DNA of 64,000 bases from Candidatus Roizmanbacteria bacterium. GTDB lineage: Bacteria; Patescibacteriota; Microgenomatia; UBA1406; HO2-37-13b. Positions 1-64,000 of the stretch are shown here, piece after piece. Numbering within the stretch: position 1 is the first letter of the stretch; every line of letters starts with the position of its first letter. The translations under genes were made by a program, and so were the position numbers. The notes under the pieces are model-generated. The model was not told the origin of the DNA and searched no databases. It was given only the letters and a program-made list of their open reading frames with translations. Location of the stretch: NCBI GenBank assembly GCA_038127095.1, contig JAYPGZ010000001.1, forward strand, positions 72,205-136,204. The letters run 5' to 3'.

Positions 1-52
1 TTTGCATCTTTTCAGTATACCGTGCAATTTCTTATTATGATATAAATATCTT

Positions 53-736
53 ATGAAAAAGTCTGGTAGCGCGCGAAGATTTCGTATTAATGCACTTGGA
101 TTTTCATCACTATATATATTTACTTCAACGATAGGAGGATATGTGTTATTTTCTTGGCTTTTGGGAGTGTCATACCTATTACATAGTATTTCAGAAGGTT
201 TAACAAAGGATAGTTTGTTTCTTGGGTTGATTTATTTAGTAGGAATTCCAGTGCTTATTTATGTATTGCATGTGGTTTTACCAAAAATAAAATCGGTTAC
301 TTTTTTTGCTTGCATAACTTTTTTACTTACAATATGTGCAGAGTATTACGCACATACTAGTTTTTTTACCCAAGATCATCACTTGAACAATCCTGTTTTT
401 TATTTGGTGGTATTCCTATATATAGGTATAAAGACGTTTTTGCTAACATATATTTGGAAATTGCTTGTCCGAGATCACATTACTTCCGATTTGCCTTTAA
501 AAACATATCTCGTTTCTGCTCTTGTATTGGTAGTATTATTTATTCCTATATACTCAGCAATCGCCGAAGGTACATACGTACGTTTAGGAGGGTATTTATT
601 TGATAAGTATTTAGTTAATATTTTCTTTTTGGATCAGGGTGGATATATGTTGATAACATTATCTTTGTATGTTTTGATATTTGTGGCAATAGTAGGAAAG
701 ATTCTGAATGTACTTGGTTACGGTACGAATAAGTAA
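53..736 (+). CDS. hypothetical polytopic membrane protein
   Basis: 227-aa ORF dominated by hydrophobic helices; no recognisable catalytic motif. Confidence 0.45.
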   Translation: MKKSGSARRFRINALGFSSLYIFTSTIGGYVLFSWLLGVSYLLHSISEGLTKDSLFLGLIYLVGIPVLIYVLHVVLPKIKSVTFFACITFLLTICAEYYAHTSFFTQDHHLNNPVFYLVVFLYIGIKTFLLTYIWKLLVRDHITSDLPLKTYLVSALVLVVLFIPIYSAIAEGTYVRLGGYLFDKYLVNIFFLDQGGYMLITLSLYVLIFVAIVGKILNVLGYGTNK

Positions 737-803
737 ATTACATAACCACATCAATAAAGTGGTGGGCTTTATGGCTATATTCTGGTAAAATACTACCATG
801 TTT

Positions 804-875
804 GGGCCACTAGCTCAATGGTAGAGCACCTCCCTCTTAAGGAGTTGGTTCCCAGTTCGAGTCTGGGGTGGCTCA
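804..875 (+). tRNA. tRNA, probably tRNA-Lys(CTT); CCA not encoded
   Basis: Cloverleaf readable: acceptor GGGCCAC/GTGGCTC, D-arm GCTCAATGGTAGAGC, T-arm CCCAGTTCGAGTCTGGG, anticodon loop CTCTTAA with U33. Anticodon stem has one mismatch, so the isotype is less certain than the tRNA call. Confidence 0.6.
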
Positions 876-880
876 CAAAT

Positions 881-1297
881 ATGTTAATCAAAATTCTCGT
901 AATCGGCGTTGTTAAAAAAGATAATACTATTCTTCTTCGCAAAAAACCTGATGGTTCCCCACCCTACAAAGAAACATGGTATTTATTTGGCGGTGAATTG
1001 ACTGAGAACAACTCTCCAGAAGAGGCCATAATTAACCAAATAAAACAACAAACGGGAATAACTATTCGTGTTCTGCGGAAAATCGGATGGGACACTGAAG
1101 TTAAACATGATCTTGATGGTATTGAAAAACAGTTTGTTTATCTGAGTACTCTCTGTGAATATATAGAAGGAGATCTTGTCCCAGCTAAGGGAATTGAAAA
1201 GCTTGAGTGGGTTCCAATTGCTACATTGGGAGAATATGATCATGTTCCACCATCGCGAAAATTATTACGCGAATTAGGGTATATATCTGAACAATGA
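881..1297 (+). CDS. NUDIX hydrolase (MutT-like)
   Basis: Nudix box-like GGELTENNSPEEAIINQIKQQTGI. The ORF-track start at 818 lies inside the tRNA, so the start is moved to ATG 881. Confidence 0.65.
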   Translation: MLIKILVIGVVKKDNTILLRKKPDGSPPYKETWYLFGGELTENNSPEEAIINQIKQQTGITIRVLRKIGWDTEVKHDLDGIEKQFVYLSTLCEYIEGDLVPAKGIEKLEWVPIATLGEYDHVPPSRKLLRELGYISEQ

Positions 1298-1440
1298 CCA
1301 TTGCGCAAATCTACGATCAGCTCGGAATTACGCCAAATTTGCAGGCTCATATGCTGCGGGTTACATCGGTTGCGCTCTTTATTGCGCAATACTGGAAAGG
1401 AAATGAACTAGATCCAGATCTGCTCACATCATATTTTGAA
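1294..1440 (+). pseudogene. possible N-terminal fragment of an HD-domain phosphohydrolase (truncated)
   Basis: First ~45 aa (QIYDQLG...AHMLRVTSVALFIAQYW) resemble HD-domain N-termini, but no H-D dyad follows. Similarity stops where a convergent 281-aa ORF terminates at 1424. Confidence 0.25.
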
Positions 1441-2269
1441 ATTGATGTAGAATTTCTTCGTTTTCTGTGTGGCCAATCCACTCTTCAGTCGTGGTTGCAG
1501 GTTGTTGTCGTAAGTAATCAAGCGGGCTTAAATCGGCTGCAAGTATAAATCGTGCAGGTTGCTGTTTGCCATATGTGGATTCCATAAAAAAACCAATATT
1601 TACTATTGCGCTCGCATTACGCTCCACTTGTCTAAACTGGGACGGATCATTTCCGTCAAGTTCTTGCGCATAGTTTTGAGGAAATTCGTACGTACTGTAC
1701 AAAATTGGAATAATGCAAGGGGTGTGTATGTCAACGTGGTTTCCTGGATTACCTACAAGATGTAAAAGATTTCTTATCACGAGTACAGCATGTATGCCTC
1801 CTGAAAGTCGCGCATGCTGTTCATAATATTCCTGAAGTGCAGCTAAAGAATCAACAGAAGTTTCGGTAGCCAGACGGCTGCGCTCGGTTGCCTTATGTGA
1901 ATCTTGAGCTTGTTGTGCCCATGGCTCATGTTTTGAGGCAAGTGTAGAAAGATGACGTGAAAATGCACTAATTCCTGCTCCTGTAGCAGTTTGAACAGTT
2001 GCATGTTCGTCAAGTTTTATTGGTAGGTACCACACAGGACGCCTGGATTCGTCTAAATACATTCCTTGTAAACTAGCATCTTCCATTTGAGAAAATACCG
2101 ATTGTAATACGTCGGCACTATGCTGACGAGTGTCCAAGGCTAAACGACCCTTATTTTGAATACGAGTGTGTAAAGTGTCTGCTGTTAACTTATGTGCTGA
2201 TAATTCGCGCTGTTGAAAAGATTCTTTTGACGTTGTCATAAAAATTGCAGGTACTATAACACGAAACAA
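1424..2269 (-). CDS. hypothetical protein
   Basis: 281-aa ORF with protein-like composition, somewhat higher GC than neighbours, no recognised motif. Confidence 0.4.
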   Translation of the reverse strand: MFRVIVPAIFMTTSKESFQQRELSAHKLTADTLHTRIQNKGRLALDTRQHSADVLQSVFSQMEDASLQGMYLDESRRPVWYLPIKLDEHATVQTATGAGISAFSRHLSTLASKHEPWAQQAQDSHKATERSRLATETSVDSLAALQEYYEQHARLSGGIHAVLVIRNLLHLVGNPGNHVDIHTPCIIPILYSTYEFPQNYAQELDGNDPSQFRQVERNASAIVNIGFFMESTYGKQQPARFILAADLSPLDYLRQQPATTTEEWIGHTENEEILHQFQNMM

Positions 2270-2312
2270 TGAAATTCACAAGAATATCTCTAGATTTATA
2301 TCGGCCTGTAGT

Positions 2313-2675
2313 ATGATATACTATCTCATGGCAGAACGTAGCATTGTACAATTTGGATCTCTGGTAAGACTTAAAACGGCTCCTGAAGAACTGCAAGTAG
2401 TATTAGATGTTAAATATTATCAAAGAATGCTTCGTCTAGGGCGCTTAGTAGAACATGAAGATAGTTATGCATTAGTCGAATATTTATATCCGCATTTTAA
2501 GGCAGATGAAGTTGGTGCTGTACACAACGCCCATTTGAATGAGGTCGAAATTGTTGAAGCTCTGCGACGCGCAGCATTGGCAAATGGAAGAGAAATCGGT
2601 GCTGATGAAATCGACATGTTTATAAGCTCTTTTCCCGACCAGAAAGCAACTTCGATCATTATTACCTATGAATGA
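2313..2675 (+). CDS. hypothetical protein
   Basis: 120-aa ORF overlapping the next ORF by 8 nt, suggesting translational coupling. Confidence 0.4.
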   Translation: MIYYLMAERSIVQFGSLVRLKTAPEELQVVLDVKYYQRMLRLGRLVEHEDSYALVEYLYPHFKADEVGAVHNAHLNEVEIVEALRRAALANGREIGADEIDMFISSFPDQKATSIIITYE

Positions 2676-3045
2676 ACAATTTCTTACTGAAAAGGAACCA
2701 CGAAGAATTGAGGTTAGTGCTGGAACATTGTATTTAGATCACAATTCAATGACATATGTCGTTCTCGATCCGGCAGTCGGCTTTAGCAGACGACCCACAA
2801 AACAACTTAGGGTCACCCGATGGATGCTTGATAATATGACTAGTGAGTACTATTGGCTGTATGATCTGCAAGAACTTGTAAATCCTCGAACAGTACAAGA
2901 AGTTCTATATACACTCGACAAAAATGTTTTTAGACGTGCTGGGCGTAAAGGAGCCGAATTAGGTGGTGTGACTTTGTCGGCATTAGTAGAACAAGAGATT
3001 ACAGAAGCACTACACAAAGGAGTCGTTATTCACGAAATTCGTTAA
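2668..3045 (+). CDS. hypothetical protein
   Basis: 125-aa ORF, second member of an overlapping gene pair. Confidence 0.4.
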   Translation: MNEQFLTEKEPRRIEVSAGTLYLDHNSMTYVVLDPAVGFSRRPTKQLRVTRWMLDNMTSEYYWLYDLQELVNPRTVQEVLYTLDKNVFRRAGRKGAELGGVTLSALVEQEITEALHKGVVIHEIR

Positions 3046-4635
3046 TTAAATCTCTTCCCGCTTCCCTCGCACAAATTTCACCCATTCTTCAATAATATCT
3101 ATAATCATTTTAAATGGAGCCTCGATGAAAAAGTCAAAAATAAGCATGAGCACATTTAAACGTGCGACTTCATTACTCAGGAACTTACCTACCGATACGA
3201 TTGGTAAAAACATAAAATATAGGATCGGTGAAAATATTCCATCTGCCTCTTCAAGCGAATATTCCTTGGCAGTTTGACGAATGCGATATCCAAAAAATCC
3301 GACAACTGTTAAGAAGAATACAAAAATTGTTGTGCCAATAATGTTGAATCCCATACGCTCAAGCAGAATGAAAATTGTTCCAAATAGAATGCCAAAGAAA
3401 ATAAAGTAGATCAGTGTAAACCCAAGCACTAGCAATGGACGATTTGTTTGCTTTTCATGTGTTACTTTAATAGGTGCAGTTTCAAACGTTTCATCGTTAT
3501 TAATAATATTGACCAATCGATTATATATACGTTGTGTATTTTTTGCGTCAGGAACTCGGAAAAATGAAACGAGTAAGCCCATAAAGATAGGCGGCATAAT
3601 AACGTTCATAACGAGCGGTAAAATATCAAGTGCCCCGTAAAAAAATCGTGATAGCGGAATTTCCAAAAGGAGTACAAAAATAATTTTTGTTAAAAAAATA
3701 TACGTAATGCTGCGAATCATGGCAGTACGCAGTTTCATGTTGGTTTCCTTATATTTTTTGTCACACGACGCCTGCACTTTTTCCAATAACAAAGTCTCGT
3801 CTTGAAGAATTGTTGCGCTATCGGAATTGGCATTTTTTAAAATGTCGTCTAAGATTAGAAATGGAGGAACCTGTTTTTTTGCCTGCTTAATAAGTTTATC
3901 TTTGTATGGATTTTCAATGATTTTTTCAAAGTCTCGAACAATCGTTGGCCAATTTCGTACAAGGTCTGTTAATTTTTCTTCATTTAAAGCAGTAAATGTG
4001 CCGTAGTGTAAGGTAAAAAGATGGTATCGAGTATATGCGTTGTCATTCTTAGCAAAAGCTACTTCTGCAGCAGTATAAAAGTAAGCGTCTCGAAGCTCAT
4101 CCGATACATTTGCAAGCTGGAATTTTTTATGAAGAACTTGATAATAAAAATATAAGTTTGCATTGAATCGCTTTGTTTTTTCTAGTTCAATGTGTTCTTC
4201 TATTTCGCACGTAAGAATGTCGTATAAGTACTGTGTTTGTTTTGGTGAATTTTTTCCATGTACTTTGCTGAGGTTTTGCAAAAACCATACAAACTTATTT
4301 ATTCCATCTTGAATATTACTTACCTCTGACGTTTTAAGCGTTTCAGATGACATGTAGCGTGCCCACAATAATTCGCGAACAACATTTTCCCCTTCTCCTT
4401 TTCCGCTCGGGTTTATTGCAAGTCTTCTACGTAAAATTCTTTCTATTGCAGCACGTCGAACTAAGTGTTCTTCACGAAATTCAATTGAATTTCGTACTTT
4501 TTCGTACAGCAAGGCAAAAAACGACACAGTTTGCGATACCTGCAAATGTGTCATGTCGGTTGAAGGAGATTTTTTCTTTGCTTGATGAAGCGATTCCAGT
4601 AGTGCTTGCGTATATTTTGACAACGTAATGGCCAT
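3046..4635 (-). CDS. hypothetical membrane protein (soluble N-terminal region, multi-TM C-terminal region)
   Basis: 529-aa ORF; the C-terminal third is strongly hydrophobic (several predicted TM helices). Confidence 0.5.
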   Translation of the reverse strand: MAITLSKYTQALLESLHQAKKKSPSTDMTHLQVSQTVSFFALLYEKVRNSIEFREEHLVRRAAIERILRRRLAINPSGKGEGENVVRELLWARYMSSETLKTSEVSNIQDGINKFVWFLQNLSKVHGKNSPKQTQYLYDILTCEIEEHIELEKTKRFNANLYFYYQVLHKKFQLANVSDELRDAYFYTAAEVAFAKNDNAYTRYHLFTLHYGTFTALNEEKLTDLVRNWPTIVRDFEKIIENPYKDKLIKQAKKQVPPFLILDDILKNANSDSATILQDETLLLEKVQASCDKKYKETNMKLRTAMIRSITYIFLTKIIFVLLLEIPLSRFFYGALDILPLVMNVIMPPIFMGLLVSFFRVPDAKNTQRIYNRLVNIINNDETFETAPIKVTHEKQTNRPLLVLGFTLIYFIFFGILFGTIFILLERMGFNIIGTTIFVFFLTVVGFFGYRIRQTAKEYSLEEADGIFSPILYFMFLPIVSVGKFLSNEVARLNVLMLIFDFFIEAPFKMIIDIIEEWVKFVRGKREEI

Positions 4636-4679
4636 AGACTATCTATTATACGCTCATTTTGCTATACTGGAGGGGTTTC

Positions 4680-5150
4680 ATGAAAATTCTTAGTCTTGAT
4701 TCAGGAATTGAGCGGACCGGATATGCAATTTTTGAGAAAAACTCACAGGGTTATACGTATATAAACTGTGGCATTGTTGTAACCGATAAAAAATTACCGC
4801 TTGTAGAACGCTTACGTACCCTTGCTGTTGCGCTTCACACGCTTATAGAGCAATACAAGCCTGACACAATGGTAGTAGAGCAATTATTTTTCAACACCAA
4901 TGCTAAAACGGCGATTACCGTTGCACAAGCGCAGGGCGCCACACTCTTGGTTGCTTCTAAACACAATATTCCTGTGGAATTTCTTTCCCCATTAACCATT
5001 AAGCAAGTAGTCACCGGCGACGGACGGGCAGATAAAAAGCAAATGAAAAAAATGCTGGAATTTTCAATACAGTTTGTTCAAAAACCAGAAACAGATGACG
5101 TTTATGATGCCGTTGCGTGTGGAATGGCATATTGTATTTTAAATAGATGA
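4680..5150 (+). CDS. ruvC: Holliday junction resolvase RuvC
   Basis: MKILSLDSGIERTGYAIF... matches RuvC N-terminus and catalytic-acid spacing. RBS GGAGGGG lies 4 nt upstream of ATG 4680. Confidence 0.85.
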   Translation: MKILSLDSGIERTGYAIFEKNSQGYTYINCGIVVTDKKLPLVERLRTLAVALHTLIEQYKPDTMVVEQLFFNTNAKTAITVAQAQGATLLVASKHNIPVEFLSPLTIKQVVTGDGRADKKQMKKMLEFSIQFVQKPETDDVYDAVACGMAYCILNR

Positions 5151-5165
5151 TACAATTGAAAAACT

Positions 5166-5744
5166 ATGATTGGCAAATTGAAAGGAACTATTTCAGAAGT
5201 ACAAGGAACAGTTGTTTTACTTGAGACTTCAGGTGGCGTGTTTTATTCACTGTATTGTATGCCAGATTTAATTTCTGCGCACAAAATTGGTGATACGGTA
5301 GCAATGTACACGTATTTACAAGTTCGGGAAGATGCGCTTACGCTTTTTGGATTTTCTTCAAAAGAAGCTCATGATTTGTTTCAAATGTTGCTTTCTGTTG
5401 ATGGTGTTGGTCCAAAACTTGGATTTGCTATTATTTCATTTGCACAGCCAAAAAATATTACCGATGCTGTTCTACAACAAAATGTAAGTTTTTTTAATGG
5501 AATTCCTGGTGTCGGAAAAAAAACGGCGCAAAAGATACTATTGGAATTGTCGTCTAAGATGAATCAAGAATATACGATTAAAAATCAAATTCTTAGTTCC
5601 GATGAAAAAACTATAATAGATGCCCTTGTTGCTTTAGGATTTGATAAAAACGAAAGCAATTCAATTTTGTCAAAACTTGATAATTCACTTTCTTTGGAAG
5701 ATAAAATAAAACAAGCGATTCAATTATTAACAAATCATTCATGA
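5166..5744 (+). CDS. ruvA: Holliday junction branch-migration protein RuvA
   Basis: MIGKLKG...FGF...DGVGPK...IPGVGKKTA HhH motifs typical of RuvA. Confidence 0.85.
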   Translation: MIGKLKGTISEVQGTVVLLETSGGVFYSLYCMPDLISAHKIGDTVAMYTYLQVREDALTLFGFSSKEAHDLFQMLLSVDGVGPKLGFAIISFAQPKNITDAVLQQNVSFFNGIPGVGKKTAQKILLELSSKMNQEYTIKNQILSSDEKTIIDALVALGFDKNESNSILSKLDNSLSLEDKIKQAIQLLTNHS

Positions 5745-6742
5745 AAAAAGACGATACTATTGTTTTAGATATTAACCTTCGACCATCAACATTGCAGGAG
5801 TATATTGGTCAGGGAAAAGTAAAGCGATCATTACAACTCTTCGTAGACGCAGTTACTAAGCGAGGTGTTGTGGCAGAGCATTTGCTTTTTTATGGCCCTC
5901 CGGGCATGGGAAAAACGACGCTGTCGCACATTATTGCACGAGAGCTTAATGGAGAGCTCAAAACGACTTCAGGGCCAGCTATTGCTAAAACTGGAGATTT
6001 GGCAGCAATTCTCACCAACCTAAAAGATAATGACGTGTTGTTTATCGATGAAATTCATCGACTCCCTAAAGCTGTTGAAGAGGCGCTGTATCCGGTTATG
6101 GAAGATTTTTCGCTCGATATTATTATTGGAAAAGGACCTTCGGCTCGAACCATGCGATTACCAATTCCTAAAATTACTATTGTTGGCGCCACAACGCGTT
6201 TGGCGCTCCTTTCAGCTCCACTGCGAGATCGGTTTGGCATGACACTTCGATTAGATTACTATACCGATGAAGAAATGGCGCAAATTGTTTTAAGATCGGC
6301 AAAATTGTACGACATTCCCCTGTCGACTGAAATTGCCACACTTATTGCAAAACGTGCGCGACGAACTCCTCGATTGGCAAATCGAATACTCAAACGTGCG
6401 CGCGATCTGTATGAAGTAAAAAAGCTCAAAGAAATTACTCCGCAAGTTATTGATGATCTATTTTCGATTCTTGAGATTGATGAAATAGGTTTAACTGATG
6501 GGGATCGAAAATATTTGCTTGCAATAATTGAAAAATTTGATGGCGGTCCGGTAGGCGTGAGTACACTTGCGCATACGCTGTCTGAGGATATACAGACTAT
6601 TGAAGAATATATTGAACCGTACCTAATGCGCATAGGATTTCTAAAAAAAACTGGAAAAGGACGGGTGGTTACGCCTAAAGCATATTCTCATTTGCATATT
6701 TCTCCAAAAAAACAGCCAGTGGAACAGACGAGGCTGGCGTAG
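5741..6742 (+). CDS. ruvB: Holliday junction ATP-dependent helicase RuvB
   Basis: LLFYGPPGMGKTTL Walker A, VLFIDEIHRL Walker B, RuvB-like C-terminus; 4-nt overlap with ruvA. Confidence 0.9.
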   Translation: MKKDDTIVLDINLRPSTLQEYIGQGKVKRSLQLFVDAVTKRGVVAEHLLFYGPPGMGKTTLSHIIARELNGELKTTSGPAIAKTGDLAAILTNLKDNDVLFIDEIHRLPKAVEEALYPVMEDFSLDIIIGKGPSARTMRLPIPKITIVGATTRLALLSAPLRDRFGMTLRLDYYTDEEMAQIVLRSAKLYDIPLSTEIATLIAKRARRTPRLANRILKRARDLYEVKKLKEITPQVIDDLFSILEIDEIGLTDGDRKYLLAIIEKFDGGPVGVSTLAHTLSEDIQTIEEYIEPYLMRIGFLKKTGKGRVVTPKAYSHLHISPKKQPVEQTRLA

Positions 6743-8478
6743 TATAATAAGCTTTCAGATATTTGCCCGGGTGGTGAAATTGGTATACACGCAGTCTTGA
6801 GGAGGCTGTGCCGCAAGGCGTGGAGGTTCAAGTCCTCTCTCGGGCACCATACAGAACTTTTTAGATAATATTTTGCTTTAGCCCTTTGTAATGGGCTTCT
6901 TTTGGGTTCGAGCGGGCTTAATTTCTTCTTTGTTTTTTGACTACCCCTTTTATACCGAATAAACAGATATCGAAGCTGAAACTTCAAATTTTGATCTAGT
7001 AGGATTGGGTTCGAGCCGACAGTCTTAAATATTACTTTTTTATCATCAGATTCCCCATTTCCAAACCGTTCAGCTGCTCGCAACCCGAACTCAAAGCTAT
7101 CTTTTGCAATATCTGCCCATTCGTTCTTCCCTGGAGCTGTTTGTTCTAGTTGTTTTGTGATCTTTTCTTTCTCAAGAAGTAGTACTCTTTTTCTGTCCGC
7201 AAACTCCTGATCAGAAAGTAACGCTCCATCAGAGTTATCAGGTGAGATTTTGAGGGAGACAAGATTGTTAATTCGTTTCGTTACTCCCTCAAGAGCTTTT
7301 TGTAAGGCTTCGTGGCTTGTGGCAACAACAGTACTGTCCTGAGTTTTAACTTTCTCTAGTGCTTCTAGGGCAAGCTCGGCAAACTCCGGCATAAGTTCAA
7401 GTTCGGTCAATTCATCTTTAAATTGATCTTCTAACTTGCCCGATGACAGATAGGGCTGATTACATTTGTTTTCCTGGTTCTTCTTTGTACATCGATAGTA
7501 CGCAAAAACTTGGGAAGTACCATTTTTGTAATGTTTTGTGTGTGATTCGACGGTAATACAATATCCACATTCTCCACATTTAATAATCCCGTTTAATGCG
7601 GAATCGTGTTTATGTGGCTTTCCTTTTGCTCTACCATCGACAATATCTTGTAAAAGGTTAAACTCATCATCTGATAAAAGCGGAGGATGCTGTCCTTGAT
7701 ACATTCTTCCACAATAGATAAATTTGCCTGTATAGAATGGATCTCGGAGTAACCTATGCATTGCACTCTTGCAGATAGGTTTGCCACTTTTTGAGCTTCT
7801 GATGCCCAAATTTGCTGCTTCTTTAACAAGCCGTTCCACACTATAGTTACCAGTTAACGCAAGATCAAATAGCTTTCTCATTAACGTAAAATCAGTCGGA
7901 TGGGCAGAGATATCTCGCAGTCCTTGTGGCTTATCGTGGTTATTCATATATCCCGGACGTGCTTTACCAGGAAAAACGCCCCGTTCGGCTTTTAGCAATA
8001 ATGATTCTCTAACGTTTACGCTTTTATTATCATTCTCAAGCTTTGCCTGGGTGCATAAAAGATTAAGCATGAACTTATCATAGGGGTTATTCTTAAATAC
8101 TTGATATGGCGTAACAACTTCCAGAAGCTTGCCTTGATCCATAAGATATATGATTCTTCCGGTATCAATGGTATTTCGAGATAACCGAGAGGGATTAAGC
8201 AGAACAATTCCATTCACTTCTCCGTCCTCAATCATTTGAATGAGCTGATTAAAAACAGGACGTCCTGGAATTTTTGCGGATTTGGACTCTTGGAATGGGT
8301 CGCCTATAATATGTAAGCCTCTTGATGCTATATATGAAGTCAGAGTGTGTATTTGATCAGGAAGGGACTGAATTTGTCGCTCATCAGACTCACTGCTTTT
8401 TCTGCAATATATTGCATATTTGCTTATCAGTGGAAAATCTTGCTGATTGTTAGTAGTGTTGTATTCCGATAGTCTCAT
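6688..8478 (-). CDS. large serine recombinase (integrase); 3' end reads through the tRNA-Leu gene
   Basis: N-terminal resolvase-type catalytic region (YCRKSSESDERQ), recombinase domain and Cys-rich zinc-ribbon (CGECGYC...C..C). No in-frame stop before 6688, so the true C-terminus is ambiguous; the low-complexity tail (KRGSQKTKKK...) may be read-through. Confidence 0.75.
   Translation of the reverse strand: MRLSEYNTTNNQQDFPLISKYAIYCRKSSESDERQIQSLPDQIHTLTSYIASRGLHIIGDPFQESKSAKIPGRPVFNQLIQMIEDGEVNGIVLLNPSRLSRNTIDTGRIIYLMDQGKLLEVVTPYQVFKNNPYDKFMLNLLCTQAKLENDNKSVNVRESLLLKAERGVFPGKARPGYMNNHDKPQGLRDISAHPTDFTLMRKLFDLALTGNYSVERLVKEAANLGIRSSKSGKPICKSAMHRLLRDPFYTGKFIYCGRMYQGQHPPLLSDDEFNLLQDIVDGRAKGKPHKHDSALNGIIKCGECGYCITVESHTKHYKNGTSQVFAYYRCTKKNQENKCNQPYLSSGKLEDQFKDELTELELMPEFAELALEALEKVKTQDSTVVATSHEALQKALEGVTKRINNLVSLKISPDNSDGALLSDQEFADRKRVLLLEKEKITKQLEQTAPGKNEWADIAKDSFEFGLRAAERFGNGESDDKKVIFKTVGSNPILLDQNLKFQLRYLFIRYKRGSQKTKKKLSPLEPKRSPLQRAKAKYYLKSSVWCPREDLNLHALRHSLLKTACIPISPPGQISESLLYYASLVCSTGCFFGEICK
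6765..6849 (+). tRNA. tRNA-Leu(GAG), long variable arm, CCA encoded
   Basis: Acceptor GCCCGGG/CTCGGGC, anticodon loop TTGAGGA, variable arm TGCCGCAAGGCG, T-arm GGAGGTTCAAGTCCTCT, then ACCA. Confidence 0.8.
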
Positions 8479-8659
8479 GGTGCCTCCTTTCTTCGTGGGA
8501 AATTAAGACAGAATTTGTTTTGGATGTAGGCTTTAGAAGTACTTTCATAAGATTCACCAGATCAGTAGCCATTGCCGTTGCTTCCTCATCAGAAAGCGCA
8601 ATATTAAACTTTTCGTGATACAGCTTCTTAAACTTTTCTTGCAATTCTTTATCTATCAT
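8450..8659 (-). CDS. small hypothetical protein upstream of, and overlapping, the integrase start
   Basis: 69-aa ORF, 29-nt overlap with the recombinase N-terminus; divergent from an XRE regulator across a palindromic operator. Confidence 0.3.
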   Translation of the reverse strand: MIDKELQEKFKKLYHEKFNIALSDEEATAMATDLVNLMKVLLKPTSKTNSVLISHEERRHHETIGIQHY

Positions 8660-8667
8660 ACTTTAGT

Positions 8668-8707
8668 ACTACAACTATAGTTATAGTATAGTAACTATAG
8701 TTGTAGT
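8668..8707. promoter_or_regulatory. perfect 15-bp inverted repeat (ACTACAACTATAGTT / AACTATAGTTGTAGT) with 10-bp spacer; candidate operator
   Basis: Read directly in the intergenic region between the divergent small ORF/integrase and the XRE HTH gene. Confidence 0.55.
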
Positions 8708-8743
8708 TGTCAAGCGTAAATGAGTAAAAACTGAAGCTAAAAT

Positions 8744-9013
8744 ATGCCTATTGAATTAATTAACCAAAATATGAGCTATACTATTATTATGAATGCAATT
8801 GCAAACCAAAGGAGCCAGCTGGCATTTGGTAAAAACCTCAGAGAGGAACGGGATCGTAAAAACCTGTCACAAGAGGATGTAGCGCAGAAAGCAGGAATAT
8901 CCGTTACGTATTATGCTGGTATTGAGCGAGGAGAAGAAAATCCTACTTTTGCAGTGCTTGAGCAAATATGTAAGGCACTTAGAGTGAAATCTTCACAGGT
9001 GCTTCCTTTTTAA
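8744..9013 (+). CDS. XRE-family helix-turn-helix transcriptional regulator (Cro/CI-like)
   Basis: LSQEDVAQKAGISVTYYAGIERGEENPTFAVLEQICKAL is a canonical XRE HTH. Confidence 0.7.
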   Translation: MPIELINQNMSYTIIMNAIANQRSQLAFGKNLREERDRKNLSQEDVAQKAGISVTYYAGIERGEENPTFAVLEQICKALRVKSSQVLPF

Positions 9014-9018
9014 GACAT

Positions 9019-9240
9019 TCAATTAACCTTTTTTCTATTGGCTATATCAGTCTGAATTCGTTTAGCAGTAATTTGAAGTGCGGTCATCAATCTTTCAATG
9101 TGATCATCGCTTAAATCTTCTTGATTTAATGCCTTCATAATATCCATTACATCATTTTTATTTTCAATATCCAGGTGCTGTTCCACAGCATATTCATAGA
9201 TATCAAGAACCAATTTTGCCTCATCCTCTGCTGTTTTCAT
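9019..9240 (-). CDS. small hypothetical acidic protein
   Basis: 73-aa ORF, no motif. Confidence 0.35.
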   Translation of the reverse strand: MKTAEDEAKLVLDIYEYAVEQHLDIENKNDVMDIMKALNQEDLSDDHIERLMTALQITAKRIQTDIANRKKVN

Positions 9241-9364
9241 GTAAAGATTATAACATGAAATATTTTCGGCGTTCAGTCTGCATGGCTTCCTTTTTTTGAT
9301 CTTTTCTGATATACTTCGTGGTTACTTAGCCCTTTATAGCAATCTGTAATATTAATGTTCATTT

Positions 9365-11911
9365 ATGAGTAACGCTGAATTATCACAATTTCTCCCATCA
9401 TACCTCGTTCCTCTTTTTTCGCATAGCAATATTAATTATTTACAGATCATATTACCAGCATTTATTGTTGGAACAATAATACTAACGGTATTAATTAAAG
9501 TAATACGTTTGAGATTCGTTATTCATAAGCCTTATACGCTCCTTGAAGTAAAACCGGTATATAAAACATTGCAGAGTCCTTTGTCTACACAGCGCTTGTT
9601 TACTGTCCTACATTCACTTGAAAAACATGCTTCGCTTACAGAGAGTCTGTTTGGAGTAAAGCAGACTGTAAGTTTTGAACTGATTTCCGACAAGGAGAAA
9701 GGTATAAGGTATATTATTCGGGTTCCAGCAAATAAAATCTCACTTATCAAAAAAACCCTACTTTCCTATTTACCAGGAATTGAGGTGCAAGAGACTGAGG
9801 ATTTTTTACCGAATAGTTTCGTTCAACTGCTAGAAAATAAATATTTCGCTGTAAAGGAGCTAAAACTTCCCAAGCCCTATGTAATCCCGCTTCAGAAGCA
9901 AGATAAACTTGATCAGCATGACCCAATCGCATATTTGACCGGTCATATGACCAAGCTTAAAACAGGCGAATTGGCCGGTCTTCAGATTGTAAATACGCCT
10001 ATTCTGCAGAGAACACACAAATCAATACACAGTCATATATCGAGACTTAAAAATCTCATGATGTCAGGGATCGATTTAAGAAAAGAACTGTATAAGGGAC
10101 GATTCCACAAGCTTTATAGTGCATTGGAGTTTATGATTCAGGGTGAAAAGAAGGAAACAATCAGTCAATCAAGGAGAGAGTTATATGAAGCTATTGAGGA
10201 CAAAATAAACGAGCCTTTGTATGAATGTACAATCCGCTTATTCGTATTAGCAGACAGCAGATTATCAGGTATTAGTCGCATGAATGGATTGCAGTCATCA
10301 TTTGATACGTTTGCCTCAGCTCATCAGTCATTTACAGTAAAGCATATATTTCTCACAAAGATTAATGGTAATATTTTGAATAAGATCCGGTTTTATTTTA
10401 TTAGTAACAGACTGCTTTCATTTACGCAAAACCCTGTTCTATCGGCATCTGAGCTTTCATCGCTATATCATCTACCATACACCGCAACAACCAAAACAGA
10501 GGATTTGATTAATGTTAAGAGTCCAAAGCTGCCATCACCACTCCCTTTAAAAAGCTCGGTAAACAATCTAGATATGGTTTTTGCCCATAACACATATGGT
10601 GAAACAACTGTTCCCATAGGCCTTACACTCGAGGAGCGCAGACGACATATGTATATCATTGGAGCAACGGGTACAGGAAAAACAACGGCCTTGTTGCACA
10701 TGATTCATCACGACCTTTTAAAAGGGAGTGGTGTTGCCATCATTGATCCTCATGGTGATCTCACACAGCGACTGCTTGGAGTTATTCCAAAAGAGAGAAT
10801 ACAAGATGTTGTATATTTCAATCCGTACGATATTGAGCAGCCGGTCGGGTTAAACATCCTTGAACTTTCTGATAATCACAGTGAGGTTGAAACACAGCGC
10901 GAAAAAGACATGATTGCGTCGAGCATGATATCTATTTTCCATAAGCTCTATCCTCCCCGCTACACAGGCCCTCGTATGGAGCATATTTTAAGAAATACGG
11001 TCCTTACGGCGCTTGAACTTGAGAGTCCCACACTACTTACCGTGCACAAGTTGCTCACCGATAAAGATTTCAGAAAGAAAATTGTAGCAACACTTCCGAA
11101 AGGAGTCCTTAAGGATTTCTGGAATAATGAGTTTGGCAAGTTGGGTAGTTTTCAGAAAGCTGAACAGATAAGCCCTATCACAAATAAACTTGGCCGCTTT
11201 CTTACTACTTCAATTACCCGCAATATCCTTACACAACCTGAATCAAAACTGGACTTTACCGATATTATGAATAACAAAAAGATTCTGCTTTGTGACCTGT
11301 CAAAAGGAAAAATAGGCGAGGATACTTCGTCCTTCTTGGGAAGCCTTGTTGTTGCAAAGATCCAACTTGCTGCCCTTAAGCGGGTTGATATACCCGAGAA
11401 TAGGCGCACAGACTTCTTCTTATATATCGACGAGTTTCAGAATTTTGCCACACCAGCCTTTGCACAGATTTTGTCAGAGGCAAGAAAATATCGACTAAAT
11501 ACCATTCTTGCTCATCAGACAATTTCACAAATCGAGGATAAGGATCTGCTGAAGGTAATACTGGCAAACGTGGGGTCCATAATATCATTTAGGACAAGTA
11601 ATCCTGCTGATGAAGATATGATGCTTCCGTTATTTGCTCCAGAGGTTGAGAAGTATGAGATATCAAACCTTCCCTCGTATCACTTTTACATGAAAATTAA
11701 TGCAATTACTCCTCAGAATGCATTTACGGGAGAGATTGATAAGTTTATCGCCGATGATGGAAAGGATGCAAGAAAGTTAGTCATTAAAAACTCACAAGAA
11801 AAATACGGGGTAAAAATACAAGCTAGCAATGATAACAGAGTCTCAACCTTAACGGCAGATAAAATTACTCCAAATGAAAAGGAGCAGACCACTGCAAGAG
11901 CACTTTCCTGA
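9365..11911 (+). CDS. VirD4/TraG-like type IV coupling protein ATPase with long N-terminal extension
   Basis: N-terminal TM helix; Walker A IIGATGTGKTTALLHM followed by IIDPHGDL (the DPxGE-type motif shared by VirD4/VirB4 families); Walker B LYIDEFQNF; ...ILAHQTISQ. Confidence 0.6.
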   Translation: MSNAELSQFLPSYLVPLFSHSNINYLQIILPAFIVGTIILTVLIKVIRLRFVIHKPYTLLEVKPVYKTLQSPLSTQRLFTVLHSLEKHASLTESLFGVKQTVSFELISDKEKGIRYIIRVPANKISLIKKTLLSYLPGIEVQETEDFLPNSFVQLLENKYFAVKELKLPKPYVIPLQKQDKLDQHDPIAYLTGHMTKLKTGELAGLQIVNTPILQRTHKSIHSHISRLKNLMMSGIDLRKELYKGRFHKLYSALEFMIQGEKKETISQSRRELYEAIEDKINEPLYECTIRLFVLADSRLSGISRMNGLQSSFDTFASAHQSFTVKHIFLTKINGNILNKIRFYFISNRLLSFTQNPVLSASELSSLYHLPYTATTKTEDLINVKSPKLPSPLPLKSSVNNLDMVFAHNTYGETTVPIGLTLEERRRHMYIIGATGTGKTTALLHMIHHDLLKGSGVAIIDPHGDLTQRLLGVIPKERIQDVVYFNPYDIEQPVGLNILELSDNHSEVETQREKDMIASSMISIFHKLYPPRYTGPRMEHILRNTVLTALELESPTLLTVHKLLTDKDFRKKIVATLPKGVLKDFWNNEFGKLGSFQKAEQISPITNKLGRFLTTSITRNILTQPESKLDFTDIMNNKKILLCDLSKGKIGEDTSSFLGSLVVAKIQLAALKRVDIPENRRTDFFLYIDEFQNFATPAFAQILSEARKYRLNTILAHQTISQIEDKDLLKVILANVGSIISFRTSNPADEDMMLPLFAPEVEKYEISNLPSYHFYMKINAITPQNAFTGEIDKFIADDGKDARKLVIKNSQEKYGVKIQASNDNRVSTLTADKITPNEKEQTTARALS

Positions 11912-11942
11912 TACAATCACTTGCATTTTAACAGACAATTTG

Positions 11943-12770
11943 TTATTCCTCTGTCTTCTCAAGACGTCCGATAAGCATCTCCAGCTCATTAAGAAACGGA
12001 TGATCCCATTTTCGTTGAGCCATTTTGAGAACCTCTTTTTCAAACCACAACTTTTTATCTTTTCCGCGATTGAATTTTTTCCACAGAGCCGCCCCCTCTT
12101 TATCATATTGAGTAAAAAATGACCGTAGATTAACTATTTTGTCTGCAATGCATACAGCGATTGCTTTTTCTCCACCAGCCTCAACCGATCGGATATACTT
12201 CTCTTTTTTCTTTTCCCAGTCCCTTTTATCAGACAGCTGAGCATCGTTTGATACCGCTTTTACAATCCGAAGCACCTCACTGCCACAGGCTTTTTCAATC
12301 TCAGCCTCGGTGCAATCAGTGTCTTCGAGGAGATCATGGCATAAGCTTGCTGCTATAACTTCAACAGGAAACTTTTGCCGCCACCAGAGTAAATGACTGA
12401 TGTCAAGCAGGTGTTCCATATCCGGGTGATCATCGCCTTTTCGTCGAAGTGGGCCATGATAAATAAGTGTCAACTCAAGGGCTTTTTTTACCATCGGGTC
12501 CAATAAGACCATACTGGCACGAAATTGTCCGCGACTTTTTTTGGATAATATTTCGTAGTCATATCCACAATCCTCAGCAACATTAAACCATGCATTATAT
12601 GACTTCGGACTATCATTATCGCGCATGAATAACTCAATAGCACGTGTTACTAAATGTGCCAGATTATCGCTCTTTTCCACTACTGAGTACTTTTCATCAT
12701 CATATATATCAGCATTAGGTATGGAGTCGAGAAGATCAATTTTGATCAAAAAGTATTGCATATAATTCAC
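11943..12770 (-). CDS. HD-domain (p)ppGpp hydrolase of RelA/SpoT type (small alarmone hydrolase-like)
   Basis: HD motif LCHDLLEDTDCTEAEI plus downstream conserved block (...IADKIVNLR...) typical of the Rel/SpoT hydrolase domain; no synthetase domain. Start possibly at an internal Met (MVLLDPMVKK). Confidence 0.6.
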   Translation of the reverse strand: MNYMQYFLIKIDLLDSIPNADIYDDEKYSVVEKSDNLAHLVTRAIELFMRDNDSPKSYNAWFNVAEDCGYDYEILSKKSRGQFRASMVLLDPMVKKALELTLIYHGPLRRKGDDHPDMEHLLDISHLLWWRQKFPVEVIAASLCHDLLEDTDCTEAEIEKACGSEVLRIVKAVSNDAQLSDKRDWEKKKEKYIRSVEAGGEKAIAVCIADKIVNLRSFFTQYDKEGAALWKKFNRGKDKKLWFEKEVLKMAQRKWDHPFLNELEMLIGRLEKTEE

Positions 12771-12904
12771 CCCCTTTTTGTAAATAAACTTGGGGCTGCA
12801 ATGGACGCGGTTGAAAGTATGTCTTGGGTCGTGAAGTCAACCACCGCTAAAGCCAATATAAGTATAACAGGATGCATAGATTATAACAACAGCGTGTTAT
12901 AAAC

Positions 12905-13567
12905 CTATTTCGACCTGTATCTACTGATAATGCTACTTAAAATTTGCTTTCCCTGTTTGATACTTTTGGATAAATCACTCTCTCTCGTGCCAACTATCAC
13001 ATTGAGTTCATGGGGGTCTTTCCTAAATATTTCAGTGAAAACCCTGTATACAAACTCTGTAATTGCTTCATTGTCTCTGCCAAAATCCGCATTAAGTGTG
13101 TCAAATTCATCCGCCACTTTCGGTTTATGATGATAGTAACAATATTTTTTTATGGTGATTTCACCCTCAGTAAAGGTAAAACCCAAATCTTCAAGAAGTT
13201 TTCTCGTCTGTTTCATATATGGGAGGTGTCTGTTTCCGGGTAATATTGGAAAATCCATAATCATGCTATGTCGCTCTATAGCAAACTGAACAAACTCTCC
13301 TTCTTCATCTCCAACTTGGAATATGACATAGGTAACTCCTGTTAAAGGCTTTAGGATTTCAGTAAGTACAAAGCTAATATAGCCTCTTGGGTCATCGAAT
13401 TGTGATTGTTTTTCAATAAGACGATTTTGAAGCAGCTCTACGCGTTCATCCCGATCAAAGTACTTTGCAACCAGAATTTTATCTTTATATATTACATGAA
13501 AGTATTTACTAGGGTGCAAAGCGTTCAGGTACTGAGCAATTTTATCTTTCAATCTCTTATTATTCAT
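12905..13567 (-). CDS. hypothetical protein
   Basis: 220-aa ORF, 8-nt overlap with the upstream protease gene. Confidence 0.45.
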   Translation of the reverse strand: MNNKRLKDKIAQYLNALHPSKYFHVIYKDKILVAKYFDRDERVELLQNRLIEKQSQFDDPRGYISFVLTEILKPLTGVTYVIFQVGDEEGEFVQFAIERHSMIMDFPILPGNRHLPYMKQTRKLLEDLGFTFTEGEITIKKYCYYHHKPKVADEFDTLNADFGRDNEAITEFVYRVFTEIFRKDPHELNVIVGTRESDLSKSIKQGKQILSSIISRYRSK

Positions 13568-15083
13568 AAAACCAAAGCCAACTCGGATCCTCGACTTCTT
13601 TAATTCTTGGCTGCCATAGTTTTAGTTTACCGTCAATTTCTTTTACTTCCCACCAACCCTCAAAATATTTATATACAATCTCATCATCAATTAAGTCTTT
13701 TGTCGAAAGCTTTACATTTACTACATTTTCTCGATCTGGATCGTCTTTAATCTTAATAACTGTTGTGTCAAGTAATGATTCATATCCAATTTTCCAGTTT
13801 TCAATACTACCCCCTTTTAGGAAATTTTCAGATAATAATGCATATGCTTCTTCCATTTTCCTAATTTTAAGATAGTTATAAAACGAGGAAACGGCATCAA
13901 GCGGGCTCTTATTTGGTTCAAATACAATTCTTTTAACATCTTTCAAAGGATCATCGTTTGAAAGCATCTGAACCCACTTATTCTGAGCAGATTTGGCAGA
14001 TATTGCAAGTCCGAGTCCGGCTGTGCCGGCGGTATTTATTCCCACCACTTCGCCGCAAACATTAACTAAAGGTCCACCACTCACGCCTTGATTGAGAGTA
14101 CCATCTATCTGTATATATTCTATGCCGTCTGCTTTAGAATGACGTCTGGCAGCCATTTTGCCGGTATTAACACTAATGTCGCCGATTAGCGTACCTCCAA
14201 ATGGGTAACCTAGGGCGATAAGCTCTTCTGTAAGTTCAAGACTGTCTGAATCTCCCCAAATAATAGATTTCATGGGGCGCTTGATCGCAAGTATCGCTAA
14301 ATCAGCCTGCTTATCAGCATACTTAATCTCTGCAGTCTCAAATGAATTATCGGGAAATACAACTTTGGGACTTGGCTCAAATTCGATGACATGAAAATTA
14401 GTCATTATCAACCCATTCTCCTTAATTACAAAGCCAGAACCTTCAGCTTCCCCACCAACAATACGAACTATAGAATTTTTAAGCCGAGCGATAGATTCTT
14501 TTTCGTTACATGCTACTTTACTACTTCCACCAAATCTCATCTCAATTGTATCAAGGCGTCTGTTGATATTGTTTATTGACCATATGGTGTATATTCCTAC
14601 TGTACATATGAAGATAGCAAAGACTATTTTGCCGAATGTAGTAAAAAGGCTACTCTTATTCGAATATGATATATACCATTTATAAAAATCATGAATAAAG
14701 TCAACTATAACTATAAGTATGAGTAATAGCGAGATGACCGTGGTCAAATTAACAATGTCTGTTAGAACATTAAAAACAATATTTTTACTTCTAGCAAAAG
14801 AGTCATAATTGGAGCCAGCATAAAATGCTAAACCAAGAAATAGAAATCTTAAAAGAATATGAACTTTACGATACAAAAAAAGTCCTATTTTAATACCTAC
14901 AATAAACAAAAAGAATAAGTAAAGAACGGAAAGTGGTAAATATAAATAGCTATCTTCAAGCTTGAAAAAATATACAGAAAAGCTTATAAGAATAGCTCCG
15001 AGAATAGATACCATAAATACTGGTTTTTTAAAACGCTGAAAGCCTAGTTGTAAACCTCTTTGCGCACTTCGGAGTCTTGACAT
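13560..15083 (-). CDS. membrane-anchored trypsin-like (S1/DegP-type) serine protease with extra C-terminal domain
   Basis: About 6 N-terminal TM helices. Then GSGFVI...GLIMTNFHVI (catalytic His), ...DLAIL (catalytic Asp) and GVSGGPLV (GxSGG catalytic Ser), followed by a ~120-aa C-terminal domain. Confidence 0.6.
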   Translation of the reverse strand: MSRLRSAQRGLQLGFQRFKKPVFMVSILGAILISFSVYFFKLEDSYLYLPLSVLYLFFLFIVGIKIGLFLYRKVHILLRFLFLGLAFYAGSNYDSFARSKNIVFNVLTDIVNLTTVISLLLILIVIVDFIHDFYKWYISYSNKSSLFTTFGKIVFAIFICTVGIYTIWSINNINRRLDTIEMRFGGSSKVACNEKESIARLKNSIVRIVGGEAEGSGFVIKENGLIMTNFHVIEFEPSPKVVFPDNSFETAEIKYADKQADLAILAIKRPMKSIIWGDSDSLELTEELIALGYPFGGTLIGDISVNTGKMAARRHSKADGIEYIQIDGTLNQGVSGGPLVNVCGEVVGINTAGTAGLGLAISAKSAQNKWVQMLSNDDPLKDVKRIVFEPNKSPLDAVSSFYNYLKIRKMEEAYALLSENFLKGGSIENWKIGYESLLDTTVIKIKDDPDRENVVNVKLSTKDLIDDEIVYKYFEGWWEVKEIDGKLKLWQPRIKEVEDPSWLWFYE

Positions 15084-15123
15084 GATTGAAGTATACTACA
15101 AGAGAAGAGTCTTTTAGAAAATA

Positions 15124-15894
15124 CTATGTATCTAAATTAGACTTATGCCTTTGAACAGCAATACGGTAGTTGCAATAATCGCAATTCGGGCTGGAGGGAG
15201 GAAGATCATCTCGATCTAGGCAATCCTTAATATTCAGAATAATTTTATCAATCCATTTGGTTGATCCTTCATAGGGAATAAGGGTAATATCAAATTCCAA
15301 TTTTCCATCAAAAGCCTTCATGTCTGTTTTGCCATTACAGTAAACGAAATATCCAGTACTACTTACTTTAAATCCTTTTTGTCGAAGCAGCCATTGATAC
15401 ACTTCCATCTGTCTTTTGTATCCGTCCTGCCAATCTTTATCAAGCTCAGTTATCTCCTCATTCTTACTGGTTGATTTATAATCAACAACGATATATTCAT
15501 CTTTTGAATTAATCCATAAGTCATCAATTGCTCCGGTAATAATGAGGTTTGTTGGTTTATGATGAAATTGTATTCCTTTAAAGTTCTCTCTCCACTCATT
15601 GAGATCATCATGCGCAACTGGTCGTGCATCAACGCCATATTTGGTTATCAATGGGTGAGCGTCGCCATTCATTCGATGAATATCAAATTCAAGCTTGAGG
15701 AGGTGGTCAACGGCACTATTGAGAGCGAAGGGGAATCCAGGTGGTCTACCCGTACCAAGTCGGCGATCCATATAAAAACAAAATTGACATTCAAGAAAAA
15801 GATCGATTTTAGAACGGCTTATTTTAAATGGCTCTGACGAGCCTGGATTGTATAAGGAATTGTTACTTCTTTGTGGGTTGTAATATTGCGACAT
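15124..15894 (-). CDS. PD-(D/E)xK nuclease, Cas4/RecB-like with four cysteines
   Basis: CQFC near the N-terminus, ...IDDLW...IVVDYKS (D...D/E-x-K core), C-terminal CDYC; arrangement typical of Cas4-like Fe-S nucleases. Confidence 0.55.
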   Translation of the reverse strand: MSQYYNPQRSNNSLYNPGSSEPFKISRSKIDLFLECQFCFYMDRRLGTGRPPGFPFALNSAVDHLLKLEFDIHRMNGDAHPLITKYGVDARPVAHDDLNEWRENFKGIQFHHKPTNLIITGAIDDLWINSKDEYIVVDYKSTSKNEEITELDKDWQDGYKRQMEVYQWLLRQKGFKVSSTGYFVYCNGKTDMKAFDGKLEFDITLIPYEGSTKWIDKIILNIKDCLDRDDLPPSSPNCDYCNYRIAVQRHKSNLDT

Positions 15895-15937
15895 GATTTT
15901 ATCCTTAGTTTTTAGCTAAACGCAAATTTCAATTAAA

Positions 15938-18610
15938 TTATCGACTGCATAACTGCTTAAAACTCATATTTTGTAAAATAGCTGTATGTGGCAAAAGAAT
16001 ATATTTCCATGATTTTCCTCGATTAGCTAAATTATATTTAGTTGATGCTTCACAAAACTTTTTTCCGGCTTCAGATTTTTCATTTACATCATCATTGTTT
16101 ACATCTTTTTCTGCTTTAATTTCAACAAGATATATATCGTCTCTCGTTTCTACGACAAAATCAGGTATATACCGCTGTGAATTTCTTTTCCACCAAATTT
16201 GGAATTGTGATGAGGCAGGACGTAGCCATCGTATAACATCAGGATCCGCCTCAAGTACTGCTGCAAAGTCCTTCTCAGATTTTGAATCAAATTTATACAA
16301 GTTATGACAGGCTTTCTTAAAGCCACCAAAGACTTTTGATGGGATTGTGTTAGTGGGTGAAATAGTCTCTGTAAAATGGTGGATACTATCAGCTGTATAT
16401 TTGGAAAAATTATGTGGTTCAATTCTAGTAAATGGATATACTTCCGGCTCCTCGTAATTTCCTGTTTCCAAGAAGAAGTGTTGTTGTAGCTGAGCGTAAA
16501 TAAATTGACCTATTTCACGCTTATGATAAAGAACGATATTCTTTAAGTCCTCTTCATTCCGTCCAGTACCTAACTTGGAGATTGCTTGATGAACTATTTT
16601 ATATAATAATGGCGCTTCCCGATCATAATCTACTTCCGGGTAGTTGACAAGTTCATTCAATACGATATTACTCGGTGTGTCGCGCTCAAATCCACTCTCA
16701 TCGTTTTGAAGAATCTCGCTCTGATTAGTTCTCAATGTTCGTCTAACAATTTCTTCAGATACAGGCTGGTAATTTAATCCTTGTACGTCGAGCTCAAAAT
16801 CATTGAATCCTGAACGTACCTCATTGTTCTGTTGCACTAATATACGTGGAATTGGAATAGTTTTAAGTACTAATTCTTCTACTACGGCATCGTATTCTTT
16901 TTTCGCTGCTTCAACTATCTGATTCTTAAATAAACTTTGTTGTGGTGAGCGCTCAATTTGCTCAACCATCCTACTAATAGCTAATCTTTGCACTTCTTCA
17001 CTTTTTAGATCGTCTATGTTCTTAATTTGGCTTCCCAATGAGCTCACAGCGTCAACAATCATGCGCTGAGCGTCTAAATTGAATGTCGCAGATTGTCTGT
17101 CTTTTTCATCAGGAATAGATATGATTTGTTTACTTTTTTCATTAAACGAGGCTTCAAGTGTTGCATGAGAAGTAATAACTTCTTGATCTGCTGGTAGTGC
17201 GTCTGGATCAATCTCAATAATATTTTCCTTTCGAATGATTGAATTTGGATCATTAGCTGCATCAACGATTGCTTGAAAACGATCATGGGCAATAATGGTT
17301 AACTTGTCCACTTTATCAACACCTGTTCTTGCTCCATAAGGAAGTCTTAACCCACGACCAATAGTCTGTTCAGTAAGAATTTGGGAGTTGGCCGCTCGCA
17401 GTGGTATTATGGTGTAAAGATTAGTAACATCCCACCCCTCCTTAAGCATGTTAACATGCACTACGATTTCCACCGTATTATCAGCTTTCTCCAAAGCAAG
17501 AAGTTTTTGGACATTCTCTTCTTTCTCTTCTCCGCGCTGGTTTGAATGGATTTCAATAACCTTTCCTTTATATCTTCTTTCAAAGAATCGTTCGGATTCA
17601 ATCATTTCTCGTATCTCTTTTGCATGCTCTGTATCTTTTGCAACAACAAGTACGAATGGTCGCACTAGCGAATTTCCCGTATCGCGTGAATAAATATCAA
17701 GCGCAACTTTTGTGTCCTCATGTATTCGGACTCCATCTTCTAGCTTGATAAGGTCTAATTCCTTAGGATCATCACGATATTGATCGGGGTTAAAATTTCT
17801 TCGAGTAGCAATCGCTGGTTCTTTTACAAACCCATCCTGGAGTGCTTTTGCTAAGGGGTAGTCATACACAACATTTTTAAATACATTACCCTTATTATCA
17901 ATCGGTGTCGCTGTCAACTCTAAGCCTAAAATGGGTTTGAGTTCATTGATTGCTTTAAGTCCTGCATCTGCGCGATAATGGTGGGACTCATCCATGAGGA
18001 GAACGAGATCCGGTAATTCCGCAAGATAATTGAAGTATGATTCACCTAGATATTCTGATAATCTCTTTATTCGTGGTTCACGACCACCTCGTACTTCAGA
18101 ATTAATTTTCGAAATATTGAATATATTTATACGTATGGTTTCCTCAAGCGAAAGTTGCTGATGTTGTTCGTAAGTATCTCCTGTTACAATGCGCGGACCA
18201 AATACAGCGAGCTCAGAGATTCCTTTAAAAACATATTTTGGGCTCTGTGGATTAGAAAGATCATCAATGAGTTTATTGTAAATTGTCAAATTTGGAGCTA
18301 GTACAAAGAAATTCTTAATGCCCTTTGCAGTATAGAGATAGGCGATAAATGCACCCATTAACCGAGTTTTACCTACTCCAGTTGCCAGAGAAAAACACAC
18401 AGATGGAAATTCACGTTCAAAGTCAGAGCAAGTCGGATAAAGTTCGCGAATCTTAGCTATTTCACTGACAATGTCGGCACCGACTTTTAACTCTAAAGTG
18501 TCAGTAATTTTTTGCAATATTTCCAAGCTCTCTGCCTGAGGCTTACGCAAACTCAATCTATTTTTGATATTAAGTGCTTTATTGTTCATTTTGTTCATCT
18601 TCCAAATCAT
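15938..18610 (-). CDS. res: Type III restriction enzyme Res subunit (SF2 helicase plus C-terminal PD-(D/E)xK endonuclease)
   Basis: Motif I LATGVGKTR, motif II LLMDESHH, helicase C-terminal motifs (TIGRGLR), C-terminal PDFVVETRDD...YLVEIKAEKD nuclease motif; immediately downstream of mod. Confidence 0.75.
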   Translation of the reverse strand: MIWKMNKMNNKALNIKNRLSLRKPQAESLEILQKITDTLELKVGADIVSEIAKIRELYPTCSDFEREFPSVCFSLATGVGKTRLMGAFIAYLYTAKGIKNFFVLAPNLTIYNKLIDDLSNPQSPKYVFKGISELAVFGPRIVTGDTYEQHQQLSLEETIRINIFNISKINSEVRGGREPRIKRLSEYLGESYFNYLAELPDLVLLMDESHHYRADAGLKAINELKPILGLELTATPIDNKGNVFKNVVYDYPLAKALQDGFVKEPAIATRRNFNPDQYRDDPKELDLIKLEDGVRIHEDTKVALDIYSRDTGNSLVRPFVLVVAKDTEHAKEIREMIESERFFERRYKGKVIEIHSNQRGEEKEENVQKLLALEKADNTVEIVVHVNMLKEGWDVTNLYTIIPLRAANSQILTEQTIGRGLRLPYGARTGVDKVDKLTIIAHDRFQAIVDAANDPNSIIRKENIIEIDPDALPADQEVITSHATLEASFNEKSKQIISIPDEKDRQSATFNLDAQRMIVDAVSSLGSQIKNIDDLKSEEVQRLAISRMVEQIERSPQQSLFKNQIVEAAKKEYDAVVEELVLKTIPIPRILVQQNNEVRSGFNDFELDVQGLNYQPVSEEIVRRTLRTNQSEILQNDESGFERDTPSNIVLNELVNYPEVDYDREAPLLYKIVHQAISKLGTGRNEEDLKNIVLYHKREIGQFIYAQLQQHFFLETGNYEEPEVYPFTRIEPHNFSKYTADSIHHFTETISPTNTIPSKVFGGFKKACHNLYKFDSKSEKDFAAVLEADPDVIRWLRPASSQFQIWWKRNSQRYIPDFVVETRDDIYLVEIKAEKDVNNDDVNEKSEAGKKFCEASTKYNLANRGKSWKYILLPHTAILQNMSFKQLCSR

Positions 18611-20366
18611 CTGCCAGATCCTCGGTAAGCTTAATGATGTTTAAATCATAATTATCCTGTCCAAATTCACATCTACCTAAAATTGCTTGTGGGATTTTCT
18701 TAACTGTAATATTAGCGAACTTGTTTTCAATTCCTGGAGAGAAAGACTTAGCACAAATCAAAAGACTTTCATTTTCGAGCATTTTTGCATGGATTGATTC
18801 GAGCTGTTCCATGGTTACAAATGCTGTTGTAACAAAAATGTAGTCAGTTTCTGTAGACTTACCATGCTTCCAATAAACCGATTCATCAGGACTATATTTA
18901 AATGCCTCATGTTTACATACCGCAGCAGCCAACATATTGGAATTATAATTCTCATCAATCACGAAGTTACCAAATGAGTCTTTCCTAAGTAGGCTGGGGG
19001 CAAGGTTATAAAACTTAAATCCACCTCCGCCAGTCCAGTTAACAGATCTTGAGATACCACCTTGATCCTTACCATCTACAACACTTCTAAGACGTAGAAG
19101 GCAATGAGTATAAGCATGCTCACCAAGCTCTATACCAATCCACTTTCTATTCATTTTGTGAGCAACTGCTGAAGTTGTCCCTGAACCTAGAAATGAATCT
19201 AGTACATAATCACTTGGTTCTGTTGTCATCCTTATAATTTTTTCTATCAGTGCTTCAGGCTTTTTACCGTTAGGAAATTCTACTAACCCTTCTTTTGTCA
19301 AATTATTTAAATTTAATCCATCCCAGAAAGTACCCTGTAGATCCTTTTTGTACAGAATGCCATCTTTGATCTCAAGAACATCACTTAACCACGTTATCAA
19401 TCTTAGTTTTTCACCTTTATAAAATTGTTCATAGACCTTTCCTTTATTCTTGCCACTTCTAGGCACATACTCAATTGATATTAGATCTGTCTTATGCCCA
19501 ATTTCATTAACCTTATTAAGAACTCTAACGCGAATTGAGCTTTGAGGCATCGCAGTTGTGAAGATTCTATTGTTGTATTTATAATAAGCTTCTTTTTCAG
19601 ATATATTATTTTCCTTAGCAACTTGTGAAACAGACTTAAATATTGGATTAATCCTTTCATACATCCTAATTTCATTTCCATCACCGTCAGTAGTTGATGC
19701 TATATACTTCTTCTCACCGTCGCTTAATAGAACTGATGTATACTTCCAGCTAATATTATTTGTTTTATAAGATTGTACTAACTCATATATTTCTGTTAAA
19801 TCATATACTCCCTTAAATACACTGAGCATCTGATAGTCTTTTGCAAACAAATGAATAAATTCCACATTTTTTTTAAGTCTTTTGTCCTCTCCACCACCAC
19901 TTGCACCAGCAATATTTTTCATTTTCACCGTAATTGTATTAATAAAATTTGATCTACCAAACACCTCATCCATAAGTACTCTAAGATAAGCTTGTTCCTC
20001 ATCATCAATCTGCACAAATATGACTCCATCCGATGCTAATAGTTGCTTAAGTATCATGAGTCTTGGCTTCATTAAACTCAACCACGTAGAATGTTCTAGA
20101 TTATCATCGTAATGTTCGAAGGCACTGCCAGTATTATATGGTGGATCAATATAAATACACTTTATTTTTCCAGCAAAATCCTGCTCTAAAGCTTTAAGTG
20201 CAAGAAGATTATCACCGTGGATGAGCATATTCTCGGAGTTGGGTTCGCCATAAGATTTCTCAGGATCTTCGATTAGAATTCGTGGCTCTAGTTTTAGCTC
20301 CTCATTCTTACCTATCCATGTTAATTCTAGTTTTTGTTTTGTAGGTTTACTCATAATTATGACCAA
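18579..20366 (-). CDS. mod: Type III Mod subunit, N6-adenine (beta-class) DNA methyltransferase
   Basis: IYIDPPYNTG (motif IV) preceding DSFLGSGTTSAVA (motif I), the beta-class order used by Type III Mod; 32-nt overlap with res. Confidence 0.8.
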   Translation of the reverse strand: MVIIMSKPTKQKLELTWIGKNEELKLEPRILIEDPEKSYGEPNSENMLIHGDNLLALKALEQDFAGKIKCIYIDPPYNTGSAFEHYDDNLEHSTWLSLMKPRLMILKQLLASDGVIFVQIDDEEQAYLRVLMDEVFGRSNFINTITVKMKNIAGASGGGEDKRLKKNVEFIHLFAKDYQMLSVFKGVYDLTEIYELVQSYKTNNISWKYTSVLLSDGEKKYIASTTDGDGNEIRMYERINPIFKSVSQVAKENNISEKEAYYKYNNRIFTTAMPQSSIRVRVLNKVNEIGHKTDLISIEYVPRSGKNKGKVYEQFYKGEKLRLITWLSDVLEIKDGILYKKDLQGTFWDGLNLNNLTKEGLVEFPNGKKPEALIEKIIRMTTEPSDYVLDSFLGSGTTSAVAHKMNRKWIGIELGEHAYTHCLLRLRSVVDGKDQGGISRSVNWTGGGGFKFYNLAPSLLRKDSFGNFVIDENYNSNMLAAAVCKHEAFKYSPDESVYWKHGKSTETDYIFVTTAFVTMEQLESIHAKMLENESLLICAKSFSPGIENKFANITVKKIPQAILGRCEFGQDNYDLNIIKLTEDLADDLEDEQNEQ

Positions 20367-20827
20367 TTGTAAAGTTTTAGCCTATTCCTAGGAATAGTAT
20401 ATCCAAGCGTTGTACCGCGACATTTAACATGTAACCGAGTATTACTATTCCACGATACAATCACACTTGCCACTTCTTTATCGAATAGTAGGCGCATTAA
20501 ATCTATATCATGCCATTCCAATGTACAGACTTCCTGATCCGCACAGACTAAGCATATAAGTAAATTTTTATCGGTTTGAATTTCTCGTAGTTTTACGATA
20601 TCAGACTCAGTAAATGTAAAAGAAGAATAATGTCTTCCTTTTCTACCAATTCTTACACCTGAAGTTGATTTGACAAAGATTTTATGTGTTATGTGGTTAT
20701 CAGTTATTTCGTAGGCGCTCCACTCAAAATCATCGCTCTTCTCAAGCAGCTTTACGTTCACAAGTGTGCTTCGAATTATTTGACATAACACTGCTCCATG
20801 GTAAAGTTCAAATTTTGATATAGCCAT
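20357..20827 (-). CDS. hypothetical protein between SNF2 helicase and mod
   Basis: 156-aa ORF, 10-nt overlap with mod, 9-nt gap to the SNF2 gene; no recognisable motif. Confidence 0.5.
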   Translation of the reverse strand: MAISKFELYHGAVLCQIIRSTLVNVKLLEKSDDFEWSAYEITDNHITHKIFVKSTSGVRIGRKGRHYSSFTFTESDIVKLREIQTDKNLLICLVCADQEVCTLEWHDIDLMRLLFDKEVASVIVSWNSNTRLHVKCRGTTLGYTIPRNRLKLYNWS

Positions 20828-20836
20828 TTTAATTAA

Positions 20837-23797
20837 TTAAATGATCTGCCACCTTATAGTAAACAGCGGTTCTAGTTTAGATTGCTGGGTCAATCGAGAT
20901 TCAACTGTCTCAAGCAACTTCTCTTTCTTTAATTCTACATCATCCTGTGTTTCAAATAATCTCTTCCTCATCTCATTCCTCTTCTTCTCCCAATCTTTGA
21001 TTTCGCGTTGAGCAATCAATTTTTCATCAAGATTTAATATTTTTTTTGCATTTGTTTTTGCAGTTTTTATATCAATATCAAGTTTCCTTAAATCGAGTTC
21101 CAATGCCTTTTTAACATCCTCAGCCCAGTTGTCCAACTTATCTACTTCATGATCAAAAAAGCTACCATTACGTTCAGCAATCTGACTAGTTGTAATCTTT
21201 AGATATTTATTCTCCAGTTCATCGATTTCTGTTTTTAGTTTTGGTGAGATAGCATATTGTCCTCCGATTGTAGCTGACAATTGAAATATCTTCTTAATAA
21301 CCTCTGGTTCAAGTACATCACCATCATCAGTTATAGCTGAAAACAGAATATGATCTTCTGACTCAAATGACTCAACTGTCAAGTTTGAGATTTTCAGAAT
21401 GCCCCCTTTACCTATGAGTGGCTGTAATACAGTAATAATTGTTTGGTTGTTAGAGTAGTTAAAAGCTACTTCTGCTTCATCTGACGGTCGAGATTTAATG
21501 TCATTCAATATCCTTTGAGCTAATGAATGAGCGGGTCTATACACATGTGCGTCCTCAATATTTTTTCCAATCTTATATGGGCCCGGATCAATATTCTCGC
21601 CTTCAAAAGGGTTTCGTTTGAGAACAAAAGAATATTCATTGTCTGAAAAATCAGCATTGTCTCCCAAATAGAATTTAGTTGTATCCCACAACCATCTATT
21701 ATAAGTATCTAAATACATGGCGCTTTCTCTTAAGTTGATTTTAAGTTTTTCGTGAACTTCAGCATCGAAGTTTTCGAGAAGTGTCTGCCGTGTATCTGAA
21801 AGATTATTCTTAATACTCTCATCCATTTCCTCTTGAAGGGCATCAAACGCATTATTGATTTCTTCAGTTGTTCTACATTCTTGATATATGTTGGCTATGC
21901 GCTTTTCAAAATCTACTCCAGACTCAATTGTTCCCAATACCTCGTCACTTGCACCAAAAACCCCTTTGAAAAGTTTGAATTTTTGATCAAGCAGATCATA
22001 AACCCTGCTATCAGCAGCATTTTTTCGGTTTACAAAGTTTATAACCACAACATCATGTTTTTGACCATATCGATGGCATCTACCAATACGTTGCTCGATA
22101 CGTTGTGGATTCCACGGCAAGTCATAGTTAATAACTAAAGAGCAGAATTGTAGATTTACCCCTTCAGCCGCAGCTTCAGTTGCGATCATAATTTCAGCTT
22201 CATCTCGAAAATACTCAATGAGTGCGGATCGCATATCAGCAGTTTTTGAACCTGTAATTTTGTCTGTATCCTTATTTTCCTCTAACCATTTAGCGTAGAT
22301 CTCCTTTGATTTAGGATCATTATTTGAACCATTGAAAAGTACAATTTTGCCTTTATAGCCATTCTCCGGCAACAGTGTTTCAAATAGGTACTTCTGTGTA
22401 ATAGTTGACTCAGTGAAAATGATTGCTTTCTGTTTAGCTCCCAATTCATGAGTCATCTCAAACCCCTTTTTAAGCGCAATAAGTAGCGCATCGCCCTTTG
22501 AATTGTTGAAGATTGCCTTGGCGAGGTCTCTAAATTTTTTAAGATCAACTTTCTCCTTTTCCATCAATTGAATATCTTCTTTAGTAAATTCTTTAGTTTT
22601 CTTCCCTTTTTCTTCATTTTCATCCTCATCTTCCTCATCATCAATCCACTCATCCGATATTTCATCAAAACCTTCAAAGTTCTGAGCCAAATCTGTGGTA
22701 TCGAATTCATTTTGAGTACTTTTTAAGGATATTTTAGCTTCATCTATGAGATAGCCCAACTTGATAACAAGATTATTTAATGTGCTTGCAATAGCAAAGG
22801 ATGAAGAGGCTAACAACTTGCGCAGTATTAGTGTCATTAGTTGACGCTGGCTAGAAGGTAGCGCATAGAGCGTTGGCCTTTGTAGGTATTCGGACATCCC
22901 ATCGTATAGCTCTACTTCCTGTTTTGTAGGTGTGTAATCCTGAGTGATGGGGCGTCTCTCGGTGTAATTGATATATTCTAAAACTTGCCTACGCAGGGTT
23001 CGGATACATACTACTTCTAAACGTTTTCTAAGGTCTAAAAACATTTCCTGTTTTGGCTCAACAAGTCCGACTTCATTTTCGTAAATATCTTGTTCACGTG
23101 AAACTCGAGCGTAGTTTGCCTTAAAACTTCTAAGGTCCCCAAAAACATGATCATCAATAATGCTTACCAGACCATATAATTCCAATAAAGAGTTCTGCAG
23201 TGGGGTAGCAGTAAGTAATATTTTTGGGACACCAGCAAGAGATTCCTTAATATCTCTAGCAATCTTATTACTTGTTTTATAAACATTTCGAAGTCTGTGT
23301 GCCTCATCAATAACTGCTAGGTCCCATTTTGTTTGCTTAACATATGGCGCCTTAGTTCTGGCAAAGTGATATGAACAGATTACAATCTTATCGTCTTGAT
23401 TAAAGGGATTAAGATTGCCATCTTTAATACTTTGATTAAATGATTTTGTCTCAAGAATTAAGGATGGCAAAAAAAACTTTTCCTGCAACTCAGTATTCCA
23501 CTGTTTACGCAAAGCAGCTGGTACAATGAGTAATATATTTCTCTTTCTTTCAGCCCATTTTTGAGACAATACCAACCCAGCCTCGATTGTTTTGCCCAAA
23601 CCTACTTCATCAGCAAGTATGGCTCCCCTGGAAAGAGGCGATTTAAATGCAAATAGCGCAGCTTCTATTTGGTGAGGATTGAGATCAACTTGAGCATTTG
23701 ATAGTGTTGAAGAAAGCTTTTCTAGACTATCGGATGAACACCGTTTTGTCAGCTCATAGGCAAAATATTTTGCATGATATGGAGTAATTTTTGTCAT
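20837..23797 (-). CDS. SNF2-family (Rad54/Swi2-like) helicase with ~400-aa uncharacterised C-terminal region
   Basis: ILADEVGLGKTIEAG (motif I), VIDEAHRLRN (DEAH box), ...LLTATPLQN, QRIGRCHRYGQ (motif VI); an acidic E/D stretch separates the two RecA lobes. Confidence 0.8.
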   Translation of the reverse strand: MTKITPYHAKYFAYELTKRCSSDSLEKLSSTLSNAQVDLNPHQIEAALFAFKSPLSRGAILADEVGLGKTIEAGLVLSQKWAERKRNILLIVPAALRKQWNTELQEKFFLPSLILETKSFNQSIKDGNLNPFNQDDKIVICSYHFARTKAPYVKQTKWDLAVIDEAHRLRNVYKTSNKIARDIKESLAGVPKILLTATPLQNSLLELYGLVSIIDDHVFGDLRSFKANYARVSREQDIYENEVGLVEPKQEMFLDLRKRLEVVCIRTLRRQVLEYINYTERRPITQDYTPTKQEVELYDGMSEYLQRPTLYALPSSQRQLMTLILRKLLASSSFAIASTLNNLVIKLGYLIDEAKISLKSTQNEFDTTDLAQNFEGFDEISDEWIDDEEDEDENEEKGKKTKEFTKEDIQLMEKEKVDLKKFRDLAKAIFNNSKGDALLIALKKGFEMTHELGAKQKAIIFTESTITQKYLFETLLPENGYKGKIVLFNGSNNDPKSKEIYAKWLEENKDTDKITGSKTADMRSALIEYFRDEAEIMIATEAAAEGVNLQFCSLVINYDLPWNPQRIEQRIGRCHRYGQKHDVVVINFVNRKNAADSRVYDLLDQKFKLFKGVFGASDEVLGTIESGVDFEKRIANIYQECRTTEEINNAFDALQEEMDESIKNNLSDTRQTLLENFDAEVHEKLKINLRESAMYLDTYNRWLWDTTKFYLGDNADFSDNEYSFVLKRNPFEGENIDPGPYKIGKNIEDAHVYRPAHSLAQRILNDIKSRPSDEAEVAFNYSNNQTIITVLQPLIGKGGILKISNLTVESFESEDHILFSAITDDGDVLEPEVIKKIFQLSATIGGQYAISPKLKTEIDELENKYLKITTSQIAERNGSFFDHEVDKLDNWAEDVKKALELDLRKLDIDIKTAKTNAKKILNLDEKLIAQREIKDWEKKRNEMRKRLFETQDDVELKKEKLLETVESRLTQQSKLEPLFTIRWQII

Positions 23798-23882
23798 AAA
23801 TTTTTTGTACTTGTTATGCTTTTCACTTTGGCCTCATTTTATCAAAAATCGGCTCCTAATACAAAGGGCATAGAGGTTTGAA

Positions 23883-24542
23883 ATGTGCTATAGTATTTAT
23901 ATGACGCCAACTACATTGGTCATTGTGATATTTGCGATCGTAGCTATTTTTGTTTACCTCATATTAAAACTCATCGATGCACTTATCAGGATCTCCCAAC
24001 GAATTGAATCAACCAATACACATCTTGATGAGATACATATTGAAATGGCAGAGCTTGCACAAATCTTAAGTACAACATTGCTGGGGCTTAAGAGTAAAGA
24101 TGATGATCTTGATTCACGCGTTGAGGATCTTGAAAATATTGCTGACCCAACATACGATGAAGATGATTTAGATCCATTTTATGATCAGGCTGTAAAAATT
24201 GTAACTGAATCAGGAAGTGCTTCTGCATCATTGCTTCAACGTCGACTCGACATCGGCTATGCCCGAGCCGCACGATTAATCGATGTGCTTGAATCAAAAG
24301 GTATTGTGGGACCAGCTGAAGGCAGTAAGCCACGTCAGGTTTTCTCATCAGCAACGGAAGCTGAGCCCTTATTTGAACAAGCAATTAAACTTGGTCAAAA
24401 AGAAGGCAGAATTTCTCCAGCAATGTTACAAAGAAATCTACAGATTGGTTATGCCCGAGCTGCACGTATTATGGACTTACTTGAAATTGAAGGGTATATT
24501 GGGCCCGCAGATGGAGCAAAGCCACGACTAATTTTAAAGTAA
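23883..24542 (+). CDS. membrane-anchored protein with two tandem FtsK gamma (KOPS-binding winged-helix) domains
   Basis: N-terminal TM helix, coiled region, then LLQRRLDIGYARAARLIDVLESKGIVGPAEGSKPRQV and MLQRNLQIGYARAARIMDLLEIEGYIGPADGAKPRLI, each matching the FtsK gamma-domain consensus; no FtsK motor domain. Confidence 0.6.
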   Translation: MCYSIYMTPTTLVIVIFAIVAIFVYLILKLIDALIRISQRIESTNTHLDEIHIEMAELAQILSTTLLGLKSKDDDLDSRVEDLENIADPTYDEDDLDPFYDQAVKIVTESGSASASLLQRRLDIGYARAARLIDVLESKGIVGPAEGSKPRQVFSSATEAEPLFEQAIKLGQKEGRISPAMLQRNLQIGYARAARIMDLLEIEGYIGPADGAKPRLILK

Positions 24543-24543
24543 T

Positions 24544-24948
24544 ATGCAACTAAAGAGAGTTCTTATCCTTGAAGATGACCTCGAAACCGTTTCTGTGCTA
24601 TTGGGTAAACTTGCAAGCCTTGAAAATGAACTCATGAAATCTGATAGGAAAGTTGAGTTTTCTTTCATGGTGATGTCCGAATATACAGATGTTGATACGA
24701 TGATAAACGGGCTGGATGCTGAATCGTTTGATATTATTCTGCTTGACAGAGATTGTAAGGTTGCCGGCTCATTCCACATTTTAGATATCGAAAAATTTGG
24801 GGTAGATAAAGTGATCTCTATATCTTCAACACCTCCATATAATGAGGACGCAAAGCAACGAGGAGTTAAACGGGTAGCGCATAAGGACTATGCGAATCTC
24901 ACTACATTTGCAGATGCGGTAATGGATCACATTAAAGAGCTTATATAA
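24544..24948 (+). CDS. stand-alone CheY-like receiver domain protein
   Basis: VLILEDD...IILLDRD...(putative phospho-Asp)...ISISS...K pattern of response-regulator receivers; 2-nt gap from the upstream gene. Confidence 0.5.
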   Translation: MQLKRVLILEDDLETVSVLLGKLASLENELMKSDRKVEFSFMVMSEYTDVDTMINGLDAESFDIILLDRDCKVAGSFHILDIEKFGVDKVISISSTPPYNEDAKQRGVKRVAHKDYANLTTFADAVMDHIKELI

Positions 24949-24949
24949 C

Positions 24950-24985
24950 TACCATCGCCATCGATGGTAATTTATTCGATCTTTT
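24950..24985 (+). terminator. candidate rho-independent terminator
   Basis: Perfect 8-bp stem TACCATCG/CGATGGTA with loop CCAT, then T-rich tract ATTTATTCGATCTTTT, immediately after the stop codon. Confidence 0.5.
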
Positions 24986-25097
24986 AGCCACGAATCACTT
25001 GCATTTTGTTTCCTCTTTATCCTTATAAATAAGGAAAGGGAAACACTTTCCTCCCTTATCGTATATAATAGGGAGGATTAAGGTGGGCTAAACTACA

Positions 25098-25871
25098 ATG
25101 ATACATACAAACATAACTAACAAACAAAAAGAAATACTTCTTCTTCTCTACCGATTCCGGTTTCTCAACAGACAGCACATACAAACACTCCTTCGTCATA
25201 AAAACAAAAAGAATATAAACACGTGGCTCAAAGATCTCACAGAAAAAGGATACATAAACAGAATATTCAAACGATCATGGACAGAAAACTCAGTACCGGC
25301 AAAATACTACATCGCACTCAATGGCATACGATATCTTAAAACCAATCCAGACTGTAAAAAAGAATATCTTCGTAAGCTTTATCGTGAAAAGGACCGCTCA
25401 CAAAAATTTATCGATAAATGTCTCTTTATTGCAGACATTTACATTCGGTTTTTGAAAGACTCTGTGGAAAATATCACCCATTATCAATTTTCCACACAAT
25501 CTGACTACACGCCCGGCAGCATCGTAACCGACATCATGCCCGATTTTCTGGTCATTACAGGAAACAACAATGTAAAACAATACCATCTCTTCCAGCTATT
25601 TCCTGAGGGAACGCCCCGTTTTGCAGTTCGCAAGCGTATTGAGCAATATATGACATTTTTAACTGAGGAAGACGGCACGCACTTAAATGCTGTTCTTCAC
25701 CTTGTGGCACATACTGAGGCATTATATGTATATTTAACTCGCCACACTGAAAGAATCCTTGAGGATGAGAGTATATCGGTACCAATTCGAGTACTATCGT
25801 ATGATCAGATCGCACAGCACGGATTACAGCTTGAAGACCCGGAAACAACTGATGAGTCAGAACTCGAGTAG
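25098..25871 (+). CDS. replication-relaxation (Replic_Relax-like) winged-helix protein
   Basis: N-terminus LTNKQKEILLLLYRFRFLNRQHIQTLL... resembles Replic_Relax family proteins of conjugative/mobilisable elements; assignment by pattern only. Confidence 0.45.
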   Translation: MIHTNITNKQKEILLLLYRFRFLNRQHIQTLLRHKNKKNINTWLKDLTEKGYINRIFKRSWTENSVPAKYYIALNGIRYLKTNPDCKKEYLRKLYREKDRSQKFIDKCLFIADIYIRFLKDSVENITHYQFSTQSDYTPGSIVTDIMPDFLVITGNNNVKQYHLFQLFPEGTPRFAVRKRIEQYMTFLTEEDGTHLNAVLHLVAHTEALYVYLTRHTERILEDESISVPIRVLSYDQIAQHGLQLEDPETTDESELE

Positions 25872-25877
25872 CACATC

Positions 25878-26294
25878 CTACATCAGCCCTTTCTCCTTCA
25901 TGCTTATATATGTACCCTTCGCATAAATAATATGGTCGATAACCTTTATACCCAATATATTTCCGGCATCAATCATCCGTCTGGTTGAGGCAACGTCTTC
26001 TGAGGACGGATTAGGATCACCAGAGGGGTGATTGTGGGCGAGAATAATCTGCGATGTGCATTCTCTCACTGCTCGAACAAACACTTCCCGCGGATGAACC
26101 AGTGACGCATTGAGTATTCCTATACTTACCAGCTCAAACGTTGTAATATTACTCCGTGCATCAAGATGAATTACAAAAAAATGTTCTTTATGACGATCAA
26201 TACCGTCTTGTGTCTTAAAAAACCTATCAAGCAAATTATAGAGCCCTTTCGAATTACTTATTTTTTTCATTGACTCACTGACTTTTATTTTCAT
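25878..26294 (-). CDS. radC: RadC-like JAB/MPN domain protein
   Basis: ILAHNHPSGDPNPSSEDV is the RadC/JAMM signature (HxHPSG...PS..D). Confidence 0.7.
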   Translation of the reverse strand: MKIKVSESMKKISNSKGLYNLLDRFFKTQDGIDRHKEHFFVIHLDARSNITTFELVSIGILNASLVHPREVFVRAVRECTSQIILAHNHPSGDPNPSSEDVASTRRMIDAGNILGIKVIDHIIYAKGTYISMKEKGLM

Positions 26295-26367
26295 ACTAGT
26301 GGAATTAAAATTTTTAATAAAAAACCGCAGGCAACGGTTACGCCCGCTACCTGCGGCTTACAACACC

Positions 26368-26661
26368 TCATCTTTTGGGCAACTCAGACAACCGACATGG
26401 TGTAAAGTACCTATCTCGTTCAACCGGCAGTCCCAATGCGCCTCGTACTGTACTGATCTCTGAAAGCGAAAAATACCCAAGTTCCCGTTCAAACCCATCG
26501 ACCAGGCCGTAAAATGTGTCATTACCATCAAATTCAACGACATACCACGTCCAGCTTGAGTCTGGTGTAAAAAACTTACACCATACCATCGGATCTTCAG
26601 TATTCTCACTTGCATACAACTTCGGCAGCTTGCTGCGGATATCTGCAGTCAATAGCATCAT
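26368..26661 (-). CDS. DUF2958-like protein (common on conjugative elements)
   Basis: FFTPDSSWTWYVVEFDGNDTFYGLVDGFERELGYFSLSEI; strong RBS GGAGGTGGGG 3 nt before the Met-Met start, so the start is moved from the ORF-track 26724. Confidence 0.5.
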   Translation of the reverse strand: MMLLTADIRSKLPKLYASENTEDPMVWCKFFTPDSSWTWYVVEFDGNDTFYGLVDGFERELGYFSLSEISTVRGALGLPVERDRYFTPCRLSELPKR

Positions 26662-26909
26662 AAACCCCACCTCCTTTCGATATGAAAATTGATAAATCAG
26701 GTCAGGTATGCTCCTGTCCTTCAAAAAAGGGGCATGGGGTGAAGACGTAGGCTGTCAAAAGTTTCGCAAGAAAGGATTGTAATGCCTGTCAGAAAAATGA
26801 TGACATCAATAATGAACAGTCATTATTGTCATTTTTCTACAGGTTTACATACCCGCCTTTTGACAGATGCGGCAAACCCCATAAAATAGGAAAGAAAGGA
26901 CAGGAGAGA

Positions 26910-27326
26910 CTAGCTTTGTTTAGGTTTTTCAATCACCTGAAGATACATAGAATAGTCATAATCTGCATTACCTTTTTCAAGAACATATTTTCCGGTTGGT
27001 TCATTCCCAAGCACTATACATGGAACAGCTGACTGAGCAAGTTCAAGATAGGAATAATAGGTACGATAGTCATCACTCATAATAAATAGGTCATCCTTTT
27101 GATACACATGTAAGTATGGATATCTGCCAGCTTTGATATCCATAAGCACACTATGAGAAAAGGCAGACGATGGTTCCGGTTTATATTCTGAAAATGGTTT
27201 GATTCCTTCGATTTGTATGACCGCTTTATAGAAAGGAAGCTGCTTTTGCAGCACTTTCCTAAAAAGTTCTGAAAACATAGAATCCATTGGGATTTTATTG
27301 TCTATTTTTATATCTGAAATGTTCAT
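26910..27326 (-). CDS. hypothetical protein (possibly ParB-like nuclease domain)
   Basis: 138-aa ORF; weak resemblance to the ParB N-terminal domain (...IVLG...), not secure. Confidence 0.35.
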   Translation of the reverse strand: MNISDIKIDNKIPMDSMFSELFRKVLQKQLPFYKAVIQIEGIKPFSEYKPEPSSAFSHSVLMDIKAGRYPYLHVYQKDDLFIMSDDYRTYYSYLELAQSAVPCIVLGNEPTGKYVLEKGNADYDYSMYLQVIEKPKQS

Positions 27327-27555
27327 GGGTGATTAGATATGCTAAAAAGACCTTCAGCCGGTCACAAACTAGTAGTGCTGACTATTATAGCAGTATTTAT
27401 GCGATAACAGACAAAGGGATGGTAAGTATTAAGGTTTTTTAGAAATTTATTTTCTCGAATTTTTCTGATAAGAAAAATTAAAACGGCGAGGTAAAAAGCC
27501 TTGAAGTATCTGTTTCCGGAATCCGTTCACTATAATAGGGATTTTATTTATATAT

Positions 27556-28608
27556 ATGCCTATAACTGTGAACAATTCAACATATAAAACGCTTATCAGC
27601 ACTGATAATATATTTAAGGCATGGTATGCCTTTCGGAAAGGAAAGCGAAAAAAGCCCGATGTAATGTTCTTTGAGCGCCATCTTGAAGATAATTTGTTTG
27701 CACTGCAGGATGATCTGGAGAAGGGTCAGTACCGCCATTCGGGATATCTTGAATTTACGGTACAGGATCCTAAAAGTCGACTCATTCACAAACCACATGT
27801 CAGAGACAGGGTTGTTCACCAGCTTCTGTATGAATATCTCTATAAACTTTATGACAAAACTTTTATCTACGACTCATATTCATGCAGAATTGGTAAGGGA
27901 ACGCATAAGGGTGTCGGAAGGCTTATTCAGTTTAGTATAAAAGAATCGCAAAACTATTCACGTAGCTGCTGGAGTGTAAAATGCGATATAAAGAAGTTTT
28001 TTGCAAACATTGATCATAAAGTCCTTCATGATATTCTCGTACGTAAAGTACATGATCCACTTATACTTTTTCTGCTTGATATCGTTATTGACAGCTTCCA
28101 TACGAAAGATGCCCTTGGCAAAGGCCTCCCATTAGGAAACCTCACCAGTCAGATATTTGCAAATATTTACATGAATGAATTTGACCAGTTCATAAAACAT
28201 AAGCTTAAGGTTATATATTTCATTCATTATGCCGATGACTTTATCCTGGTTTCACATAACAGAGTATATCTTGAACAGCAAATTGAGCCAATGAGAACAT
28301 TTCTGAAAGATACCCTAAAATTAACTATGCACCCTGACAAAGTTATCTTTAGAAAACTCGACTGGGGTATTGATTTTTTAGGGTATATTGTGCTTCCCCG
28401 GTATGTTTTACCCAGAACTGCAACAAAGCATCGCATATTCAGAAAAATAAAGAAACGTGCAGATGAGTATCTCGATGGTGATATTTCCATGTATCAGCTG
28501 AGACAGTCGGTACAGTCATACCTTGGATATCTGTCACATACTGACGGATATAAGCTTTCACTGGAAATTAAAAATTACGTCTGGTTTCTGACGGGCGAAT
28601 CAGTATAA
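27556..28608 (+). CDS. diversity-generating retroelement (DGR) reverse transcriptase
   Basis: RT motifs 1-7 including FIHYADDFIL (YxDD) and the DGR-specific LGNLTSQ variant in motif 4 (LPLGNLTSQIFANIYM). Length (350 aa) and the adjacent Avd/TR/VR support the call. Confidence 0.85.
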   Translation: MPITVNNSTYKTLISTDNIFKAWYAFRKGKRKKPDVMFFERHLEDNLFALQDDLEKGQYRHSGYLEFTVQDPKSRLIHKPHVRDRVVHQLLYEYLYKLYDKTFIYDSYSCRIGKGTHKGVGRLIQFSIKESQNYSRSCWSVKCDIKKFFANIDHKVLHDILVRKVHDPLILFLLDIVIDSFHTKDALGKGLPLGNLTSQIFANIYMNEFDQFIKHKLKVIYFIHYADDFILVSHNRVYLEQQIEPMRTFLKDTLKLTMHPDKVIFRKLDWGIDFLGYIVLPRYVLPRTATKHRIFRKIKKRADEYLDGDISMYQLRQSVQSYLGYLSHTDGYKLSLEIKNYVWFLTGESV

Positions 28609-28967
28609 TGAATGGCACTATGTTTCAGCTTGATATTCCGCTTCTTGACAAATTATATGCGTTTTATAAAGAAATCACAGTTGTTATTGTTTCCTTCCCA
28701 AAATCACGTAAATATACACTCGGAGAGCATATTGAAAGACTGACCCTTGAGATTATTGAACTTGTCATATCTGCCGGATATAAACCAAAGGAGGAGAAGC
28801 TGGAGACCGTTTATGAGATCAGTGCAAAGCTTGATGTTTTGAAAATGCTGGTTCGCCTAGCTTATGAGACAAAATGTATGCAGAGCAAGGATTACCAGTG
28901 CCTGTCAGCTGATCTTTCAGAGACCGGCAAAATGACAGGCGGCTGGATCAAATCCTTAAAACAGTAA
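28608..28967 (+). CDS. avd: Avd-like four-helix-bundle accessory variability determinant
   Basis: 119 aa; FPKSRKYTLGEHIERLTLEIIELVISA matches the FPK..K..L..Q..R...SI pattern of Avd / four-helix-bundle (23S rRNA-IVS protein) family; start overlaps the RT stop by 1 nt. Confidence 0.7.
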   Translation: MNGTMFQLDIPLLDKLYAFYKEITVVIVSFPKSRKYTLGEHIERLTLEIIELVISAGYKPKEEKLETVYEISAKLDVLKMLVRLAYETKCMQSKDYQCLSADLSETGKMTGGWIKSLKQ

Positions 28968-28977
28968 TGGAACGCTC

Positions 28978-29089
28978 TCAGGGGACGGAAACCGGTATTG
29001 TCATTGTGATTGGACGCATTGTTCCAATTGACGTTCGACAAACCACCATTATCGGAATTACCACCGATGAGACGGCTATCGGAACCGAA
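28978..29089 (-). repeat. DGR template repeat (TR), sense on minus strand
   Basis: 112 nt identical to 29472..29583 except at 21 positions, all of which are T on the plus strand (A on the minus-sense TR). Non-coding: lies between avd and the target gene's 3' end. Confidence 0.85.
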
Positions 29090-29455
29090 CCAACGTGCTT
29101 CTCTCCTATTCCGACTCACTGTGCCCAGATTACTCCACAACACTGTATTTTATACGTTTTATCTTTTTATGAAATAAAACTAACAGAGAAGCACACACAG
29201 CTTTCCTTCCTGTTTATATTCCCGCCGGCATATTTACGCTTCTTTTCCCACATAAGAGAACAGAACTCTGAAAGTGATGCCGGGAGAAAGCAGAGCAGCC
29301 GGCAGGCGTACCTGACCGGATAGTGGCTTTGCTAAGGTCAATTGTAGCAGATAATATTCGGAAATCTCAAAAAATTTTTTGGCTTCGCCAAAATCCAAGA
29401 ATCCAATACACAAAACACCAATACAAGAACCAAGATAATCAAGAGTACAAGGATT

Positions 29456-32017
29456 TTAGGAAGAGAAAACTATCAGGGGACGGAAACCGGCATAGTCAAA
29501 GTGAGTGGACGCAAAGTTCCAATGGACGTTCGACAAACCACCATAAGCGGAAAAACCACCGATGAGACGGCCATCGGAACCGAATTGATCATGCATCCAT
29601 TCATATGTACTTGTTTCACCCCATTCCGGATGATCTCTATTGCCTAGTATGTTGAATTCGATCTCACGCATATTACGCGCCTGTACATGTTCCGGTAGTT
29701 CAAGTAAACGCTGGAGGGCAGGGTAGAAATGCTCATATTGTTCATTTGGGGATATCTTTGCACGGGAATTGGCAGCTGCGTTTGGGCCAATACCCTGAGC
29801 TCTCAGATCTTCGAGAATGGATGCCCATGGGTCATTGGCGTAAACCTGACTACCGTTGTAGTTTCCGTTACTATCTTGTGCGGCGTTTGGTTTTGCGGTT
29901 ATATCAACTACCGCCCAGAACCCGCCAAGTTTTGCTGCATCCTGAGCAAGTTTTTTATTCGGACCAATCTCATTCCAGAAGTATGTATCATTCGGCGTCT
30001 TTATCCATCCTGGATAATCATCATCTTTCTTAAATTCTCTTTGGGGAAAGTAAACAGGTTTAAGGTGATCTCTTATGCCAAGTTCCTCTGCTTTTGCAAG
30101 AGCATCAAGAAGTTCCTGTGGAGGAGGAGGTACTTCTATTTCCTGTCCCAGAAACTCCCTCCATTTGTATGATTCCGCTTCCCGAAGTTCATGTTCCTGT
30201 AATGAATCTGCTGTGCGTTCACTTCTTCCCTGCATTGGGTTTGAAGTAGCCTGCGTTTCGCCTGCAGCCATTTCTGACGGTAGGATATAGCCTTTTTCTT
30301 GTTCTTCAATCTCAACCTGTATTTGGGGAGATACAGCATCCCTTGTTAAACCAAATGAATGAAGCACTTCCAGCAATGTTTTTCGCTCCTCAGGAACACT
30401 GAGCGTTTTAGGGTCGTTAATGAATTCGCCTAGTTTTTTCTGCATGTACGTTGCAAAATCATCACCCCTCGCGCGGGATAATTTCCATTCACCAAAGAGT
30501 TTAAACAATGTTCCCGGATCAAGAAAATTTGTATTAAGTGTTGTTTCTGTATTGTTTTGAGGGTCAATTCCAAGTGATGTTTTCATCGCTGGAGTAAAAC
30601 CAGCGAAATCACGATTATGTATCTGCTGCATCATTTGAGCCGCTTCAGACAATCTTCTAATATAATCAGCTTCAGCTTTACTCAGCCCCAGTACTCCATT
30701 TTCTTCAATCAATGTGGCCTTGATAACATCAGCCATTTCTGCGGCCGGCATATAACTAACCTCTACTCCTGTAAGCTCCCGTAAAATCGCCGGATCCATA
30801 TCTTCCCGCTGTTTTGTTCGCTCATCTTTAGGATTACCAGTCAAGATTTCGACGAAATTATTTGTGACATCAAAAACCTGTCCATTAAATCCTGGGATTT
30901 GAATTCTATCCCCTGGCCGTGCCCCTTGCATAAATTTTGTAGCAAGCTGCGTTCTGGTTGATCCTCCCGTATATTCATCGTGTAATACTCCGACTCCTCT
31001 TTCCAAAGCCTTTGGTACAGGTCCGGTCTTCATGCCACTTTGAACTCCTCCTTCATCATCAGTCCAAAGCTCACGATATCCAAACACATCTCGAGGAGTG
31101 GTTCCTTCATGCCAATTGATAATCTCATACCCTCCCGTCAGTGAATTTAACACATACAGACCCAGCTTGGTTTTCCCTGTACCAGTTGAGCCGACAAGAA
31201 AAATTTTGTTTCCTGCAATTGCTTCACGCGACATGCGGTCAATTAATTCTAAACGGGAAGGAGTCAGCACAACACCGTTTTCTTCGAGTTGTTTTTTATA
31301 ATCTAGCATCCTTTGCGCTTCAAGATAACCCAAGGTTGAGGGAGAGGCAGTTTCAACAATGCCAGATCGCTTTGCTTTTAGTTCGTCCAGTTTTCCTTGG
31401 AAAAGACCAATTTGATCAGCAGCACTTTGTGTCAGCGTGCCATGTTGTTGAGTGCTGTCTAAATATCTTCTATAAATTGCAAGTCGTAGTTTCTCTGTTA
31501 CCCGGTCAATATCCCGTACCTCTCTCATAGGACGACGCGCTGCCTGAAAGTGGGCAAACTCCCTGTCAAATTCTGATTCAAAACGCTCGCGTACTTGCGG
31601 TTGAGATAGAAGATCAGACAACTTTAGTCCTATTACGTCCCTATGTAAAGCAGAACTCGGAGCTTCTTCGTTTGTTGCATCGGGCGTGCCATCATGCGCA
31701 TCCCATGATCTTACGTTATTAGGTAGTAATAAATTGTCAAGTTGTCTCTCCAAACTATTCAGATCATCTCCTTCCTCAAGCTGTATGTCTGGTACGACGT
31801 GATCCGGAGTACGATAATATTCCTCAAGATATCCTAACACTGAAAAGCATTTATCCTGAACATCTGCTGGAGATAATTCTGTTGAGGCAGTAGCACTTGC
31901 TTCGTTTGGTATAAACCTGCGAAAAGAAAGAGGTGCAAGACGATGGCGTGCATGTGTGATTTGTTGTACGGAAAATGCTTCTGTTCCTGTTGGTTCGGAC
32001 ATAATCGTATTATACAA
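29456..32017 (-). CDS. DGR target protein: MoxR-like AAA+ ATPase with C-terminal lectin-like (FGE/CLec-fold) variable domain
   Basis: Walker A FLVGSTGTGKTKLG, Walker B VGVLHDEYTG; C-terminal ...WxW...GFRPL containing the VR; no signal peptide or TM helices. Confidence 0.75.
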   Translation of the reverse strand: MYNTIMSEPTGTEAFSVQQITHARHRLAPLSFRRFIPNEASATASTELSPADVQDKCFSVLGYLEEYYRTPDHVVPDIQLEEGDDLNSLERQLDNLLLPNNVRSWDAHDGTPDATNEEAPSSALHRDVIGLKLSDLLSQPQVRERFESEFDREFAHFQAARRPMREVRDIDRVTEKLRLAIYRRYLDSTQQHGTLTQSAADQIGLFQGKLDELKAKRSGIVETASPSTLGYLEAQRMLDYKKQLEENGVVLTPSRLELIDRMSREAIAGNKIFLVGSTGTGKTKLGLYVLNSLTGGYEIINWHEGTTPRDVFGYRELWTDDEGGVQSGMKTGPVPKALERGVGVLHDEYTGGSTRTQLATKFMQGARPGDRIQIPGFNGQVFDVTNNFVEILTGNPKDERTKQREDMDPAILRELTGVEVSYMPAAEMADVIKATLIEENGVLGLSKAEADYIRRLSEAAQMMQQIHNRDFAGFTPAMKTSLGIDPQNNTETTLNTNFLDPGTLFKLFGEWKLSRARGDDFATYMQKKLGEFINDPKTLSVPEERKTLLEVLHSFGLTRDAVSPQIQVEIEEQEKGYILPSEMAAGETQATSNPMQGRSERTADSLQEHELREAESYKWREFLGQEIEVPPPPQELLDALAKAEELGIRDHLKPVYFPQREFKKDDDYPGWIKTPNDTYFWNEIGPNKKLAQDAAKLGGFWAVVDITAKPNAAQDSNGNYNGSQVYANDPWASILEDLRAQGIGPNAAANSRAKISPNEQYEHFYPALQRLLELPEHVQARNMREIEFNILGNRDHPEWGETSTYEWMHDQFGSDGRLIGGFSAYGGLSNVHWNFASTHFDYAGFRPLIVFSS
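29472..29583 (-). repeat. DGR variable repeat (VR) encoding the last ~37 aa of the target protein
   Basis: Direct alignment with TR; every mismatch corresponds to a TR adenine (minus sense), e.g. AAY(N) to TTY(F)/TAY(Y)/CAY(H)/ACY(T), GAY(D) to GCY(A). Confidence 0.85.
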
Positions 32018-32021
32018 AATT

Positions 32022-34676
32022 TTATAATTTCGATAAATGCTTCATTAGTAATTTATGTCGTACAAGCGTTGCCTGCCGAACGTCATCAATGACAACGGCA
32101 GCATCCGGATCGGCAGGGTCATGACAGACAACTTTAATATCTTGAGCAGCGCTTCCAAATCCAATACCCTGAACAATAATTCCTGCAGCTCGTAATTCTC
32201 CAATTAAAGCAACGCACTCCGCTTGGTTTGTTACATCTCCGTCTGAAACAATAGTCAAAACCTTAGAATGTCCGCCTGCCCTAATTTTCTGAACTGTCTG
32301 TGGATCAAGCGCGTCACGATATTGCTGTAATGATGCCTGTAGCCCTCGTGATGATTGGTTGTGAGCTTTTAATGTACCGTCAAGCTGTACAAGGCCTTTC
32401 TCGGATATTTCACCTGTTGATTCCTGAGCAACACTTGTCCAGTCACCAAATACAGCGACTCTTGAACGGACTGAAAGAGGGGTCGTCATATGTCTTTTAT
32501 ATCGTGAATGTCCTAACCGTTCGTTTAGATTTTTAATGTTGTATTCACTACTTAACACCATCTTTCGCTGTTCCTCAGCTGGCTGACCACTCATTGATCC
32601 CGAAATATCTAAGATAAAGTCATCTTCAAAAACAGAAACTTCAATTCGCTCTCTTTGTCTTTCATGTGATTTTTGGTACCCTGATGGATCATCCTCCTGT
32701 GAACGAACGTCAATATATGCAGTTACGGGATCGTCTAAAAATTCACCTTCACTTTGCCTGACGGGTCCTTTATATGCTGCATGGGGAATTTCTCTCCGCC
32801 TATAGAGAAGCTCAAATAAATCACGCCATTCCTGGTATAACGTACTTGGCCTATGACTAATACTTGCTTCGGCAGGAACTGGAGTCCGATTTACTCCATT
32901 TATCCATGATTCCAGTTGATTCCATTCACGCAATGACACACCTTTTTCCTGTTGGAATGCCTCAGCCGCACGTTGCTCCTGAGTTTGTGTAGGTAAAGCA
33001 GCTCCATCATCCTGCTTAGTTAGTTCTTCATACAGCAGTTCTATTTCTTCCTGACTTAATTCGGGTTGCTCAACCGTTGATTCTCCAAAATCACCATCAA
33101 GGGGTTGCGACTCCTCAGCTTGATCCGGTGATTCATCCTGCGCCTTTGGTGGAGTTGCATCCATACCACGATGAGTCCATTTTTTTGCATGAGGATCCCA
33201 TATCTCTCCCCATGCATGCTTATCCACACCTGGTGCTTCTACTACGGTAAACTCGAATCGAGGATCTTTACTATTAATATATGGCCCTGTTGCAATTCGA
33301 GAAGCAATTCCAAGTCTTTTACACAACTCGTCTCGGAAAATATTTGCCCAATAACAATGAGCAACACCTGTTTCAGCAATTTTTGTCCATATATCGTCTC
33401 CTGCGGACAAATATAACGAGTCTATCTGTCCTATTTCCGCTTCATCAGCCGGATAACGGAGTTTCTTACGAACATAGAGGACAACTTCCCGCGCTTTTTG
33501 AACATCATTCATCCAGTTTTGACCGGATAGTTCATCAAGAAATAATTGTGTTTCTGGATCTACATTTCCGCCTACTGGAGTCAAGTCATCTTCTGTGGGT
33601 GGCATGTCCAACTTATTTGATTGGGTTTTAGCTAAAACAAAGTCAAATGAAAATTGTCCTGTTGGTGCTGTTTGTACTTGTGTTTGTCTTGGGTCAAGAT
33701 ACACGATTCCTAAGTCATCACGCATAAGCTGGAATGCTCCTGGGGGATTAAGGGTTGAAGCAATAGGGAGTGTGCCATAGGGCAGTTTGATAAGAGTTTC
33801 ATCACCTGGCTGAATAGTTCCCTCATATGTCCTTCTTGTTTTCCAGATAGCTTCATCTTCGGGAACATCATCTATATCCCATGTTTGTTTGGTGCCAGCT
33901 TCTTTGACAATCTGGCGGGTAACAGGATCATAACGACAAACTTGCTCACGGTAATACCCTCCATAAAATGGCGTGACACGAACAGTGATATCCGATTCCT
34001 GCAGCGGTTCTTTGTCTCCGGCCACATCCTGTGTTTGAGATGGTCGATATTCAAATTGCTTTGATTGACCGGTCTGTCGGTCGGCAGCAGTAAGCTCATC
34101 AATAATTGGTTGAATATGAGTTGTAAAATTCTGACCGTCAAACCTTAAATATCGTCCTGAGGCAATATAATCAATTAAACTACGTCCCTTCGTGCGAGGG
34201 ATATCTGTTATTGCTTTGCGAACCGGATCTGAAACTGTATCGGGATATTTACCGGTTAGTATATATGTATCGAGTGCCCATTGGAATTCCTGAGCAAGTG
34301 TTTGATTTTGAGGAGTAATTGGCTTATCGCGAAGAATATCAGGATTACTTTCTCTCAGTCTTGCCAGTCCTTGCCATCTGAGGACTGGCTCACTTGCTTC
34401 TGGATACCTGCGGGCGGATTCTATTAAGAGGTTTGCATTAGTACGTAGAGCCTGTGTGAGTCCGATATGTCCGGCAACTTGTCGTACTATTGCAATGCGG
34501 GCCTGATCGATATTTGGAAACAATGCTGTATTAACAGAAAGTTCTGAACGATCATCAGACCAGGCAATTCGTATTCCAGTATCTCGAGTTTTTACCGCAA
34601 TACCGCCAAGTAATTCACTTGGTTCAGAAGGTGGAGCAGTAGTTTCTGTAATATCTGCAGTTGGTTGCTCTGCCAT
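32022..34676 (-). CDS. transglutaminase-like cysteine-protease-fold plus von Willebrand factor A (vWA) domain protein
   Basis: GVAHCYWANIFRDELCKRLGIASRIATGPY...HAWGEIW (transglutaminase-like Cys/His core) and C-terminal DISGSMSG (MIDAS DxSxS)...VLTIVSDGD; 4-nt gap to the downstream AAA gene. Confidence 0.7.
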   Translation of the reverse strand: MAEQPTADITETTAPPSEPSELLGGIAVKTRDTGIRIAWSDDRSELSVNTALFPNIDQARIAIVRQVAGHIGLTQALRTNANLLIESARRYPEASEPVLRWQGLARLRESNPDILRDKPITPQNQTLAQEFQWALDTYILTGKYPDTVSDPVRKAITDIPRTKGRSLIDYIASGRYLRFDGQNFTTHIQPIIDELTAADRQTGQSKQFEYRPSQTQDVAGDKEPLQESDITVRVTPFYGGYYREQVCRYDPVTRQIVKEAGTKQTWDIDDVPEDEAIWKTRRTYEGTIQPGDETLIKLPYGTLPIASTLNPPGAFQLMRDDLGIVYLDPRQTQVQTAPTGQFSFDFVLAKTQSNKLDMPPTEDDLTPVGGNVDPETQLFLDELSGQNWMNDVQKAREVVLYVRKKLRYPADEAEIGQIDSLYLSAGDDIWTKIAETGVAHCYWANIFRDELCKRLGIASRIATGPYINSKDPRFEFTVVEAPGVDKHAWGEIWDPHAKKWTHRGMDATPPKAQDESPDQAEESQPLDGDFGESTVEQPELSQEEIELLYEELTKQDDGAALPTQTQEQRAAEAFQQEKGVSLREWNQLESWINGVNRTPVPAEASISHRPSTLYQEWRDLFELLYRRREIPHAAYKGPVRQSEGEFLDDPVTAYIDVRSQEDDPSGYQKSHERQRERIEVSVFEDDFILDISGSMSGQPAEEQRKMVLSSEYNIKNLNERLGHSRYKRHMTTPLSVRSRVAVFGDWTSVAQESTGEISEKGLVQLDGTLKAHNQSSRGLQASLQQYRDALDPQTVQKIRAGGHSKVLTIVSDGDVTNQAECVALIGELRAAGIIVQGIGFGSAAQDIKVVCHDPADPDAAVVIDDVRQATLVRHKLLMKHLSKL

Positions 34677-34839
34677 ATGTTTATTATATATTGTTTAGTT
34701 CATCTTAAAAGTGTGTGATTTTTACCACCTTAAACTTAATTAATTATATTTATAGTATATAACCTTATAGTCAATGAAATTATTTGTCTTAACCTATCAC
34801 AACAATATATTATCGGATTATAACAAAACCTATATAATA

Positions 34840-34868
34840 TTGACAACGACATTTGAATAGTGTATACT
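34840..34868 (+). promoter_or_regulatory. near-consensus sigma70-type promoter (TTGACA, 17 nt spacer, TATACT)
   Basis: Read directly: ttgacaacgacatttgaatagtgtatact about 40 nt upstream of the pilin-like gene. Confidence 0.4.
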
Positions 34869-34908
34869 TCTGCATCACATTGTAAATTAGTGTGATTAAC
34901 TAAAAAAT

Positions 34909-35187
34909 ATGGGTCCAGACGGGTACAACAGCGCACAACCTCTCCAGTTTTCAAATCTCGATCAGTTACTATGGGGAATTGTTAAAACCCTTCAATACTA
35001 CTCACTTCCTGCTATGGCCATCGCAATTGCAACCTTAGGAGTATTTCTTGTCATGAGTGGCGATGACACAGACCGCAAATCAAAACTTCGTGGATGGATC
35101 ATTAACATTCTTGTTGGAGGACTTTTAGTTTTCGGAGCAGCAACCTTAGCACAGATTATTAAAACATTTGTTGGTGGAACAGCTTAA
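34909..35187 (+). CDS. TrbC/VirB2-like T4SS pilin
   Basis: 92 aa, two hydrophobic helices separated by a short charged loop (…LPAMAIAIATLGVFLVMSGDDTDRKSKLRGWIINILVGGLLVFGAA…), typical VirB2/TrbC architecture. Confidence 0.5.
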   Translation: MGPDGYNSAQPLQFSNLDQLLWGIVKTLQYYSLPAMAIAIATLGVFLVMSGDDTDRKSKLRGWIINILVGGLLVFGAATLAQIIKTFVGGTA

Positions 35188-35213
35188 CAAGCAATAAAAA
35201 ACAGCATATATGT

Positions 35214-36224
35214 ATGAAGTTTATCTATACACTTCTCATTCTTTCAATATTTCTTTTTAACACGTCTTCCGTTCTTGCCCAAAACTCTCCAACACCCACG
35301 TCAAAACCTCAAGTTCAATATACAAACGAATTTACCGTTGAAAATCAGCCCTCTGGGGTTGTGACATTGCTGCAGGATTTCATAAAAGGTTTTGATTCCT
35401 TTGTCGGAGGATTTGTCTTTTATACCCCAAATCCCCTTGATAAAACGATTACCTTACAAGATAAATCAGAAATACCCGGAGTTACTAAATACCGCGATAT
35501 GTTCTATCAGATTGCCATACCCGTACTTGCTATTATTATTGCGGCTATTGCCGTTTCAAAGCTTGGATCGGATAATACCCAAGAGCTCAAAAACTTTGCC
35601 GTACGGTTTGTCATAACCATCGTCTTATTCATCACCGTACCCCACGCCCTCTCATACAGCATACAAGCAAATAACTTACTCGTTGAGAAAATATCAACGA
35701 CACAAAAGTTCACGGGCTTTTTAGATGACTACTTTACCAAAACCCAAGAAAAGATTAATCAAGGTGAAAGCGCAGAGCAATATGGTATTCCGTCATTTGA
35801 TATATCGCTTATCGGAGGCATTTTCAAATCCTTTGGTAAATTCATCGTTCAGATATTTCTTTTTATCTTAACCTTCTTGTTTCTTCTTATGGGTTTCTTG
35901 TACTTAGGTTTCCAATTTGTTATCCGTTTTGCTGCACTTTTGTTTCTAGGTGTATTGTATCCAATCATCATTCCCTTTATGTTGTCTGAGAAAACACAGC
36001 CGATTGTACAAACATTTTTCAAATCGTGGCTCACGTTCCTGATCCAACAACCAGCCTTTGTTCTGGGCTTTGCGATTGCTACTGATATCTTTACGAGCAT
36101 TCTCCAGTCAAAAGGCCCGAGTGTAGGCATGCTTTTCTTCTATACCGGCTTCTTATTTTTCCTCGGCGGCGTGAATATCTTGGTCTCCCGCATCTTCGGG
36201 GGGCTGGACGGGCGAGACTCTTGA
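35214..36224 (+). CDS. VirB6/TrbL-like polytopic membrane protein
   Basis: Signal peptide (…SSVLAQNSP), soluble region, then ≥5 TM helices in the C-terminal half; position next to the pilin gene. Confidence 0.4.
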   Translation: MKFIYTLLILSIFLFNTSSVLAQNSPTPTSKPQVQYTNEFTVENQPSGVVTLLQDFIKGFDSFVGGFVFYTPNPLDKTITLQDKSEIPGVTKYRDMFYQIAIPVLAIIIAAIAVSKLGSDNTQELKNFAVRFVITIVLFITVPHALSYSIQANNLLVEKISTTQKFTGFLDDYFTKTQEKINQGESAEQYGIPSFDISLIGGIFKSFGKFIVQIFLFILTFLFLLMGFLYLGFQFVIRFAALLFLGVLYPIIIPFMLSEKTQPIVQTFFKSWLTFLIQQPAFVLGFAIATDIFTSILQSKGPSVGMLFFYTGFLFFLGGVNILVSRIFGGLDGRDS

Positions 36225-36462
36225 TGCAGCTCTTGCCGCAGCTATCTTCATACGCACATCTGCAACTTTAGCTGCATGCTTCGCATGCACAGCCGCGAGT
36301 TCATCGTGTTGGATAGGGCCTTGAACATCCTCGTCTTGTAATTGTGGTATTGCACCTGGCTTTTCTTCCACCATAAACTGGGAAATGAAACTATTAAGTG
36401 CATATATTCTCTCACAATCGGAATCTCATGTCAATAGCCTTCGAGCGACAACATAGTGCCTA

Positions 36463-37017
36463 TTAACCTATCTTCGAAATCAACCGCTCAACAAGTGTTC
36501 TGAACTCTGTGCCTAGTTTCCTGAATTGACTATCGTTCTTGGCAAACGATTCCCATTGCCCGCGAGTCTCTTTGGTATAAGCCGCCGGATCGTTTTTTAA
36601 ATCCTCGTTTCCTGAAACAATTGTACTGAGCTTTTCCATTCGAATTTGTATTACACCGAACAACTCGATTGACTGCTGAACTAGTTGCCGCAAGTCATTT
36701 GCTAGTGCCTCAATTCTCGCTTTGCCAACAATGGCCTCCCTTCGATGGAAATATGCTCCAAACAGCATTTCTAAGTCTGATACAAATCGCCGGCGGATCG
36801 AGATGGACTCAGACTCCCGAGATAACAGGTCCTTCAGTTCAAAAGCAGGCAATGCCTCAAACAGCTGATTGTTAGGCTCCCATTCCAATTGTCTCGGTAG
36901 TGATTGAAGATGTTGCCGCACAAAATTATCCAAATCGTGATCAGCAATGAGATTCCAATCAGACGGCACCAGGTCGCGAATAGCCATTTGAGTAGACTTC
37001 GACTTGGCCTGTAGCAT
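36463..37017 (-). CDS. hypothetical protein
   Basis: 184-aa ORF, no motif. Confidence 0.4.
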   Translation of the reverse strand: MLQAKSKSTQMAIRDLVPSDWNLIADHDLDNFVRQHLQSLPRQLEWEPNNQLFEALPAFELKDLLSRESESISIRRRFVSDLEMLFGAYFHRREAIVGKARIEALANDLRQLVQQSIELFGVIQIRMEKLSTIVSGNEDLKNDPAAYTKETRGQWESFAKNDSQFRKLGTEFRTLVERLISKIG

Positions 37018-37076
37018 CCCAGTATGACGATAGTAAGAATGGTCTTACCTCATACTATTCAACACGCTCTGATGCG

Positions 37077-37400
37077 TTGCGAGATGGGGCTAGAGAAGAT
37101 GAAATTAACAAAGTCATGTTCAATGGCGACCGATTTATTGATCTTTCCACCTTTTCCAAAGACACGCCTAATCCCCATAACTTCAATGCCATGCAGGAAG
37201 CCAAGCGACAGGGAAAAGATATTGATTATGCATATGTGACCCAATCAAGCCCTCCTCAAAAGGTAAAGCAATTTTTGGCGATGTCAGGAAAGCGCAATGA
37301 TGCCTATGGCATAAAGGGTGTAGTGGTATCCCGTCAAGGAAAAGACAGTAGCGACCATATTATTCGTTTATATTCCCCCGGTCAAGGGAAGAAAAAATAA
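37077..37400 (+). CDS. hypothetical protein (start uncertain)
   Basis: 107-aa ORF just upstream of a membrane protein gene. Confidence 0.3.
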   Translation: MRDGAREDEINKVMFNGDRFIDLSTFSKDTPNPHNFNAMQEAKRQGKDIDYAYVTQSSPPQKVKQFLAMSGKRNDAYGIKGVVVSRQGKDSSDHIIRLYSPGQGKKK

Positions 37401-37403
37401 CCT

Positions 37404-38213
37404 ATGAAAAGTGTGCGGATATATAAAGACAATATTCGAGAACATGTATTGCGAAGTCTATTTTTTACCGATACCGCAATTGCTATCGGCGGAGCGATTG
37501 TGATTGCTGCCGTCGTATTTGTCATATTCAAATATTTCCTGCATTTCTTTGATTGGGGATATTATGGATTGACGGTTCTTACCTGCGAAGTGTTTTTCAT
37601 TGGACTGGTTACGCAAAAGCTTGATAATCAGCCTATCTACAAGATTGTGCCACGGGGATTGAAACATTCGGTAAGCAAAAAGAATTTACGCCATGCTGAT
37701 ATTGATTCATACTTCACTGACTTTGCAATTCAAGACAATCTGATTGTCCGCAAAAACAGTATTATCTCGATGCTTGCGGTTGAGCCGTATGACATTGCAC
37801 TCCTTAATGATCAAGACCGAGAACATTTCTTTGTCAAAATCAAGCAAATGATCCATGTCTTGCCCTCAGGAGTCCAGTTTATTATCAGAAAAGAAAGAGC
37901 AACGATGGAAGAATATTCAAAGCATGTGTCTTCCTTATACAAAGATGCCAACACTAAACGAGAACCACTGATTCACAATTACTTAAAAGATCTATCAGAT
38001 CTCATCAGTAACCACTCATTTGTCACCATGCGCCACTACGCGGTGTTTTCCGTCAGTTGTGACAGCAAAAAGGCCAATGAAAAGGTAAAAGCAATCAAGA
38101 AGTTATCAGATATGAGTATTCGATTTGCCTCGGCATTGTCTGCCTGCAATATTACGGCTACACCACTTACAAACAATGAACTGTTACACGTTGCAACCAC
38201 CACCCTACGATGA
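37404..38213 (+). CDS. membrane protein, possibly VirB3-like / VirB4 N-terminal-like partner
   Basis: Two N-terminal TM helices; 4-nt overlap with the VirB4-like ATPase gene. Confidence 0.4.
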   Translation: MKSVRIYKDNIREHVLRSLFFTDTAIAIGGAIVIAAVVFVIFKYFLHFFDWGYYGLTVLTCEVFFIGLVTQKLDNQPIYKIVPRGLKHSVSKKNLRHADIDSYFTDFAIQDNLIVRKNSIISMLAVEPYDIALLNDQDREHFFVKIKQMIHVLPSGVQFIIRKERATMEEYSKHVSSLYKDANTKREPLIHNYLKDLSDLISNHSFVTMRHYAVFSVSCDSKKANEKVKAIKKLSDMSIRFASALSACNITATPLTNNELLHVATTTLR

Positions 38214-40366
38214 GAAAAACAACCAAAAAACAAACCAATGGGAAACATCCGAACAAGGTACTTATTACGCTGGATCGCTTTAATGTGAGTCGAAAGCTAA
38301 AAGAAGAAGTAGAGCTTTTAAGTATTGAAAAGGCAAAGAAGGTATATGAACTTAACAAAGTCCTGAAGGAATACAAACTTTATGAAAAGAAAAATACGGG
38401 ACTGCAAAAAATTGAGGAACATTTCTTTAATGGAGAACCAAAACTGCACCAAAATGCACTCACCCTGGCACTTCGGGAAGAAATTGGGCGACTCATGGAT
38501 ATTATCAAGTCACAACAGGAGATGATTGCCAAAGAATCATTTGTGCAGAATGAATTACCACAAATACGCAAGCCTGAGTTTGTTGCAAGCAACAATCCGA
38601 TCAAGCTACTTCGCAATTACCGAGCATATAAAAAAGAATTGCAAGAATATCATCAGGCTATCCATGAATCAAATATAACTGATTTTCATTTTGTCCTTGA
38701 AAAAGATGAAAAAGGATTAGTCATTGAGCGAGATGGAACCAAGAAATACAAAGCAGACTATTTACAGGAAAAAAGTTCTCATTTGCAAGTCGGTGAAAAA
38801 GTCAGGCGATTCTACTATTTAGCTGATATTCCCGCTTACTTAAGTCCCTATGTGTTTTTTAGACTGCTAACTTCCAGTTTACCGTTTACCTTAAGCGTCT
38901 TTGTACAACCAACACCGAGTGGTGAACTTTTGAAAAAAGCCAGACAAAGACTCTCTGTCTTGGAAATGCAGCAAAACGATCGGTTGAAAGCTGGAAAACT
39001 CAGAGATCAACAGATTGATAAAAATATCGAGGAGGTTATGTCCTTTATTGATGAACTTGTGCATGAAGCCGAGAAAGGGATTGTGTATTCATTGTATTTA
39101 CAGCTTGAAGCTGACAGTGAAAAAAAACTCGCTGCGCTTCATAAGCAACTCCAAAACGTAACAAGTGCGATGGATATTACATTTAATCAATATACCTTCG
39201 GTCACAAGAGAGCATTCAAGAATTTCTTACCCTTTAATCAAGATCATGTCAAAGAAAATAGGATTTTGCAGTCAACGGCAGCTTCATACTTGATGCCGTT
39301 TGTGTCAAAACAGTTAAATGATCACAATGGTATTTTTATGGGTGTGAATGCATACAATAATAGCTTGGTGTTTATTGATCCATTTACCTCCCGAAACAAT
39401 AATATCAACATCTTTGGTGTCTCGGGGTCTGGTAAAAGTGTGACAGCTAAAACCTTGATGAACCGCCTCTATATGCGTGGTGTGCAAATCATTGTCATTG
39501 ATCCTGAAGGAGAATATATTGATCTTGCCAGATCTTTAGGAGGAGAAGTTATTCAATTTTCGAGAGAGAATGGGATTAACCCTTTTTATATCAATAGCTC
39601 TAATGAAAATGATATTTTAGATCATATCTCAACGCTTAAAACCTTCTTCAAATTCTTTATCCCCGAACACCACTACGATGGCGCACTTTTAGATGAAAAG
39701 CTCATTAAGCTCTATGACAGCTCATCGCCGTCATTTGAGAACTTACTGGAGCTTCTAGGTGATAGTCCCATGACACGAGATTTGAGTGTGTTATCAGATG
39801 GAAGTTTGCGGGGTGTATTTAACTCAACTCGACGACTTGAGCTCAATAACGACATCATTGTCCTTGATTTGCATGACCTGAAAAAAGATGAGAAACGAGA
39901 TCCTGCCATCTATCTTTTGACGTCGCTTATTTGGAACTTGGTTAATAAGGCAAATGGTAAGAAACGCATGCTCTTTATTGATGAAGCGCACAAGTTACTG
40001 GTTGATCCAGAGGTCGCTGTATTCTACCGAGAATTGGTCAAGCAGGCTCGTAAGCGCAATGTGGGAGTCGTGTCGATTACGCAGGATGTCGAAGACTTTT
40101 TGCATAATGAATATGGCAAAGCGATTATTACGAACTCTGAAACAAAAATTTTACTCAAGCAATCATATGCCACGCTTGATCAGATTGGCACGATTTACCC
40201 CATGACGGATGAGGAAAAACAGCAATTGGGACATTTGGAGATTGGAGAAGTAGTACTTTTCAGAGAAGGAGAACATATTCGACTCAATATCTTAGTATTA
40301 CAACATGAGCAAAACTTAGTATTTACCTCATTTAGTACTTCGCATGAGTCTGATCAGCAAAGTTAA
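38210..40366 (+). CDS. VirB4/TraC/TrbE-like conjugative ATPase
   Basis: Walker [27 protein letters not shown], Walker B KRMLFIDEAHKLL, C-terminal ...VSITQ. Confidence 0.75.
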   Translation: MRKTTKKQTNGKHPNKVLITLDRFNVSRKLKEEVELLSIEKAKKVYELNKVLKEYKLYEKKNTGLQKIEEHFFNGEPKLHQNALTLALREEIGRLMDIIKSQQEMIAKESFVQNELPQIRKPEFVASNNPIKLLRNYRAYKKELQEYHQAIHESNITDFHFVLEKDEKGLVIERDGTKKYKADYLQEKSSHLQVGEKVRRFYYLADIPAYLSPYVFFRLLTSSLPFTLSVFVQPTPSGELLKKARQRLSVLEMQQNDRLKAGKLRDQQIDKNIEEVMSFIDELVHEAEKGIVYSLYLQLEADSEKKLAALHKQLQNVTSAMDITFNQYTFGHKRAFKNFLPFNQDHVKENRILQSTAASYLMPFVSKQLNDHNGIFMGVNAYNNSLVFIDPFTSRNNNINIFGVSGSGKSVTAKTLMNRLYMRGVQIIVIDPEGEYIDLARSLGGEVIQFSRENGINPFYINSSNENDILDHISTLKTFFKFFIPEHHYDGALLDEKLIKLYDSSSPSFENLLELLGDSPMTRDLSVLSDGSLRGVFNSTRRLELNNDIIVLDLHDLKKDEKRDPAIYLLTSLIWNLVNKANGKKRMLFIDEAHKLLVDPEVAVFYRELVKQARKRNVGVVSITQDVEDFLHNEYGKAIITNSETKILLKQSYATLDQIGTIYPMTDEEKQQLGHLEIGEVVLFREGEHIRLNILVLQHEQNLVFTSFSTSHESDQQS

Positions 40367-41111
40367 GACGGCTCATGCGTTTAAAAATGATCCGTTTGGC
40401 TTTATAGCTGATCTGGTCATTACCGTTATTGCCAACCTCGTTATTCCCATTCCTTTAGCTGGAGAAGCCCTGAAAGCATTTAAAGGTCCCATCTTGTGGC
40501 TCCTTGGCTCATTCATCCTCCTTGGGATATTTATGCTGATTGTCATCGGAACCGTTGTCTTTTCTCCCGTGATTGTCAGTACTACCTTTTTTGATCGTAT
40601 TGCTACACTTGGAACTCCAGGTTCGCTTAATGTTTCATATGATGGCACATTTGCCGAGACCTCTATCCCATATCAAAATCCACTTGGTGGAACTGGCATG
40701 ACCTATACCTCAGTTACTGCATACTTTCATGACCCTGCCTACTTTCTGCAATTTGGCAGGATTCATAACGGAATAGATTTAGTTCCAACCGACACATATT
40801 ACAAAAATAGCAAAACATATCAGGAAGTACATCAAGTGATCGCGTTTTCAACTATTAATGGCAACGCACGATCATATATTGATGAGTTTGGATCACAAAC
40901 GGTGGAAGTTACGAATGATGATAGTACCTTACAAGCTGTCTTTATGCATTTTAAGCAGATATTAGTAAATGATGGAGAAATCAAGGCAGGAACACCACTA
41001 GGCGTTATGGGGAAAACAGGGCTCGCGACTGGAGAACACGTACATTATGAAATACGAGTTAAAAGTGGTTCAAACTGGACACCGGTTAACGCATTAAGTT
41101 ATATACAATAA
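40344..41111 (+). CDS. M23-family peptidase (peptidoglycan hydrolase, VirB1-analogous) with N-terminal TM anchor
   Basis: HNGIDL...FMHF...GEHVHYEIR signature of LytM/M23 metallopeptidases. Confidence 0.7.
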   Translation: MSLISKVKTAHAFKNDPFGFIADLVITVIANLVIPIPLAGEALKAFKGPILWLLGSFILLGIFMLIVIGTVVFSPVIVSTTFFDRIATLGTPGSLNVSYDGTFAETSIPYQNPLGGTGMTYTSVTAYFHDPAYFLQFGRIHNGIDLVPTDTYYKNSKTYQEVHQVIAFSTINGNARSYIDEFGSQTVEVTNDDSTLQAVFMHFKQILVNDGEIKAGTPLGVMGKTGLATGEHVHYEIRVKSGSNWTPVNALSYIQ

Positions 41112-41115
41112 CAGT

Positions 41116-41868
41116 ATGAAAGATATTGCAGTTAATCCATTAACACAAGGACAACGAAGAATACTTCAATTAGGAGTAGTATTTTTACTGTGTATCTTTC
41201 TCATTGGATACTTTTTTATGATGAGTCGGACCAAAAATACCACGGTGTATTTGCAAAATGAAACTCTACAAGTATTTGATGAAACTATACCGTTTGCCTA
41301 TCCGGACAAATTGGAGCTGCACTTTCCCTACTTACTTGTTGTTAAGCCAGAAGAGCACAAGACACTTGTATATGATCTACAAGAGAAACAAAAAAAAGAA
41401 GAGGTTCAACATGTAATCTTAGACTACGCACAGGAACAGTCCTTATATAACGAAGGGGCCAGTTCATTTCTTAAGGGAGTGAGTTTAAAGGCTTTATGTG
41501 TAGAAGGAATTATTAAATCAAAGAGTGAGATTTTATGTGTCTCAGACAACAAGCTTTTAAGTGTTGATCCTATTTCTAAAAGACAAAGAATACTATATAT
41601 ATCGAGATATATCATTACTGACTTGAATTTGATTGGTGGCAAATATTACTTAGGAGAAATCGATCCTGGAACAAAGAAGAGTTACATTGTTACTGGGGGA
41701 AAACAAATAACCGTACCAAATGTTGTGAGTGTGATCTATGAACTCAATGGGAAACCATACTTTGTATCGCTAAAAGGCGCATTGAATCCTAACAAGGAAG
41801 AGTTTTATGAAATAGAACAGAACAATGCTGTATTGCGAGGAGAAAATAAAATCATGCTTTACGAATAA
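41116..41868 (+). CDS. hypothetical membrane-anchored protein
   Basis: 250-aa ORF, single N-terminal TM helix. Confidence 0.4.
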   Translation: MKDIAVNPLTQGQRRILQLGVVFLLCIFLIGYFFMMSRTKNTTVYLQNETLQVFDETIPFAYPDKLELHFPYLLVVKPEEHKTLVYDLQEKQKKEEVQHVILDYAQEQSLYNEGASSFLKGVSLKALCVEGIIKSKSEILCVSDNKLLSVDPISKRQRILYISRYIITDLNLIGGKYYLGEIDPGTKKSYIVTGGKQITVPNVVSVIYELNGKPYFVSLKGALNPNKEEFYEIEQNNAVLRGENKIMLYE

Positions 41869-41997
41869 TATGATTGCTAAACTGGTAGATAAAATTAAGG
41901 GAATCTTGAGGACTATTTTTCCTCGAAAGGGAGATATTGAGTGGAAGGAAATTAGTGGAATGGTGCGAGAGAAGAAATCAAAGAACTAAAATTATAT

Positions 41998-43446
41998 TTA
42001 TTCCACTACTCTAAATAAAGAGTTTATTTTACTAAATGAGAGCCCTGGATAATTCCATTTGAATCCATACGGGAAAAGGAAGCTTATCAAATCTTTCTTT
42101 TGACTAACTTCGCTATTTCTATATGTATTTTCAAGCTCCGTCATAGATTTTGTAATATATTCACTGGCGCGTTCTATAGTATATCGTTGTAAACGATCAT
42201 TGTTTGTAATTACCTTAATAGCTTTAATATTGTCATCAAGTTGCTCACATTGTTCCCTGAATATTTCATCAGAATAGATACCTGATAAATGTTTTTGAAT
42301 AAGGCTTCTTTTTAACTCGTGAAGCTTTTCAAGATGTCGCTTACTATTCATTCTTTTCTTGTCGATAATTGAAAATCTTTTCATATATTCATTTTTTACA
42401 AGTTGCAAAAAGATTTCCTTTCCATAAGAAGTAATAGTGATTGTCTCTAAAAGGTCTAGGAGCGCTTGATGAATGTGTTTTATTGGTATGTTAGCAGATC
42501 GACATATTTTAGCTTGACGACAGAAATAATAAGCATATCGGCTATTTCTTCCACTGCTCCAAGCACCCGTAAAGAGAGTTTCACATTTACCACACGTAAG
42601 TAACCTTCTTAAAGGAAAGTCTGGATTCAGTTGATTCCTGCGAAATAAAAATGGGTGTTTTGGTCTTCTATTATCAAGAATTACCTGAACCTTATTAAAT
42701 TGCTCCCTTGTAATCATAGGTACGTGTTGGCCTTGGACTTCCTCTTGATATGTCGGAGAATAGAGAACGCCCATATAAAACTTCGAATGAAATATTCTAC
42801 TTATGGTTTGTGGTCGTGTTGGTATTCCCCAGTCATTCATAATAGAAGTAATTTCTCGAAGAGATTTTGTTCCTGTTGACATCAAATCCCAAATTTTCTT
42901 CACCTTTTCAAAGGTTTTCTCATCTTTGAGCACAACTCCATCAAGACTTAGATAGCCAATAGGCGGATGCCCACTATACAGTCCCAATTTAAAACGTGCC
43001 CGCATTCCATTTCGCGCACGCTCACTACGAACATCATTATCAAGCTGAGCAATTTGAGCAAAGAAATTTCCAAGAAACTTACCCATTGGGGTATCATCCG
43101 TGGGTTCTGTAGCTGATATAAGTTTTATGCCAAGATTGCTAAGTTTTTGTTGAATCACTAAATAATCAAAAATCTGCCGTGATAAACGATCAGTTTTATA
43201 GATAATAACTGCCCCAACTTCTTTCTTGTTTTTTTGACAATATCCTAAAAGCTCAATAAGAATAGATCTTCCCGTAATAGTTTTAGCCGATCTCCCTTCT
43301 TCACGAAATACTTTATCTACAACATACCCTCGATATTGTGCTTCTCTCATGCAAATTTCTTCCTGAGTTTTTAGAGAAAAGTTTTCTACTTGTTCTTCTG
43401 TTGAAACTCGTAGATATAAAATGGCTTTTTTTAACGGTTCATTCAT
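41998..43446 (-). CDS. large serine recombinase (second copy type)
   Basis: AILYLRVSTEEQ catalytic motif, ...IYKTDRLSR..., recombinase domain and C-terminal Cys cluster (CGKCETLF...C..C). Confidence 0.8.
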   Translation of the reverse strand: MNEPLKKAILYLRVSTEEQVENFSLKTQEEICMREAQYRGYVVDKVFREEGRSAKTITGRSILIELLGYCQKNKKEVGAVIIYKTDRLSRQIFDYLVIQQKLSNLGIKLISATEPTDDTPMGKFLGNFFAQIAQLDNDVRSERARNGMRARFKLGLYSGHPPIGYLSLDGVVLKDEKTFEKVKKIWDLMSTGTKSLREITSIMNDWGIPTRPQTISRIFHSKFYMGVLYSPTYQEEVQGQHVPMITREQFNKVQVILDNRRPKHPFLFRRNQLNPDFPLRRLLTCGKCETLFTGAWSSGRNSRYAYYFCRQAKICRSANIPIKHIHQALLDLLETITITSYGKEIFLQLVKNEYMKRFSIIDKKRMNSKRHLEKLHELKRSLIQKHLSGIYSDEIFREQCEQLDDNIKAIKVITNNDRLQRYTIERASEYITKSMTELENTYRNSEVSQKKDLISFLFPYGFKWNYPGLSFSKINSLFRVVE

Positions 43447-43625
43447 AATAAATCGCTTTGTAATAGCTCATCTAATGTCTTCCCATCAAAGATGCTTCTT
43501 TCAAATGAATCGAGCCACTGCGTAATTAACTGCTCGATCTTAATTTGAATATCTTCTTGATCTTCATTATTTAGGTGAGTATCGAGTTTGCTGGTTATTG
43601 TTTTAGTCTCTTCTAGCCTGTTCAT
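43443..43625 (-). CDS. small hypothetical protein overlapping recombinase start (candidate directionality factor)
   Basis: 60-aa ORF, 4-nt overlap. Confidence 0.3.
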   Translation of the reverse strand: MNRLEETKTITSKLDTHLNNEDQEDIQIKIEQLITQWLDSFERSIFDGKTLDELLQSDLL

Positions 43626-43634
43626 ATATATAGG

Positions 43635-44105
43635 TTACTTTTTAAAGCTTAAGAAGCGTAGTATTTCATGGCTCATTTTTTTACTTTCAATTCTCCTCAT
43701 AATTTCTCTGCTACTATTTTGAGAAAGTATATTCAGACTGCCTTCCCAAATAATTTTTCTATCAATAATAGCAAGTTTTCGGTGAAAATTGCCCTTAAGC
43801 ATTGTTATTTTAACTCCAAGTTCATAGCAGGCAAGTATTTCATTAGTTGCTTGGTATTTAAGAAATTCATCATGCTCGGCAGGATCTCTAGTAATAATAT
43901 GAATTTTTACCTTTCTATCTAATAGGCCTTTAAATATAGGGATTAACATCTCCACTCTTGAGCTTGTTATGAAAGGACATTCGATAATAACCTCGGTCTT
44001 ACTTCTTTTCAGGTCATGAATAAACGCTTGATAGAAGGTATGCTCATCGTGTAAAATAGAGGTGGCCAAATCGGGTTGTGGTGTCAACCATTTTAACCAG
44101 TTCAT
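43635..44105 (-). CDS. PLD-family (HKD) Nuc-like endonuclease
   Basis: HRKLAIIDRKIIWEGSLNIL is an HxK(x4)D(x6)GSxN motif; ~155 aa like plasmid Nuc. Confidence 0.7.
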   Translation of the reverse strand: MNWLKWLTPQPDLATSILHDEHTFYQAFIHDLKRSKTEVIIECPFITSSRVEMLIPIFKGLLDRKVKIHIITRDPAEHDEFLKYQATNEILACYELGVKITMLKGNFHRKLAIIDRKIIWEGSLNILSQNSSREIMRRIESKKMSHEILRFLSFKK

Positions 44106-44215
44106 TGTTCCACCTCCTTTTTAAAGTGTTTGATGGCAATAAGGAGAGAAGCTTTTTCTTTTGGGTCAATTTGAGAGGTTAAATAGGTACGAACATCGTC
44201 CCAGATGGTGCACCA

Positions 44216-45934
44216 TTGTTTGCTTTCTATAATCCTATAGGGTATAATTTCACTCTTATGTTATCCAAAGAAAATATCAGTTGTCATCCTGCTGTGGCTA
44301 GAAGACTTTTAAAGGCAACAATGCTTTCGACATCCATTTTTACCTCTATGCTTTCAGACGGATCGGCTCGTGGGCAGGAGCCGTTGCCCCAGACGCCTAA
44401 GCGACCATTGTATGTGGTTGGCGATGATACTGCTTCATTTGAATCTACTGGATGCGATCGACTTGTGGCTCGTAGGGCAGGAGATACCCCACCCGATCAG
44501 ACCATTGACGTACAAGGACAATTTTTTGTTTCGGGCGGACATACTGATTTAATAAGAGTTGCTCAAACATCTGAAGAAAATGCGTTTCTTGGTGTGCAGG
44601 GAGTTGCAAATGCACGTCGTAATGTGCTTCCTTTGTTCGAACTGACAGAATCACAAAATCAAGCAGGTGAACAAGTTGATTTACAACAATATTTTATCGA
44701 TCTTGAAGATCACCGATTACCATATGGTGGAGGAGCGGCAGTAATAAAAGGAAATGAAACTGCTGAAGGAAGCGTTTTTCTTCTGGCCACTGTTAGAAAA
44801 GAATCATTTGAAGGACATTTACCTAAAAATGAGCCCGTCGATAATGTATGTGATGCACCTGTGTATGAATTAACATTCTTCCAGAAAGTAACAAGTCCAG
44901 ATACTGGGAAACCTGAATTGCTTGAAGTTGGACGCATGCCAACCGAATTTGGATTACTTGGCAAAATGCAATATGATCCTGATACCAAACAACTCGTCGG
45001 GTTATCGCATAAACGACGAAGTGGAAATGGCACAACATGTGATGATGGAATGTTATTTGTACAGTATCAAATTACTGAGAATAATGGGCAGTATGCACTG
45101 AATGAGCGGCTTTCGGTTCAACTTAATTTAGACGCAGATGCATATACAGGGGTTTCTGATGTTCGTGTGACCGCACTTAATCAAGTCGCACACGACCGAT
45201 TCATTGTTGCAAATGGAACTGCTAAAGCGGTACTGATTAATAGTCAATCGGGCGAACAAAAGATACTGACGTTATCGAATGGATCTAATATACGTGCTAT
45301 TGTGTATGATCCAAGCACAAAAATATATATAGTTTCGGGTGACACTTCCGTAGCAACAGCAAGACTAAACGGAACAGTACTTGAAAAAATTGATGAAGTT
45401 TCAACAAGTCCAACAGCTCCACAAACTGAAATAGTCGGAACAGGTGCACTTGCAGTGGTAGACGAAAAAACAATTGTAGCACCAGCCTCGGTTGGATTTG
45501 CAGATTTTGTTGAAGCTCGGTACGATGAGAACGGTAAATTTATCAGCTCTACATTTCAAATAGTTTGTAATAAAACAGTTGGTGATAATCCTGGGCTAAG
45601 TTTGCCAGCTTATGTGGCTTCAACGTACCAACGCGAATTTATTGGAGCAACACCTACCCCAGTAGCTACTGAAACTGGGACTGCAACACGCACTGATACA
45701 CCTGAACCGACACGGACAGCTACCCCAACGGCAACAGCAACAGTTACCCCCAGACCAACAGCTACTCGTTGGCCGCCTGCTACCAGGTTTCCGGAAGATA
45801 CTCCAACCAGACCAGCTCGTAGTGCCACACCTACGCGTACTGTGCGTTCTGATGCTACCCGAACTCCACACAGTCCATTTATAAAAAATTATATTCCAAT
45901 TGCGGTGCGATCTGCTCGAAATGGCCGACGATAA
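44216..45934 (+). CDS. hypothetical secreted/surface protein with Pro/Thr-rich C-terminal low-complexity tail (start uncertain)
   Basis: C-terminus TPTPVATETGTATRTDTPEPTRTATPTATATVTPRPTATR...; GC visibly higher than surrounding DNA. Confidence 0.45.
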   Translation: MFAFYNPIGYNFTLMLSKENISCHPAVARRLLKATMLSTSIFTSMLSDGSARGQEPLPQTPKRPLYVVGDDTASFESTGCDRLVARRAGDTPPDQTIDVQGQFFVSGGHTDLIRVAQTSEENAFLGVQGVANARRNVLPLFELTESQNQAGEQVDLQQYFIDLEDHRLPYGGGAAVIKGNETAEGSVFLLATVRKESFEGHLPKNEPVDNVCDAPVYELTFFQKVTSPDTGKPELLEVGRMPTEFGLLGKMQYDPDTKQLVGLSHKRRSGNGTTCDDGMLFVQYQITENNGQYALNERLSVQLNLDADAYTGVSDVRVTALNQVAHDRFIVANGTAKAVLINSQSGEQKILTLSNGSNIRAIVYDPSTKIYIVSGDTSVATARLNGTVLEKIDEVSTSPTAPQTEIVGTGALAVVDEKTIVAPASVGFADFVEARYDENGKFISSTFQIVCNKTVGDNPGLSLPAYVASTYQREFIGATPTPVATETGTATRTDTPEPTRTATPTATATVTPRPTATRWPPATRFPEDTPTRPARSATPTRTVRSDATRTPHSPFIKNYIPIAVRSARNGRR

Positions 45935-45951
45935 TGCTATAATATAGTATT

Positions 45952-46025
45952 GGTCGCTTAGCTCAGTTGGTTAGAGCACTGCGTTTACATCGCAGGTGTC
46001 AGGGGTTCGAGTCCCTTAGCGACCA
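45952..46025 (+). tRNA. tRNA-Val(TAC)
   Basis: Acceptor GGTCGCT/AGCGACC, anticodon loop TTTACAT, T-arm AGGGGTTCGAGTCCCTT. Confidence 0.8.
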
Positions 46026-46026
46026 C

Positions 46027-46470
46027 ATGAAGCAAAAGATTGTAGTAATTTCTCTTGTTATACTTCTTTTAGGTTCGATTTATACTCATCGTTCGCCCCA
46101 ACAGTTTGCAGATTATCCTCGTAAACAAGCCTGGTTGCAATTACAACCGCTAACTCTTATAGTAGCCAATACAGAACAACGTAAGATAACTGGATTATCA
46201 GGTAGCAAACCACTCAAAGATACCGAAGGAATGTTATTCCAGTTCACTGCCCCGGGTCGCTATGGATTTTGGATGAAAGATATGTATTACTCTCTCGACA
46301 TGATTTATCTGCGTAATAATGTTGTTGTAGAGGTTAAAAAAAATGTTTCACCAGAAACTTTTCCCGACGTAATTGTGCCAGCAAATGAATTTAATGCGGT
46401 TATTGAAGTTGTTGCTGGAATGGTGGATAAAAATAACATTCGCATTGGCGATAAATTAGTATATAATTAA
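46027..46470 (+). CDS. DUF192 family protein
   Basis: ...GLSGSKPLKDTEGMLFQF...GFWMKDMYYSLDMIYL pattern of DUF192; the ORF-track start lies inside the tRNA, so the start is moved to ATG 46027. Confidence 0.55.
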   Translation: MKQKIVVISLVILLLGSIYTHRSPQQFADYPRKQAWLQLQPLTLIVANTEQRKITGLSGSKPLKDTEGMLFQFTAPGRYGFWMKDMYYSLDMIYLRNNVVVEVKKNVSPETFPDVIVPANEFNAVIEVVAGMVDKNNIRIGDKLVYN

Positions 46471-46493
46471 TTGTTCTTACAAAGAACATACCT

Positions 46494-47117
46494 ATGCATT
46501 TTGATTTACAAGCAATTTTGCCAACAATTGGCTATATAGGAATATTTGCAATTATATTTGCTGAATCAGGTTTATTTTTTGGATTCTTCTTGCCAGGTGA
46601 TAGCTTGCTTTTTACCGCAGGATTCTTAGCTTCCCAAGGAATATTTGATATTCATATTTTAGCAGTAGTATGTTTCATAGCAGCGGTTCTAGGTGATAGT
46701 ATTGGATACGCATTTGGTACCCGAGTTGGAAGGAAATTGTTTTACAAAACCGATTCTTTTTTCTTTCACAAAGATAATTTAGAGCGAGCAAATATTTTTT
46801 ATAAAAAACATGGTAAAAAAACCATTATTTTAGCTCGTTTTATGCCTATTATTCGTACTTTTGCACCAATTGTTGCAGGCATCGGTGAAATGGATTACAG
46901 AACGTTTATTAGCTACAACATTATTGGAGGAGTTTTATGGGCAATGGGTCTTACATACGGAGGCTATTTCCTTGGAAGTCTTATTCCTAATGTAGATAAG
47001 TACCTGCTTCCAATTATTATTGCGATTGTATTTCTTTCAATTTCCCCTGGAATATATCATGTTCTCAAAGACCCAGATAGTAGAAAAAAAATTCTTTCAT
47101 TTCTTCTTAGGAAATAA
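46494..47117 (+). CDS. DedA/VTT-family membrane protein
   Basis: ...ILARFMPIIRTFAPIVAGIGEMDYRTF... DedA signature. Confidence 0.7.
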   Translation: MHFDLQAILPTIGYIGIFAIIFAESGLFFGFFLPGDSLLFTAGFLASQGIFDIHILAVVCFIAAVLGDSIGYAFGTRVGRKLFYKTDSFFFHKDNLERANIFYKKHGKKTIILARFMPIIRTFAPIVAGIGEMDYRTFISYNIIGGVLWAMGLTYGGYFLGSLIPNVDKYLLPIIIAIVFLSISPGIYHVLKDPDSRKKILSFLLRK

Positions 47118-47131
47118 TACTTGCAGATTTA

Positions 47132-47545
47132 GTGGCGAAAGTTTATAATGCCGACATGTTAAAAGAATTAGGTATGACTGCTCTTCTAGCGGTAAGCACT
47201 GCTGGATGTACCCCAGTTCAAGGGCCGCCTTCACCTTATAATCCCCGTCCCGATTATACAATTGGTTGTGATCAGCAATTAAGCTTTGAACTTGATCCGT
47301 ATGAACATGGAACAGTCGTGAAGTTTAATGGAAATCCACGATTTGTGGAAATAGGTGAGTTAGATATGGGGGAGGTGCCCGCGGATGTATATGCAGGAGG
47401 ACATGATCCACAAGTTACGATTGTTTTTGATAGCGACCATAAAACTGAAGAACTTAAAGTTGGAACTGGTGATAAGGTAATTATTGATGTGGAAACGAGA
47501 TTATATAGTGCAACAAAAATTCAACTTGTTCGATTTTGTGAATAA
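47132..47545 (+). CDS. hypothetical lipoprotein
   Basis: Lipobox-like LLAVSTAGC near the N-terminus. Confidence 0.4.
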   Translation: MAKVYNADMLKELGMTALLAVSTAGCTPVQGPPSPYNPRPDYTIGCDQQLSFELDPYEHGTVVKFNGNPRFVEIGELDMGEVPADVYAGGHDPQVTIVFDSDHKTEELKVGTGDKVIIDVETRLYSATKIQLVRFCE

Positions 47546-47614
47546 TGAACTTCTTCTGAACGTATTCACACCTTCCCTGCCGTAGTTTTTGCTATAATAC
47601 ATAGGTAATTGTAT

Positions 47615-47701
47615 GCCGGGGTGGTGGAATGGTAGACACGCAGGACTTAAAATCCTGTGACCTCAACAGTCGTGAGGGTTCGATCCCCTCCCCCGGCACC
47701 A
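47615..47701 (+). tRNA. tRNA-Leu(TAA), CCA encoded
   Basis: Acceptor GCCGGGG/CCCCGGC, anticodon loop CTTAAAA, long variable arm, T-arm GAGGGTTCGATCCCCTC. Confidence 0.8.
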
Positions 47702-47710
47702 ATCTGTTTT

Positions 47711-47785
47711 GCCGACTTAGCTCAGTGGTAGAGCAATGCTTTTGTAAAGCATGGGTCCGGGGTTCAAATCCCCGAGTCGGCTCCA
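47711..47785 (+). tRNA. tRNA-Thr(TGT), CCA encoded
   Basis: Acceptor GCCGACT/AGTCGGC, anticodon loop TTTGTAA, T-arm CCGGGGTTCAAATCCCCG. Confidence 0.8.
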
Positions 47786-47820
47786 CTTCTGAGGAGGGTA
47801 AGCCCTTATAAGCACACCAT

Positions 47821-47894
47821 GTCGATGTAGCTCAGTTGGATAGAGCAACTCCCTTCTAAGGAGTAGGTCGGGGGTTCAAGTCCTCCCATCGACG
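47821..47894 (+). tRNA. tRNA-Arg(TCT)
   Basis: Acceptor GTCGATG/CATCGAC, anticodon stem ACTCC/GGAGT, loop CTTCTAA, T-arm GGGGGTTCAAGTCCTCC. Confidence 0.75.
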
Positions 47895-47897
47895 CAG

Positions 47898-49241
47898 TTA
47901 CTTTCGCTTCACTTCGTATTGATATGGATAGTACAAAAAGTTTGCAGGGGCTTCGTCTACGAGCGTTTTCTGAAATTGTTGATACACAGCTTTCCGTTGA
48001 GCGACTTTAATAAATTTGCGGCCGTCTTCTAATTCTTTATCGATCTTAACATTGTTAAGTCTTGTAATGTTGCCTTCTGTTTGCGTTGAATGCCAGTAAA
48101 AGTACTGATCAGGGTCTTGCGGAGGACTCCACGCTGTTAGTAACATTTCAAAGTCGGAAGGAATGTATGAAAGTATTTTTAGATTCACTTTTACTCCTAC
48201 CGCCTCAAAGTTTTTTTTAAGTTCTTCTGCAACCGAAATATACTCATAAAACGTTGTAAGCGAAAGTGTGGCAGATTCTGATGCGGATTTCTTTTCAATA
48301 ATTCCCTGTGCTTTTTCTGGGTCATATGCGTAGCGTTTCAAGTTGGAATAATATGCCCATGATGTTGGTGGAATTGGTCCACTTGCAGGCTGTCCATTCA
48401 CCTTTTCAGGGGGCGTGGCATAATTGAGTGCTCTTCTAAAATCATTATCTTCTAACACGCCGGCTTTAGTATTGTAAAAAAGTGTCATAATTTGGCTATA
48501 ATCGACCGATTTGGTAACGACAGAATTTTTCCATGACGAAAATGAATCGGCAACTGACTTACTCGACGTTTTAAATGTTCTAATTTCGCCACGTTTATAC
48601 GCATTAACTAATGCATCGTCATTTGCATACATCTTATAGGTAATAGCAGGCAAGTCTTTTTTATTAGGAATAAGATGTATCTCTGTAATTTTCCCCTTTG
48701 ATGCTTTATAGTTCTGACGGTCATAAACCCCAGCAATGCCGATTAATGGATATTTTATTAAAGGTCGAGTTAAATAAATTGGAAAGGTTGCGAGTTTTTG
48801 TGAAAGGTGAAATTCAATAGTGGAATCATCAATAACCTTCATGGTAATTCCTGTAAATTTGTAGGAAATATCACGAGCGGTAAAAGGTTTCTTATCACTC
48901 CAGTATAGGTTCTTTTTTAAATTAAACCGATATGTTTTTTCATCTTTACTAATTGTCCATGAATCTATGAGTAGAGGCACAATTTGACCTTTTTCATTGA
49001 TCTCTATGAGTGGATTAGATATTTGTGAAGCAATTTCTGCAGGTGGCGATTGTACTTCAAATTCCCCTTCAAGTCCAATAATTTCCTGCTTTGTAAATAG
49101 TGTTGCGTCGATAACTGGGTAGAAGTTTATTATAGAAAAAATCAAAAAAAAACTAGCGATGCAGCTTATTATCATAAAGCGTGCATTTTTACTGAAGAAC
49201 GCTCTTATGAGCCAATAGTAGTATCGAATCTTTTTATTCAC
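47898..49241 (-). CDS. ABC transporter substrate-binding protein, family 5 (oligopeptide/nickel type), N-terminally membrane anchored
   Basis: ...IDSWTISKDEKTYRFNLKKNLYWSDKKPFTARDI... typical of SBP_bac_5; N-terminal hydrophobic anchor. Confidence 0.65.
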   Translation of the reverse strand: MNKKIRYYYWLIRAFFSKNARFMIISCIASFFLIFSIINFYPVIDATLFTKQEIIGLEGEFEVQSPPAEIASQISNPLIEINEKGQIVPLLIDSWTISKDEKTYRFNLKKNLYWSDKKPFTARDISYKFTGITMKVIDDSTIEFHLSQKLATFPIYLTRPLIKYPLIGIAGVYDRQNYKASKGKITEIHLIPNKKDLPAITYKMYANDDALVNAYKRGEIRTFKTSSKSVADSFSSWKNSVVTKSVDYSQIMTLFYNTKAGVLEDNDFRRALNYATPPEKVNGQPASGPIPPTSWAYYSNLKRYAYDPEKAQGIIEKKSASESATLSLTTFYEYISVAEELKKNFEAVGVKVNLKILSYIPSDFEMLLTAWSPPQDPDQYFYWHSTQTEGNITRLNNVKIDKELEDGRKFIKVAQRKAVYQQFQKTLVDEAPANFLYYPYQYEVKRK

Positions 49242-49245
49242 AAGC

Positions 49246-49452
49246 TTACGAAACCAAGTTAATCACTGAAACAATAAAGAAGAGCGTAATTAAAACAACC
49301 GTTGCTTGTAGAGTAACTTTTTCAATTCCGCGACGGGTTTGAAAAAACTCTCCTCCACCACCCCACGCACTTCCCAATCCAGCTCCGCGACCCTGCATGA
49401 GTATTAGTACCGTTATAAGTACGCTTAATATGATTGTTGCGATAAGTAACAT
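49246..49452 (-). CDS. secG: preprotein translocase subunit SecG
   Basis: 68 aa from internal Met: MLLIATIILSVLITVLILMQGRGAGLGSAWGGGGE...; the longer ORF-track start is unlikely because it would overlap uvrC. Confidence 0.6.
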   Translation of the reverse strand: MLLIATIILSVLITVLILMQGRGAGLGSAWGGGGEFFQTRRGIEKVTLQATVVLITLFFIVSVINLVS

Positions 49453-49456
49453 ATGT

Positions 49457-50752
49457 TTAATTATACACCATTTTTTTGCTGCGAAGCAATAAGTGGTACT
49501 TTTTTGCGAAACGATGCGATTCATCACGTATTTCTTGGATAATTTTAAAGAATGTTGAATTTCGTTTGTAATGAGCTGGGCTAATACGTTCTCCAACGGT
49601 AAAAAGCCTATCAGGATGCTTTGCAATACCAATCATAGGAATAGTTACTTGTAATTCATGTAAAATTTTTCGAGTTGCACGAAGTTGAGGGGGTCCCCCG
49701 TCGATAACAAGTAGGTCGGGTTGCTGCCAGCTTTTTTGTCTAAAACGACGTGTAAGTACTTCTTGAAGCATCGCAAAATCTGAAATACCCTGAACTGTCT
49801 TGATTTTGAAACGGCGGTATTCCTTTTTTTCCATCCCGCTGTCTTGAAACACTACCATCGATGCCGTGGCATCTTTCCCAAATAAATTACTTATGTCGTA
49901 ACATTCAATTCTAAAATCATCATTAGTTTTACTTTTTCCAAAATTTGCTTGCATAAATTCTGCAATTGCGTCATGCATATTAGCTTTGCTAGTAACTCGT
50001 ATATCATCCCATGAAGAAAACGATCGTGCATGTAGTAAATTTTCAAGTAACAGTAGTTTATCGCGAATAATCAGCGCATCTTCGTAAGCCTCCTTTTTTG
50101 TAGCAACTACCAAATCTTTTTCTAGGTGTTTTAATACAAATGACGAATTACCATTAAGGATTTTGACAATTAATTTAATATTGTGTAAGTACGTTTTTTG
50201 AAGATCTTTTCTTTCAGACGCATGTTGTTTTTCTATTTCAGCAGGGCATGGGTTACAAAGTCCAATTTTTGAATAAAAACAAGCTGCTTTCCCAATTGTT
50301 TTTTGCGTGCAAAATGGAATTATTTTTCTGATATGTAATACTAGCGATCGAGTAAGGCGATTTGATTGAAATGGTCCAAAGTAGATAGACTTATTATCGT
50401 TTTCGCGACGTACTAAGGTAATTTTCGGATATTGATCATGTATAGATATTTTAATGTATAAATAGCTTTTGTCATCTTTTAGTTGTATGTTGTATTGTGG
50501 CCTGTATTTTCGAACCAAATTTGCTTCTAAAATAATTGCTTCAAAATCAGAAAGAGTTTGCGTAAAATCAACTCGATCAGCCTGTTCTATAATTGCCCGC
50601 TCTTTTCTATCGAGCTTTGCATTTTGTATGTGTGATGCAAGTCGAGCTTTCAGATTAACTGCCTTTCCAATATAAATGGGGACATCGTTTTTATAAAAAA
50701 AATATACCCCAGTGGTCGAAGGTATCGACACTATGTTTTTAGAAGTTATCAT
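49457..50752 (-). CDS. uvrC: excinuclease ABC subunit C (compact form lacking C-terminal HhH region)
   Basis: GIY-YIG N-terminus (GVYFFY...IYIGKA...), UVR-like helix, ...SMVVFQDSGMEKKEYRRFKIK..., LLVIDGGPPQL, ...IRDESHRFA; ends at 431 aa. Confidence 0.75.
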   Translation of the reverse strand: MITSKNIVSIPSTTGVYFFYKNDVPIYIGKAVNLKARLASHIQNAKLDRKERAIIEQADRVDFTQTLSDFEAIILEANLVRKYRPQYNIQLKDDKSYLYIKISIHDQYPKITLVRRENDNKSIYFGPFQSNRLTRSLVLHIRKIIPFCTQKTIGKAACFYSKIGLCNPCPAEIEKQHASERKDLQKTYLHNIKLIVKILNGNSSFVLKHLEKDLVVATKKEAYEDALIIRDKLLLLENLLHARSFSSWDDIRVTSKANMHDAIAEFMQANFGKSKTNDDFRIECYDISNLFGKDATASMVVFQDSGMEKKEYRRFKIKTVQGISDFAMLQEVLTRRFRQKSWQQPDLLVIDGGPPQLRATRKILHELQVTIPMIGIAKHPDRLFTVGERISPAHYKRNSTFFKIIQEIRDESHRFAKKYHLLLRSKKMVYN

Positions 50753-52584
50753 GAAATTCTTTGTTTAATATAACGAAAGAAAAGAAATATAAGAATTACA
50801 ATAGCGATACCAATACCCAATAGATAGTTAATAATCGATTCAATAGAAGATTGAACGGTTAGTTTATGTGACGCAATTTCGATATTATTTTGAAGTAAGC
50901 TAATACTAGCATTGTTATTTTGTGAAGCATTCTTTGAGACAGCAAAACTAAATGGTATTTCACGTTTTTCATGTGGAGCAACAAGTGCTGCCGAAAGTAC
51001 AGCGGGCTTAAAGGTGAGCGATGTACTTTTAATGTGAATAAGCTGGTCGTGGAGAAACACATTGCTGTTATTTTCAATAACAACTGTTCCGTGTCCGGTT
51101 GCGAGTGGCGCGATGGTATCTTTCATATTAATAGTAGTCGTGACGGATTTGTTTTCTTTAGGTAAAGATGCAATGGGTTTAATATCGATGTCTTTTTGAT
51201 CGCGAACTTTATACATTCCGGCTGGTAAAGGATATACCGGATCTTTTCCATGAATAGCGAGCGTTATGTGATTAAAGTCGAAAGAATTAAAGTAATCGAT
51301 ATTTGACGTATCTGTCCACGTAGGATCGGTCGGAATCCATATGTTTTGTGTTTCGTCGTAATATTCAGGCCACGAATGTAGCATATCACCTGAAAATGAC
51401 TGCGGACGGAGCGTGTTATCGTCGCTGTATGCATAGCCCTCTATTTCACGTGCAGGAATGCCTGCGTTACGAGCTAATGCTACAAATAAATCGGTATATT
51501 CGGTACATACAGCCTGTGTTGGATTATTAAGTGCAAACTGGGCACCCTTTCGAGAACCAGAAGACTTAATTTGGCTACTATCATATTGAAGATGGCTTAC
51601 TACTCGATCAAATACTTCTTGAATATTGGTTATTTTTGAAGAAAATGAGTAATTTTTGGGAATGTTCCAATAGGACACATTATTATAAATATATTTCTCC
51701 TGCTCTTTAAACGCCTTTTCGTTAAAAGATTTCATATGTAATTTAGGGCGCGCAAAAACTTCTACTACAGCGGAATAGTGCACGGTCATTTCTTGCTTTG
51801 GTTTGAGCATATATTCCGCTAGGTAATTTCCATCGGAATCAATATATGTGCGAGCAGGTTTTGGATCAATAAAATTTTCATGTATTTTCTGATATGCTGT
51901 CTGAGGTGGTAGTGCAATTGCTGTTTTTTTAGTTAGTAAATCGGGGTTTTTGATTGTGTATGTTAAATTAGTTTGATATCGTTGTGAAGTTCCAAACGCC
52001 ACATATATTACAGGAGTTTTTACATTATCCCACCGTATAGTTGTACCATTCACCTGAGAAGGTTCCGGTTTAATTACTCCAACATGACGATCGACTCCTG
52101 GTGGAACATGGAGTAAGGCAGAAAATTGCGAATCATTGTCGCTAGAAACAGTAGGTAAAATAATTTCCCATATTGACCCAACATGTTTTATGCCGTTTTT
52201 CTGAACATAGGTGAATTCTAAATTCGTTTGATTATTTTTTGTAGCAGAGCTTTCAGGTAGTGTAAAAAGTATTTGCGTACTGTTTTTTTGGGATTTAATT
52301 TGTGCTTGAACTGCCTCATTCTCAATTTTTGTTTGGGGATTACTAATTGCAAAATGCGGAGGAAGACTAATGCTAAATTCTCGGACATATATATCTGATC
52401 GTAAATTTTGTAGAGATATTTGTAAAGTTACTCCTAAATCAGTTTCATTAAGGGGTGTATATTCGGCATTATAAACAACCTTATAAGGTGTAGCTGTAGC
52501 ATACGCACGCTGGGGTGTGAAAAGAGTAATAAACAATAAAAAAAGAGCTGAAAGAAAATGTAAGCGTCGATCAAAAACAGTCAT
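50749..52584 (-). CDS. secreted transglutaminase-like domain protein with C-terminal TM anchor
   Basis: Signal peptide; ...QAVCTEYTDLFVALARNAGIPAREIEGYA...HSWPEYY...PTDPTW (Cys-His-Asp core); C-terminal hydrophobic helix. Confidence 0.6.
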   Translation of the reverse strand: MTVFDRRLHFLSALFLLFITLFTPQRAYATATPYKVVYNAEYTPLNETDLGVTLQISLQNLRSDIYVREFSISLPPHFAISNPQTKIENEAVQAQIKSQKNSTQILFTLPESSATKNNQTNLEFTYVQKNGIKHVGSIWEIILPTVSSDNDSQFSALLHVPPGVDRHVGVIKPEPSQVNGTTIRWDNVKTPVIYVAFGTSQRYQTNLTYTIKNPDLLTKKTAIALPPQTAYQKIHENFIDPKPARTYIDSDGNYLAEYMLKPKQEMTVHYSAVVEVFARPKLHMKSFNEKAFKEQEKYIYNNVSYWNIPKNYSFSSKITNIQEVFDRVVSHLQYDSSQIKSSGSRKGAQFALNNPTQAVCTEYTDLFVALARNAGIPAREIEGYAYSDDNTLRPQSFSGDMLHSWPEYYDETQNIWIPTDPTWTDTSNIDYFNSFDFNHITLAIHGKDPVYPLPAGMYKVRDQKDIDIKPIASLPKENKSVTTTINMKDTIAPLATGHGTVVIENNSNVFLHDQLIHIKSTSLTFKPAVLSAALVAPHEKREIPFSFAVSKNASQNNNASISLLQNNIEIASHKLTVQSSIESIINYLLGIGIAIVILIFLFFRYIKQRIS

Positions 52585-52593
52585 GCTTATATT

Positions 52594-55470
52594 TTACCTT
52601 AAATATTCGGATAAGTACTTACCGGTAAATGAATCTTTATTTTCAAGTAATCCTCCCAAAGGACCTTGATACAATAATTGACCGCCTCCTTGTCCACCGA
52701 GTGGACCCATATCAATAACATATTGACTATTTTTTATAACTTCAAGATTATGTTCAATAACAATGACCGTATTTCCCTTTTCCACCAGTTTGTATAAAGT
52801 CGCAAGCAACTTCTCTACATCATACAAGTGAAGACCGGTTGTTGGTTCATCAAGTATATATAAGGTTCGGCCTGTTTCTTTTTTCGCTAGTTCATTTGCG
52901 AGTTTTATTCGTTGTGCTTCTCCGCCCGAAAGGGTTGGGGCGCTTTGCCCTAGTTCCATGTATCCGACGCCTACATCTTGCAATGTTTTAAGTTTAGGGG
53001 CTAACTGTGGAATACTTTTAAAAAATTCAGCAGCTTCATCGATTGGCATGTCTAGCACATCTTTAATACTCTTTCCTTTGTAAAGTACTTCTAGTGTTTG
53101 GCTGTTATATCGGGCGCCTTTACAAACATCGCATTTAACATAAACATCGGGTAAAAATTGCATTTCTATTTTAATTGTTCCTGCGCCTTGACATTTTTCG
53201 CATCGACCACCTTTGACATTGAATGAGAAACGTCCTTTTGCAAAACCACGTATTTTGGCATCTGGAGTTTGTGCAAAAATATCGCGTATGTGATCAAAGA
53301 TTCCCATGTAAGTAGCAGGGTTTGAACGAGGAGTTTTCCCTATGCTTGATTGATCTACAAGATACACTTTGTCAAGATATTGATATCCCAATAACTGATC
53401 GAAAGTACCCTGGGAAAGTTTAAATGACCCTTCTAAATAATATCGCAAGGCTTTGTAAAGAGTTTCAACGATAAGTGTTGATTTTCCTGAACCCGATACG
53501 CCCGTTACACTTATTAAATTGCCCAATGGAAATTTTGCAGAAACATTTTTTAAGTTAAATTGTTTGCAGCCTGTTATTTCAATATATCCATAATTTTTAG
53601 GTGAAAGGGTATGCTCGTGAGCAATATTTTTTTTGAACATGTATTTTGCTGTCAGTGAATTTTTGCTTTTTTTCAATTCTTCCAAACTTCCTTGAAAGAT
53701 TACTTTTCCACCGTGTTTTCCTGCTTTTGGACCAAAATCTACAATATGGTCAGCTGCTAGAATTGTTTCGGTATCATGTTCTACAACAATGAGTGTATTT
53801 CCCAGATTGCATAAGTTTCGCAAAGAATCTACCAGAGCAGCTACGTCTTTTGAATGGAGTCCAATTGAAGGTTCATCGAGAACATATATAACGCCGGTAA
53901 GTCCACTTCCTATTTGAGAAGCGAGTCGTATACGTTGTGATTCTCCACCTGAAAGACTTGCCGCTGTGCGTCCTAATGTAAGATATGTTAATCCGACATT
54001 TTCAAGAAATGTTAATCGCGCAATGATTTCTGTAATAATATTTTCCGATACCTCTCTGTTGTATCCTGATAAACCTTTATGAATATTTTTTGTAAAGGTA
54101 AGGAGTGTTTCTATTGAAAAACTAGCTAAATCTATAATATTTTTTTCATCAATTTTAATACTCAGTACTTCAGGTTTTAAGCGCATTCCATGGCATGCGG
54201 TGCATTCTTCATCAGTCATATATTTTTCGATTTCGTGCGACATAAATTCCGAAGAACTTTCGCCATATCGGCGATACAATTCCGGAATTATTCCTATAAA
54301 TGTTTCTTTTATAACCGTGTCATTGCCAAAGCGATTTTGACCATGTACTTTATATGTCTTATTGTTTCCATGAAGTAGTATTTGTAATTTATCTTCGTCT
54401 ACGTAGCTTAAATTTACCGATGTATCAATATTTAGGTCATCCAATACTGTTTTAAGGGTTCGCGCATACCAGGTATTGAACGAAAGTACTTTGCCAAAGG
54501 GTACAATAGCTCCCTGCTCAATTGAAAGTCTTCTATTAAGTACTAGTTCAGGTGCAATTCGAACAATGTATCCTAAACCCTTACACGTTTCACACGCTCC
54601 CACTGGTGAATTAAACGAAAACATGCGTGGTTCAATTTCAGCAAGTGCAAAATCACATTGTGGACATGCAAACTTTTCGGAAAATAAGTGGCTACTTTCA
54701 GGAGCTTGTAAAAGTATTTTTCCGTCCGACAATTTCACTCCTTGTTCAACCGTTTCTGCGATGCGTTTTTTAAGACTTTTGACCAGATCTTTATTTTTTG
54801 TATCAGCATGCGAAAGAGAAAAACTCATAATTACTGCAGAAATAGTGTGCTTATTATTTTTTTCAAGCGCAGGTAGTTTATCGCCGGTAACCCTGGTGCC
54901 ATCAACAATCAAATCTGTATATCCTTTCGATCGTAAGTTTCCAAAAAGTGGGGTGAATTCTCCTTTTCTTTCAGTAACTATTGGCGAAAGTAGCAGAAAT
55001 TGCTGTGGTGCAAGCTTATATTTTTTTGTGTACTCAACGGAATATTCAACAATTTTTTCTGTAATTTCATCAATAGAAAGTCGACTAATGAGTGTTCCAT
55101 CGTTGGGACAATACGGAACTCCGATTCGAGCATACAGTAAACGTAAATAGTCATAAATTTCGGTAATTGTACCCACTGTAGATCGAGGATTTTTTCCAAC
55201 TGACTTTTGATCAATTGAAATCGATGGTGATAAACCTTCGATAAAATCGACATCTGGTTTATCCATGACACCTAAAAATTGCCGAGCATATGAAGAGAGT
55301 GATTCTACATAACGGCGTTGACCTTCTGCATAAATCGTATCAAATGCCAATGATGATTTTCCCGATCCAGAGACGCCTGTAAAAACAACCATTTTATTCT
55401 TGGGGATTGTTAAATCGACATTTTTAAGATTGTGCTCGCGAGCACCTTTAATTACTATTGAGTCATTCAT
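52594..55470 (-). CDS. uvrA: excinuclease ABC subunit A
   Basis: Two ABC ATPase modules ([34 protein letters not shown]; second [10 protein letters not shown]), zinc-finger cysteines, LSGGE signatures. Confidence 0.9.
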
Positions 55471-55473
55471 AAT

Positions 55474-57489
55474 TTATGATTTTTCAATTTCAATAATTTT
55501 ATTTCTAATTGCTATTGCGGCTTCAAAATGTAGTTCACGAGCTTGTTTTTTCATTTCCTTGCGCAAGCTATCGATCAAGTTTTTTTTGTCTTGAGGAGTA
55601 AGTGAACTTATATTTATTGATTCGATTGCTTCATATGCTGCCAAAAGCGACATATCGTCTTGTCGTTTTTGTTCCTGTTTAATAATGTCTTTTTTGATTG
55701 CCTTAATAATTGTAGTCGGTGTAATATTGTGCGTCTTATTATACTGTAATTGATATTCCCGACGTCGAGTAACCTCTTCTACTGCCTCTTTAATAGACTT
55801 AGTCATTTTGTCGGCGTAGATAATGACTTCTCCGCCAATATTTCGAGCAGCCCGTCCCATTGTTTGAATAAGTGCTGTTTTACTTCGTAAGAAACCTTCG
55901 TTATCTGCATCTAAAATTGCAACAAGTGTTACTTCGGGTATATCAATTCCTTCGCGAAGCAAATTAATTCCAACTAATACATCAAAATCAGCCATTCGAA
56001 GTTTATTGAGAATTTCTGATCGGTCAAGCGTGTGAATATCGGAATGCAAATATTCTGCCTTTATGCCAGCCTCTTTTAAATATGTAGTTAAATCTTCCGC
56101 AATCCGCTTTGTAAGTGATGCAACAAGTACTCGCTCCTTTTTTGCAACACGTTTCTTAATTTCTTCAATTAAATCTGGAATTTCTGTACTACTTTTACGA
56201 ATGCTAATTGGAGGATCAACAATACCGGTTGGACGTACTAATTGTTCAACTACTTTATTTTCTGCAAGTTCTACTTCATACTCATTTGGTGTTGCCGAAA
56301 CGTAAATTGCGCGGTGTAGCGTGTTATAAAACTCATTAAATTTCATGGGGCGATTATCCAAACTTGATTCTAGTCGGAAACCGTAATCAATGAGTGTTCG
56401 CTTTCGTGCCTGATCTCCGTTATACATTCCTCGAATTTGTGGTAATGTCATGTGTGATTCGTCTACGAACACAAGCCAATCTTTACCGAATCGATGATTA
56501 AAATATCCAAGCAGTGAATTGGGAGGATCTCCGGGGTTTCGACCGTCAAAATATCGAGAATAATTTTCGATCCCATTTACATACCCCATTTCCTTAAGCA
56601 TTTCCAAGTCGTAATTTACTTTTTTAAGTAAACGACGTGCTTCAAATTCTTTGCCTTTTTTGAGAAGTTGTTTATATTCTTTCTCTAGATCAGCTCGTAT
56701 CTGGCTTTCAGCATCTTCAAGAGCATCCATGCTGGTCATGTATTGTTTAGCCGGATATAAAATAATTGACTCATCGGCATTCGTTTTTTTTTCAATAGTT
56801 TCACCTGTTAGCGGGTCCATTTTAGTAATTTGTACAACTTTGTTGTTTTGTAATTCAACTCGATACCCAAAGTCGTCAGATGCAGGATACATGTCGATAT
56901 GATCTCCGCGAACTCTAAAGGTTCCCCGTTTGAAATCGTATTCTGAGCGTTCATATTGCAGTTCAATAAGCCGCTTCATAATGTCTTTCTGATCATACAT
57001 CTGCCCAACTTTAAGCTCAAGAATAAACTTTCCAAACTCTATTGGAGAGCCGATGTTATAAATACAAGAAACAGAAGCAACGACTATTGGATCAGGGCGA
57101 GTGAGAATGTTGCTGGTAGAGGCTAATCGGAGTTTGTCGATTGTTTCATTAATCTGTGCCTCTTTTTCGATGTATGTATCGGTGGAAGGAATATATGCTT
57201 CAGGCTGGTAATAATCGTAGTAGGAAACAAAGTATGAAACTGCGTTTTCTGGAAAAAAATCACGCATTTCTTGATACAGTTGACCAGCAAGAGTCTTATT
57301 GTGTGAGATTATAAGTGCAGGCATTTGCGATTGTTCAATAACCTGCGCCATAGTGAACGTTTTTCCAGAACCGGTTACTCCCAACAGTACTTGATTTTTT
57401 TTACCCGCATGAATGCCTTCCACTAACTGGTTTGTTGCTTTAATCTGTTCATCAATTGGGGGGAATTGGGAATGGATTTTGAATTTCAT
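55474..57489 (-). CDS. uvrB: excinuclease ABC subunit B
   Basis: [14 protein letters not shown] Walker A, DESH box, helicase C-terminal motifs, C-terminal UVR domain (...[18 protein letters not shown]). Confidence 0.9.
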
Positions 57490-57568
57490 GCTGACCTATA
57501 ATTGTACCACAGACATGGTAAAACCGTACAATGAGTGGAGCCGATTTTCGAAGGTAAAGAAATTTATA

Positions 57569-57892
57569 TCAGGACAACTCAGAAACAGTCATTGTTGGTA
57601 AGATTTCACCGACTAACTGAACGGTTCTTGATCGTACAACGCGTTTATTTCCATCTGGAATACCCAGTGTCCTTGAATTTCCAGATATTATAACTTGCTC
57701 TGGGTATATACCCATAAACCCTGCATCTTTATCGTCGGAAGTCAAATCTAAATTATCTTCATCGACAAGATTTCTATGCGTGGCATCTAAATTATCGGGA
57801 GGTGGTACGCTGATAAAATCACCCACCCGTACATATTTTACAAATATACCAGCCTGGGTAATTGGGTTATATGAACCGCCTTCTAATTTCAT
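57569..57892 (-). CDS. hypothetical protein
   Basis: 107-aa ORF, no motif. Confidence 0.35.
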   Translation of the reverse strand: MKLEGGSYNPITQAGIFVKYVRVGDFISVPPPDNLDATHRNLVDEDNLDLTSDDKDAGFMGIYPEQVIISGNSRTLGIPDGNKRVVRSRTVQLVGEILPTMTVSELS

Positions 57893-57938
57893 GCACGTAG
57901 TATATCATGATTTTAAACTTATAGTGTACAATAAGTGT

Positions 57939-58628
57939 ATGTTATTCATAATTGGTACTCCGCTTGGAAATGCAAGCGATATCTCCTTACGCGCAGTTCA
58001 GACGCTTATTAATGCCGATGTTATTTTGGCTGAAGATACTCGCTCATTCGCAACGTTTTACCCTATTATCCAGGATTTGTATAAATTAGCCCCTACTAAA
58101 GAGCAAAAAATACTCTCGTTTTATAAAGACAATGAGTTCGAAAAACTCCCTTCTGTACTTGAGTGGCTAAACGATGGACTTGAAATTGCACTTGTTTCGG
58201 AATCTGGAATGCCACTTGTCTCTGATCCTGGCTCGCCTTTGATACAACACTTAACAGCCAATCATATTGCATTTACTGTGATTCCTGGTCCAACAGCATT
58301 TGTGAATGCGGCAGTGCTTTCTGGATTTAAATTTAAATCGATTATACATAGTGGCTTTTTGCCAAAAAAGAACTCTGAAGTTCTTAAAGCAATTGATACC
58401 ATGCTTACTACGGCTCAAAACATGGAACAACCTATTTTTACTTTCTACGAATCCCCCTTTAGAATTAACGAAACGCTTGAATTACTTAGTCAAAAAGCTC
58501 CAAAAGCCCAAGTGGCAATTTGTCGAGAAATGACAAAGAAGTTCGAAGAGATCGTAAGGGGAACTGCACAAGAACTCTTAAAAAACTCCTATAAAGGAGA
58601 ATTGACTGTTGTGATAAGCTGCCTGTGA
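57939..58628 (+). CDS. rsmI: 16S rRNA (cytidine1402-2'-O)-methyltransferase RsmI (tetrapyrrole-methylase fold)
   Basis: MLFIIGTPLGNASDISLRAVQTLINADVILAEDTR... matches RsmI N-terminus; start set at internal Met 57939. Confidence 0.7.
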   Translation: MLFIIGTPLGNASDISLRAVQTLINADVILAEDTRSFATFYPIIQDLYKLAPTKEQKILSFYKDNEFEKLPSVLEWLNDGLEIALVSESGMPLVSDPGSPLIQHLTANHIAFTVIPGPTAFVNAAVLSGFKFKSIIHSGFLPKKNSEVLKAIDTMLTTAQNMEQPIFTFYESPFRINETLELLSQKAPKAQVAICREMTKKFEEIVRGTAQELLKNSYKGELTVVISCL

Positions 58629-58643
58629 TATAATGATTCCTTC

Positions 58644-59129
58644 ATGAAAGAAAAGGCTGGATTTCACCAAACTACTTTAGTCGATCATTTAGCTCCTCTT
58701 CAAACGGGTATTGCACGCGATGATGTTCCATTTTATGTTCGACTGCTTGATAATGTATACGCTGGTGAACCTGAGCCCAAACAACAGCATGTAGGAGTTT
58801 CTCCTCATGTTCTTGCCGCACAGAGGGTTATAACCGATCATTCATCGGGAATCACCTATTTTGCAAACCTTTTTACTGAATCTGTGAAAAAAAACCCCTT
58901 TGATGTAAGATTGAAAGATTGGCAATTTGGCACAGAAGACCTTATCGGAATACGAAGAAAAATTGTGGAAGTATTGCGTACATATGTTACATATTTAATT
59001 TCGCAACAGGCTACTCGAAAAGAGAATAATCTGGAGCCAGATGAATATTTTCATGAAGAAATATTACGTAATTCAAAATTAATTGATGTACTATCGGCAG
59101 GACTGGAAGAATCAGACCAAGAGCAATAG
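58644..59129 (+). CDS. hypothetical protein
   Basis: 161-aa ORF, no motif. Confidence 0.4.
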   Translation: MKEKAGFHQTTLVDHLAPLQTGIARDDVPFYVRLLDNVYAGEPEPKQQHVGVSPHVLAAQRVITDHSSGITYFANLFTESVKKNPFDVRLKDWQFGTEDLIGIRRKIVEVLRTYVTYLISQQATRKENNLEPDEYFHEEILRNSKLIDVLSAGLEESDQEQ

Positions 59130-59230
59130 CAAATGTTTTAGTTCGCATGACACAAGGTTATTTGACTGAGTCAAATAACTCGAGTTTGTGCTACGGGTAC
59201 TAGTGAATGAGTTGAGAACAAATAATATAT

Positions 59231-61012
59231 TTAATATTCCTCAAGCGTAGAAGTATCCCCAATTGGCAACCCTAGTTCTTTTGCACGCAATACTCGTCGC
59301 ATAATTTTGCCTGAGCGAGTTTTGGGAAGTTTGTCTATAAATTCAATTTCTTTCGGATATGCGTGGCCGGCAAGATTCTTTTTCACAAATTCCGATAACT
59401 CCTCTTTTAGATGTTCTGAAGGCTTAACGTCTTTTTGAAGAACTACAAATGCTTTAATAATAGATCCTCGAATTGGGTCAGGTTTACCAATAACACCTGC
59501 TTCAACTACGGCGCCATGTTCAATAAGCGCAGATTCAACTTCAAATGGTCCAACACGTTCTCCTGACGTCTTGATTACATCATCAGCACGTCCGACAAAC
59601 CAGTAATATCCATCTTCATCTTTCATGGCTAGATCGCCCGTATAATAAAGTCGCTTATTTGCCAATCCTTTAACGCGCTCAAAATACGATTCGAATTTAA
59701 CCGGTCTTCTCCAGAGTTTTTTCATAATCGATGGCCAGTTAGGTTCAAATGCCAAATTCCCTGTTTGTCCTGTTTTGAGAATTTCTCCGTCGTCTGAAAC
59801 AATATGGGGAATAATTCCAGGGAAAGGTTTTCCCATGCTTCCAGGTTTTATGGGAAGTGTTGGAAAATTTGACATTAAAATCCCTCCTGTTTCAGTTTGC
59901 CAATATGTATCATGAAATGGTAATCCAAAGACTTTTTCTCCCCAGACAACAAGTTCCGGATTGAGTGGTTCTCCTACACTTGCAATGTGGCGAAGCGATG
60001 ATAGATCATGACGTTCAACTACAGCATCACCTGCTGCAGCAAGCATTCGAATAGCGGTTGGAGCCGTGTACCATACATTTACTCGATACTTTTGAATTAT
60101 TTCGTACCATGTGTCTGGATCAAATCGTCCTGCGTGAACAACAGTAGATGCTCCACAAGCCCATGTGCCTAAAATTTCATATACAATGCCGGTAACCCAG
60201 CCCGGATCGGCAGTGCACCAATAAACATCGTCTTCTCGGATATCAAGAACCCATTTTGATGTTAAATATTCATGTACGATTGCCTTATGAGCATGTACTA
60301 CGCCTTTGGGTTTGCCTGTAGTTCCCGATGTATAAAGCATAAAGGCATCATCATCTTGATCGGTATGCATTACGTGTAAGTTTTTAGATTGCATGCTTAT
60401 TTCATGTGAAAATCCTTTGTCGACAAGTAACACTCTTTTAAGGTGGTGTAGGTCTTTACGGACACTTTCCAAGCGTTTGGAAAGGTCGCTGGTGGTAATG
60501 AGCACTTTTGCTTGTGATTGATCAAGTCGATCAAATAGCGCCTGAGGTCCAAAAGCACTAAACATTGTGCCAGCAACAGCGCCGATTTTGAGCGTTGCTA
60601 TAAACGCGCAATACAATTCCGGAATTCGAGGTAAAAACAAAAATACACGATCTCCTTTTGTTACCCCAAGACTTTTGAGATAATTTGCGATTTGATTTGA
60701 AATTTCCTCAATTTCAAGAAATGTATATTTCTTACTTTCTCCGTTATCACCTTCCCAGTACAATGCAATTTTATTTTTTCTATCTCCGAGCGCATTTTTT
60801 GTAATCGCGTTGTATGCAGCGTTAATTTTATTGTGTTCAAACCAAACAAGCTCTTGAGTGTATTGGTCATAATTAAAGTACTTACACGCTTCATCGTAAT
60901 TTTCTAAGTTTGGGTTTTTTTTGAATTTCTCTTTGTGAATAATTTTAGGAATATGCATATATTCATGGTAGTTAACTGCGCGCGTTTTGTCAATTGAAAT
61001 ACACAGGTGCAA
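59231..61012 (-). CDS. acs: AMP-forming acetyl-/acyl-CoA synthetase
   Basis: YTSGTTGKPKGV AMP-binding motif, ...YGQTE..., C-terminal ...RSGKIMRR; alternative start at Met 60958. Confidence 0.75.
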   Translation of the reverse strand: MHLCISIDKTRAVNYHEYMHIPKIIHKEKFKKNPNLENYDEACKYFNYDQYTQELVWFEHNKINAAYNAITKNALGDRKNKIALYWEGDNGESKKYTFLEIEEISNQIANYLKSLGVTKGDRVFLFLPRIPELYCAFIATLKIGAVAGTMFSAFGPQALFDRLDQSQAKVLITTSDLSKRLESVRKDLHHLKRVLLVDKGFSHEISMQSKNLHVMHTDQDDDAFMLYTSGTTGKPKGVVHAHKAIVHEYLTSKWVLDIREDDVYWCTADPGWVTGIVYEILGTWACGASTVVHAGRFDPDTWYEIIQKYRVNVWYTAPTAIRMLAAAGDAVVERHDLSSLRHIASVGEPLNPELVVWGEKVFGLPFHDTYWQTETGGILMSNFPTLPIKPGSMGKPFPGIIPHIVSDDGEILKTGQTGNLAFEPNWPSIMKKLWRRPVKFESYFERVKGLANKRLYYTGDLAMKDEDGYYWFVGRADDVIKTSGERVGPFEVESALIEHGAVVEAGVIGKPDPIRGSIIKAFVVLQKDVKPSEHLKEELSEFVKKNLAGHAYPKEIEFIDKLPKTRSGKIMRRVLRAKELGLPIGDTSTLEEY

Positions 61013-61030
61013 TTCTTATACTTATTATGT

Positions 61031-61933
61031 ATGTACGACCTTATTACCATAGGAAATGTTGTAATGGATTTGTATTTCAAGGGTACTTCTTTACCCTCAA
61101 AAGATGGTCATTTCAATTTGTCTATCGGTGGGAAATATCCCGTTGATTACTTTCATGAAAGTGTAGGTGGAAGTGGCGCAAATGTTGCAATTGGCGCAAG
61201 TAACCAAGGCTTGAGTACTGCTGTTCTAGCGAAAATTGGCGCAAACAGTTTTAAACAAATTATTTTGCAGAAATTGTTAAAGAAAATGGTTTCTACCGAA
61301 TTCTTACTTGATGATACCGATTATATGAATGTCTCATCGATCCTTTTATCGGAAACGGGTGAAAAGACAGTTATTCATTATGCCACTCCACACGAAACAC
61401 TGGAAATATCGGACACCATGAAAAAAAATTTGCTCAATACTAAGGCGGTTTTTATGGGTAGTTTGCCGGGAATTACTGTATCGGAACGAGTGCAATTACT
61501 TTCGTACTTTGCTGATGCTCAAAAAAAAGTGATGCTGGGAATTGGTGCCATGGAAATTAAAGATGGACTTGATAAGCTGACTCCATTATTGAATTGTGCC
61601 CAGATTTTGATTTTAAATGGGCACGAATATGCAGATTTGATACATAAGGAATACGAGAAGGTCGCATTTGACGCTGACTGTTCAAAAGCCATAGGTTTTG
61701 GAAAGAAAACACTTATTGTTACTGATGGTTCCAATGGTAGTTATGTGTACGATGCTGGAAAAGTACATCATCAACCTGCGATGAAGGCTAACGTCGTAGA
61801 TACCACGGGTGCAGGAGATGCATTCTGTGCTGGATTTATTGCTGCTTATGTAAAAGATGAATCTCTTGAGGAATCTATGAAAGCTGCAAGCTTATATGCA
61901 AGTAAGATTGTTGAACGAGTTGGGGCAAATTAA
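61031..61933 (+). CDS. PfkB-family carbohydrate/ribokinase-like kinase
   Basis: DTTGAGDAFCAGFIAAY signature 2; start set at Met (MYDLITIGNVV). Confidence 0.65.
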   Translation: MYDLITIGNVVMDLYFKGTSLPSKDGHFNLSIGGKYPVDYFHESVGGSGANVAIGASNQGLSTAVLAKIGANSFKQIILQKLLKKMVSTEFLLDDTDYMNVSSILLSETGEKTVIHYATPHETLEISDTMKKNLLNTKAVFMGSLPGITVSERVQLLSYFADAQKKVMLGIGAMEIKDGLDKLTPLLNCAQILILNGHEYADLIHKEYEKVAFDADCSKAIGFGKKTLIVTDGSNGSYVYDAGKVHHQPAMKANVVDTTGAGDAFCAGFIAAYVKDESLEESMKAASLYASKIVERVGAN

Positions 61934-61976
61934 TAATGTTTGTTTGGTAACCTACGATAAGAACAGCAAAATTATA

Positions 61977-63608
61977 TTAAACTTCTTCGAGTAAGTTTCT
62001 ACCAATCATATCACGAGGAACTGATACACCCATCAAATGGAGGACTGTGGGAGCAACATCTGCCAAAATTCCTGATTGTAATCGAACAGGCTTGCCTTTA
62101 AGTTCATTACTGATTGCAATAAACGGCACAGGGTTACTGGTATGTTCAGTCGACATTGCACCAGTGGCTTTATTCAATTTTTCTTCAACATTACCATGAT
62201 CTGCAGTAATTAATACTGCATAATCTTGTTGCAAAGCTGCAGTTACCACCTGATCTAAACACGTATCGAGTGTGCTGACAGCTTTAATACAGGCATTAAT
62301 ATCGCCCGTATGGCCGACCATGTCGGCATTGGCATAATTGACAAGGATAAATTGATACTTTTTTTCCTGAATTTTCTTAATAAGTACATTCGTAATTTCA
62401 TTTGCCGACATTTCGGGTTTTTGGTTATACATTGGGACTTTTGGCGATGGAACAATGAGGTGATCTTCTAGGGGAAATGCACCTTCGCGTAGCCCATTAA
62501 AATAGAATGTTACAAAACGTTCTTTTTCACTCTCTGATACCCTCAATTGAGGAATATTATGGTCTGATAAAATTCTTCCAAGAGGCATTGCTACTCCATG
62601 TGGTGGAAACGCAACCTGCACAGGTACGTCACGTTCATATTCAGTCATTGTAATAAAAGTTAAGTTTCGAATTCGTGGACCGCGCTTAAATGGAGGCTGG
62701 ATAATTTGTTCATTGATATCTACATGTTTTTTAAAATACTTAGTAGCGTACGGATCATACGATGTAATTTTATTGGCATCTTGTTCAAAATGTTCCAGTG
62801 TAAATGCACGGGTAAGTTCGCGCGGACGGTCAATACGATAGTTAAAGAAAATTACGGTATCCCCTTCTCCTACAAGCGCAACGGGCTTGTCGTTTTCAAC
62901 AATATTTGTTGGTAATATAAATTCATCTGTTGCTTTGTTGTCATATGATTTTTTTATCGCATCCGACCAATTTGCAGCCTTTTCACCGATTCCTTGTGTA
63001 TAGCATACATATGCCTTTTCCACACGATCCCAGCGCTTATCTCGATCCATTGCATAGTACCTTCCCGTAATTGATGCAATTTTACCTCGACCATACTGTT
63101 TACATTTTTGATCAATCTGTTCAAGGAATGTTTGTGCTGACTGAGGAGGAGAATCACGTCCATCGGTAATTGCATGAATAAATACATTTTGAACATCTTG
63201 CTTTTGGCATAATTCAAGCAGTGCATATAAATGATCAATACTGGCGTGTACTGTTCCTGCGCCGACTAATCCTAGGATATGTAGGTTTTTACCTGTTTTC
63301 TTGACGTTGTTTAATGCATTTAAAAACACTTCGTTTTTATTAAATGAACCATCGGCAATAGCAAGGTTTATACGTGGTAGACTTTGGTATATTATTCTTC
63401 CTGCACCCATGTTTAAATGACCAACTTCGGTATTTCCAGGTTCAGTTGCAGGAAGACCCACCGCTTCCCCAGATGCTTTAAGTTGAGTGGTTGGATATAA
63501 GTGTAAAAATGAGTCGATATGAGAAATGGATGCTGCAGAAATTGGATTGCCCGGACCTGCGGGTGCAACTCCGAACCCATCTAGTACAATTAAGATTACC
63601 GGTGTCAT
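61977..63608 (-). CDS. gpmI: 2,3-bisphosphoglycerate-independent phosphoglycerate mutase
   Basis: MTPVILIVLDGFGVAP... and overall iPGM architecture (DHGN, HTG motifs). Confidence 0.85.
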   Translation of the reverse strand: MTPVILIVLDGFGVAPAGPGNPISAASISHIDSFLHLYPTTQLKASGEAVGLPATEPGNTEVGHLNMGAGRIIYQSLPRINLAIADGSFNKNEVFLNALNNVKKTGKNLHILGLVGAGTVHASIDHLYALLELCQKQDVQNVFIHAITDGRDSPPQSAQTFLEQIDQKCKQYGRGKIASITGRYYAMDRDKRWDRVEKAYVCYTQGIGEKAANWSDAIKKSYDNKATDEFILPTNIVENDKPVALVGEGDTVIFFNYRIDRPRELTRAFTLEHFEQDANKITSYDPYATKYFKKHVDINEQIIQPPFKRGPRIRNLTFITMTEYERDVPVQVAFPPHGVAMPLGRILSDHNIPQLRVSESEKERFVTFYFNGLREGAFPLEDHLIVPSPKVPMYNQKPEMSANEITNVLIKKIQEKKYQFILVNYANADMVGHTGDINACIKAVSTLDTCLDQVVTAALQQDYAVLITADHGNVEEKLNKATGAMSTEHTSNPVPFIAISNELKGKPVRLQSGILADVAPTVLHLMGVSVPRDMIGRNLLEEV

Positions 63609-63622
63609 AGAAACAATTCATT

Positions 63623-64000
63623 CTACTTGTTTGCAAGCTCTTTTTCAATCGCAAGAAGGCGGTTGTATTTGGCAACTCGCTCGCCTCGTACTGGGGCACC
63701 GAACTTAACGAAGTCGGCCTGTATCGCGACAGCCATGTCTGCAATAATCGTGTCGGTAGTTTCTCCGAGTCGATGCGAAAAAATTACTTTGTGCCCGGCT
63801 TTTTTAATAGTGTTTACGTATGTAAGGATATCGCTTACAGTTGGAACCTGATTAAATTTAACCAAGATGCTATTACATGCTTTTTCTTTAATTGCTTTCT
63901 CAAGTCGTGACTGATTTCCTGCAACAAAGTCATCGCCTACAACATATGTTTTTTCTCCTGTCTTTTCCATTATTTTTTTCCAGCCGTCATAGTCTTCTTC
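63623..64000 (-). CDS. eno: enolase, C-terminal part (gene continues beyond window end)
   Basis: ...NSILVKFNQVPTVSDILTYVNTIKKAGHKVIFSHRLGETTDTIIADMAVA...RGERVAKYNRLLAIEKEL matches the enolase C-terminus; the reading frame stays open to 64000. Confidence 0.8.
   Translation of the reverse strand, partial: EEDYDGWKKIMEKTGEKTYVVGDDFVAGNQSRLEKAIKEKACNSILVKFNQVPTVSDILTYVNTIKKAGHKVIFSHRLGETTDTIIADMAVAIQADFVKFGAPVRGERVAKYNRLLAIEKELANK

Follow-up and report, generated by a model that had tools for sequence, protein, structure and literature searches.

T4SS genes are common in CPR bacteria, with VirB4 present in about 80% of the genomes (PMC12102498, Quinonero-Coronel et al. 2025). According to this survey, the Patescibacteria T4SS are chromosomal, often located near dnaA, without a relaxase and with few T4CPs within 20 CDS. 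The survey argues for a non-conjugative role, and recombinases and tRNA sites are unmentioned in it. As cited there, epibiotic growth of the Saccharibacteria member Ca. Southlakia epibionticum requires a homologous T4SS but not the T4CP (Wang et al. 2023, cited in PMC12102498). Monoderm systems are normally without a VirB2-like pilin (PMC12102498).

The window studied here (the whole analysed stretch of 64,000 nucleotides from Candidatus Roizmanbacteria) contains an island with a T4SS cassette that resembles the Patescibacteria clade: VirB4 with an adjacent TrsD, a VirB2-like pilin, VirB6 and a peptidoglycan hydrolase, no outer-membrane parts, and an affinity to MPF_FATA. The best NCBIfam and plasmid matches of the island VirB4 are of the CD1110 type. 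The cassette differs from the clade in lying within a bounded insertion together with a recombinase, VirD4 and MobC, and its VirD4 is situated about 24 CDS from virB4, beyond the 20-CDS search window of the survey (PMC12102498). The sequence-only reading considered a T4SS-bearing ICE-like element notable if the genome was of CPR type, on the grounds that CPR lineages are generally held to be poor in conjugative elements. T4SS genes as such are not rare there, with VirB4 in about 80% of the genomes (PMC12102498); the unusual point is that this T4SS occurs, along with a coupling protein and a relaxase candidate, in an element that is bounded and varies in site.

Three further systems are close. 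Class 8 streptococcal IMEs (Coluzzi et al. 2017, PMC5357655) likewise combine a serine integrase, a canonical VirD4 and a PF13814/MOB_C protein into one integration/mobilization module, but they are small, belong to Firmicutes and have no T4SS, whereas in the island, which is in a CPR genome and has a tRNA 3' end as target, the module is accompanied by 20 kb of cargo and a complete T4SS cassette. The MPF_FATA ICEs and plasmids (CTn2, ICESaNEM316, pGO1, pCF10 and the Mycoplasma ICEs) share the minimal monoderm T4SS, the CD1110/Mbov_0397-type VirB4 and the cell-wall hydrolase, and pGO1 also has TrsD; identity to them is only 24–29%, and the island differs by its VirB2-like pilin, its MOB_C-type relaxase candidate and its serine recombinase at a tRNA end. 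TraX of pAD1 and MobC of CloDF13 are comparable to the island MobC in PF13814 membership and in an N-terminal winged helix followed by a PD-(D/E)XK endonuclease-like domain (predicted by a structure model for the island protein); the latter differs in having no tblastn-detectable similarity to plasmid genes and in one conserved acidic residue being Gln. Finally, DGRs are known from genomic islands, as exemplified by the Legionella DGR on an ICE-like island. The present DGR is similarly carried as cargo in an integrative element that has T4SS genes, but it targets an AAA_5 ATPase whose variable region is C-terminal, and RT and Avd occupy one strand, TR, VR and target the other.

We interpret the segment from 6850 to about 45951 as an integrated mobile element of ICE type in the Candidatus Roizmanbacteria chromosome, with a probability of roughly 0.6. 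Its integration is well supported, and from its gene content we infer that it may transfer by conjugation.

An insertion between two tRNA genes

The island covers 39.1 kb (6850 to about 45951) between tRNA-Leu(GAG) and tRNA-Val(TAC) (Table 1), compared with the ~38 kb proposed from the sequence alone. It starts exactly behind the CCA of tRNA-Leu(GAG), downstream of ruvB, which ends at 6742; the identities of RuvC and RuvB are backed by Pfam. The closest RuvB relatives are from Candidatus Roizmanbacteria MAGs, in agreement with the earlier suspicion of a CPR/Patescibacteria host.

Table 1. Features of the island and its flanks (positions in the window; a dot denotes no strand)
Feature	Position	Strand	Basis
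LSR1, large serine recombinase (family A)	6688-8478	-	Pfam Resolvase, Recombinase, Zn_ribbon_recom
tRNA-Leu(GAG), integration target, host side of attL	6765-6849	+	ARAGORN
attL junction and conserved left element end, CCA directly followed by TACAGAACTTTTTAGATAAT...	6847-6930	.	11 LSR1-family junctions
Inverted repeats, LSR1/HTH intergenic region	8642-8733		
Cro/CI-type HTH regulator (HTH_3), divergent from LSR1	8744-9013	+	Pfam E 2e-16
VirD4-type coupling protein (T4CP)	9365-11911	+	Pfam TrwB_AAD_bind, T4SS-DNA_transf, TraG-D_C
HD_4 protein, 220-aa ORF, trypsin-like protease, PD-(D/E)XK (Cas4-like) nuclease	11943-15894	-	Pfam
Defence cargo: type III restriction-modification, 156-aa ORF, DrmD-like SNF2 helicase	15938-23797	-	
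Res	15938-18610	-	PADLOC REase_III E 4.5e-182
Mod	18579-20366	-	PADLOC MTase_III E 3e-163
DrmD-like SNF2 helicase	20837-23797	-	PADLOC DrmD E 2e-207
Membrane protein with two FtsK-gamma domains, then 134-aa ORF, upstream of mobC	23883-24948	+	Pfam FtsK_gamma E 8e-51
Inverted repeats, intergenic, upstream of mobC	24947-25072 (24947-24972, 25021-25072)	.	Repeat search
Putative Replic_Relax/MOB_C-type relaxase (MobC)	25098-25871	+	Pfam PF13814
RadC (25878-26294), DUF2958 (26368-26724), 138-aa ORF	25878-27326	-	Pfam
DGR, overall	27556-32017	.	Pfam RVT_1, bAvd
DGR RT; Avd	27556-28608; 28608-28967	+	
DGR TR; VR; 853-aa AAA_5 target	28975-29089; 29470-29584; 	-	
Transglutaminase-core and VWA protein (884 aa), beside AAA_5 DGR target	32022-34676	-	Pfam
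T4SS cassette, overall	34909-41868	+	Pfam and NCBIfam
VirB2 pilin	34909-35187	+	
VirB6 N-part	35214-36224	+	
0.8-kb insert in VirB6, with reverse ORF	36463-37017 (ORF)		
VirB6 C-part	37014-37400	+	
TrsD	37404-38213	+	
VirB4	38210-40366	+	Walker A at residue 403
M23 hydrolase/peptidase	40344-41111	+	
Conserved 250-aa ORF, end of T4SS cassette	41116-41868	+	
LSR2, second large serine recombinase (family B), inside island	41998-43446	-	Pfam
PLD-family (Nuc-like) nuclease	43635-44105	-	Pfam PLDc_2
572-aa ORF, Pro/Thr-rich tail	44216-45934	+	
attR/right boundary, placed within this interval	45929-45951	.	Colinearity with L003 and L004 back at 45951/45952
tRNA-Val(TAC), host gene, right flank	45952-46026	+	ARAGORN
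tRNA-Leu(TAA)/Thr/Arg cluster	47615-47895		ARAGORN

Two related genomes, L003 and L004 (RuvB 96% and 86% identical to that of the window, respectively), carry the site empty, in the order ruvB, tRNA-Leu(GAG), 6–7 nt, tRNA-Val(TAC), DUF192 and VTT. When aligned to them the window breaks off at 6847/6848 and resumes at 45951/45952, and in L007 the two tRNA genes are likewise adjacent. As judged by these alignments, the 39.1-kb stretch is an insertion splitting a tRNA pair that is 6–7 nt apart in related genomes; as is expected of an ICE, it is discrete, its ends are defined and relatives show the site empty. Since the empty-site genomes are only about 70–80% DNA-identical to the flanks of the window, the comparison does not represent strain-level presence/absence polymorphism. 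The sequence-only reading, of an island integrated at tRNA-Leu(GAG) of a CPR genome and equipped with a conjugation-type gene set, was thus borne out by genomes that lack the island at that position, and the features it listed were all found at or near the positions it gave (Pfam, ARAGORN, PADLOC and TR/VR analysis).

The k-mer profiling suggested at that stage also separated the island from its surroundings: the tetranucleotide distance to the flank profile was 0.238 ± 0.024 in the island and 0.132 ± 0.011 outside, a contrast somewhat inflated by the flank windows being part of their own reference. GC content is nearly alike (0.388 in the island and 0.378 in the flanks), which would fit a T4SS region that is a vertically inherited core locus, the apparent island then being a rearrangement, a prophage or an assembly chimera. 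The sequence does come from a metagenome assembly, and the right junction, looked for in a second assembly, was not recovered. We nevertheless consider this explanation very improbable. Colinearity breaks exactly at both tRNAs, the left junction was found again in the Logan assembly of SRR26337526, and a like junction architecture occurs in 11 other contigs from unrelated samples. Nor do relatives carry the same genes as core at this locus, a situation that would have spoken against mobility: L003 and L004 do not, and the relatives of the island are at different chromosomal sites. With regard to a prophage, searches of the island with Pfam and PHROGs gave no capsid, terminase or tail family.

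Serine recombinases and a recurrent family of elements

LSR1 lies at the left edge of the island, consistent with the integrase of an ICE being near one end, and has the N-terminal serine motif. Codons 1–543 are element-encoded (6850–8478), and the last 53 codons run antisense through the tRNA and the 3' end of ruvB. Both LSR1 (543 element-encoded aa) and LSR2 (482 aa) contain the Resolvase, Recombinase and zinc ribbon domains and fall within the 450–600 aa size range of large serine recombinases; the nearest NCBIfam families are XisF and CcrB. Such enzymes, with their 2-bp crossover, leave no long direct repeats at the ends, and the repeat search found no direct repeat of the left end at the right end, nor any repeat joining the two. 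A single pattern search of viral contigs for attP produced no match, and neither an excised circle nor an attB of the same lineage was encountered.

Among 43 metagenome relatives of LSR1, most are 59–85% identical and two are weaker (31% and 43%). All readable junctions of this family (11/11) are at tRNA 3' ends and have the form ...CCA directly followed by TA(C/G)AG(A/G)ACTTTTTA...ATTAG...GGT.CGAGC, independent of the target tRNA. A remnant in L072 shares 86% identity with the left-end segment of the island, and in L090 an LSR1 75% identical to that of the window is flanked by a host SBP gene of only 42% identity. The HTH regulator stays beside LSR1 in related loci (45–74% identity). VirD4 is present at 13 of about 16 informative LSR1-family loci, 8 of these 13 also having MobC in the same order. 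No VirB4 was found within 10 kb of LSR1-type loci, so some relatives may be mobilizable only.

The contexts obtained via VirD4 relatives (L085–L089, L133 and L134) have a VirD4 homologue after a recombinase in every case (7/7). Their backbones have differing host neighbours: topA...L19/HAD and tRNA-Glu (L085), Obg...MiaB-like and tRNA-Asp (L087, continuing into L083), znuABC/fur/YibE_F (L089, continuing into L082), and rpoC...EF-G and tRNA-Lys (L133). The recurrent order is recombinase, (HTH), VirD4, MobC, variable cargo and VirB2-VirB6-TrsD-VirB4-M23, with cargo varying from copy to copy. Within the best 120 matches for each protein, contigs in common, as judged by identical sizes across the match lists, numbered 26 for VirD4 and MobC, 16 for VirB4 and VirD4, and 5 for all three. 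These comparisons of gene order and identity show that the island belongs to a recurrent family, sited at different tRNA genes in different genomes (other Roizmanbacteria).

The island carries two recombinases that come from different families and share only 25% identity, which raises the question of whether it is composite, i.e. two or more elements accreted at one tRNA and partly fused, for instance an LSR1-HTH module and a VirD4/T4SS element of LSR2 type. The recombinases at the edges of L085, L087 and L134, next to tRNA-Glu, tRNA-Asp and tRNA-Leu, respectively, share 44–49% identity with LSR2. The window VirD4 is nearer to those beside family B/C recombinases (53–74%) than to those beside LSR1-type ones (36–50%). 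In other contigs, a pair of LSR1-type genes lies within 5 kb (L095), and remnants of an LSR1 element and a PLD gene are present (L072). Streptococcal ICEs and IMEs are documented to swap modules via tandem accretion (PMC5357655). On the other hand, neither an internal tRNA fragment nor a second junction motif was found when looked for in the island, the gene order from VirD4 to the T4SS is the same as in single elements elsewhere, and L082 has a PLD gene, 57% identical to that of the window, about 5 kb rightward of its T4SS, so that the genes on the right agree with how the family is laid out. We therefore regard a composite origin as possible but unlikely; it overlaps partly with the ICE reading, and would make it uncertain whether the island moves as one unit.

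Secretion system, coupling protein and candidate relaxase

The coupling protein expected of an ICE is present, with a Walker A motif (GATGTGKT) at residue 433. Of the T4SS genes named in the sequence-only reading, VirD4, VirB2, VirB6, VirB4 and M23 were recovered as such, while the gene called VirB3/4-like is a TrsD homologue resembling the N-terminus of VirB4. VirB6 is not one ORF: about 0.8 kb separates a 336-aa part from a part of about 107–128 aa. L082–L084 have an identical T4SS gene order and an unbroken VirB6 in one ORF of 580–616 aa. VirB4, TrsD, VirB2 and M23 are intact, but as a consequence of the split VirB6 this copy may be impaired. The closest VirB4 families are those of the monoderm conjugative CD1110 type and the Mycoplasma ICEs (Mbov_0397), and identity is 70–82% to hundreds of CPR proteins versus 24–29% to monoderm plasmid ones. 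With VirB4, an adjacent TrsD and a VirB2-like pilin, and without outer-membrane components, the cassette has the composition of a Patescibacteria-type MPF_FATA system.

The sequence-only reading listed Replic_Relax but recognised no MOB relaxase. However, PF13814 (Replic_Relax) belongs to the MOB_C superfamily and is equated with MobC in CONJscan (PMC5357655), and the island protein matches this profile with 39.7 bits (cut-off 25.3). In a structure model it has a winged helix and a restriction-endonuclease fold, i.e. the fold of MOB_C proteins as described in the literature for TraX of pAD1. On the strength of profile and model we consider it a candidate MOB_C-type relaxase. Most homologues conserve a Glu on strand 3, where this protein and its closest relatives have Gln, a variant kept in >10 relatives at 48–73% identity. 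The 'PD' aspartate varies within the family. MobC gave no match by tblastn to PLSDB plasmids and none to PDB sequences. The inverted repeats just upstream of mobC are, speculatively, a candidate oriT.

Several of these observations are compatible with a different function, in which the island is mobile, or was formerly mobile, by integration and excision through its recombinase, but its T4SS is not a mating pore and instead lets the epibiont attach to its host bacterium or engage in exchange with it. VirD4 and MobC would then be relics or repurposed, and the locus either a 'host-interaction island', transferable or domesticated, or an ICE in decay. The occurrence of Patescibacteria-type T4SS in about 80% of genomes (PMC12102498), the Ca. 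Southlakia phenotype, the strong constraint indicated by VirB4 being 70–82% identical across many Microgenomates, the split VirB6, the Gln in place of the conserved Glu in MobC, and VirB2-like pilins that are unusual for monoderm conjugation systems all point in this direction. We find it rather unlikely all the same. The full recombinase-VirD4-MobC-T4SS layout is retained in several divergent genomes, VirD4 and MobC occur together on contigs as short as 6–8 kb from many samples, Walker A motifs are kept in both ATPases (VirD4 and VirB4), and the Gln variant is itself conserved. A relaxase-type nuclease beside a coupling protein is also hard to account for without DNA transfer.

Cargo and implications for CPR biology

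The 220-aa ORF, the trypsin-like protease and the PD-(D/E)XK nuclease form a conserved backbone trio, found behind VirD4 in L133 and L134 with identities of 46/30%, 75/61% and 81/89%. The cargo comprises the restriction-modification system with its SNF2 helicase, the DGR, RadC, DUF2958, LSR2 and the PLD nuclease. Adjacent Mod and Res genes identify the restriction-modification system as type III; in L133 and L134 its slot is taken by a type I system, and L134 also has an FtsK-gamma gene after the restriction-modification genes. In the DGR, the differences between TR and VR are all at TR adenines (13/13, minus strand), and VR lies 12–126 nt upstream of the stop codon of the AAA_5 target. The 572-aa ORF at the right end matched no family in Pfam and further family profiles.

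For the ICE reading we propose the following cycle. LSR1, with its expression controlled by the HTH protein, would recombine attP of the circular form with the 3' end of the tRNA gene. After excision, the MOB_C-type protein would bind and nick oriT, possibly the repeats just upstream of its own gene, and VirD4 would pass the DNA to the monoderm-type T4SS, with the M23 hydrolase opening the cell wall and the VirB2 pilin making contact. Once in the recipient, the element would integrate. Cargo benefiting host or element may include the restriction-modification/SNF2 genes, the DGR and other genes.

More tentatively, and at less than even odds, the Patescibacteria-typical T4SS may be the mating pore of an ICE family, at least in Roizmanbacteria and other Microgenomates, with serine recombinases acting at tRNA 3' ends and a divergent Replic_Relax/MOB_C relaxase. 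If this is true, that relaxase escapes standard relaxase profiles and neighbourhood scans of ±20 genes, CPR bacteria conjugate, and many 'orphan' VirD4 genes are marks of integrated conjugative or mobilizable elements.

CPR/Patescibacteria constitute a large share of bacterial diversity, and gene exchange among them is poorly known. The island and its relatives at other tRNA genes question the view of the CPR T4SS as a fixed chromosomal, non-conjugative feature. The locus offers a tRNA-targeted insertion with T4SS, coupling protein and predicted MOB_C fold, relatives elsewhere with other cargo, and a searchable junction motif, whereby the question of whether CPR bacteria conjugate becomes directly testable. 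The tRNA-end serine integrase and the candidate oriT/relaxase pair are candidate genetic tools for uncultured lineages, and the family shows defence systems, DGRs and metal-resistance genes travelling on such elements in CPR genomes.

The integrated element and its empty site

The closest RuvB relatives among the GTDB species genomes are MAGs of Candidatus Roizmanbacteria and Microgenomates, and the host is a CPR bacterium. The sequence-only reading had placed an island at the tRNA-Leu(GAG) gene and proposed a comparison with related genomes. In two of these (L003 and L004, with RuvB proteins 96% and 86% identical to that of the window) the site is empty and the island genes are absent: ruvB and tRNA-Leu(GAG) are followed after 7 and 6 nt, respectively, by tRNA-Val(TAC) and then by the DUF192 and VTT genes, as in the window. 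Blastn alignment showed that window 3036-6847 is colinear with L003 7295-11101 and window 45952-47118 with L003 11109-12252, and the pattern was the same for L004; the flanks share about 70-80% DNA identity with these genomes, which are relatives at genus level, not strains. The two tRNA genes are also adjacent at the ruvB locus of another relative (L007), indicating that the adjacency is ancestral and the 39.1 kb derived. The GC content of the island is nearly equal to that of the flanks (0.388 and 0.378), and k-mer profiling, also proposed at the outset, set the island apart, the tetranucleotide distance to the flank profile being 0.238 ± 0.024 within it versus 0.132 ± 0.011 outside. The left junction (ruvB, tRNA, LSR1, HTH, VirD4) was seen again in the Logan assembly of SRR26337526. 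Exact-protein look-ups (DUF192, VTT and PLD) aimed at an empty site in a close strain, or at the right junction in another assembly, gave nothing useful, PLD leading to a 1.6-kb contig only. We put the probability that the 39.1 kb constitute an integrated discrete element of a recurrent family at about 0.9.

The tRNA genes were located with ARAGORN, and the ORFs between the two tRNAs were scanned with Pfam, PADLOC and NCBIfam; the resulting map agrees with the gene inventory first drawn up by eye. A prophage reading was rejected, as Pfam and PHROG searches gave no structural or packaging families.

Features of the island and its flanks (window coordinates)
Feature	Position	Strand	Group or source
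RuvC and RuvB	ruvB end 6742		upstream host genes; Pfam
tRNA-Leu(GAG)	6765-6849		ARAGORN
LSR1, large serine recombinase	ORF 6688-8478	-	integration/coupling
HTH_3 regulator	8744-9013		integration/coupling
VirD4-type coupling protein	9365-11911
HD_4 protein	11943-12770		backbone, 3' of VirD4
220-aa ORF	trio span 12905-15894		backbone, after VirD4
Trypsin-like protease	13560-15083		backbone
Cas4-like PD-(D/E)XK nuclease	15124-15894		backbone
Type III restriction enzyme	15938-18610		defence cargo
Type III methyltransferase	18579-20366		defence cargo
DrmD-like SNF2 helicase	20837-23797		defence cargo
Membrane protein with two FtsK-gamma domains	23883-24542		DNA processing
Replic_Relax (MobC)	25098-25871		DNA processing
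RadC and DUF2958			DNA processing
DGR RT	27556-28608	+
DGR Avd	28608-28967	+
DGR TR	28975-29089	-
DGR VR	29470-29584	-
DGR target, 853-aa AAA_5 protein		-
Transglutaminase/VWA protein, 884 aa			adjoins DGR target
VirB2	34909-35187		T4SS cassette
VirB6	35214-36224		T4SS cassette
TrsD	37404-38213		T4SS cassette
VirB4	38210-40366		T4SS cassette
M23 peptidase	40344-41111		T4SS cassette
250-aa ORF			last of T4SS cassette
LSR2, second serine recombinase	41998-43446		right-hand genes
PLD-family nuclease	43635-44105		right-hand genes
572-aa ORF without family match	44216-45934		right edge
tRNA-Val(TAC)	45952-46026		ARAGORN
tRNA Leu(TAA)/Thr/Arg cluster	47615-47895		ARAGORN

Some further features of the locus were observed. 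The DGR (27556-32017) is split in orientation between RT/Avd and the remaining parts; all 13 of the 13 TR/VR differences fall at TR adenines, and AAY codons are abundant in TR. The 572-aa right-edge ORF has a Pro/Thr-rich C-terminal tail and an elevated local GC of 0.43, and could be a surface protein. In the closest relative (L002, 98% RuvB identity) the contig breaks exactly at the 3' end of tRNA-Leu(GAG) (L002 11025-11108), the type of assembly break expected for a variable or repeated insertion. The empty-site genome L003 has additional DNA of its own (12410-19330) within the tRNA Leu(TAA)/Thr/Arg cluster (window 47615-47898), namely about 2.2 kb with three ORFs and a 1373-aa ORF; the surroundings of these tRNA genes are a general insertion hotspot.

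Element ends and tRNA targeting

A metagenome scan with LSR1 yielded 43 loci, mostly at 59-85% identity, with two weaker ones (31% and 43%). The divergent HTH gene is kept wherever the sequence allows, a VirD4 homologue (36-50% identity) is present in 13 of about 16 informative loci, and eight of these 13 also carry a Replic_Relax homologue (32-42%), with the gene order of the window. Eleven loci extend beyond the recombinase 3' end, and in 10 of them the recombinase ORF continues, antisense, into a tRNA gene, the targets being Leu(GAG), Leu(TAG), Leu(TAA), Arg(CCG) and Arg(TCG). Aligned at the tRNA 3' end (slash), all 11 junctions, window included, read ...CCA/TA(C/G)AG(A/G)ACTTTTTA...ATTAG...GGT.CGAGC, or CCA-TAnAGnACTTTTTA in short form. 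The element side is conserved and the tRNA side differs by target, which places the start of the island at 6850, give or take the CCA. This CCA is encoded in all 11 occupied tRNAs versus 7 of 30 unoccupied tRNA-Leu(GAG) genes at the ruvB loci (Fisher p = 1e-5), and in only 51 of the 261 tRNAs there; it is probably supplied by the element end.

The right boundary lies somewhere within 45929-45951. No direct repeat joining the two island ends was found, as is expected with a serine recombinase; the DGR TR/VR pair alone stood out. The crossover dinucleotide models 'TA' and 'AC' are each contradicted by one junction, unless the ancestral spacer was unlike those of L003 and L004. The predicted attP junction had no match in viral contigs, and the right-end half-site gave chance-level matches only in other loci (blastn-short).

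The integrase ORF has no stop within the element and reads antisense into the target tRNA in the window (6688-6849), in the related elements L085 (7882-7956), L087 (7949-8027) and L133 (7636-7710), and in the LSR1-family loci; this covers loci with a tRNA at the junction, and all three recombinase families described below are represented. The read-through adds 53 codons to LSR1, from tRNA-Leu and ruvB, which means that the LSR1 C-terminus cannot be the same in the integrated element as in the excised one.

Related elements at other sites

Hundreds of CPR proteins are related to VirB4 at 70-82% identity. Other Roizmanbacteria share a common order in which a host gene is followed by a recombinase (-), a small ORF, (HTH), VirD4 (+), Replic_Relax and variable cargo, and then by VirB2, VirB6 (580-616 aa), TrsD, VirB4, M23 and an ORF of about 260 aa.

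Related elements reached through VirD4 and VirB4 relatives
Locus	Record	Left flank
L087 + L083	CAZOSM01	Obg ... MiaB-like, tRNA-Asp
L089 + L082	CAYOFQ01	znuABC, fur, YibE_F
L085	CAZTFB01	topA ... L19, HAD, tRNA-Glu
L133	ERZ27275293 k141_531251	rpoC ... EF-G, tRNA-Lys
L134	SRR8893623_173919 (Logan)	tRNA-Leu at contig start

Three families can be distinguished among the edge recombinases: A (LSR1), B (window LSR2, L085, L087 and L134; 44-69% identical) and C (L089 and L133; 70% identical). The family B junctions of L085, L087 and L134 and the family C junction of L133 start directly after the 3' end of a tRNA gene, and the L089 junction showed no tRNA. In L085 and L133 the fetched flank does not contain a T4SS cassette. 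Cargo varies by copy, with a protein kinase and metal resistance in L085, SMODS/SLATT in L083 and AbiEii in L082. The trio of 220-aa ORF, trypsin-like protease and PD-(D/E)XK nuclease after VirD4 is kept in L133 (12561-15568) and L134 (4567-7055), its nuclease being more conserved among the three copies (81-89% identical) than VirD4 (68-74%); next to it comes a restriction-modification cassette, of type I in L133 and L134 and of type III plus SNF2 in the window. At least 26 contigs carry both VirD4 and MobC (several just 6-8 kb long), at least 16 both VirB4 and VirD4, and at least five all three, these being lower bounds from 'longest contig' sizes matched among the best 120 matches listed per protein; contigs of 26,919, 31,989, 105,110 and 109,050 bp appear to carry VirB4, VirD4 and MobC together.

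VirD4 homologues that accompany recombinases of families B and C are 53-74% identical to the window VirD4, and those that accompany LSR1-type recombinases only 36-50%, suggesting that the integration module has been exchanged. LSR2 may serve as a second integrase or as a resolvase, or may be left over from accretion; a search of its 3' flank inside the island found no tRNA fragment. We considered, and dropped, a reading of the island as an LSR2-type element in circularly permuted form: L082 too has a PLD gene on the right-hand side of its T4SS, so the layout needs no permutation.

Two further loci were observed. On the contig of L085, a frameshifted LSR1-type gene and PLD gene fragments adjoin ruvB and tRNA-Leu(GAG) (L072 11000-14100), and an orphan tRNA 3' fragment (...GGTGCACCA) is joined directly to a left end of LSR1 type, with 86% identity to window 6850-6930; these have the appearance of remnants of an element that decayed close to this locus. 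In L095 (201-4946) a single tRNA-Leu(GAG) is accompanied by two LSR1-type genes in a span of 5 kb, the upstream copy 34% identical to the window LSR1, which suggests tandem accretion of elements at one target.

Relaxase candidate, T4SS and possible transfer

The sequence-only reading had recognised no MOB relaxase. The profile search that it proposed changes this, as the Replic_Relax protein matches PF13814 above the Pfam cut-off (39.7 versus 25.3 bits) and is a relaxase candidate. PF13814 represents the MOB_C relaxase superfamily in CONJscan, and streptococcal IMEs of class 8 combine a serine integrase, VirD4 and a PF13814-type MobC (PMC5357655); MOB_C relaxases, e.g. TraX of pAD1, have an N-terminal winged helix and a PD-(D/E)XK endonuclease domain (PMC12857230). 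The window protein also matches a PHROG annotated 'replication initiation by nicking' and has 442 homologues, one named 'replication-relaxation family protein [Candidatus Roizmanbacteria]' by NCBI. A strand-3 Glu conserved in most homologues is Gln in the window protein and its nearest relatives, and the 'PD' aspartate is not invariant among homologues. MobC had no match in PLSDB (tblastn), nor had its profile any among PDB sequences. Inverted repeats at 24947-24972 and 25021-25072, immediately 5' of the gene, are a speculative candidate oriT. Directly 5' of MobC (23883-24948) we also observed the membrane-anchored protein, whose two winged helices are of the KOPS-binding type, and a 134-aa ORF that looks receiver-domain-like by eye; both may be DNA-processing accessory proteins.

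According to a 2025 survey of 3,035 genomes from Patescibacteria, 2,417 encode VirB4, which almost always belongs to a single clade within MPF_FATA and has TrsD and VirB2 nearby (PMC12102498). The best curated matches of the window VirB4 are the monoderm CD1110 and Mycoplasma-ICE families, under their cut-offs, and its identity to VirB4 of monoderm conjugative plasmids is 24-29%; these matches fit a place in the Patescibacteria clade without proving it. A 2025 review regards the Patescibacteria T4SS as essential for epibiosis. The main rival to conjugation is an island, mobile or domesticated, in which the T4SS serves the interaction of epibiont and host. The survey counted 148 of 5,713 T4CPs within 20 CDS of virB4 and 109 relaxases (58 of them MOB_C) in 103 genomes (PMC12102498). 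About 24 CDS separate VirD4 from virB4 in the window, and a precomputed PF13814 match is missing for many of the MobC homologues; the survey criteria would miss both. Judged from gene content and conserved linkage, the element family has a roughly even chance of being, or having recently been, self-transmissible by conjugation.

For the window copy we rate self-transmissibility lower, because its VirB6 is split. The L084 homologue aligns to the window in two blocks that share a frame, residues 7-344 at 35199-36200 and residues 487-614 at 37014-37397; the interruption of about 810 nt (36201-37013) contains stop codons and a reverse 184-aa ORF (36463-37017) without family match, and stands where relatives have a low-complexity linker of 115-142 aa. 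The two halves might still function as separate proteins. The Walker A motifs of VirD4 and VirB4 are kept.

The survey leaves recombinases, integrases and tRNA sites unmentioned (PMC12102498), and literature searches on CPR and ICEs, Patescibacteria and serine recombinases, and Roizmanbacteria and T4SS found no such elements described. The serine integrase, VirD4, MOB_C and MPF_FATA-like T4SS are all known modules; the element differs from known ICEs in its CPR host, in a T4SS typical of that lineage and in serine recombinases that aim at tRNA ends. As read here, the island would be an ICE-type element assembled from known modules and new in its CPR setting.

Follow-up and report, generated by a model that had tools for sequence, protein, structure and literature searches.

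A gene for a DrmD-like SNF2 ATPase is joined to a Type III-type mod-res pair across the CPR, Proteobacteria, Deinococcota and Planctomycetota, on plasmids and on genomic islands. Judged by homology and gene order, this trio appears to be a widespread three-part variant of Type III restriction-modification (R-M); no paper naming the SNF2-Mod-Res combination was found, and the trio is apparently unnamed. The copy described here lies on the minus strand of the window, the whole 64,000-nucleotide stretch of DNA that was analysed. With a probability of about 0.7, the unit is a three-component ATP-dependent R-M system of Type III type, carried as cargo on an integrative/conjugative element of a CPR (Patescibacteria-like) bacterium.

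The gene array and its core proteins

The ORF list of the window contains seven co-directional minus-strand ORFs in a row. A first-pass annotation had described them as a seven-gene operon at 13560-23797; the seven genes are present, but only six lie inside these coordinates and the seventh ORF is found at 12905-13567. Its description of the gaps as 40 nt or less was nearly right: from the SNF2 gene to the last ORF, which encodes 220 aa, the junctions measure +9, -10 (+2 if Mod starts at an ATG), -32, +43, +40 and -8 nt. Promoter-like and terminator-like sites within the array occur at chance level. Ahead of the SNF2 gene the window has no HTH gene but a divergent intergenic region of 85 nt. 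The domain calls made at first reading have held up, with matches to SNF2, N6_N4_Mtase, ResIII with a TnsA-like PD-(D/E)xK domain, PDDEXK_1/Cas4, and Trypsin_2 behind TM helices.

The first gene of the conserved system (20837-23797, minus strand) encodes the DrmD-like SNF2 ATPase of 986 aa. The protein matches Pfam SNF2-rel_dom (5.5e-34) and Helicase_C as well as the PADLOC DrmD model PDLC02619 (2e-207), and the motifs GLGKT66, DEAH164, TATP196 and QRIGR569 are intact. Its C-terminal region had been thought to be novel. It is not, as the whole protein is DrmD-like: residues 30-974 align to positions 21-859 of the 868 positions of NCBIfam DISARM_DrmD_b (NF038318), and the C-terminal 347 aa alone retrieve 119 homologue clusters. 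The match is full length and scores 690.6 bits, below the cut-off of 950. The closest solved relative is RapA, for the ATPase core only. In every related locus an orthologue with 38-83% identity precedes Mod/Res; PGAP labels the orthologues only as 'SNF2-related protein'.

Mod, a beta-class N6-adenine methyltransferase, is encoded at 18579-20366 (minus strand) from a TTG start. An independent gene call places the start at the ATG at 20354, giving a protein of 591 aa, and this ATG is the likelier of the two. The protein matches PF01555 (7.5e-47) and, over residues 9-593, PADLOC MTase_III (3e-163). The motif DPPY70 is found ahead of FLGSG388, and residues ~181-360 have a mean pairwise identity of 3-16% among 14 orthologues, compared with 42-75% in the flanks. 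Only MTase_III, MTase_II and orphan-MTase models are among the 25 PADLOC families listed, and a DrmMI family is absent from the NCBIfam matches at E<=0.01.

The res gene (15938-18610, minus strand) lies directly downstream of mod, which its start overlaps by 32 nt. Its product consists of an SF2 ATPase and, at the C terminus, a PD-(D/E)xK nuclease domain; matches were obtained to ResIII (1e-21), Helicase_C, Tn7_TnsA-like_N (residues 805-855) and PADLOC REase_III PDLC03648 (4.5e-182). The motifs GVGKT78, DESH207, TATP233 and QTIGR415 are intact, as is the nuclease motif IPDF...VEIK. The PF01555/MTase_III and ResIII/REase_III matches support the original assignment of Mod and Res to a Type III-type pair. 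When Res was compared with all PDB chains (phmmer, E<=0.01), no solved Type III Res was matched, EcoP15I Res included; the sole match was a weak one to the Type I HsdR 3h1t (2.4e-4). With the NCBIfam model for a Type III endonuclease, PRK15483, the score was 30.9 bits, below the cut-off of 564. Since solved Type III Res proteins are not matched, the classical mechanics of EcoP15I may not apply.

The trio in other genomes and the slot between SNF2 and Mod

Do these genes occur together elsewhere? When the array was compared with over 110 related loci, SNF2, Mod and Res emerged as a trio that is inherited together. This trio is found in CPR metagenome genomes, on plasmids of Salmonella, Rhizobium, Planctomycetes, Deinococcus, Aeromonas, Sphingopyxis, Roseomonas, Ketogulonicigenium and Paracoccus, and on the chromosome in 30 of 5,426 complete E. 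coli genomes. Over aligned regions, the plasmid and E. coli Mod and Res proteins are 40-58% identical to those of the window. Twenty-three plasmid records contain a full-length Res orthologue with 39-44% identity, and a SNF2 gene lies upstream of it wherever inspected; these records represent few lineages, and 15 of them are Salmonella plasmids that are almost identical to one another. The seven-gene order of the first-pass annotation is not conserved in its distal part, where three genes are not syntenic; what travels with mod-res is the SNF2 gene, joined in the CPR by a gene for a 156-aa protein, and mod-res do not travel alone.

The 156-aa gene (20357-20827, minus strand) occupies a slot between SNF2 and Mod whose contents vary. 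In the window and in loci L001, L002, L004, L008, L014 and L015, the order SNF2, 156-aa gene, Mod, Res is uninterrupted, while in L029-L032 another gene or none is found between SNF2 and Mod. Outside the CPR, the slot may hold Abi, AIPR, VapC (TA modules), AAA+DUF4276 or an IS element, or it may be empty. As modelled, the 156-aa protein has a Hjc-like PD-(D/E)xK fold with the alpha-beta-beta-beta-alpha-beta arrangement of restriction endonucleases. Its sequence identity to archaeal Hjc, RecU and I-Ssp6803I is 7-13%, and it differs from them in its invariant H10 and D76, in a CxxC...C cluster and in a genomic context of R-M rather than recombination. The residues of the catalytic E...D...(D/E)xK tetrad were assigned via the secondary-structure register and not by residue-level superposition. 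E7, E40 and K53 are invariant in the family of 24 sequences, but residue 51, in this assignment the second metal-binding acid of (D/E)xK, is F, Y or V in all 24. The protein is most likely a CPR-lineage-specific accessory that either binds DNA structures or acts as a second nuclease.

Is the 156-aa protein a subunit, or an independent gene in a cargo slot (a toxin, a second-line defence or a selfish gene)? Independence is quite possible, although we do not favour it. None of the plasmid and E. coli copies has the gene, nor do L029-L032; the slot is otherwise heterogeneous, and more distant homologues are found singly, outside R-M contexts. There is also a weak phage relative (phrog_28860). Against this, the clade with at least 44% identity adjoins Mod-Res in 9 of 9 distinct loci, the gaps at both junctions in the window are ~10 nt or less, and the linkage persists over 44-83% sequence divergence; one more distant homologue adjoins a different SNF2-type helicase and methyltransferase (L016). 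A similar question arises for the SNF2 protein, which might have a single-gene function of its own, as a stand-alone defence helicase or in plasmid maintenance, and share an integration hotspot with Type III R-M. Single-protein SNF2 defences such as HmaA are known (PMC11232893), and IS, Abi, AIPR, TA and AAA+DUF4276 genes can separate SNF2 from Mod with the flanking genes apparently retained. Res clades are also exchangeable, as the SNF2 gene is in some loci accompanied by another clade of Res, with ~36% identity in L014/L015 and still more distant in Rhizobium and Planctomycetes; the tie may therefore be between SNF2 and Mod and not between SNF2 and Res. What makes a separate SNF2 function distinctly unlikely is the conservation of order and strand across at least six phyla, with the SNF2 gene ahead of mod in every inspected locus that has the Res clade of the window. 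Moreover, the minimal form consists of three abutting genes with gaps of 0-4 nt, and SNF2 and Res identities to the window proteins are correlated (Spearman 0.75; 22 loci, duplicates included). In relatives, a shared small HTH gene upstream also often overlaps the SNF2 start; PGAP labels it MAD1 in the E. coli relative, and a protein with the same accession (WP_054113027.1) precedes SNF2 on a Salmonella plasmid.

The three distal genes

The Cas4-like protein (15124-15894, minus strand; 256 aa) has a PD-(D/E)xK RecB-like core (PDDEXK_1, 3.9e-14) and terminal cysteine pairs, C36/C39 and C238/C241. It reaches 34.4 bits with the cas4 model TIGR00372, below the cut-off of 65, and no Cas protein is encoded among its neighbours in 83 loci. 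The family comprises at least 8,000 clusters, with 63-89% identity across CPR phyla. Downstream genes are mostly of housekeeping type, with Trypsin_2 in one of 47 non-redundant loci. The upstream genes are hypervariable and include RT (6), SMC-like ATPases (5), Res (4), HsdR (3), Eco57I-type methyltransferases and a TdeIII-type restriction enzyme. Comparative data thus indicate a gene that is conserved in the CPR and often has defence cargo upstream, and this hypervariable, often defence-laden region next to a ubiquitous gene is a candidate CPR defence hotspot.

The next gene (13560-15083, minus strand) encodes a polytopic-membrane serine protease of HtrA/Trypsin_2 type, with 4-5 TM segments ahead of the Trypsin_2 domain (2.4e-26) and the motif GVSGG333. 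It forms a singleton cluster at 90% identity. The 220-aa ORF (12905-13567, minus strand) is also a singleton cluster, without a match in Pfam, PADLOC, NCBIfam or PHROGs and, by tblastn, in any fetched locus.

Are these genes part of the system? The first-pass annotation had proposed that all seven genes may belong to one composite defence, or to a Type III R-M system supplied with an abortive-infection arm by the Cas4-like nuclease and the membrane protease. Co-direction and gaps of up to 43 nt are consistent with this proposal. The only homologue of the protease among the fetched loci (L021; 60% identity over residues 158-506) directly follows a Cas4-like gene behind another SNF2-containing R-M-like system, composed of a PLD-SNF2 protein and an Eco57I-type methyltransferase. 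In L029-L032, the cassette, with an RT gene, lies directly upstream of a Cas4-like gene, as in the window, so there may be a looser link to this gene. However, synteny largely refutes the composite, which is scarcely tenable: within ~10 kb, homologues of the Cas4-like, protease and 220-aa genes are found at none of nine distinct 156-aa-linked loci and at none of the inspected plasmid and E. coli trio loci. The Cas4-like gene is ubiquitous, with neighbours that range from defence to housekeeping genes, the protease domain is rare behind it, and the 220-aa ORF is without relatives. It has also been considered that the Cas4-like nuclease serves many CPR defence cassettes as a shared downstream partner, for example in DNA-end processing or as an effector. 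The gene upstream of it is co-directional in 70 of 71 cases (83 loci), with 42 gaps of 20 nt or less; defence-type genes are enriched there, and T4SS or recombinase genes are often found in the same contexts. A shared partner is nevertheless unlikely, since sigma-70 (3), pyruvate kinase, PMSR and BipA genes occur upstream as well, the downstream side is mostly housekeeping, the level of identity across phyla fits a core gene, and most cassette loci have no Cas4-like gene. By gene order, then, the three distal genes are separate neighbours that merely abut the cassette, and the apparent extra 'effector' genes of the window should be annotated as ordinary neighbours.

Proposed mechanism and comparison with known systems

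Type III R-M is taken to consist of two proteins that hemimethylate an asymmetric site; cleavage needs ATP and two inversely oriented unmodified sites. How might a third protein act? Gene content, homology, synteny, intact motifs and the fold of the 156-aa protein provide the basis, and it is from these that we infer every biochemical role, that of the SNF2 protein especially. In the three-component reading, Mod, with its hypervariable central domain reading a short sequence, would methylate adenine and thereby mark self DNA, and Res would cut unmarked DNA by means of its SF2 ATPase and its intact PD..ExK nuclease. The SNF2 ATPase is the putative obligatory third partner of this Mod/Res clade, probably a double-strand DNA translocase or remodeller. 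Because its gene is constantly present as the third gene in the clade, two genes may not suffice here. By analogy with DrmD and DrmMI of class 1 DISARM, the SNF2 protein could load or activate Mod-Res on incoming DNA, or clear DNA-bound proteins. Deletion of both drmD and drmMI in class 1 DISARM nearly abolishes protection against one phage (10.1101/2021.12.28.474362). The slot takes in further small genes, such as that of the 156-aa protein in the CPR.

It is tempting to go further, although only tentatively. A DrmD-like SNF2 protein and an adenine methyltransferase might constitute an ancient portable 'mark-and-sense' module that serves alternative effectors (Type III Res clades, DrmABC). 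The slot might be a dedicated docking site for second-line genes (Hjc-like; Abi, AIPR, VapC, AAA+DUF4276) that are co-expressed with the R-M core or triggered by it, and the trio might be an R-M class with three motor components whose mechanism requires the SNF2 translocase. Direct testing is possible with natural copies from E. coli, such as that at 3086131-3095600 of the CFSAN064036 record, and from IncF plasmids of Salmonella. PADLOC-type tools would call such loci 'DrmD' plus 'RM type III'.

The likeness to class 1 DISARM noticed at first reading holds for the SNF2 protein: it resembles DrmD over its full length (NCBIfam, PADLOC), and its gene is followed by one for an adenine methyltransferase. 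However, its 690 bits fall short of the DrmD_b cut-off of 950, and the methyltransferase is a PF01555/Type III Mod and not DrmMI, which in class 1 DISARM is described as pfam13659 (10.1101/2021.12.28.474362). The window also lacks DrmA, the DUF1998 protein DrmB and, in addition to what had been noticed before, the PLD protein DrmC: no ORF of the array or its flanks contains DUF1998, a PLD domain or a second DrmA-type helicase. The effector position is occupied by a Type III Res.

BREX type 3 and BREX-related (BrxHII) systems and MANTIS/Gao_RL are methylation-based and combine a RapA-like SNF2 or other ATPase with a methyltransferase and a nuclease (PMC12839542; 10.64898/2026.09.23.753747). RapA is also the closest solved relative of the SNF2 core of the window. 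In contrast to the window, these systems have PglX/Eco57I-type methyltransferases with PglZ/BrxC, or AAA+ MtsA/MtsB with the PLD-helicase MtsD. BREX/MANTIS-type systems appear as neighbours in L016, L021 and L045. MADS is an eight-gene operon with a kinase, an ATPase, a nuclease and a methyltransferase, in which MAD1 is a widespread regulator and MAD6-8 are mandatory; a SNF2/helicase component is unmentioned (10.1101/2023.03.30.534895). It shares with the trio only the MAD1-like HTH gene, annotated in relatives of the window but not in the window itself, and MAD6, MAD7 and MAD8 are absent. Neither DrmA/B/C nor MADS core genes were found in the array. The 256-aa nuclease resembles Cas4 and AddB-type RecB-family nucleases in its core and terminal cysteine pairs, but differs from Cas4 in its score below the TIGR00372 cut-off, in having no cas neighbours and in being conserved like a core gene.

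The closest parallel is with Type III R-M itself. As in EcoP1I and EcoP15I, the mod gene immediately precedes res, Mod belongs to the beta-class N6_N4 enzymes and has a central variable recognition domain, and Res joins an SF2 ATPase to a PD-(D/E)xK nuclease at its C terminus. By contrast, the Res of the window matches none of the solved Type III Res proteins in sequence (E<=0.01), and its clade adds a DrmD-like SNF2 gene before mod, together with a cargo slot.

The gene array and its products

The array begins on the minus strand with a 986-aa SNF2 protein (20837-23797; SNF2-rel_dom and Helicase_C). This is followed on the same strand by a 156-aa ORF without a family match (20357-20827), by a Type III methyltransferase, Mod, of 595 aa from a TTG start (18579-20366; N6_N4_Mtase; PADLOC MTase_III, 3e-163), and by a Type III nuclease-ATPase, Res, of 890 aa (15938-18610; ResIII and a C-terminal TnsA-like PD-(D/E)xK domain; PADLOC REase_III, 4.5e-182). 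Three more minus-strand genes encode a 256-aa Cas4-like protein (15124-15894; PDDEXK_1/Cas4-like), a 507-aa protease with Trypsin_2 behind 4-5 hydrophobic segments (13560-15083), and a 220-aa product without a family match (12905-13567). In a separate gene prediction, made on an identical contig, Mod starts at an ATG four codons further on and has 591 aa. From SNF2 to the 220-aa ORF, the junctions measure +9, -10 (or +2), -32, +43, +40, and -8 nt, and in a scan of 11800-24200 promoter-like and terminator-like sites within the array were not above chance.

The first-pass annotation had described seven genes at 13560-23797. Its observation was largely right: the minus-strand run exists, although these coordinates hold only the first six genes, and the proposed domains agree with profile matches for SNF2, Mod, Res, Cas4-like, and Trypsin_2. 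The "novel C-terminal region" ascribed to SNF2 did not stand. The NCBIfam model DISARM_DrmD_b (868 positions) is matched from position 21 to 859 by residues 30-974 of the protein (690 bits, cut-off 950), and the last 347 residues alone retrieved 119 homologue clusters.

Both the SNF2 and Res ATPases keep motifs I, II, III, and VI, and Res keeps its PD...ExK motif. In Mod, DPPY lies ahead of FLGSG. Among 14 orthologues of Mod, mean pairwise identity is 3-16% at residues ~181-360 versus 42-75% in the flanks; this hypervariable centre is the signature of a predicted, swappable target-recognition domain.

What is the 156-aa protein? When its fold was searched against BFVD, the matches (PD-(D/E)xK, Hjc, and RecU) were all weak. 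Residues E7, E40, and K53 are invariant, and the position two before K53, where an acid is expected, is hydrophobic in all members, so that the protein is at most a putative nuclease. A full HMMER scan places the family in 276 clusters at 50% identity. The distant homologues that could be placed are solitary genes in four comparison loci (L017-L020); in another locus, L016, a distant homologue adjoins a PLD-SNF2 helicase and an Eco57I-type methyltransferase, with AIPR.

Gene order among relatives

Which of the seven genes travel together? Neighbourhoods were taken from representatives of the 24 clusters of close relatives of the 156-aa protein and from 11 GTDB loci, and searched by tblastn with all window proteins. 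Homologues of the 156-aa protein with 44% identity or more occur in nine distinct loci. All nine have Mod and Res after this gene, and eight have SNF2 ahead of it. Homologues of the Cas4-like protein, the protease, the 220-aa ORF, and the HD protein encoded downstream of the array were found by tblastn within 10 kb in none of the nine; genes after Res in these loci include a CBASS operon, a HARE-HTH gene, an amylase, and a radical-SAM gene. The composite seven-gene defence system proposed in the first-pass annotation is thus not supported; the array is a four-gene CPR cassette followed by three unrelated genes.

The 156-aa gene is not a constant companion of the other three. It is missing from four other metagenome loci (L029-L032) that have SNF2 (74% identity), Mod, and Res (76% identity); there, the slot between SNF2 and Mod is either empty or filled by an unrelated gene such as a Bro-N-like one, and the HMM of the 156-aa family found no copy. 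One of the nine loci with the 156-aa gene is JAUYKW010000023.1 (7050-12656; comparison loci L007 and L011), where SNF2, the 156-aa gene, and Mod are intact and Res is reduced to approximately its first 80 residues. This copy may be a decaying system that keeps an orphan methyltransferase.

The trio of SNF2, Mod, and Res is also found on plasmids. By tblastn against PLSDB, SNF2 has full-length matches in 46 plasmid records at 43-54% identity; for Res there are 23 records, with at least 97% of the protein aligned at 39-44% identity. The Res records comprise Salmonella IncF plasmids (15), Aeromonas (2), Roseomonas (2), and one each from Deinococcus, Sphingopyxis, Ketogulonicigenium, and Paracoccus; Salmonella pR18.1595_113k (L104; 6232-16247) is an example of the cassette carried by the fifteen IncF-type plasmids. 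In every inspected plasmid neighbourhood the order on one strand is the same: an HTH or WYL gene, SNF2, a variable segment, the methyltransferase, a second variable segment, and a DEAD/DEAH helicase. In Ketogulonicigenium and Paracoccus only 0-4 nt separate neighbouring genes of the trio, and this compact form is the minimal system. In other copies, the space between SNF2 and mod is occupied by an IS element and Abi; AIPR, HTH, and VapC; an AAA ATPase and DUF4276; or a 527-aa hypothetical protein, and in Rhizobium a DUF262 gene lies between mod and res.

The trio was found in 30 of 5,426 complete E. coli genomes. The one copy inspected, in CFSAN064036 (L115; NZ_CP028166.1, 3086131-3095600), lies in a chromosomal island adjoining tRNA-Sec, with IS and Abi cargo between SNF2 and mod; the RefSeq/PGAP names of its genes are generic, except for a small upstream HTH gene named MAD1. 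Mod and Res of the plasmid loci are 40-58% identical to the window proteins over aligned regions. The identities of SNF2 and of Res to the window proteins are correlated (Spearman 0.75 for 22 loci, duplicates among them). The exceptions are two comparison loci (L014 and L015), Rhizobium, and Planctomycetes, in which the same SNF2 clade occurs with a different Res clade.

The distal genes and the mobile-element setting

Clustered at 90% identity, relatives of the Cas4-like protein form at least 8,000 clusters; these are 63-89% identical to the window protein and are named from Pace-, Woese-, Magasanik-, and Taylorbacteria. With 70% or greater identity across phyla, the gene was at first read as a housekeeping gene; this reading was revised after defence-rich neighbourhoods were found upstream. 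In a survey of 83 loci, based on a simple ORF caller and clustering, the gene upstream of the Cas4-like gene runs in the same direction in 70 of 71 cases (with a gap of 20 nt or less in 42 of those), and the neighbouring genes sort into hundreds of clusters unrelated to one another. A Pfam scan covered 60 non-redundant genes immediately upstream and 47 downstream. Upstream genes of defence type include RVT_1 (6), SMC_N (5), ResIII (4), Type I HsdR (3), Eco57I-type methyltransferases, and one TdeIII-type restriction enzyme; sigma-70 (3), pyruvate kinase, PMSR, and BipA are among the housekeeping genes. Downstream, most of the 47 genes are of housekeeping or miscellaneous type, and Trypsin_2 occurs once. 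In this single case (L021), the order is a pair of PLD-SNF2 and Eco57I-type methyltransferase genes, the Cas4-like gene, and then a protease 60% identical to that of the window.

The region upstream of the Cas4-like gene is a candidate hotspot for defence cargo; alternatively, the Cas4-like protein is a candidate partner nuclease shared by such cargo. As a compromise, the Cas4-like gene is tentatively taken to be a conserved CPR gene beside a variable cargo region, with defence cargo often gathered on its upstream side. The protease is predicted to have four or five transmembrane segments, and the two counts would give opposite orientations of the protease domain. The 220-aa ORF forms a cluster of its own and matched nothing in the fetched loci or the family databases searched. 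It is concluded that the Cas4-like gene, the protease, and the 220-aa ORF are neighbours of the cassette and not components of it.

Systems that combine a PLD-SNF2 helicase with an Eco57I/MmeI-type methyltransferase, MANTIS/Gao_RL-like or BREX-related, occur in the CPR loci L016 (3713-17001), L021 (1-5998), and L045 (3830-9122); two of them lie directly upstream of the Cas4-like gene. Downstream of the array, the window encodes a 275-aa HD_4 protein (RelA/SpoT-hydrolase-like; 11943-12770), homologues of which (30-32% identity) follow the Cas4-like gene at a distance of a few genes in two comparison loci (L044 and L101).

The array is located in a mobile-element-like region, and homologues of the window proteins come almost entirely from uncultured Patescibacteria/CPR genomes. 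Backbone segments around the cassette lie at 6688-8478, 9365-11911, 23883-26294, and 38210-43446. The backbone includes two large serine recombinases, one overlapping a tRNA-Leu call at 6765-6849 and the other near tRNA-Val at 45952-46026; other backbone genes encode a TrwB/TraG-type coupling protein, a tandem FtsK-gamma protein, Replic_Relax, RadC, and a VirB4-like ATPase. No convincing att-like direct repeats were identified at the borders of the element.

The window also contains a diversity-generating retroelement (27556-32017). Its reverse transcriptase (27556-28608) and bAvd (28608-28967) are on the plus strand, opposite to the target gene and to the sense strand of the template repeat (28963-29089). 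The target, an 853-aa AAA_5 gene (29456-32017, minus strand), ends at its 3' end in the variable repeat (29458-29584). The core has approximately 14 mismatches, in all of which a template T on the plus strand (A on the target coding strand) is replaced by A, G, or C. Two transglutaminase-core proteins are encoded in the window: one of 884 aa (32022-34676) is paired with the target gene, and one of 611 aa (50749-52584) lies between uvrC (49457-50752) and uvrA (52594-55470).

Possible mechanism and relation to known systems

How might the trio act? Mod would provide sequence recognition and the self mark, while Res would be responsible for ATP-dependent communication and cleavage. SNF2 may act on double-strand DNA, either by loading or activating the Mod-Res complex or by stripping obstacles from incoming DNA; this role is suggested by analogy with RapA-like translocases and with the joint genetic contribution of drmD and drmMI in class 1 DISARM. 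The Hjc-like 156-aa protein would be an accessory specific to CPR, placed where other copies carry independent defence genes, and it is about as likely to be a subunit as to be cargo.

MADS was considered owing to the PGAP label 'MAD1' in E. coli. The likeness is limited to a MAD1-like regulator in some relatives of the cassette; the MAD6-8 core is missing and MADS has no helicase, and on these grounds it was rejected. The MANTIS/Gao_RL ('dual ATPase') system was also rejected, because its proteins are different, namely the AAA+ protein MtsA, the PglX-like MtsC, and the PLD-helicase MtsD; in MANTIS/Gao_RL, as in BREX-related systems, the methyltransferases and effectors differ from those of the window cassette. 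The hint at DISARM in the first-pass annotation was perceptive, in that the SNF2 protein is DrmD-like. The array and its flanks lack DrmA, DrmB/DUF1998, DrmC/PLD, and a DrmMI-type methyltransferase. The mod-res pair has the architecture that defines Type III R-M, but no sequence relationship between the window Res and solved Type III enzymes could be detected. Full-text searches of the openly searchable literature gave no account of a system of DrmD-like SNF2 with Type III Mod and Res, and NCBIfam (June 2026) has no specific names for the proteins of the trio; it is therefore taken to be an apparently undescribed variant. The window carries the four-gene CPR version of this widespread and apparently unnamed SNF2-Mod-Res system.

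Follow-up and report, generated by a model that had tools for sequence, protein, structure and literature searches.

A diversity-generating retroelement of the Patescibacteria (CPR) clade with an inverted reverse transcriptase gene and a conserved structured RNA 5' of its template repeat

The diversity-generating retroelement (DGR) of Bordetella phage BPP-1 carries its parts in the order mtd-avd-TR-brt, diversifies a phage tail fibre and has a large RNA that envelops the reverse transcriptase (RT), Sp (140 nt, Rfam RT-10), 3' of the template repeat (TR) (10.1101/2023.10.23.563531; PMC5737381). Cryo-EM work on the Bordetella system has established that flanking RNA controls priming, processivity and termination. 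In the CPR, DGRs with AAA-ATPase targets are attributed to Paul et al. 2017 where that work is cited in PMC10907252, and the 'CPR set' of Wu et al. 2018 combines UVR4/Midasin-AAA targets with architecture B3, TR-(avd)-RT, where avd is antisense to the TR, RT is sense to it and avd and RT stand head-to-head (PMC5758913). Two other groups of systems bear on the locus described here. The RT motifs, among them Rfam RT-16 (RF03019; Weinberg et al. 2017), are RNA families defined by proximity to RT genes, some of which have been speculated to be DGR-related (PMC5737381). The MoxR-vWA 'VMAP ternary' conflict systems of cyanobacteria and gammaproteobacteria are linked to DGRs (Kaur et al. 2020, PMC7159879; Dore et al. 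2024, PMC10907252).

The locus lies in a window of 64 kb, the whole stretch of DNA that was analysed, to which all positions refer. It is very probably an intact DGR of the Patescibacteria (CPR) clade that works through a template RNA made of a 5' leader and the TR. The following features are referred to throughout:

27556..28608 (+), DGR RT gene, 350 aa (Pfam RVT_1, E 6.7e-21)
28608..28967 (+), avd accessory gene, 119 aa (Pfam bAvd, E 3e-20)
28882..28978 (-), long stem-loop directly 3' of the TR in the TR-sense RNA, antisense inside the last ~85 nt of avd
28978..29089 (-), TR by 112-nt repeat alignment, the strand given being the adenine-bearing sense strand
29095..29335 (-), structured leader RNA directly 5' of the TR (covariance models R1 and R2)
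29341..29370 (-), promoter-like site for a leader-TR transcript, TTGAGA-18-TACAAT with TG extension, by consensus match only
29377..29393 (-), terminator-like hairpin and T-run at the end of the target gene transcript, by consensus match only
29395..29455 (-), T-rich array just past the target stop codon, about 9 short CTTG/TTGG repeats with a period of 7-9 nt
29456..32017 (-), DGR target gene, 853-aa ORF with a helical N-terminus, MoxR/NorQ-class AAA+ core and C-terminal FGE/C-type-lectin domain
29473..29584 (-), variable repeat (VR) by 112-nt repeat alignment, coding for the C-terminal tail of the target
32022..34676 (-), upstream partner gene, 884 aa, transglutaminase core and vWA (Pfam Transglut_core; VWA just under its cut-off)

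An initial annotation made from the sequence had identified a DGR, and each component it named has since been tested and supports the identification. The RT does carry the LGNLTSQ (G194-Q199) and YADD (225-228) motifs that it reported, both of which are invariant among relatives. Profile searches, which it had proposed for both proteins, place its Avd-like protein above the cut-off of the equivalog model NCBIfam NF033474 DivGenRetAVD (88.2 bits, cut-off 80) and leave the RT far under that of the group II intron RT model (124 bits, cut-off 300). Nor is the RT nearer to group II intron or retron enzymes by structure, as its top match among solved structures is Bordetella bRT (8ub7, E 6.4e-36), with weaker matches to a group II intron RT (E 3e-17) and a retron-type RT (E 1e-14). 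Best matches and motifs, rather than a phylogeny, thus support its assignment to the DGR type. Compared with the RTs of 80 CPR DGR loci, the RT shows 46-58% identity. A phage origin was rejected; even the closest phage RTs reach no more than 39% identity, and phage structural genes are absent nearby. The RT and avd genes overlap by a TAATG stop/start junction, through which avd is, to judge from its arrangement, translationally coupled to RT.

The two repeats, each 112 nt long and offset by 495 nt, carry the footprint of adenine-specific transfer from TR to VR. The repeat pair and the TR position given by the initial annotation were borne out, while its VR (29472..29583) was one base off and its 21 differences became 13 on realignment. 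Its central statement, that every difference sits at an adenine of the minus-sense TR, stands: tabulated by TR base, 13 of 13 mismatches (A>T 8, A>C 3, A>G 2) fall on the 26 adenines of the TR and none of the 86 non-adenine positions differs from the VR. The probability of all 13 falling on adenines by chance is about 3e-10. The sequences flanking TR and VR diverge at once. This holds also beyond the GC-rich, TR-identical 18 nt that end the VR (29473-29490), an arrangement resembling an IMH. All 26 TR adenines are at codon position 1 or 2 and none at position 3; changes at these adenines cannot create stop codons. Sixteen codons are variable, nine of them AAY, giving a potential of up to about 6e14 protein variants. 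The differences present produce ten amino-acid changes in the target. The TR and VR peptides quoted by the initial annotation are exact, but one change, S>G, lies upstream of the quoted peptide. No second TR copy or further VR was found in the 64-kb window by BLAST or by a scan tolerant of A-to-N changes.

With the BPP-1 DGR the locus shares adenine-specific TR-to-VR transfer, a homologous RT, an Avd protein, a TR rich in AAY codons, a target whose tail has a CLec fold, and the GC-rich IMH-like end. The two systems differ in that the BPP-1 parts are all on one strand, that the target here is a cytoplasmic ATPase rather than a tail fibre, and that the VR is followed by the T-rich repeat array, with no GC inverted repeat or GC hairpin after it. 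The RNA also differs, with the large conserved RNA standing 5' of the TR and only a stem-loop 3' of it.

This leader RNA, about 230-240 nt long, is present 5' of the TR across the clade. In 62 sources it ends within a few nucleotides of the TR start and always lies on the TR strand; in the window 5 nt separate its last helix (29194-29185 with 29104-29095) from the TR. Two covariance models were built with the window left out. Model R1, from 18 relatives, has its sole match in the 64 kb at 29350..29081(-), with a modest score from this broad model (22.5 bits, E 2.2e-5), and model R2, from the nine closest relatives, matches 29200..29095(-) at 35.6 bits (E 3.8e-9). Within the family, 38 of 56 base pairs show compensatory changes (18 sequences), and across 62 sequences 94% of cells are paired, where shuffles reach 60% and slid controls about 42%. 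At gathering scores, Rfam returns only tRNAs in the window and 23 related loci, and in E-value mode window positions 28800-29500 give no RT-16 match even at E<=10 and nothing else relevant. Resemblance to RT-16 appears in one relative only (L055, 24.3 bits against a gathering threshold of 50), where the 3' half of the leader shares the hairpin, the outer long helix and a AUAAAAUACAG...GGUG core, while the CPR leader has an extra 5' domain of about 120 nt. A small conserved protein in the VR-TR spacer was considered and rejected, the ORF similarities on both strands reflecting DNA/RNA conservation.

The leader would be transcribed from its own promoter. The promoter-like site matches the consensus at 10 of 12 positions, the top match in the region, and a -10-like TGnTAnAAT box occupies the same place in relatives, after the terminator-like hairpin, whose layout is also the same in related spacers. 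These sites suggest where the leader-TR RNA starts, and the stem-loop 3' of the TR may mark its end. That stem-loop (MFE -35.3 kcal/mol, z -3.4, with none of 200 shuffles equally stable) may have a function in the template RNA. In relatives the TR is followed by an intergenic hairpin and U-run between TR and avd, which the window lacks, and in such hairpin-less loci the antisense-avd ends are more structured (median z -2.69 vs +0.45, Mann-Whitney p 7e-5). The T-rich array has counterparts as well, as YTTNG occurs 4.2 times per 80 nt at its position in 64 related spacers versus 1.1 elsewhere, at a modal spacing of 8 nt.

In its gene content the locus is a typical CPR DGR. The cassette of vWA partner, target, TR, avd and RT is conserved in relatives, and the TR/VR pattern is found again in about 60 related loci. 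Shared features are the RT clade, an avd gene convergent on the TR, an AAA+ target with a C-terminal variable tail, the upstream vWA partner and a single VR, which precedes the TR by about 400-500 nt. The target belongs to the commonest type known for CPR DGRs, and the element, one more example of the best-populated natural class (CPR, diversifying AAA-lectin proteins), is not in itself new in kind. It departs from architecture B3 in its RT gene: avd keeps the B3 orientation, antisense to the TR, but RT, lying upstream of avd, is antisense too. The flipped RT gene makes up a single operon with avd on the strand opposite to the TR sense, an arrangement found only here among 85 related loci surveyed. 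The initial annotation had been silent on this antisense arrangement, on the MoxR class of the target and on the structured RNA before the TR.

We propose the following mechanism. The target operon on the minus strand would end at the terminator-like hairpin, and a separate promoter would then produce an RNA in which a leader of about 240 nt is followed by the 112-nt TR and then by the 3' stem-loop, running antisense into the end of avd. RT and Avd, expressed from the coupled operon on the opposite strand, would act on this RNA in trans, copying the TR into cDNA with adenines misread. Guided by the GC-rich IMH-like end, this cDNA would take the place of the VR, at the 3' end of the target gene. 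As many as 16 codons could thereby be recoded, for about 6e14 variants of the ligand-binding face of the FGE/C-type-lectin domain. This domain is fused to the cytoplasmic MoxR-class AAA+ ATPase, whose partner would be the adjacent transglutaminase-vWA protein.

The unique RT orientation raises the possibility of a recent rearrangement that impaired function. The element could then be a relic with recognisable parts, in which homing was lost, perhaps when RT flipped out of the ancestral head-to-head arrangement with avd, and the 13 adenine-site differences would record past activity. Diversification is indeed seen in related loci only. When near-identical orthologues of relatives were compared across samples within 90%-identity protein clusters, the differences fell almost entirely in the last 60 aa (10/10, 12/15, 14/17 and 13/16), with mosaic variants also present; the protein cluster of this target has one member, and the sole other assembly of the locus (L086) has an identical VR, so that VR variants of this copy are absent from the records. 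We nevertheless regard a relic as quite unlikely. Neither the RT ORF nor that of avd is truncated, the catalytic YADD is present, and the clean TAATG overlap that has been acquired is typical of a selected operon. No non-adenine difference has accumulated between TR and VR although their flanks diverge at once, and the leader helices and 3' stem-loop are intact. Moreover, DGRs with TR and RT on different strands were noted by Wu et al. 2018 (PMC5758913). On this reading, this copy would still be active.

The leader might also be separate from the template RNA, either as an element of the target gene 3'-UTR or as an independent small RNA travelling with the cassette, and the terminator-like hairpin and repeat array do share the spacer with it. 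This is unlikely given its constant strand and its end a few nucleotides from the TR in all 62 sources. In two of these, L014 and L022, the TR has the opposite orientation with respect to RT and the VR lies beyond RT, on its far side; there the RNA goes with the TR rather than with the target gene or RT. The -10-like box conserved between terminator-like hairpin and leader, and the resemblance of the leader 3' half to a motif defined by RT-gene proximity (RT-16, PMC5737381), also favour a role in the template RNA. That the locus is not a DGR at all, but a retron or group II intron RT with a duplicated gene fragment next to it and an adenine bias arisen by chance, is effectively refuted. Some homologous RTs are labelled 'retron-type' or 'maturase' in source databases, yet the chance probability of the footprint, the Avd and group II model scores, bRT as nearest structural relative and the recurrence of the TR/VR pattern in related loci all speak against it, and the window contains no match to group II intron or retron RNA families.

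The value of the locus lies in comparison. A strongly covarying leader RNA beside the TR falls under the Rfam threshold, and no 5' RNA of CPR DGRs was described in the DGR papers reached by a literature search of limited coverage. This copy is a natural experiment, where RT is inverted and the 3' stem-loop lies inside avd; that the unit of leader, TR and stem-loop was kept despite the inversion points to it as the functional core of the template RNA. We tentatively extend this to a joint reading for the CPR DGR clade, possible as a whole though somewhat short of probable. The ~230-nt 5' RNA would be a scaffold that recruits RT-Avd and bounds cDNA synthesis, permuted relative to the Bordetella 3' Spacer, with its final 10-12-bp helix abutting the TR as the cDNA stop and the short 3' stem-loop supplying Avd binding or priming. 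In the window this stem-loop would have moved into the avd antisense strand, an L-to-T change in the conserved GKMLGGW completing the stem, and the RT flip would indicate that RNA and enzyme work in trans. Given the control exerted by flanking RNA in Bordetella, a different organisation of the RNA in what is the most abundant DGR lineage can be put to a direct test, and it is relevant to the engineering of DGR-based mutagenesis tools. A candidate long-range helix between the two leader domains (CCAGUAUC with GAUACUUGG; GCUUUCU with GGAAAGC in the window) is left tentative because the complementarity, which recurs with different sequences in subgroups, is not significant per sequence.

The target bears the diversified residues. 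Its ORF does end in the VR as initially annotated, although translation probably begins at the ATG at 32002, for a length of 848 aa rather than 853, in agreement with database protein P0001 and the M6 invariant in homologues. The AAA+ core matches NorQ/CbbQ. The lectin-like tail recognised by the initial annotation was corroborated by fold comparison, in which the C-terminal domain matched FGE/CLec proteins, among them TvpA and Mtd, which are DGR targets. The VR, for which the predicted structure itself has low confidence (pLDDT 44-55), forms the 3' end of the ORF and lies inside this C-type-lectin fold, a placement by which DGRs are recognised. The predicted FGE/CLec fold addresses a point that Wu et al. 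left open for UVR4 (PMC5758913). The target may act as a variable ligand or 'antigen' sensor. The VMAP ternary systems similarly pair a MoxR-class ATPase with a vWA protein and have a DGR-diversified FGE/CLec domain as presumed sensor. In those systems it is the vWA protein that bears the variable domain, and a VMAP protein forms the third component, whereas here the ATPase bears the variable domain, the vWA partner has a transglutaminase core, and no VMAP-like third gene was recognised among nearby genes. PADLOC models gave no match to target, partner or Avd. The partner protein is 66-73% identical to the product of the gene in the same position in two related loci (L001 and L004).

The window element is a real diversity-generating retroelement (DGR), and that reading in the initial annotation is supported once the mismatch count between template repeat (TR) and variable repeat (VR) is corrected. 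The core of the element comprises the following.

27556..28608, plus strand: reverse transcriptase (RT) ORF
28608..28967, plus strand: avd ORF
28978..29089, sense on the minus strand: TR, 112-nt core
29456..32017, minus strand: target ORF
29473..29584, minus strand: VR, 112-nt core

These ORFs and the repeat had been placed correctly apart from small errors, the VR having been given as 29472..29583. The direct repeat pairs 28963-29089 with 29458-29584 at an offset of 495 nt. On realignment the 112-nt cores differ at 13 positions rather than the 21 originally counted, and tabulation by TR base puts all 13 on adenines of the minus-sense TR as had been claimed (A>T 8, A>C 3 and A>G 2 on the minus strand), with 86/86 non-adenine positions identical. 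The probability of 13 random differences all falling on adenine is ~3e-10. None of the 26 TR adenines occupies a third codon position, and the 16 adenine-bearing codons, nine of which are AAY, allow ~6e14 possible protein variants with a stop codon impossible. The TR and VR peptides quoted in the initial annotation are exact, and one further amino-acid change, S>G, lies immediately upstream of them. No further TR-like copies were found within the 64-kb window.

The RT matches Pfam RVT_1 and, as proposed, is DGR-like rather than of group II intron or retron type. Its best match among solved structures is Bordetella bRT (E 6.4e-36), ahead of group II intron RTs (3e-17) and a retron-type RT (1e-14), and it scores 124 bits on the NCBI group II RT model against a cut-off of 300. 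Its LGNLTSQ and YADD motifs are invariant among relatives. The neighbouring protein was rightly described as Avd-like, since it passes the NCBIfam DGR-Avd equivalog model with 88.2 bits (cut-off 80). The target, for which the ATG at 32002 is the probable start codon, has an AAA_5 domain as its core. In the AlphaFold model of the target (24 homologues, mean pLDDT 72) this AAA+ core resembles NorQ and CbbQ (TM-score ~0.79, target-normalised), which are MoxR-class ATPases working with vWA partners. A candidate partner gene lies upstream of the target.

32022..34676: gene for a transglutaminase-core and vWA protein

The window DGR belongs to a known class in Patescibacteria (CPR). According to Wu et al. 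2018 (PMC5758913), 90% of CPR DGRs have the TR-(avd)-RT architecture, and Midasin/AAA proteins are among their targets. DGR-linked MoxR-vWA conflict systems are also known in cyanobacteria, with the variable domain on the vWA protein (PMC7159879). We found 44 target homologues, and all those carrying organism names are from Patescibacteria/CPR groups. Common to the 44 is the scaffold TYEW..R[LV].VG.S..GGA....W..P..S....GFR.AVV, in which the x positions are hypervariable. The homologue contigs share the cassette of vWA partner, target with VR, TR, avd and RT, with adenine-specific TR/VR mismatches, and cross-locus identity is higher for the partner (66-73%) than for the target (48-53%) or RT (~50%). 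Orthologues from different samples within 90%-identity clusters differ almost solely in their last 60 residues, which hold 10/10, 12/15, 14/17 and 13/16 of the differences by cluster, and mosaic variants are present. Judged from these sequences the DGR family is actively diversifying, the population evidence coming from relatives and not from the window copy.

For the window copy itself, the target protein cluster has a single member. A second, independent assembly of the locus (L086, Logan SRR26337526) is 100% identical over 26825..29604, with the same VR. Its contig ends exactly 30 nt past 29574, the VR position of the outermost TR adenine. We take the Logan assembly k-mer size to be 31, and an end at this distance is expected where a k=31 graph merges allele-specific VR paths, so that the contig end gives a weak hint of VR heterogeneity. 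Decay of the window DGR is argued against by its intact ORFs, the zero non-adenine differences and the intact RNA elements.

The spacer between VR and TR encodes a conserved leader RNA that appears to be undescribed. Of 64 related spacers, 62 are 230-470 nt long; no conserved ORF was found in the set, and the 3' half retains 76-85% DNA identity in >20 loci. Of the 56 pairs in the RNAalifold consensus of an 18-sequence alignment, 38 show compensatory changes. A covariance model of the 18 aligned sequences (R1), from which the window was left out, has a single match in the 64 kb, both strands considered, spanning the full model at 29350..29081 on the minus strand (22.5 bits, E 2.2e-5). Across 83 sources R1 gave one match each in 62, all of them lying on the TR strand and reaching exactly to where the TR begins, also at the rearranged loci L014 and L022; with filters off, five more close relatives of the window match at the same position with 18-25 bits. 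The resulting 62-sequence alignment was fitted to the R1 model and so leans towards structure; in it 94.4% of cells pair, compared with 60% when shuffled and 40-47% with slid partners, and double changes occur in 54/56 pairs. A model of the nine closest loci (R2), again built without the window, matches 29200..29095 on the minus strand with 35.6 bits (E 3.8e-9). No Rfam family reached its gathering score for the leader RNA, either in the window or in 23 loci. The sole Rfam lead is a sub-threshold match of the L055 leader to RT-16 (24.3 bits, threshold 50), the two having a hairpin, an outer helix and a AUAAAAUACAG...GGUG core in common. Weinberg et al. (PMC5737381), who defined the RT-1 to RT-19 motifs by their closeness to RT genes, showed RT-10 to be the Bordetella spacer and speculated that others are DGR parts.

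On the other side of the TR, most relatives have ~20 nt followed by a GC hairpin with a U-run and then the avd stop codon. The window has 10 nt between TR and avd stop and lacks the intergenic hairpin; a long stem-loop is instead found in the TR-sense RNA. The two structures flanking the TR are as follows.

29194-29185 with 29104-29095, minus strand: last leader helix, ending 5 nt before the TR
28978-28882, minus strand: long stem-loop, antisense to the avd 3' end

The stem-loop has an MFE of -35.3 kcal/mol (z -3.4), and 0/200 shuffles were as stable. A reciprocal pattern holds across 62 loci: the 11 that lack an intergenic hairpin, the window and its closest relatives among them, show structured antisense-avd ends (median z -2.69), whereas the 51 that have one do not (median z +0.45; Mann-Whitney p 7e-5). 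The Bordetella cryo-EM preprint (10.1101/2023.10.23.563531) reports that stem-loops putatively binding Avd are widespread directly 3' of the TR, CPR elements included, and it describes a duplex next to the TR that stops cDNA synthesis. By analogy, we infer that the window stem-loop would bind Avd and that the last leader helix would stop cDNA synthesis. The relocated 3' stem-loop likewise appears undescribed, and both it and the leader RNA are worth experimental testing. The window stem draws on the codons of a conserved Avd motif (28918-28938), GKMTGGW in the window and GKMLGGW in most relatives. In the antisense RNA 3' of the TR, an 8-bp stem (GCCUGUCA/UGACAGGC) is made complete by the T-for-L codon of window Avd.

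Three further sites follow the target stop on the minus strand, ahead of the leader RNA.

29455-29395, minus strand: array of ~9 CTTG/TTGG repeats, period 7-9 nt
29393-29377, minus strand: terminator-like hairpin and T-run
29370-29341, minus strand: promoter-like site TTGAGA-18-TACAAT with TG extension, the best of the region

Relatives have the identical order, with a TGnTAnAAT box ahead of the RNA. Over 64 spacers the repeat motif is ~4-fold enriched in the first 80 nt past the VR relative to the spacer remainder, with a modal spacing of 8 nt, and the array may be a target-site feature replacing the Bordetella GC hairpin. The short T-rich repeats (CCTTTG/CTTGG/CTTGA) directly past the target stop are conserved, occupying the first ~80 nt beyond the VR in the related loci L001-L085.

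The window gene arrangement is unusual. RT, avd and TR/VR were located at 80 loci from species-representative genomes, most labelled as Patescibacteria/CPR lineages and with RTs 46-58% identical to that of the window, and at 5 other related loci. Essentially all have VR, TR and RT on the plus strand and avd on the minus strand, head-to-head with RT. Only in the window do RT and avd run in one direction, each antisense to the TR, with the RT stop overlapping the avd start (TAATG). The convergent TR/avd junction is maintained in all but two loci. The exceptions to the usual layout are L014 and L022, with TR and avd on the strand opposite RT and the VR beyond RT, and L027, with the VR inverted beyond RT. 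As TR and RT on different strands were already noted by Wu et al. 2018 (PMC5758913), the window arrangement is a rare variant and not a new kind. In the canonical CPR layout (L013 6617-8011; L003 3417-4814; most loci of B3, the TR-(avd)-RT type) the divergent avd and RT starts lie 0-50 nt apart, sometimes abutting, so each promoter would have to sit inside the other gene. Three loci (L015, L057, L071) carry a second TR/VR pair and a second avd on the TR strand between VR and TR, within a few kb of a B3-type DGR. Their target-avd-TR order is Bordetella-like, and an R1 search beside these second TRs found no leader RNA. At L001 an avd missed by the gene caller (10168-10539, minus strand) was found by tblastn, overlapping the called RT start, and a called 95-aa ORF (9946-10233) is simply the TR translated in the frame of the VR.

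The DGR cassette lies inside what looks like an integrative conjugative (ICE-like) island of ~36 kb (6688-43446).

5741-6742: RuvB gene, just outside the island
6688-8478: large serine recombinase, adjoining a tRNA (6765-6846)
9365-11911: VirD4-like coupling protein gene
15938-20366: type III restriction-modification genes
20837-23797: SNF2 helicase gene
35214-36224: TrbL/VirB6 gene
38210-40366: VirB4-like ATPase gene
40344-41111: M23 peptidase gene
41998-43446: large serine recombinase
further island genes: Replic_Relax, RadC, DUF2958 and a tandem FtsK-gamma protein

Cassettes of relatives lie in unrelated neighbourhoods. A phage origin of the DGR was rejected, there being no phage structural genes nearby and the best phage RTs being <=39% identical. 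Other tRNA genes in the window comprise a single one at 45952-46025, overlapped by a probably spurious mechanical ORF (45967-46470), and a cluster of three at 47615-47894. Among the related contigs, L037 carries a LOOT RNA (RF03000, 58.5 bits) at 8605-8728, ~7 kb from its DGR, and L042 carries the 3' end of a 16S rRNA gene at 1-541, ~1.8 kb upstream of the VR.
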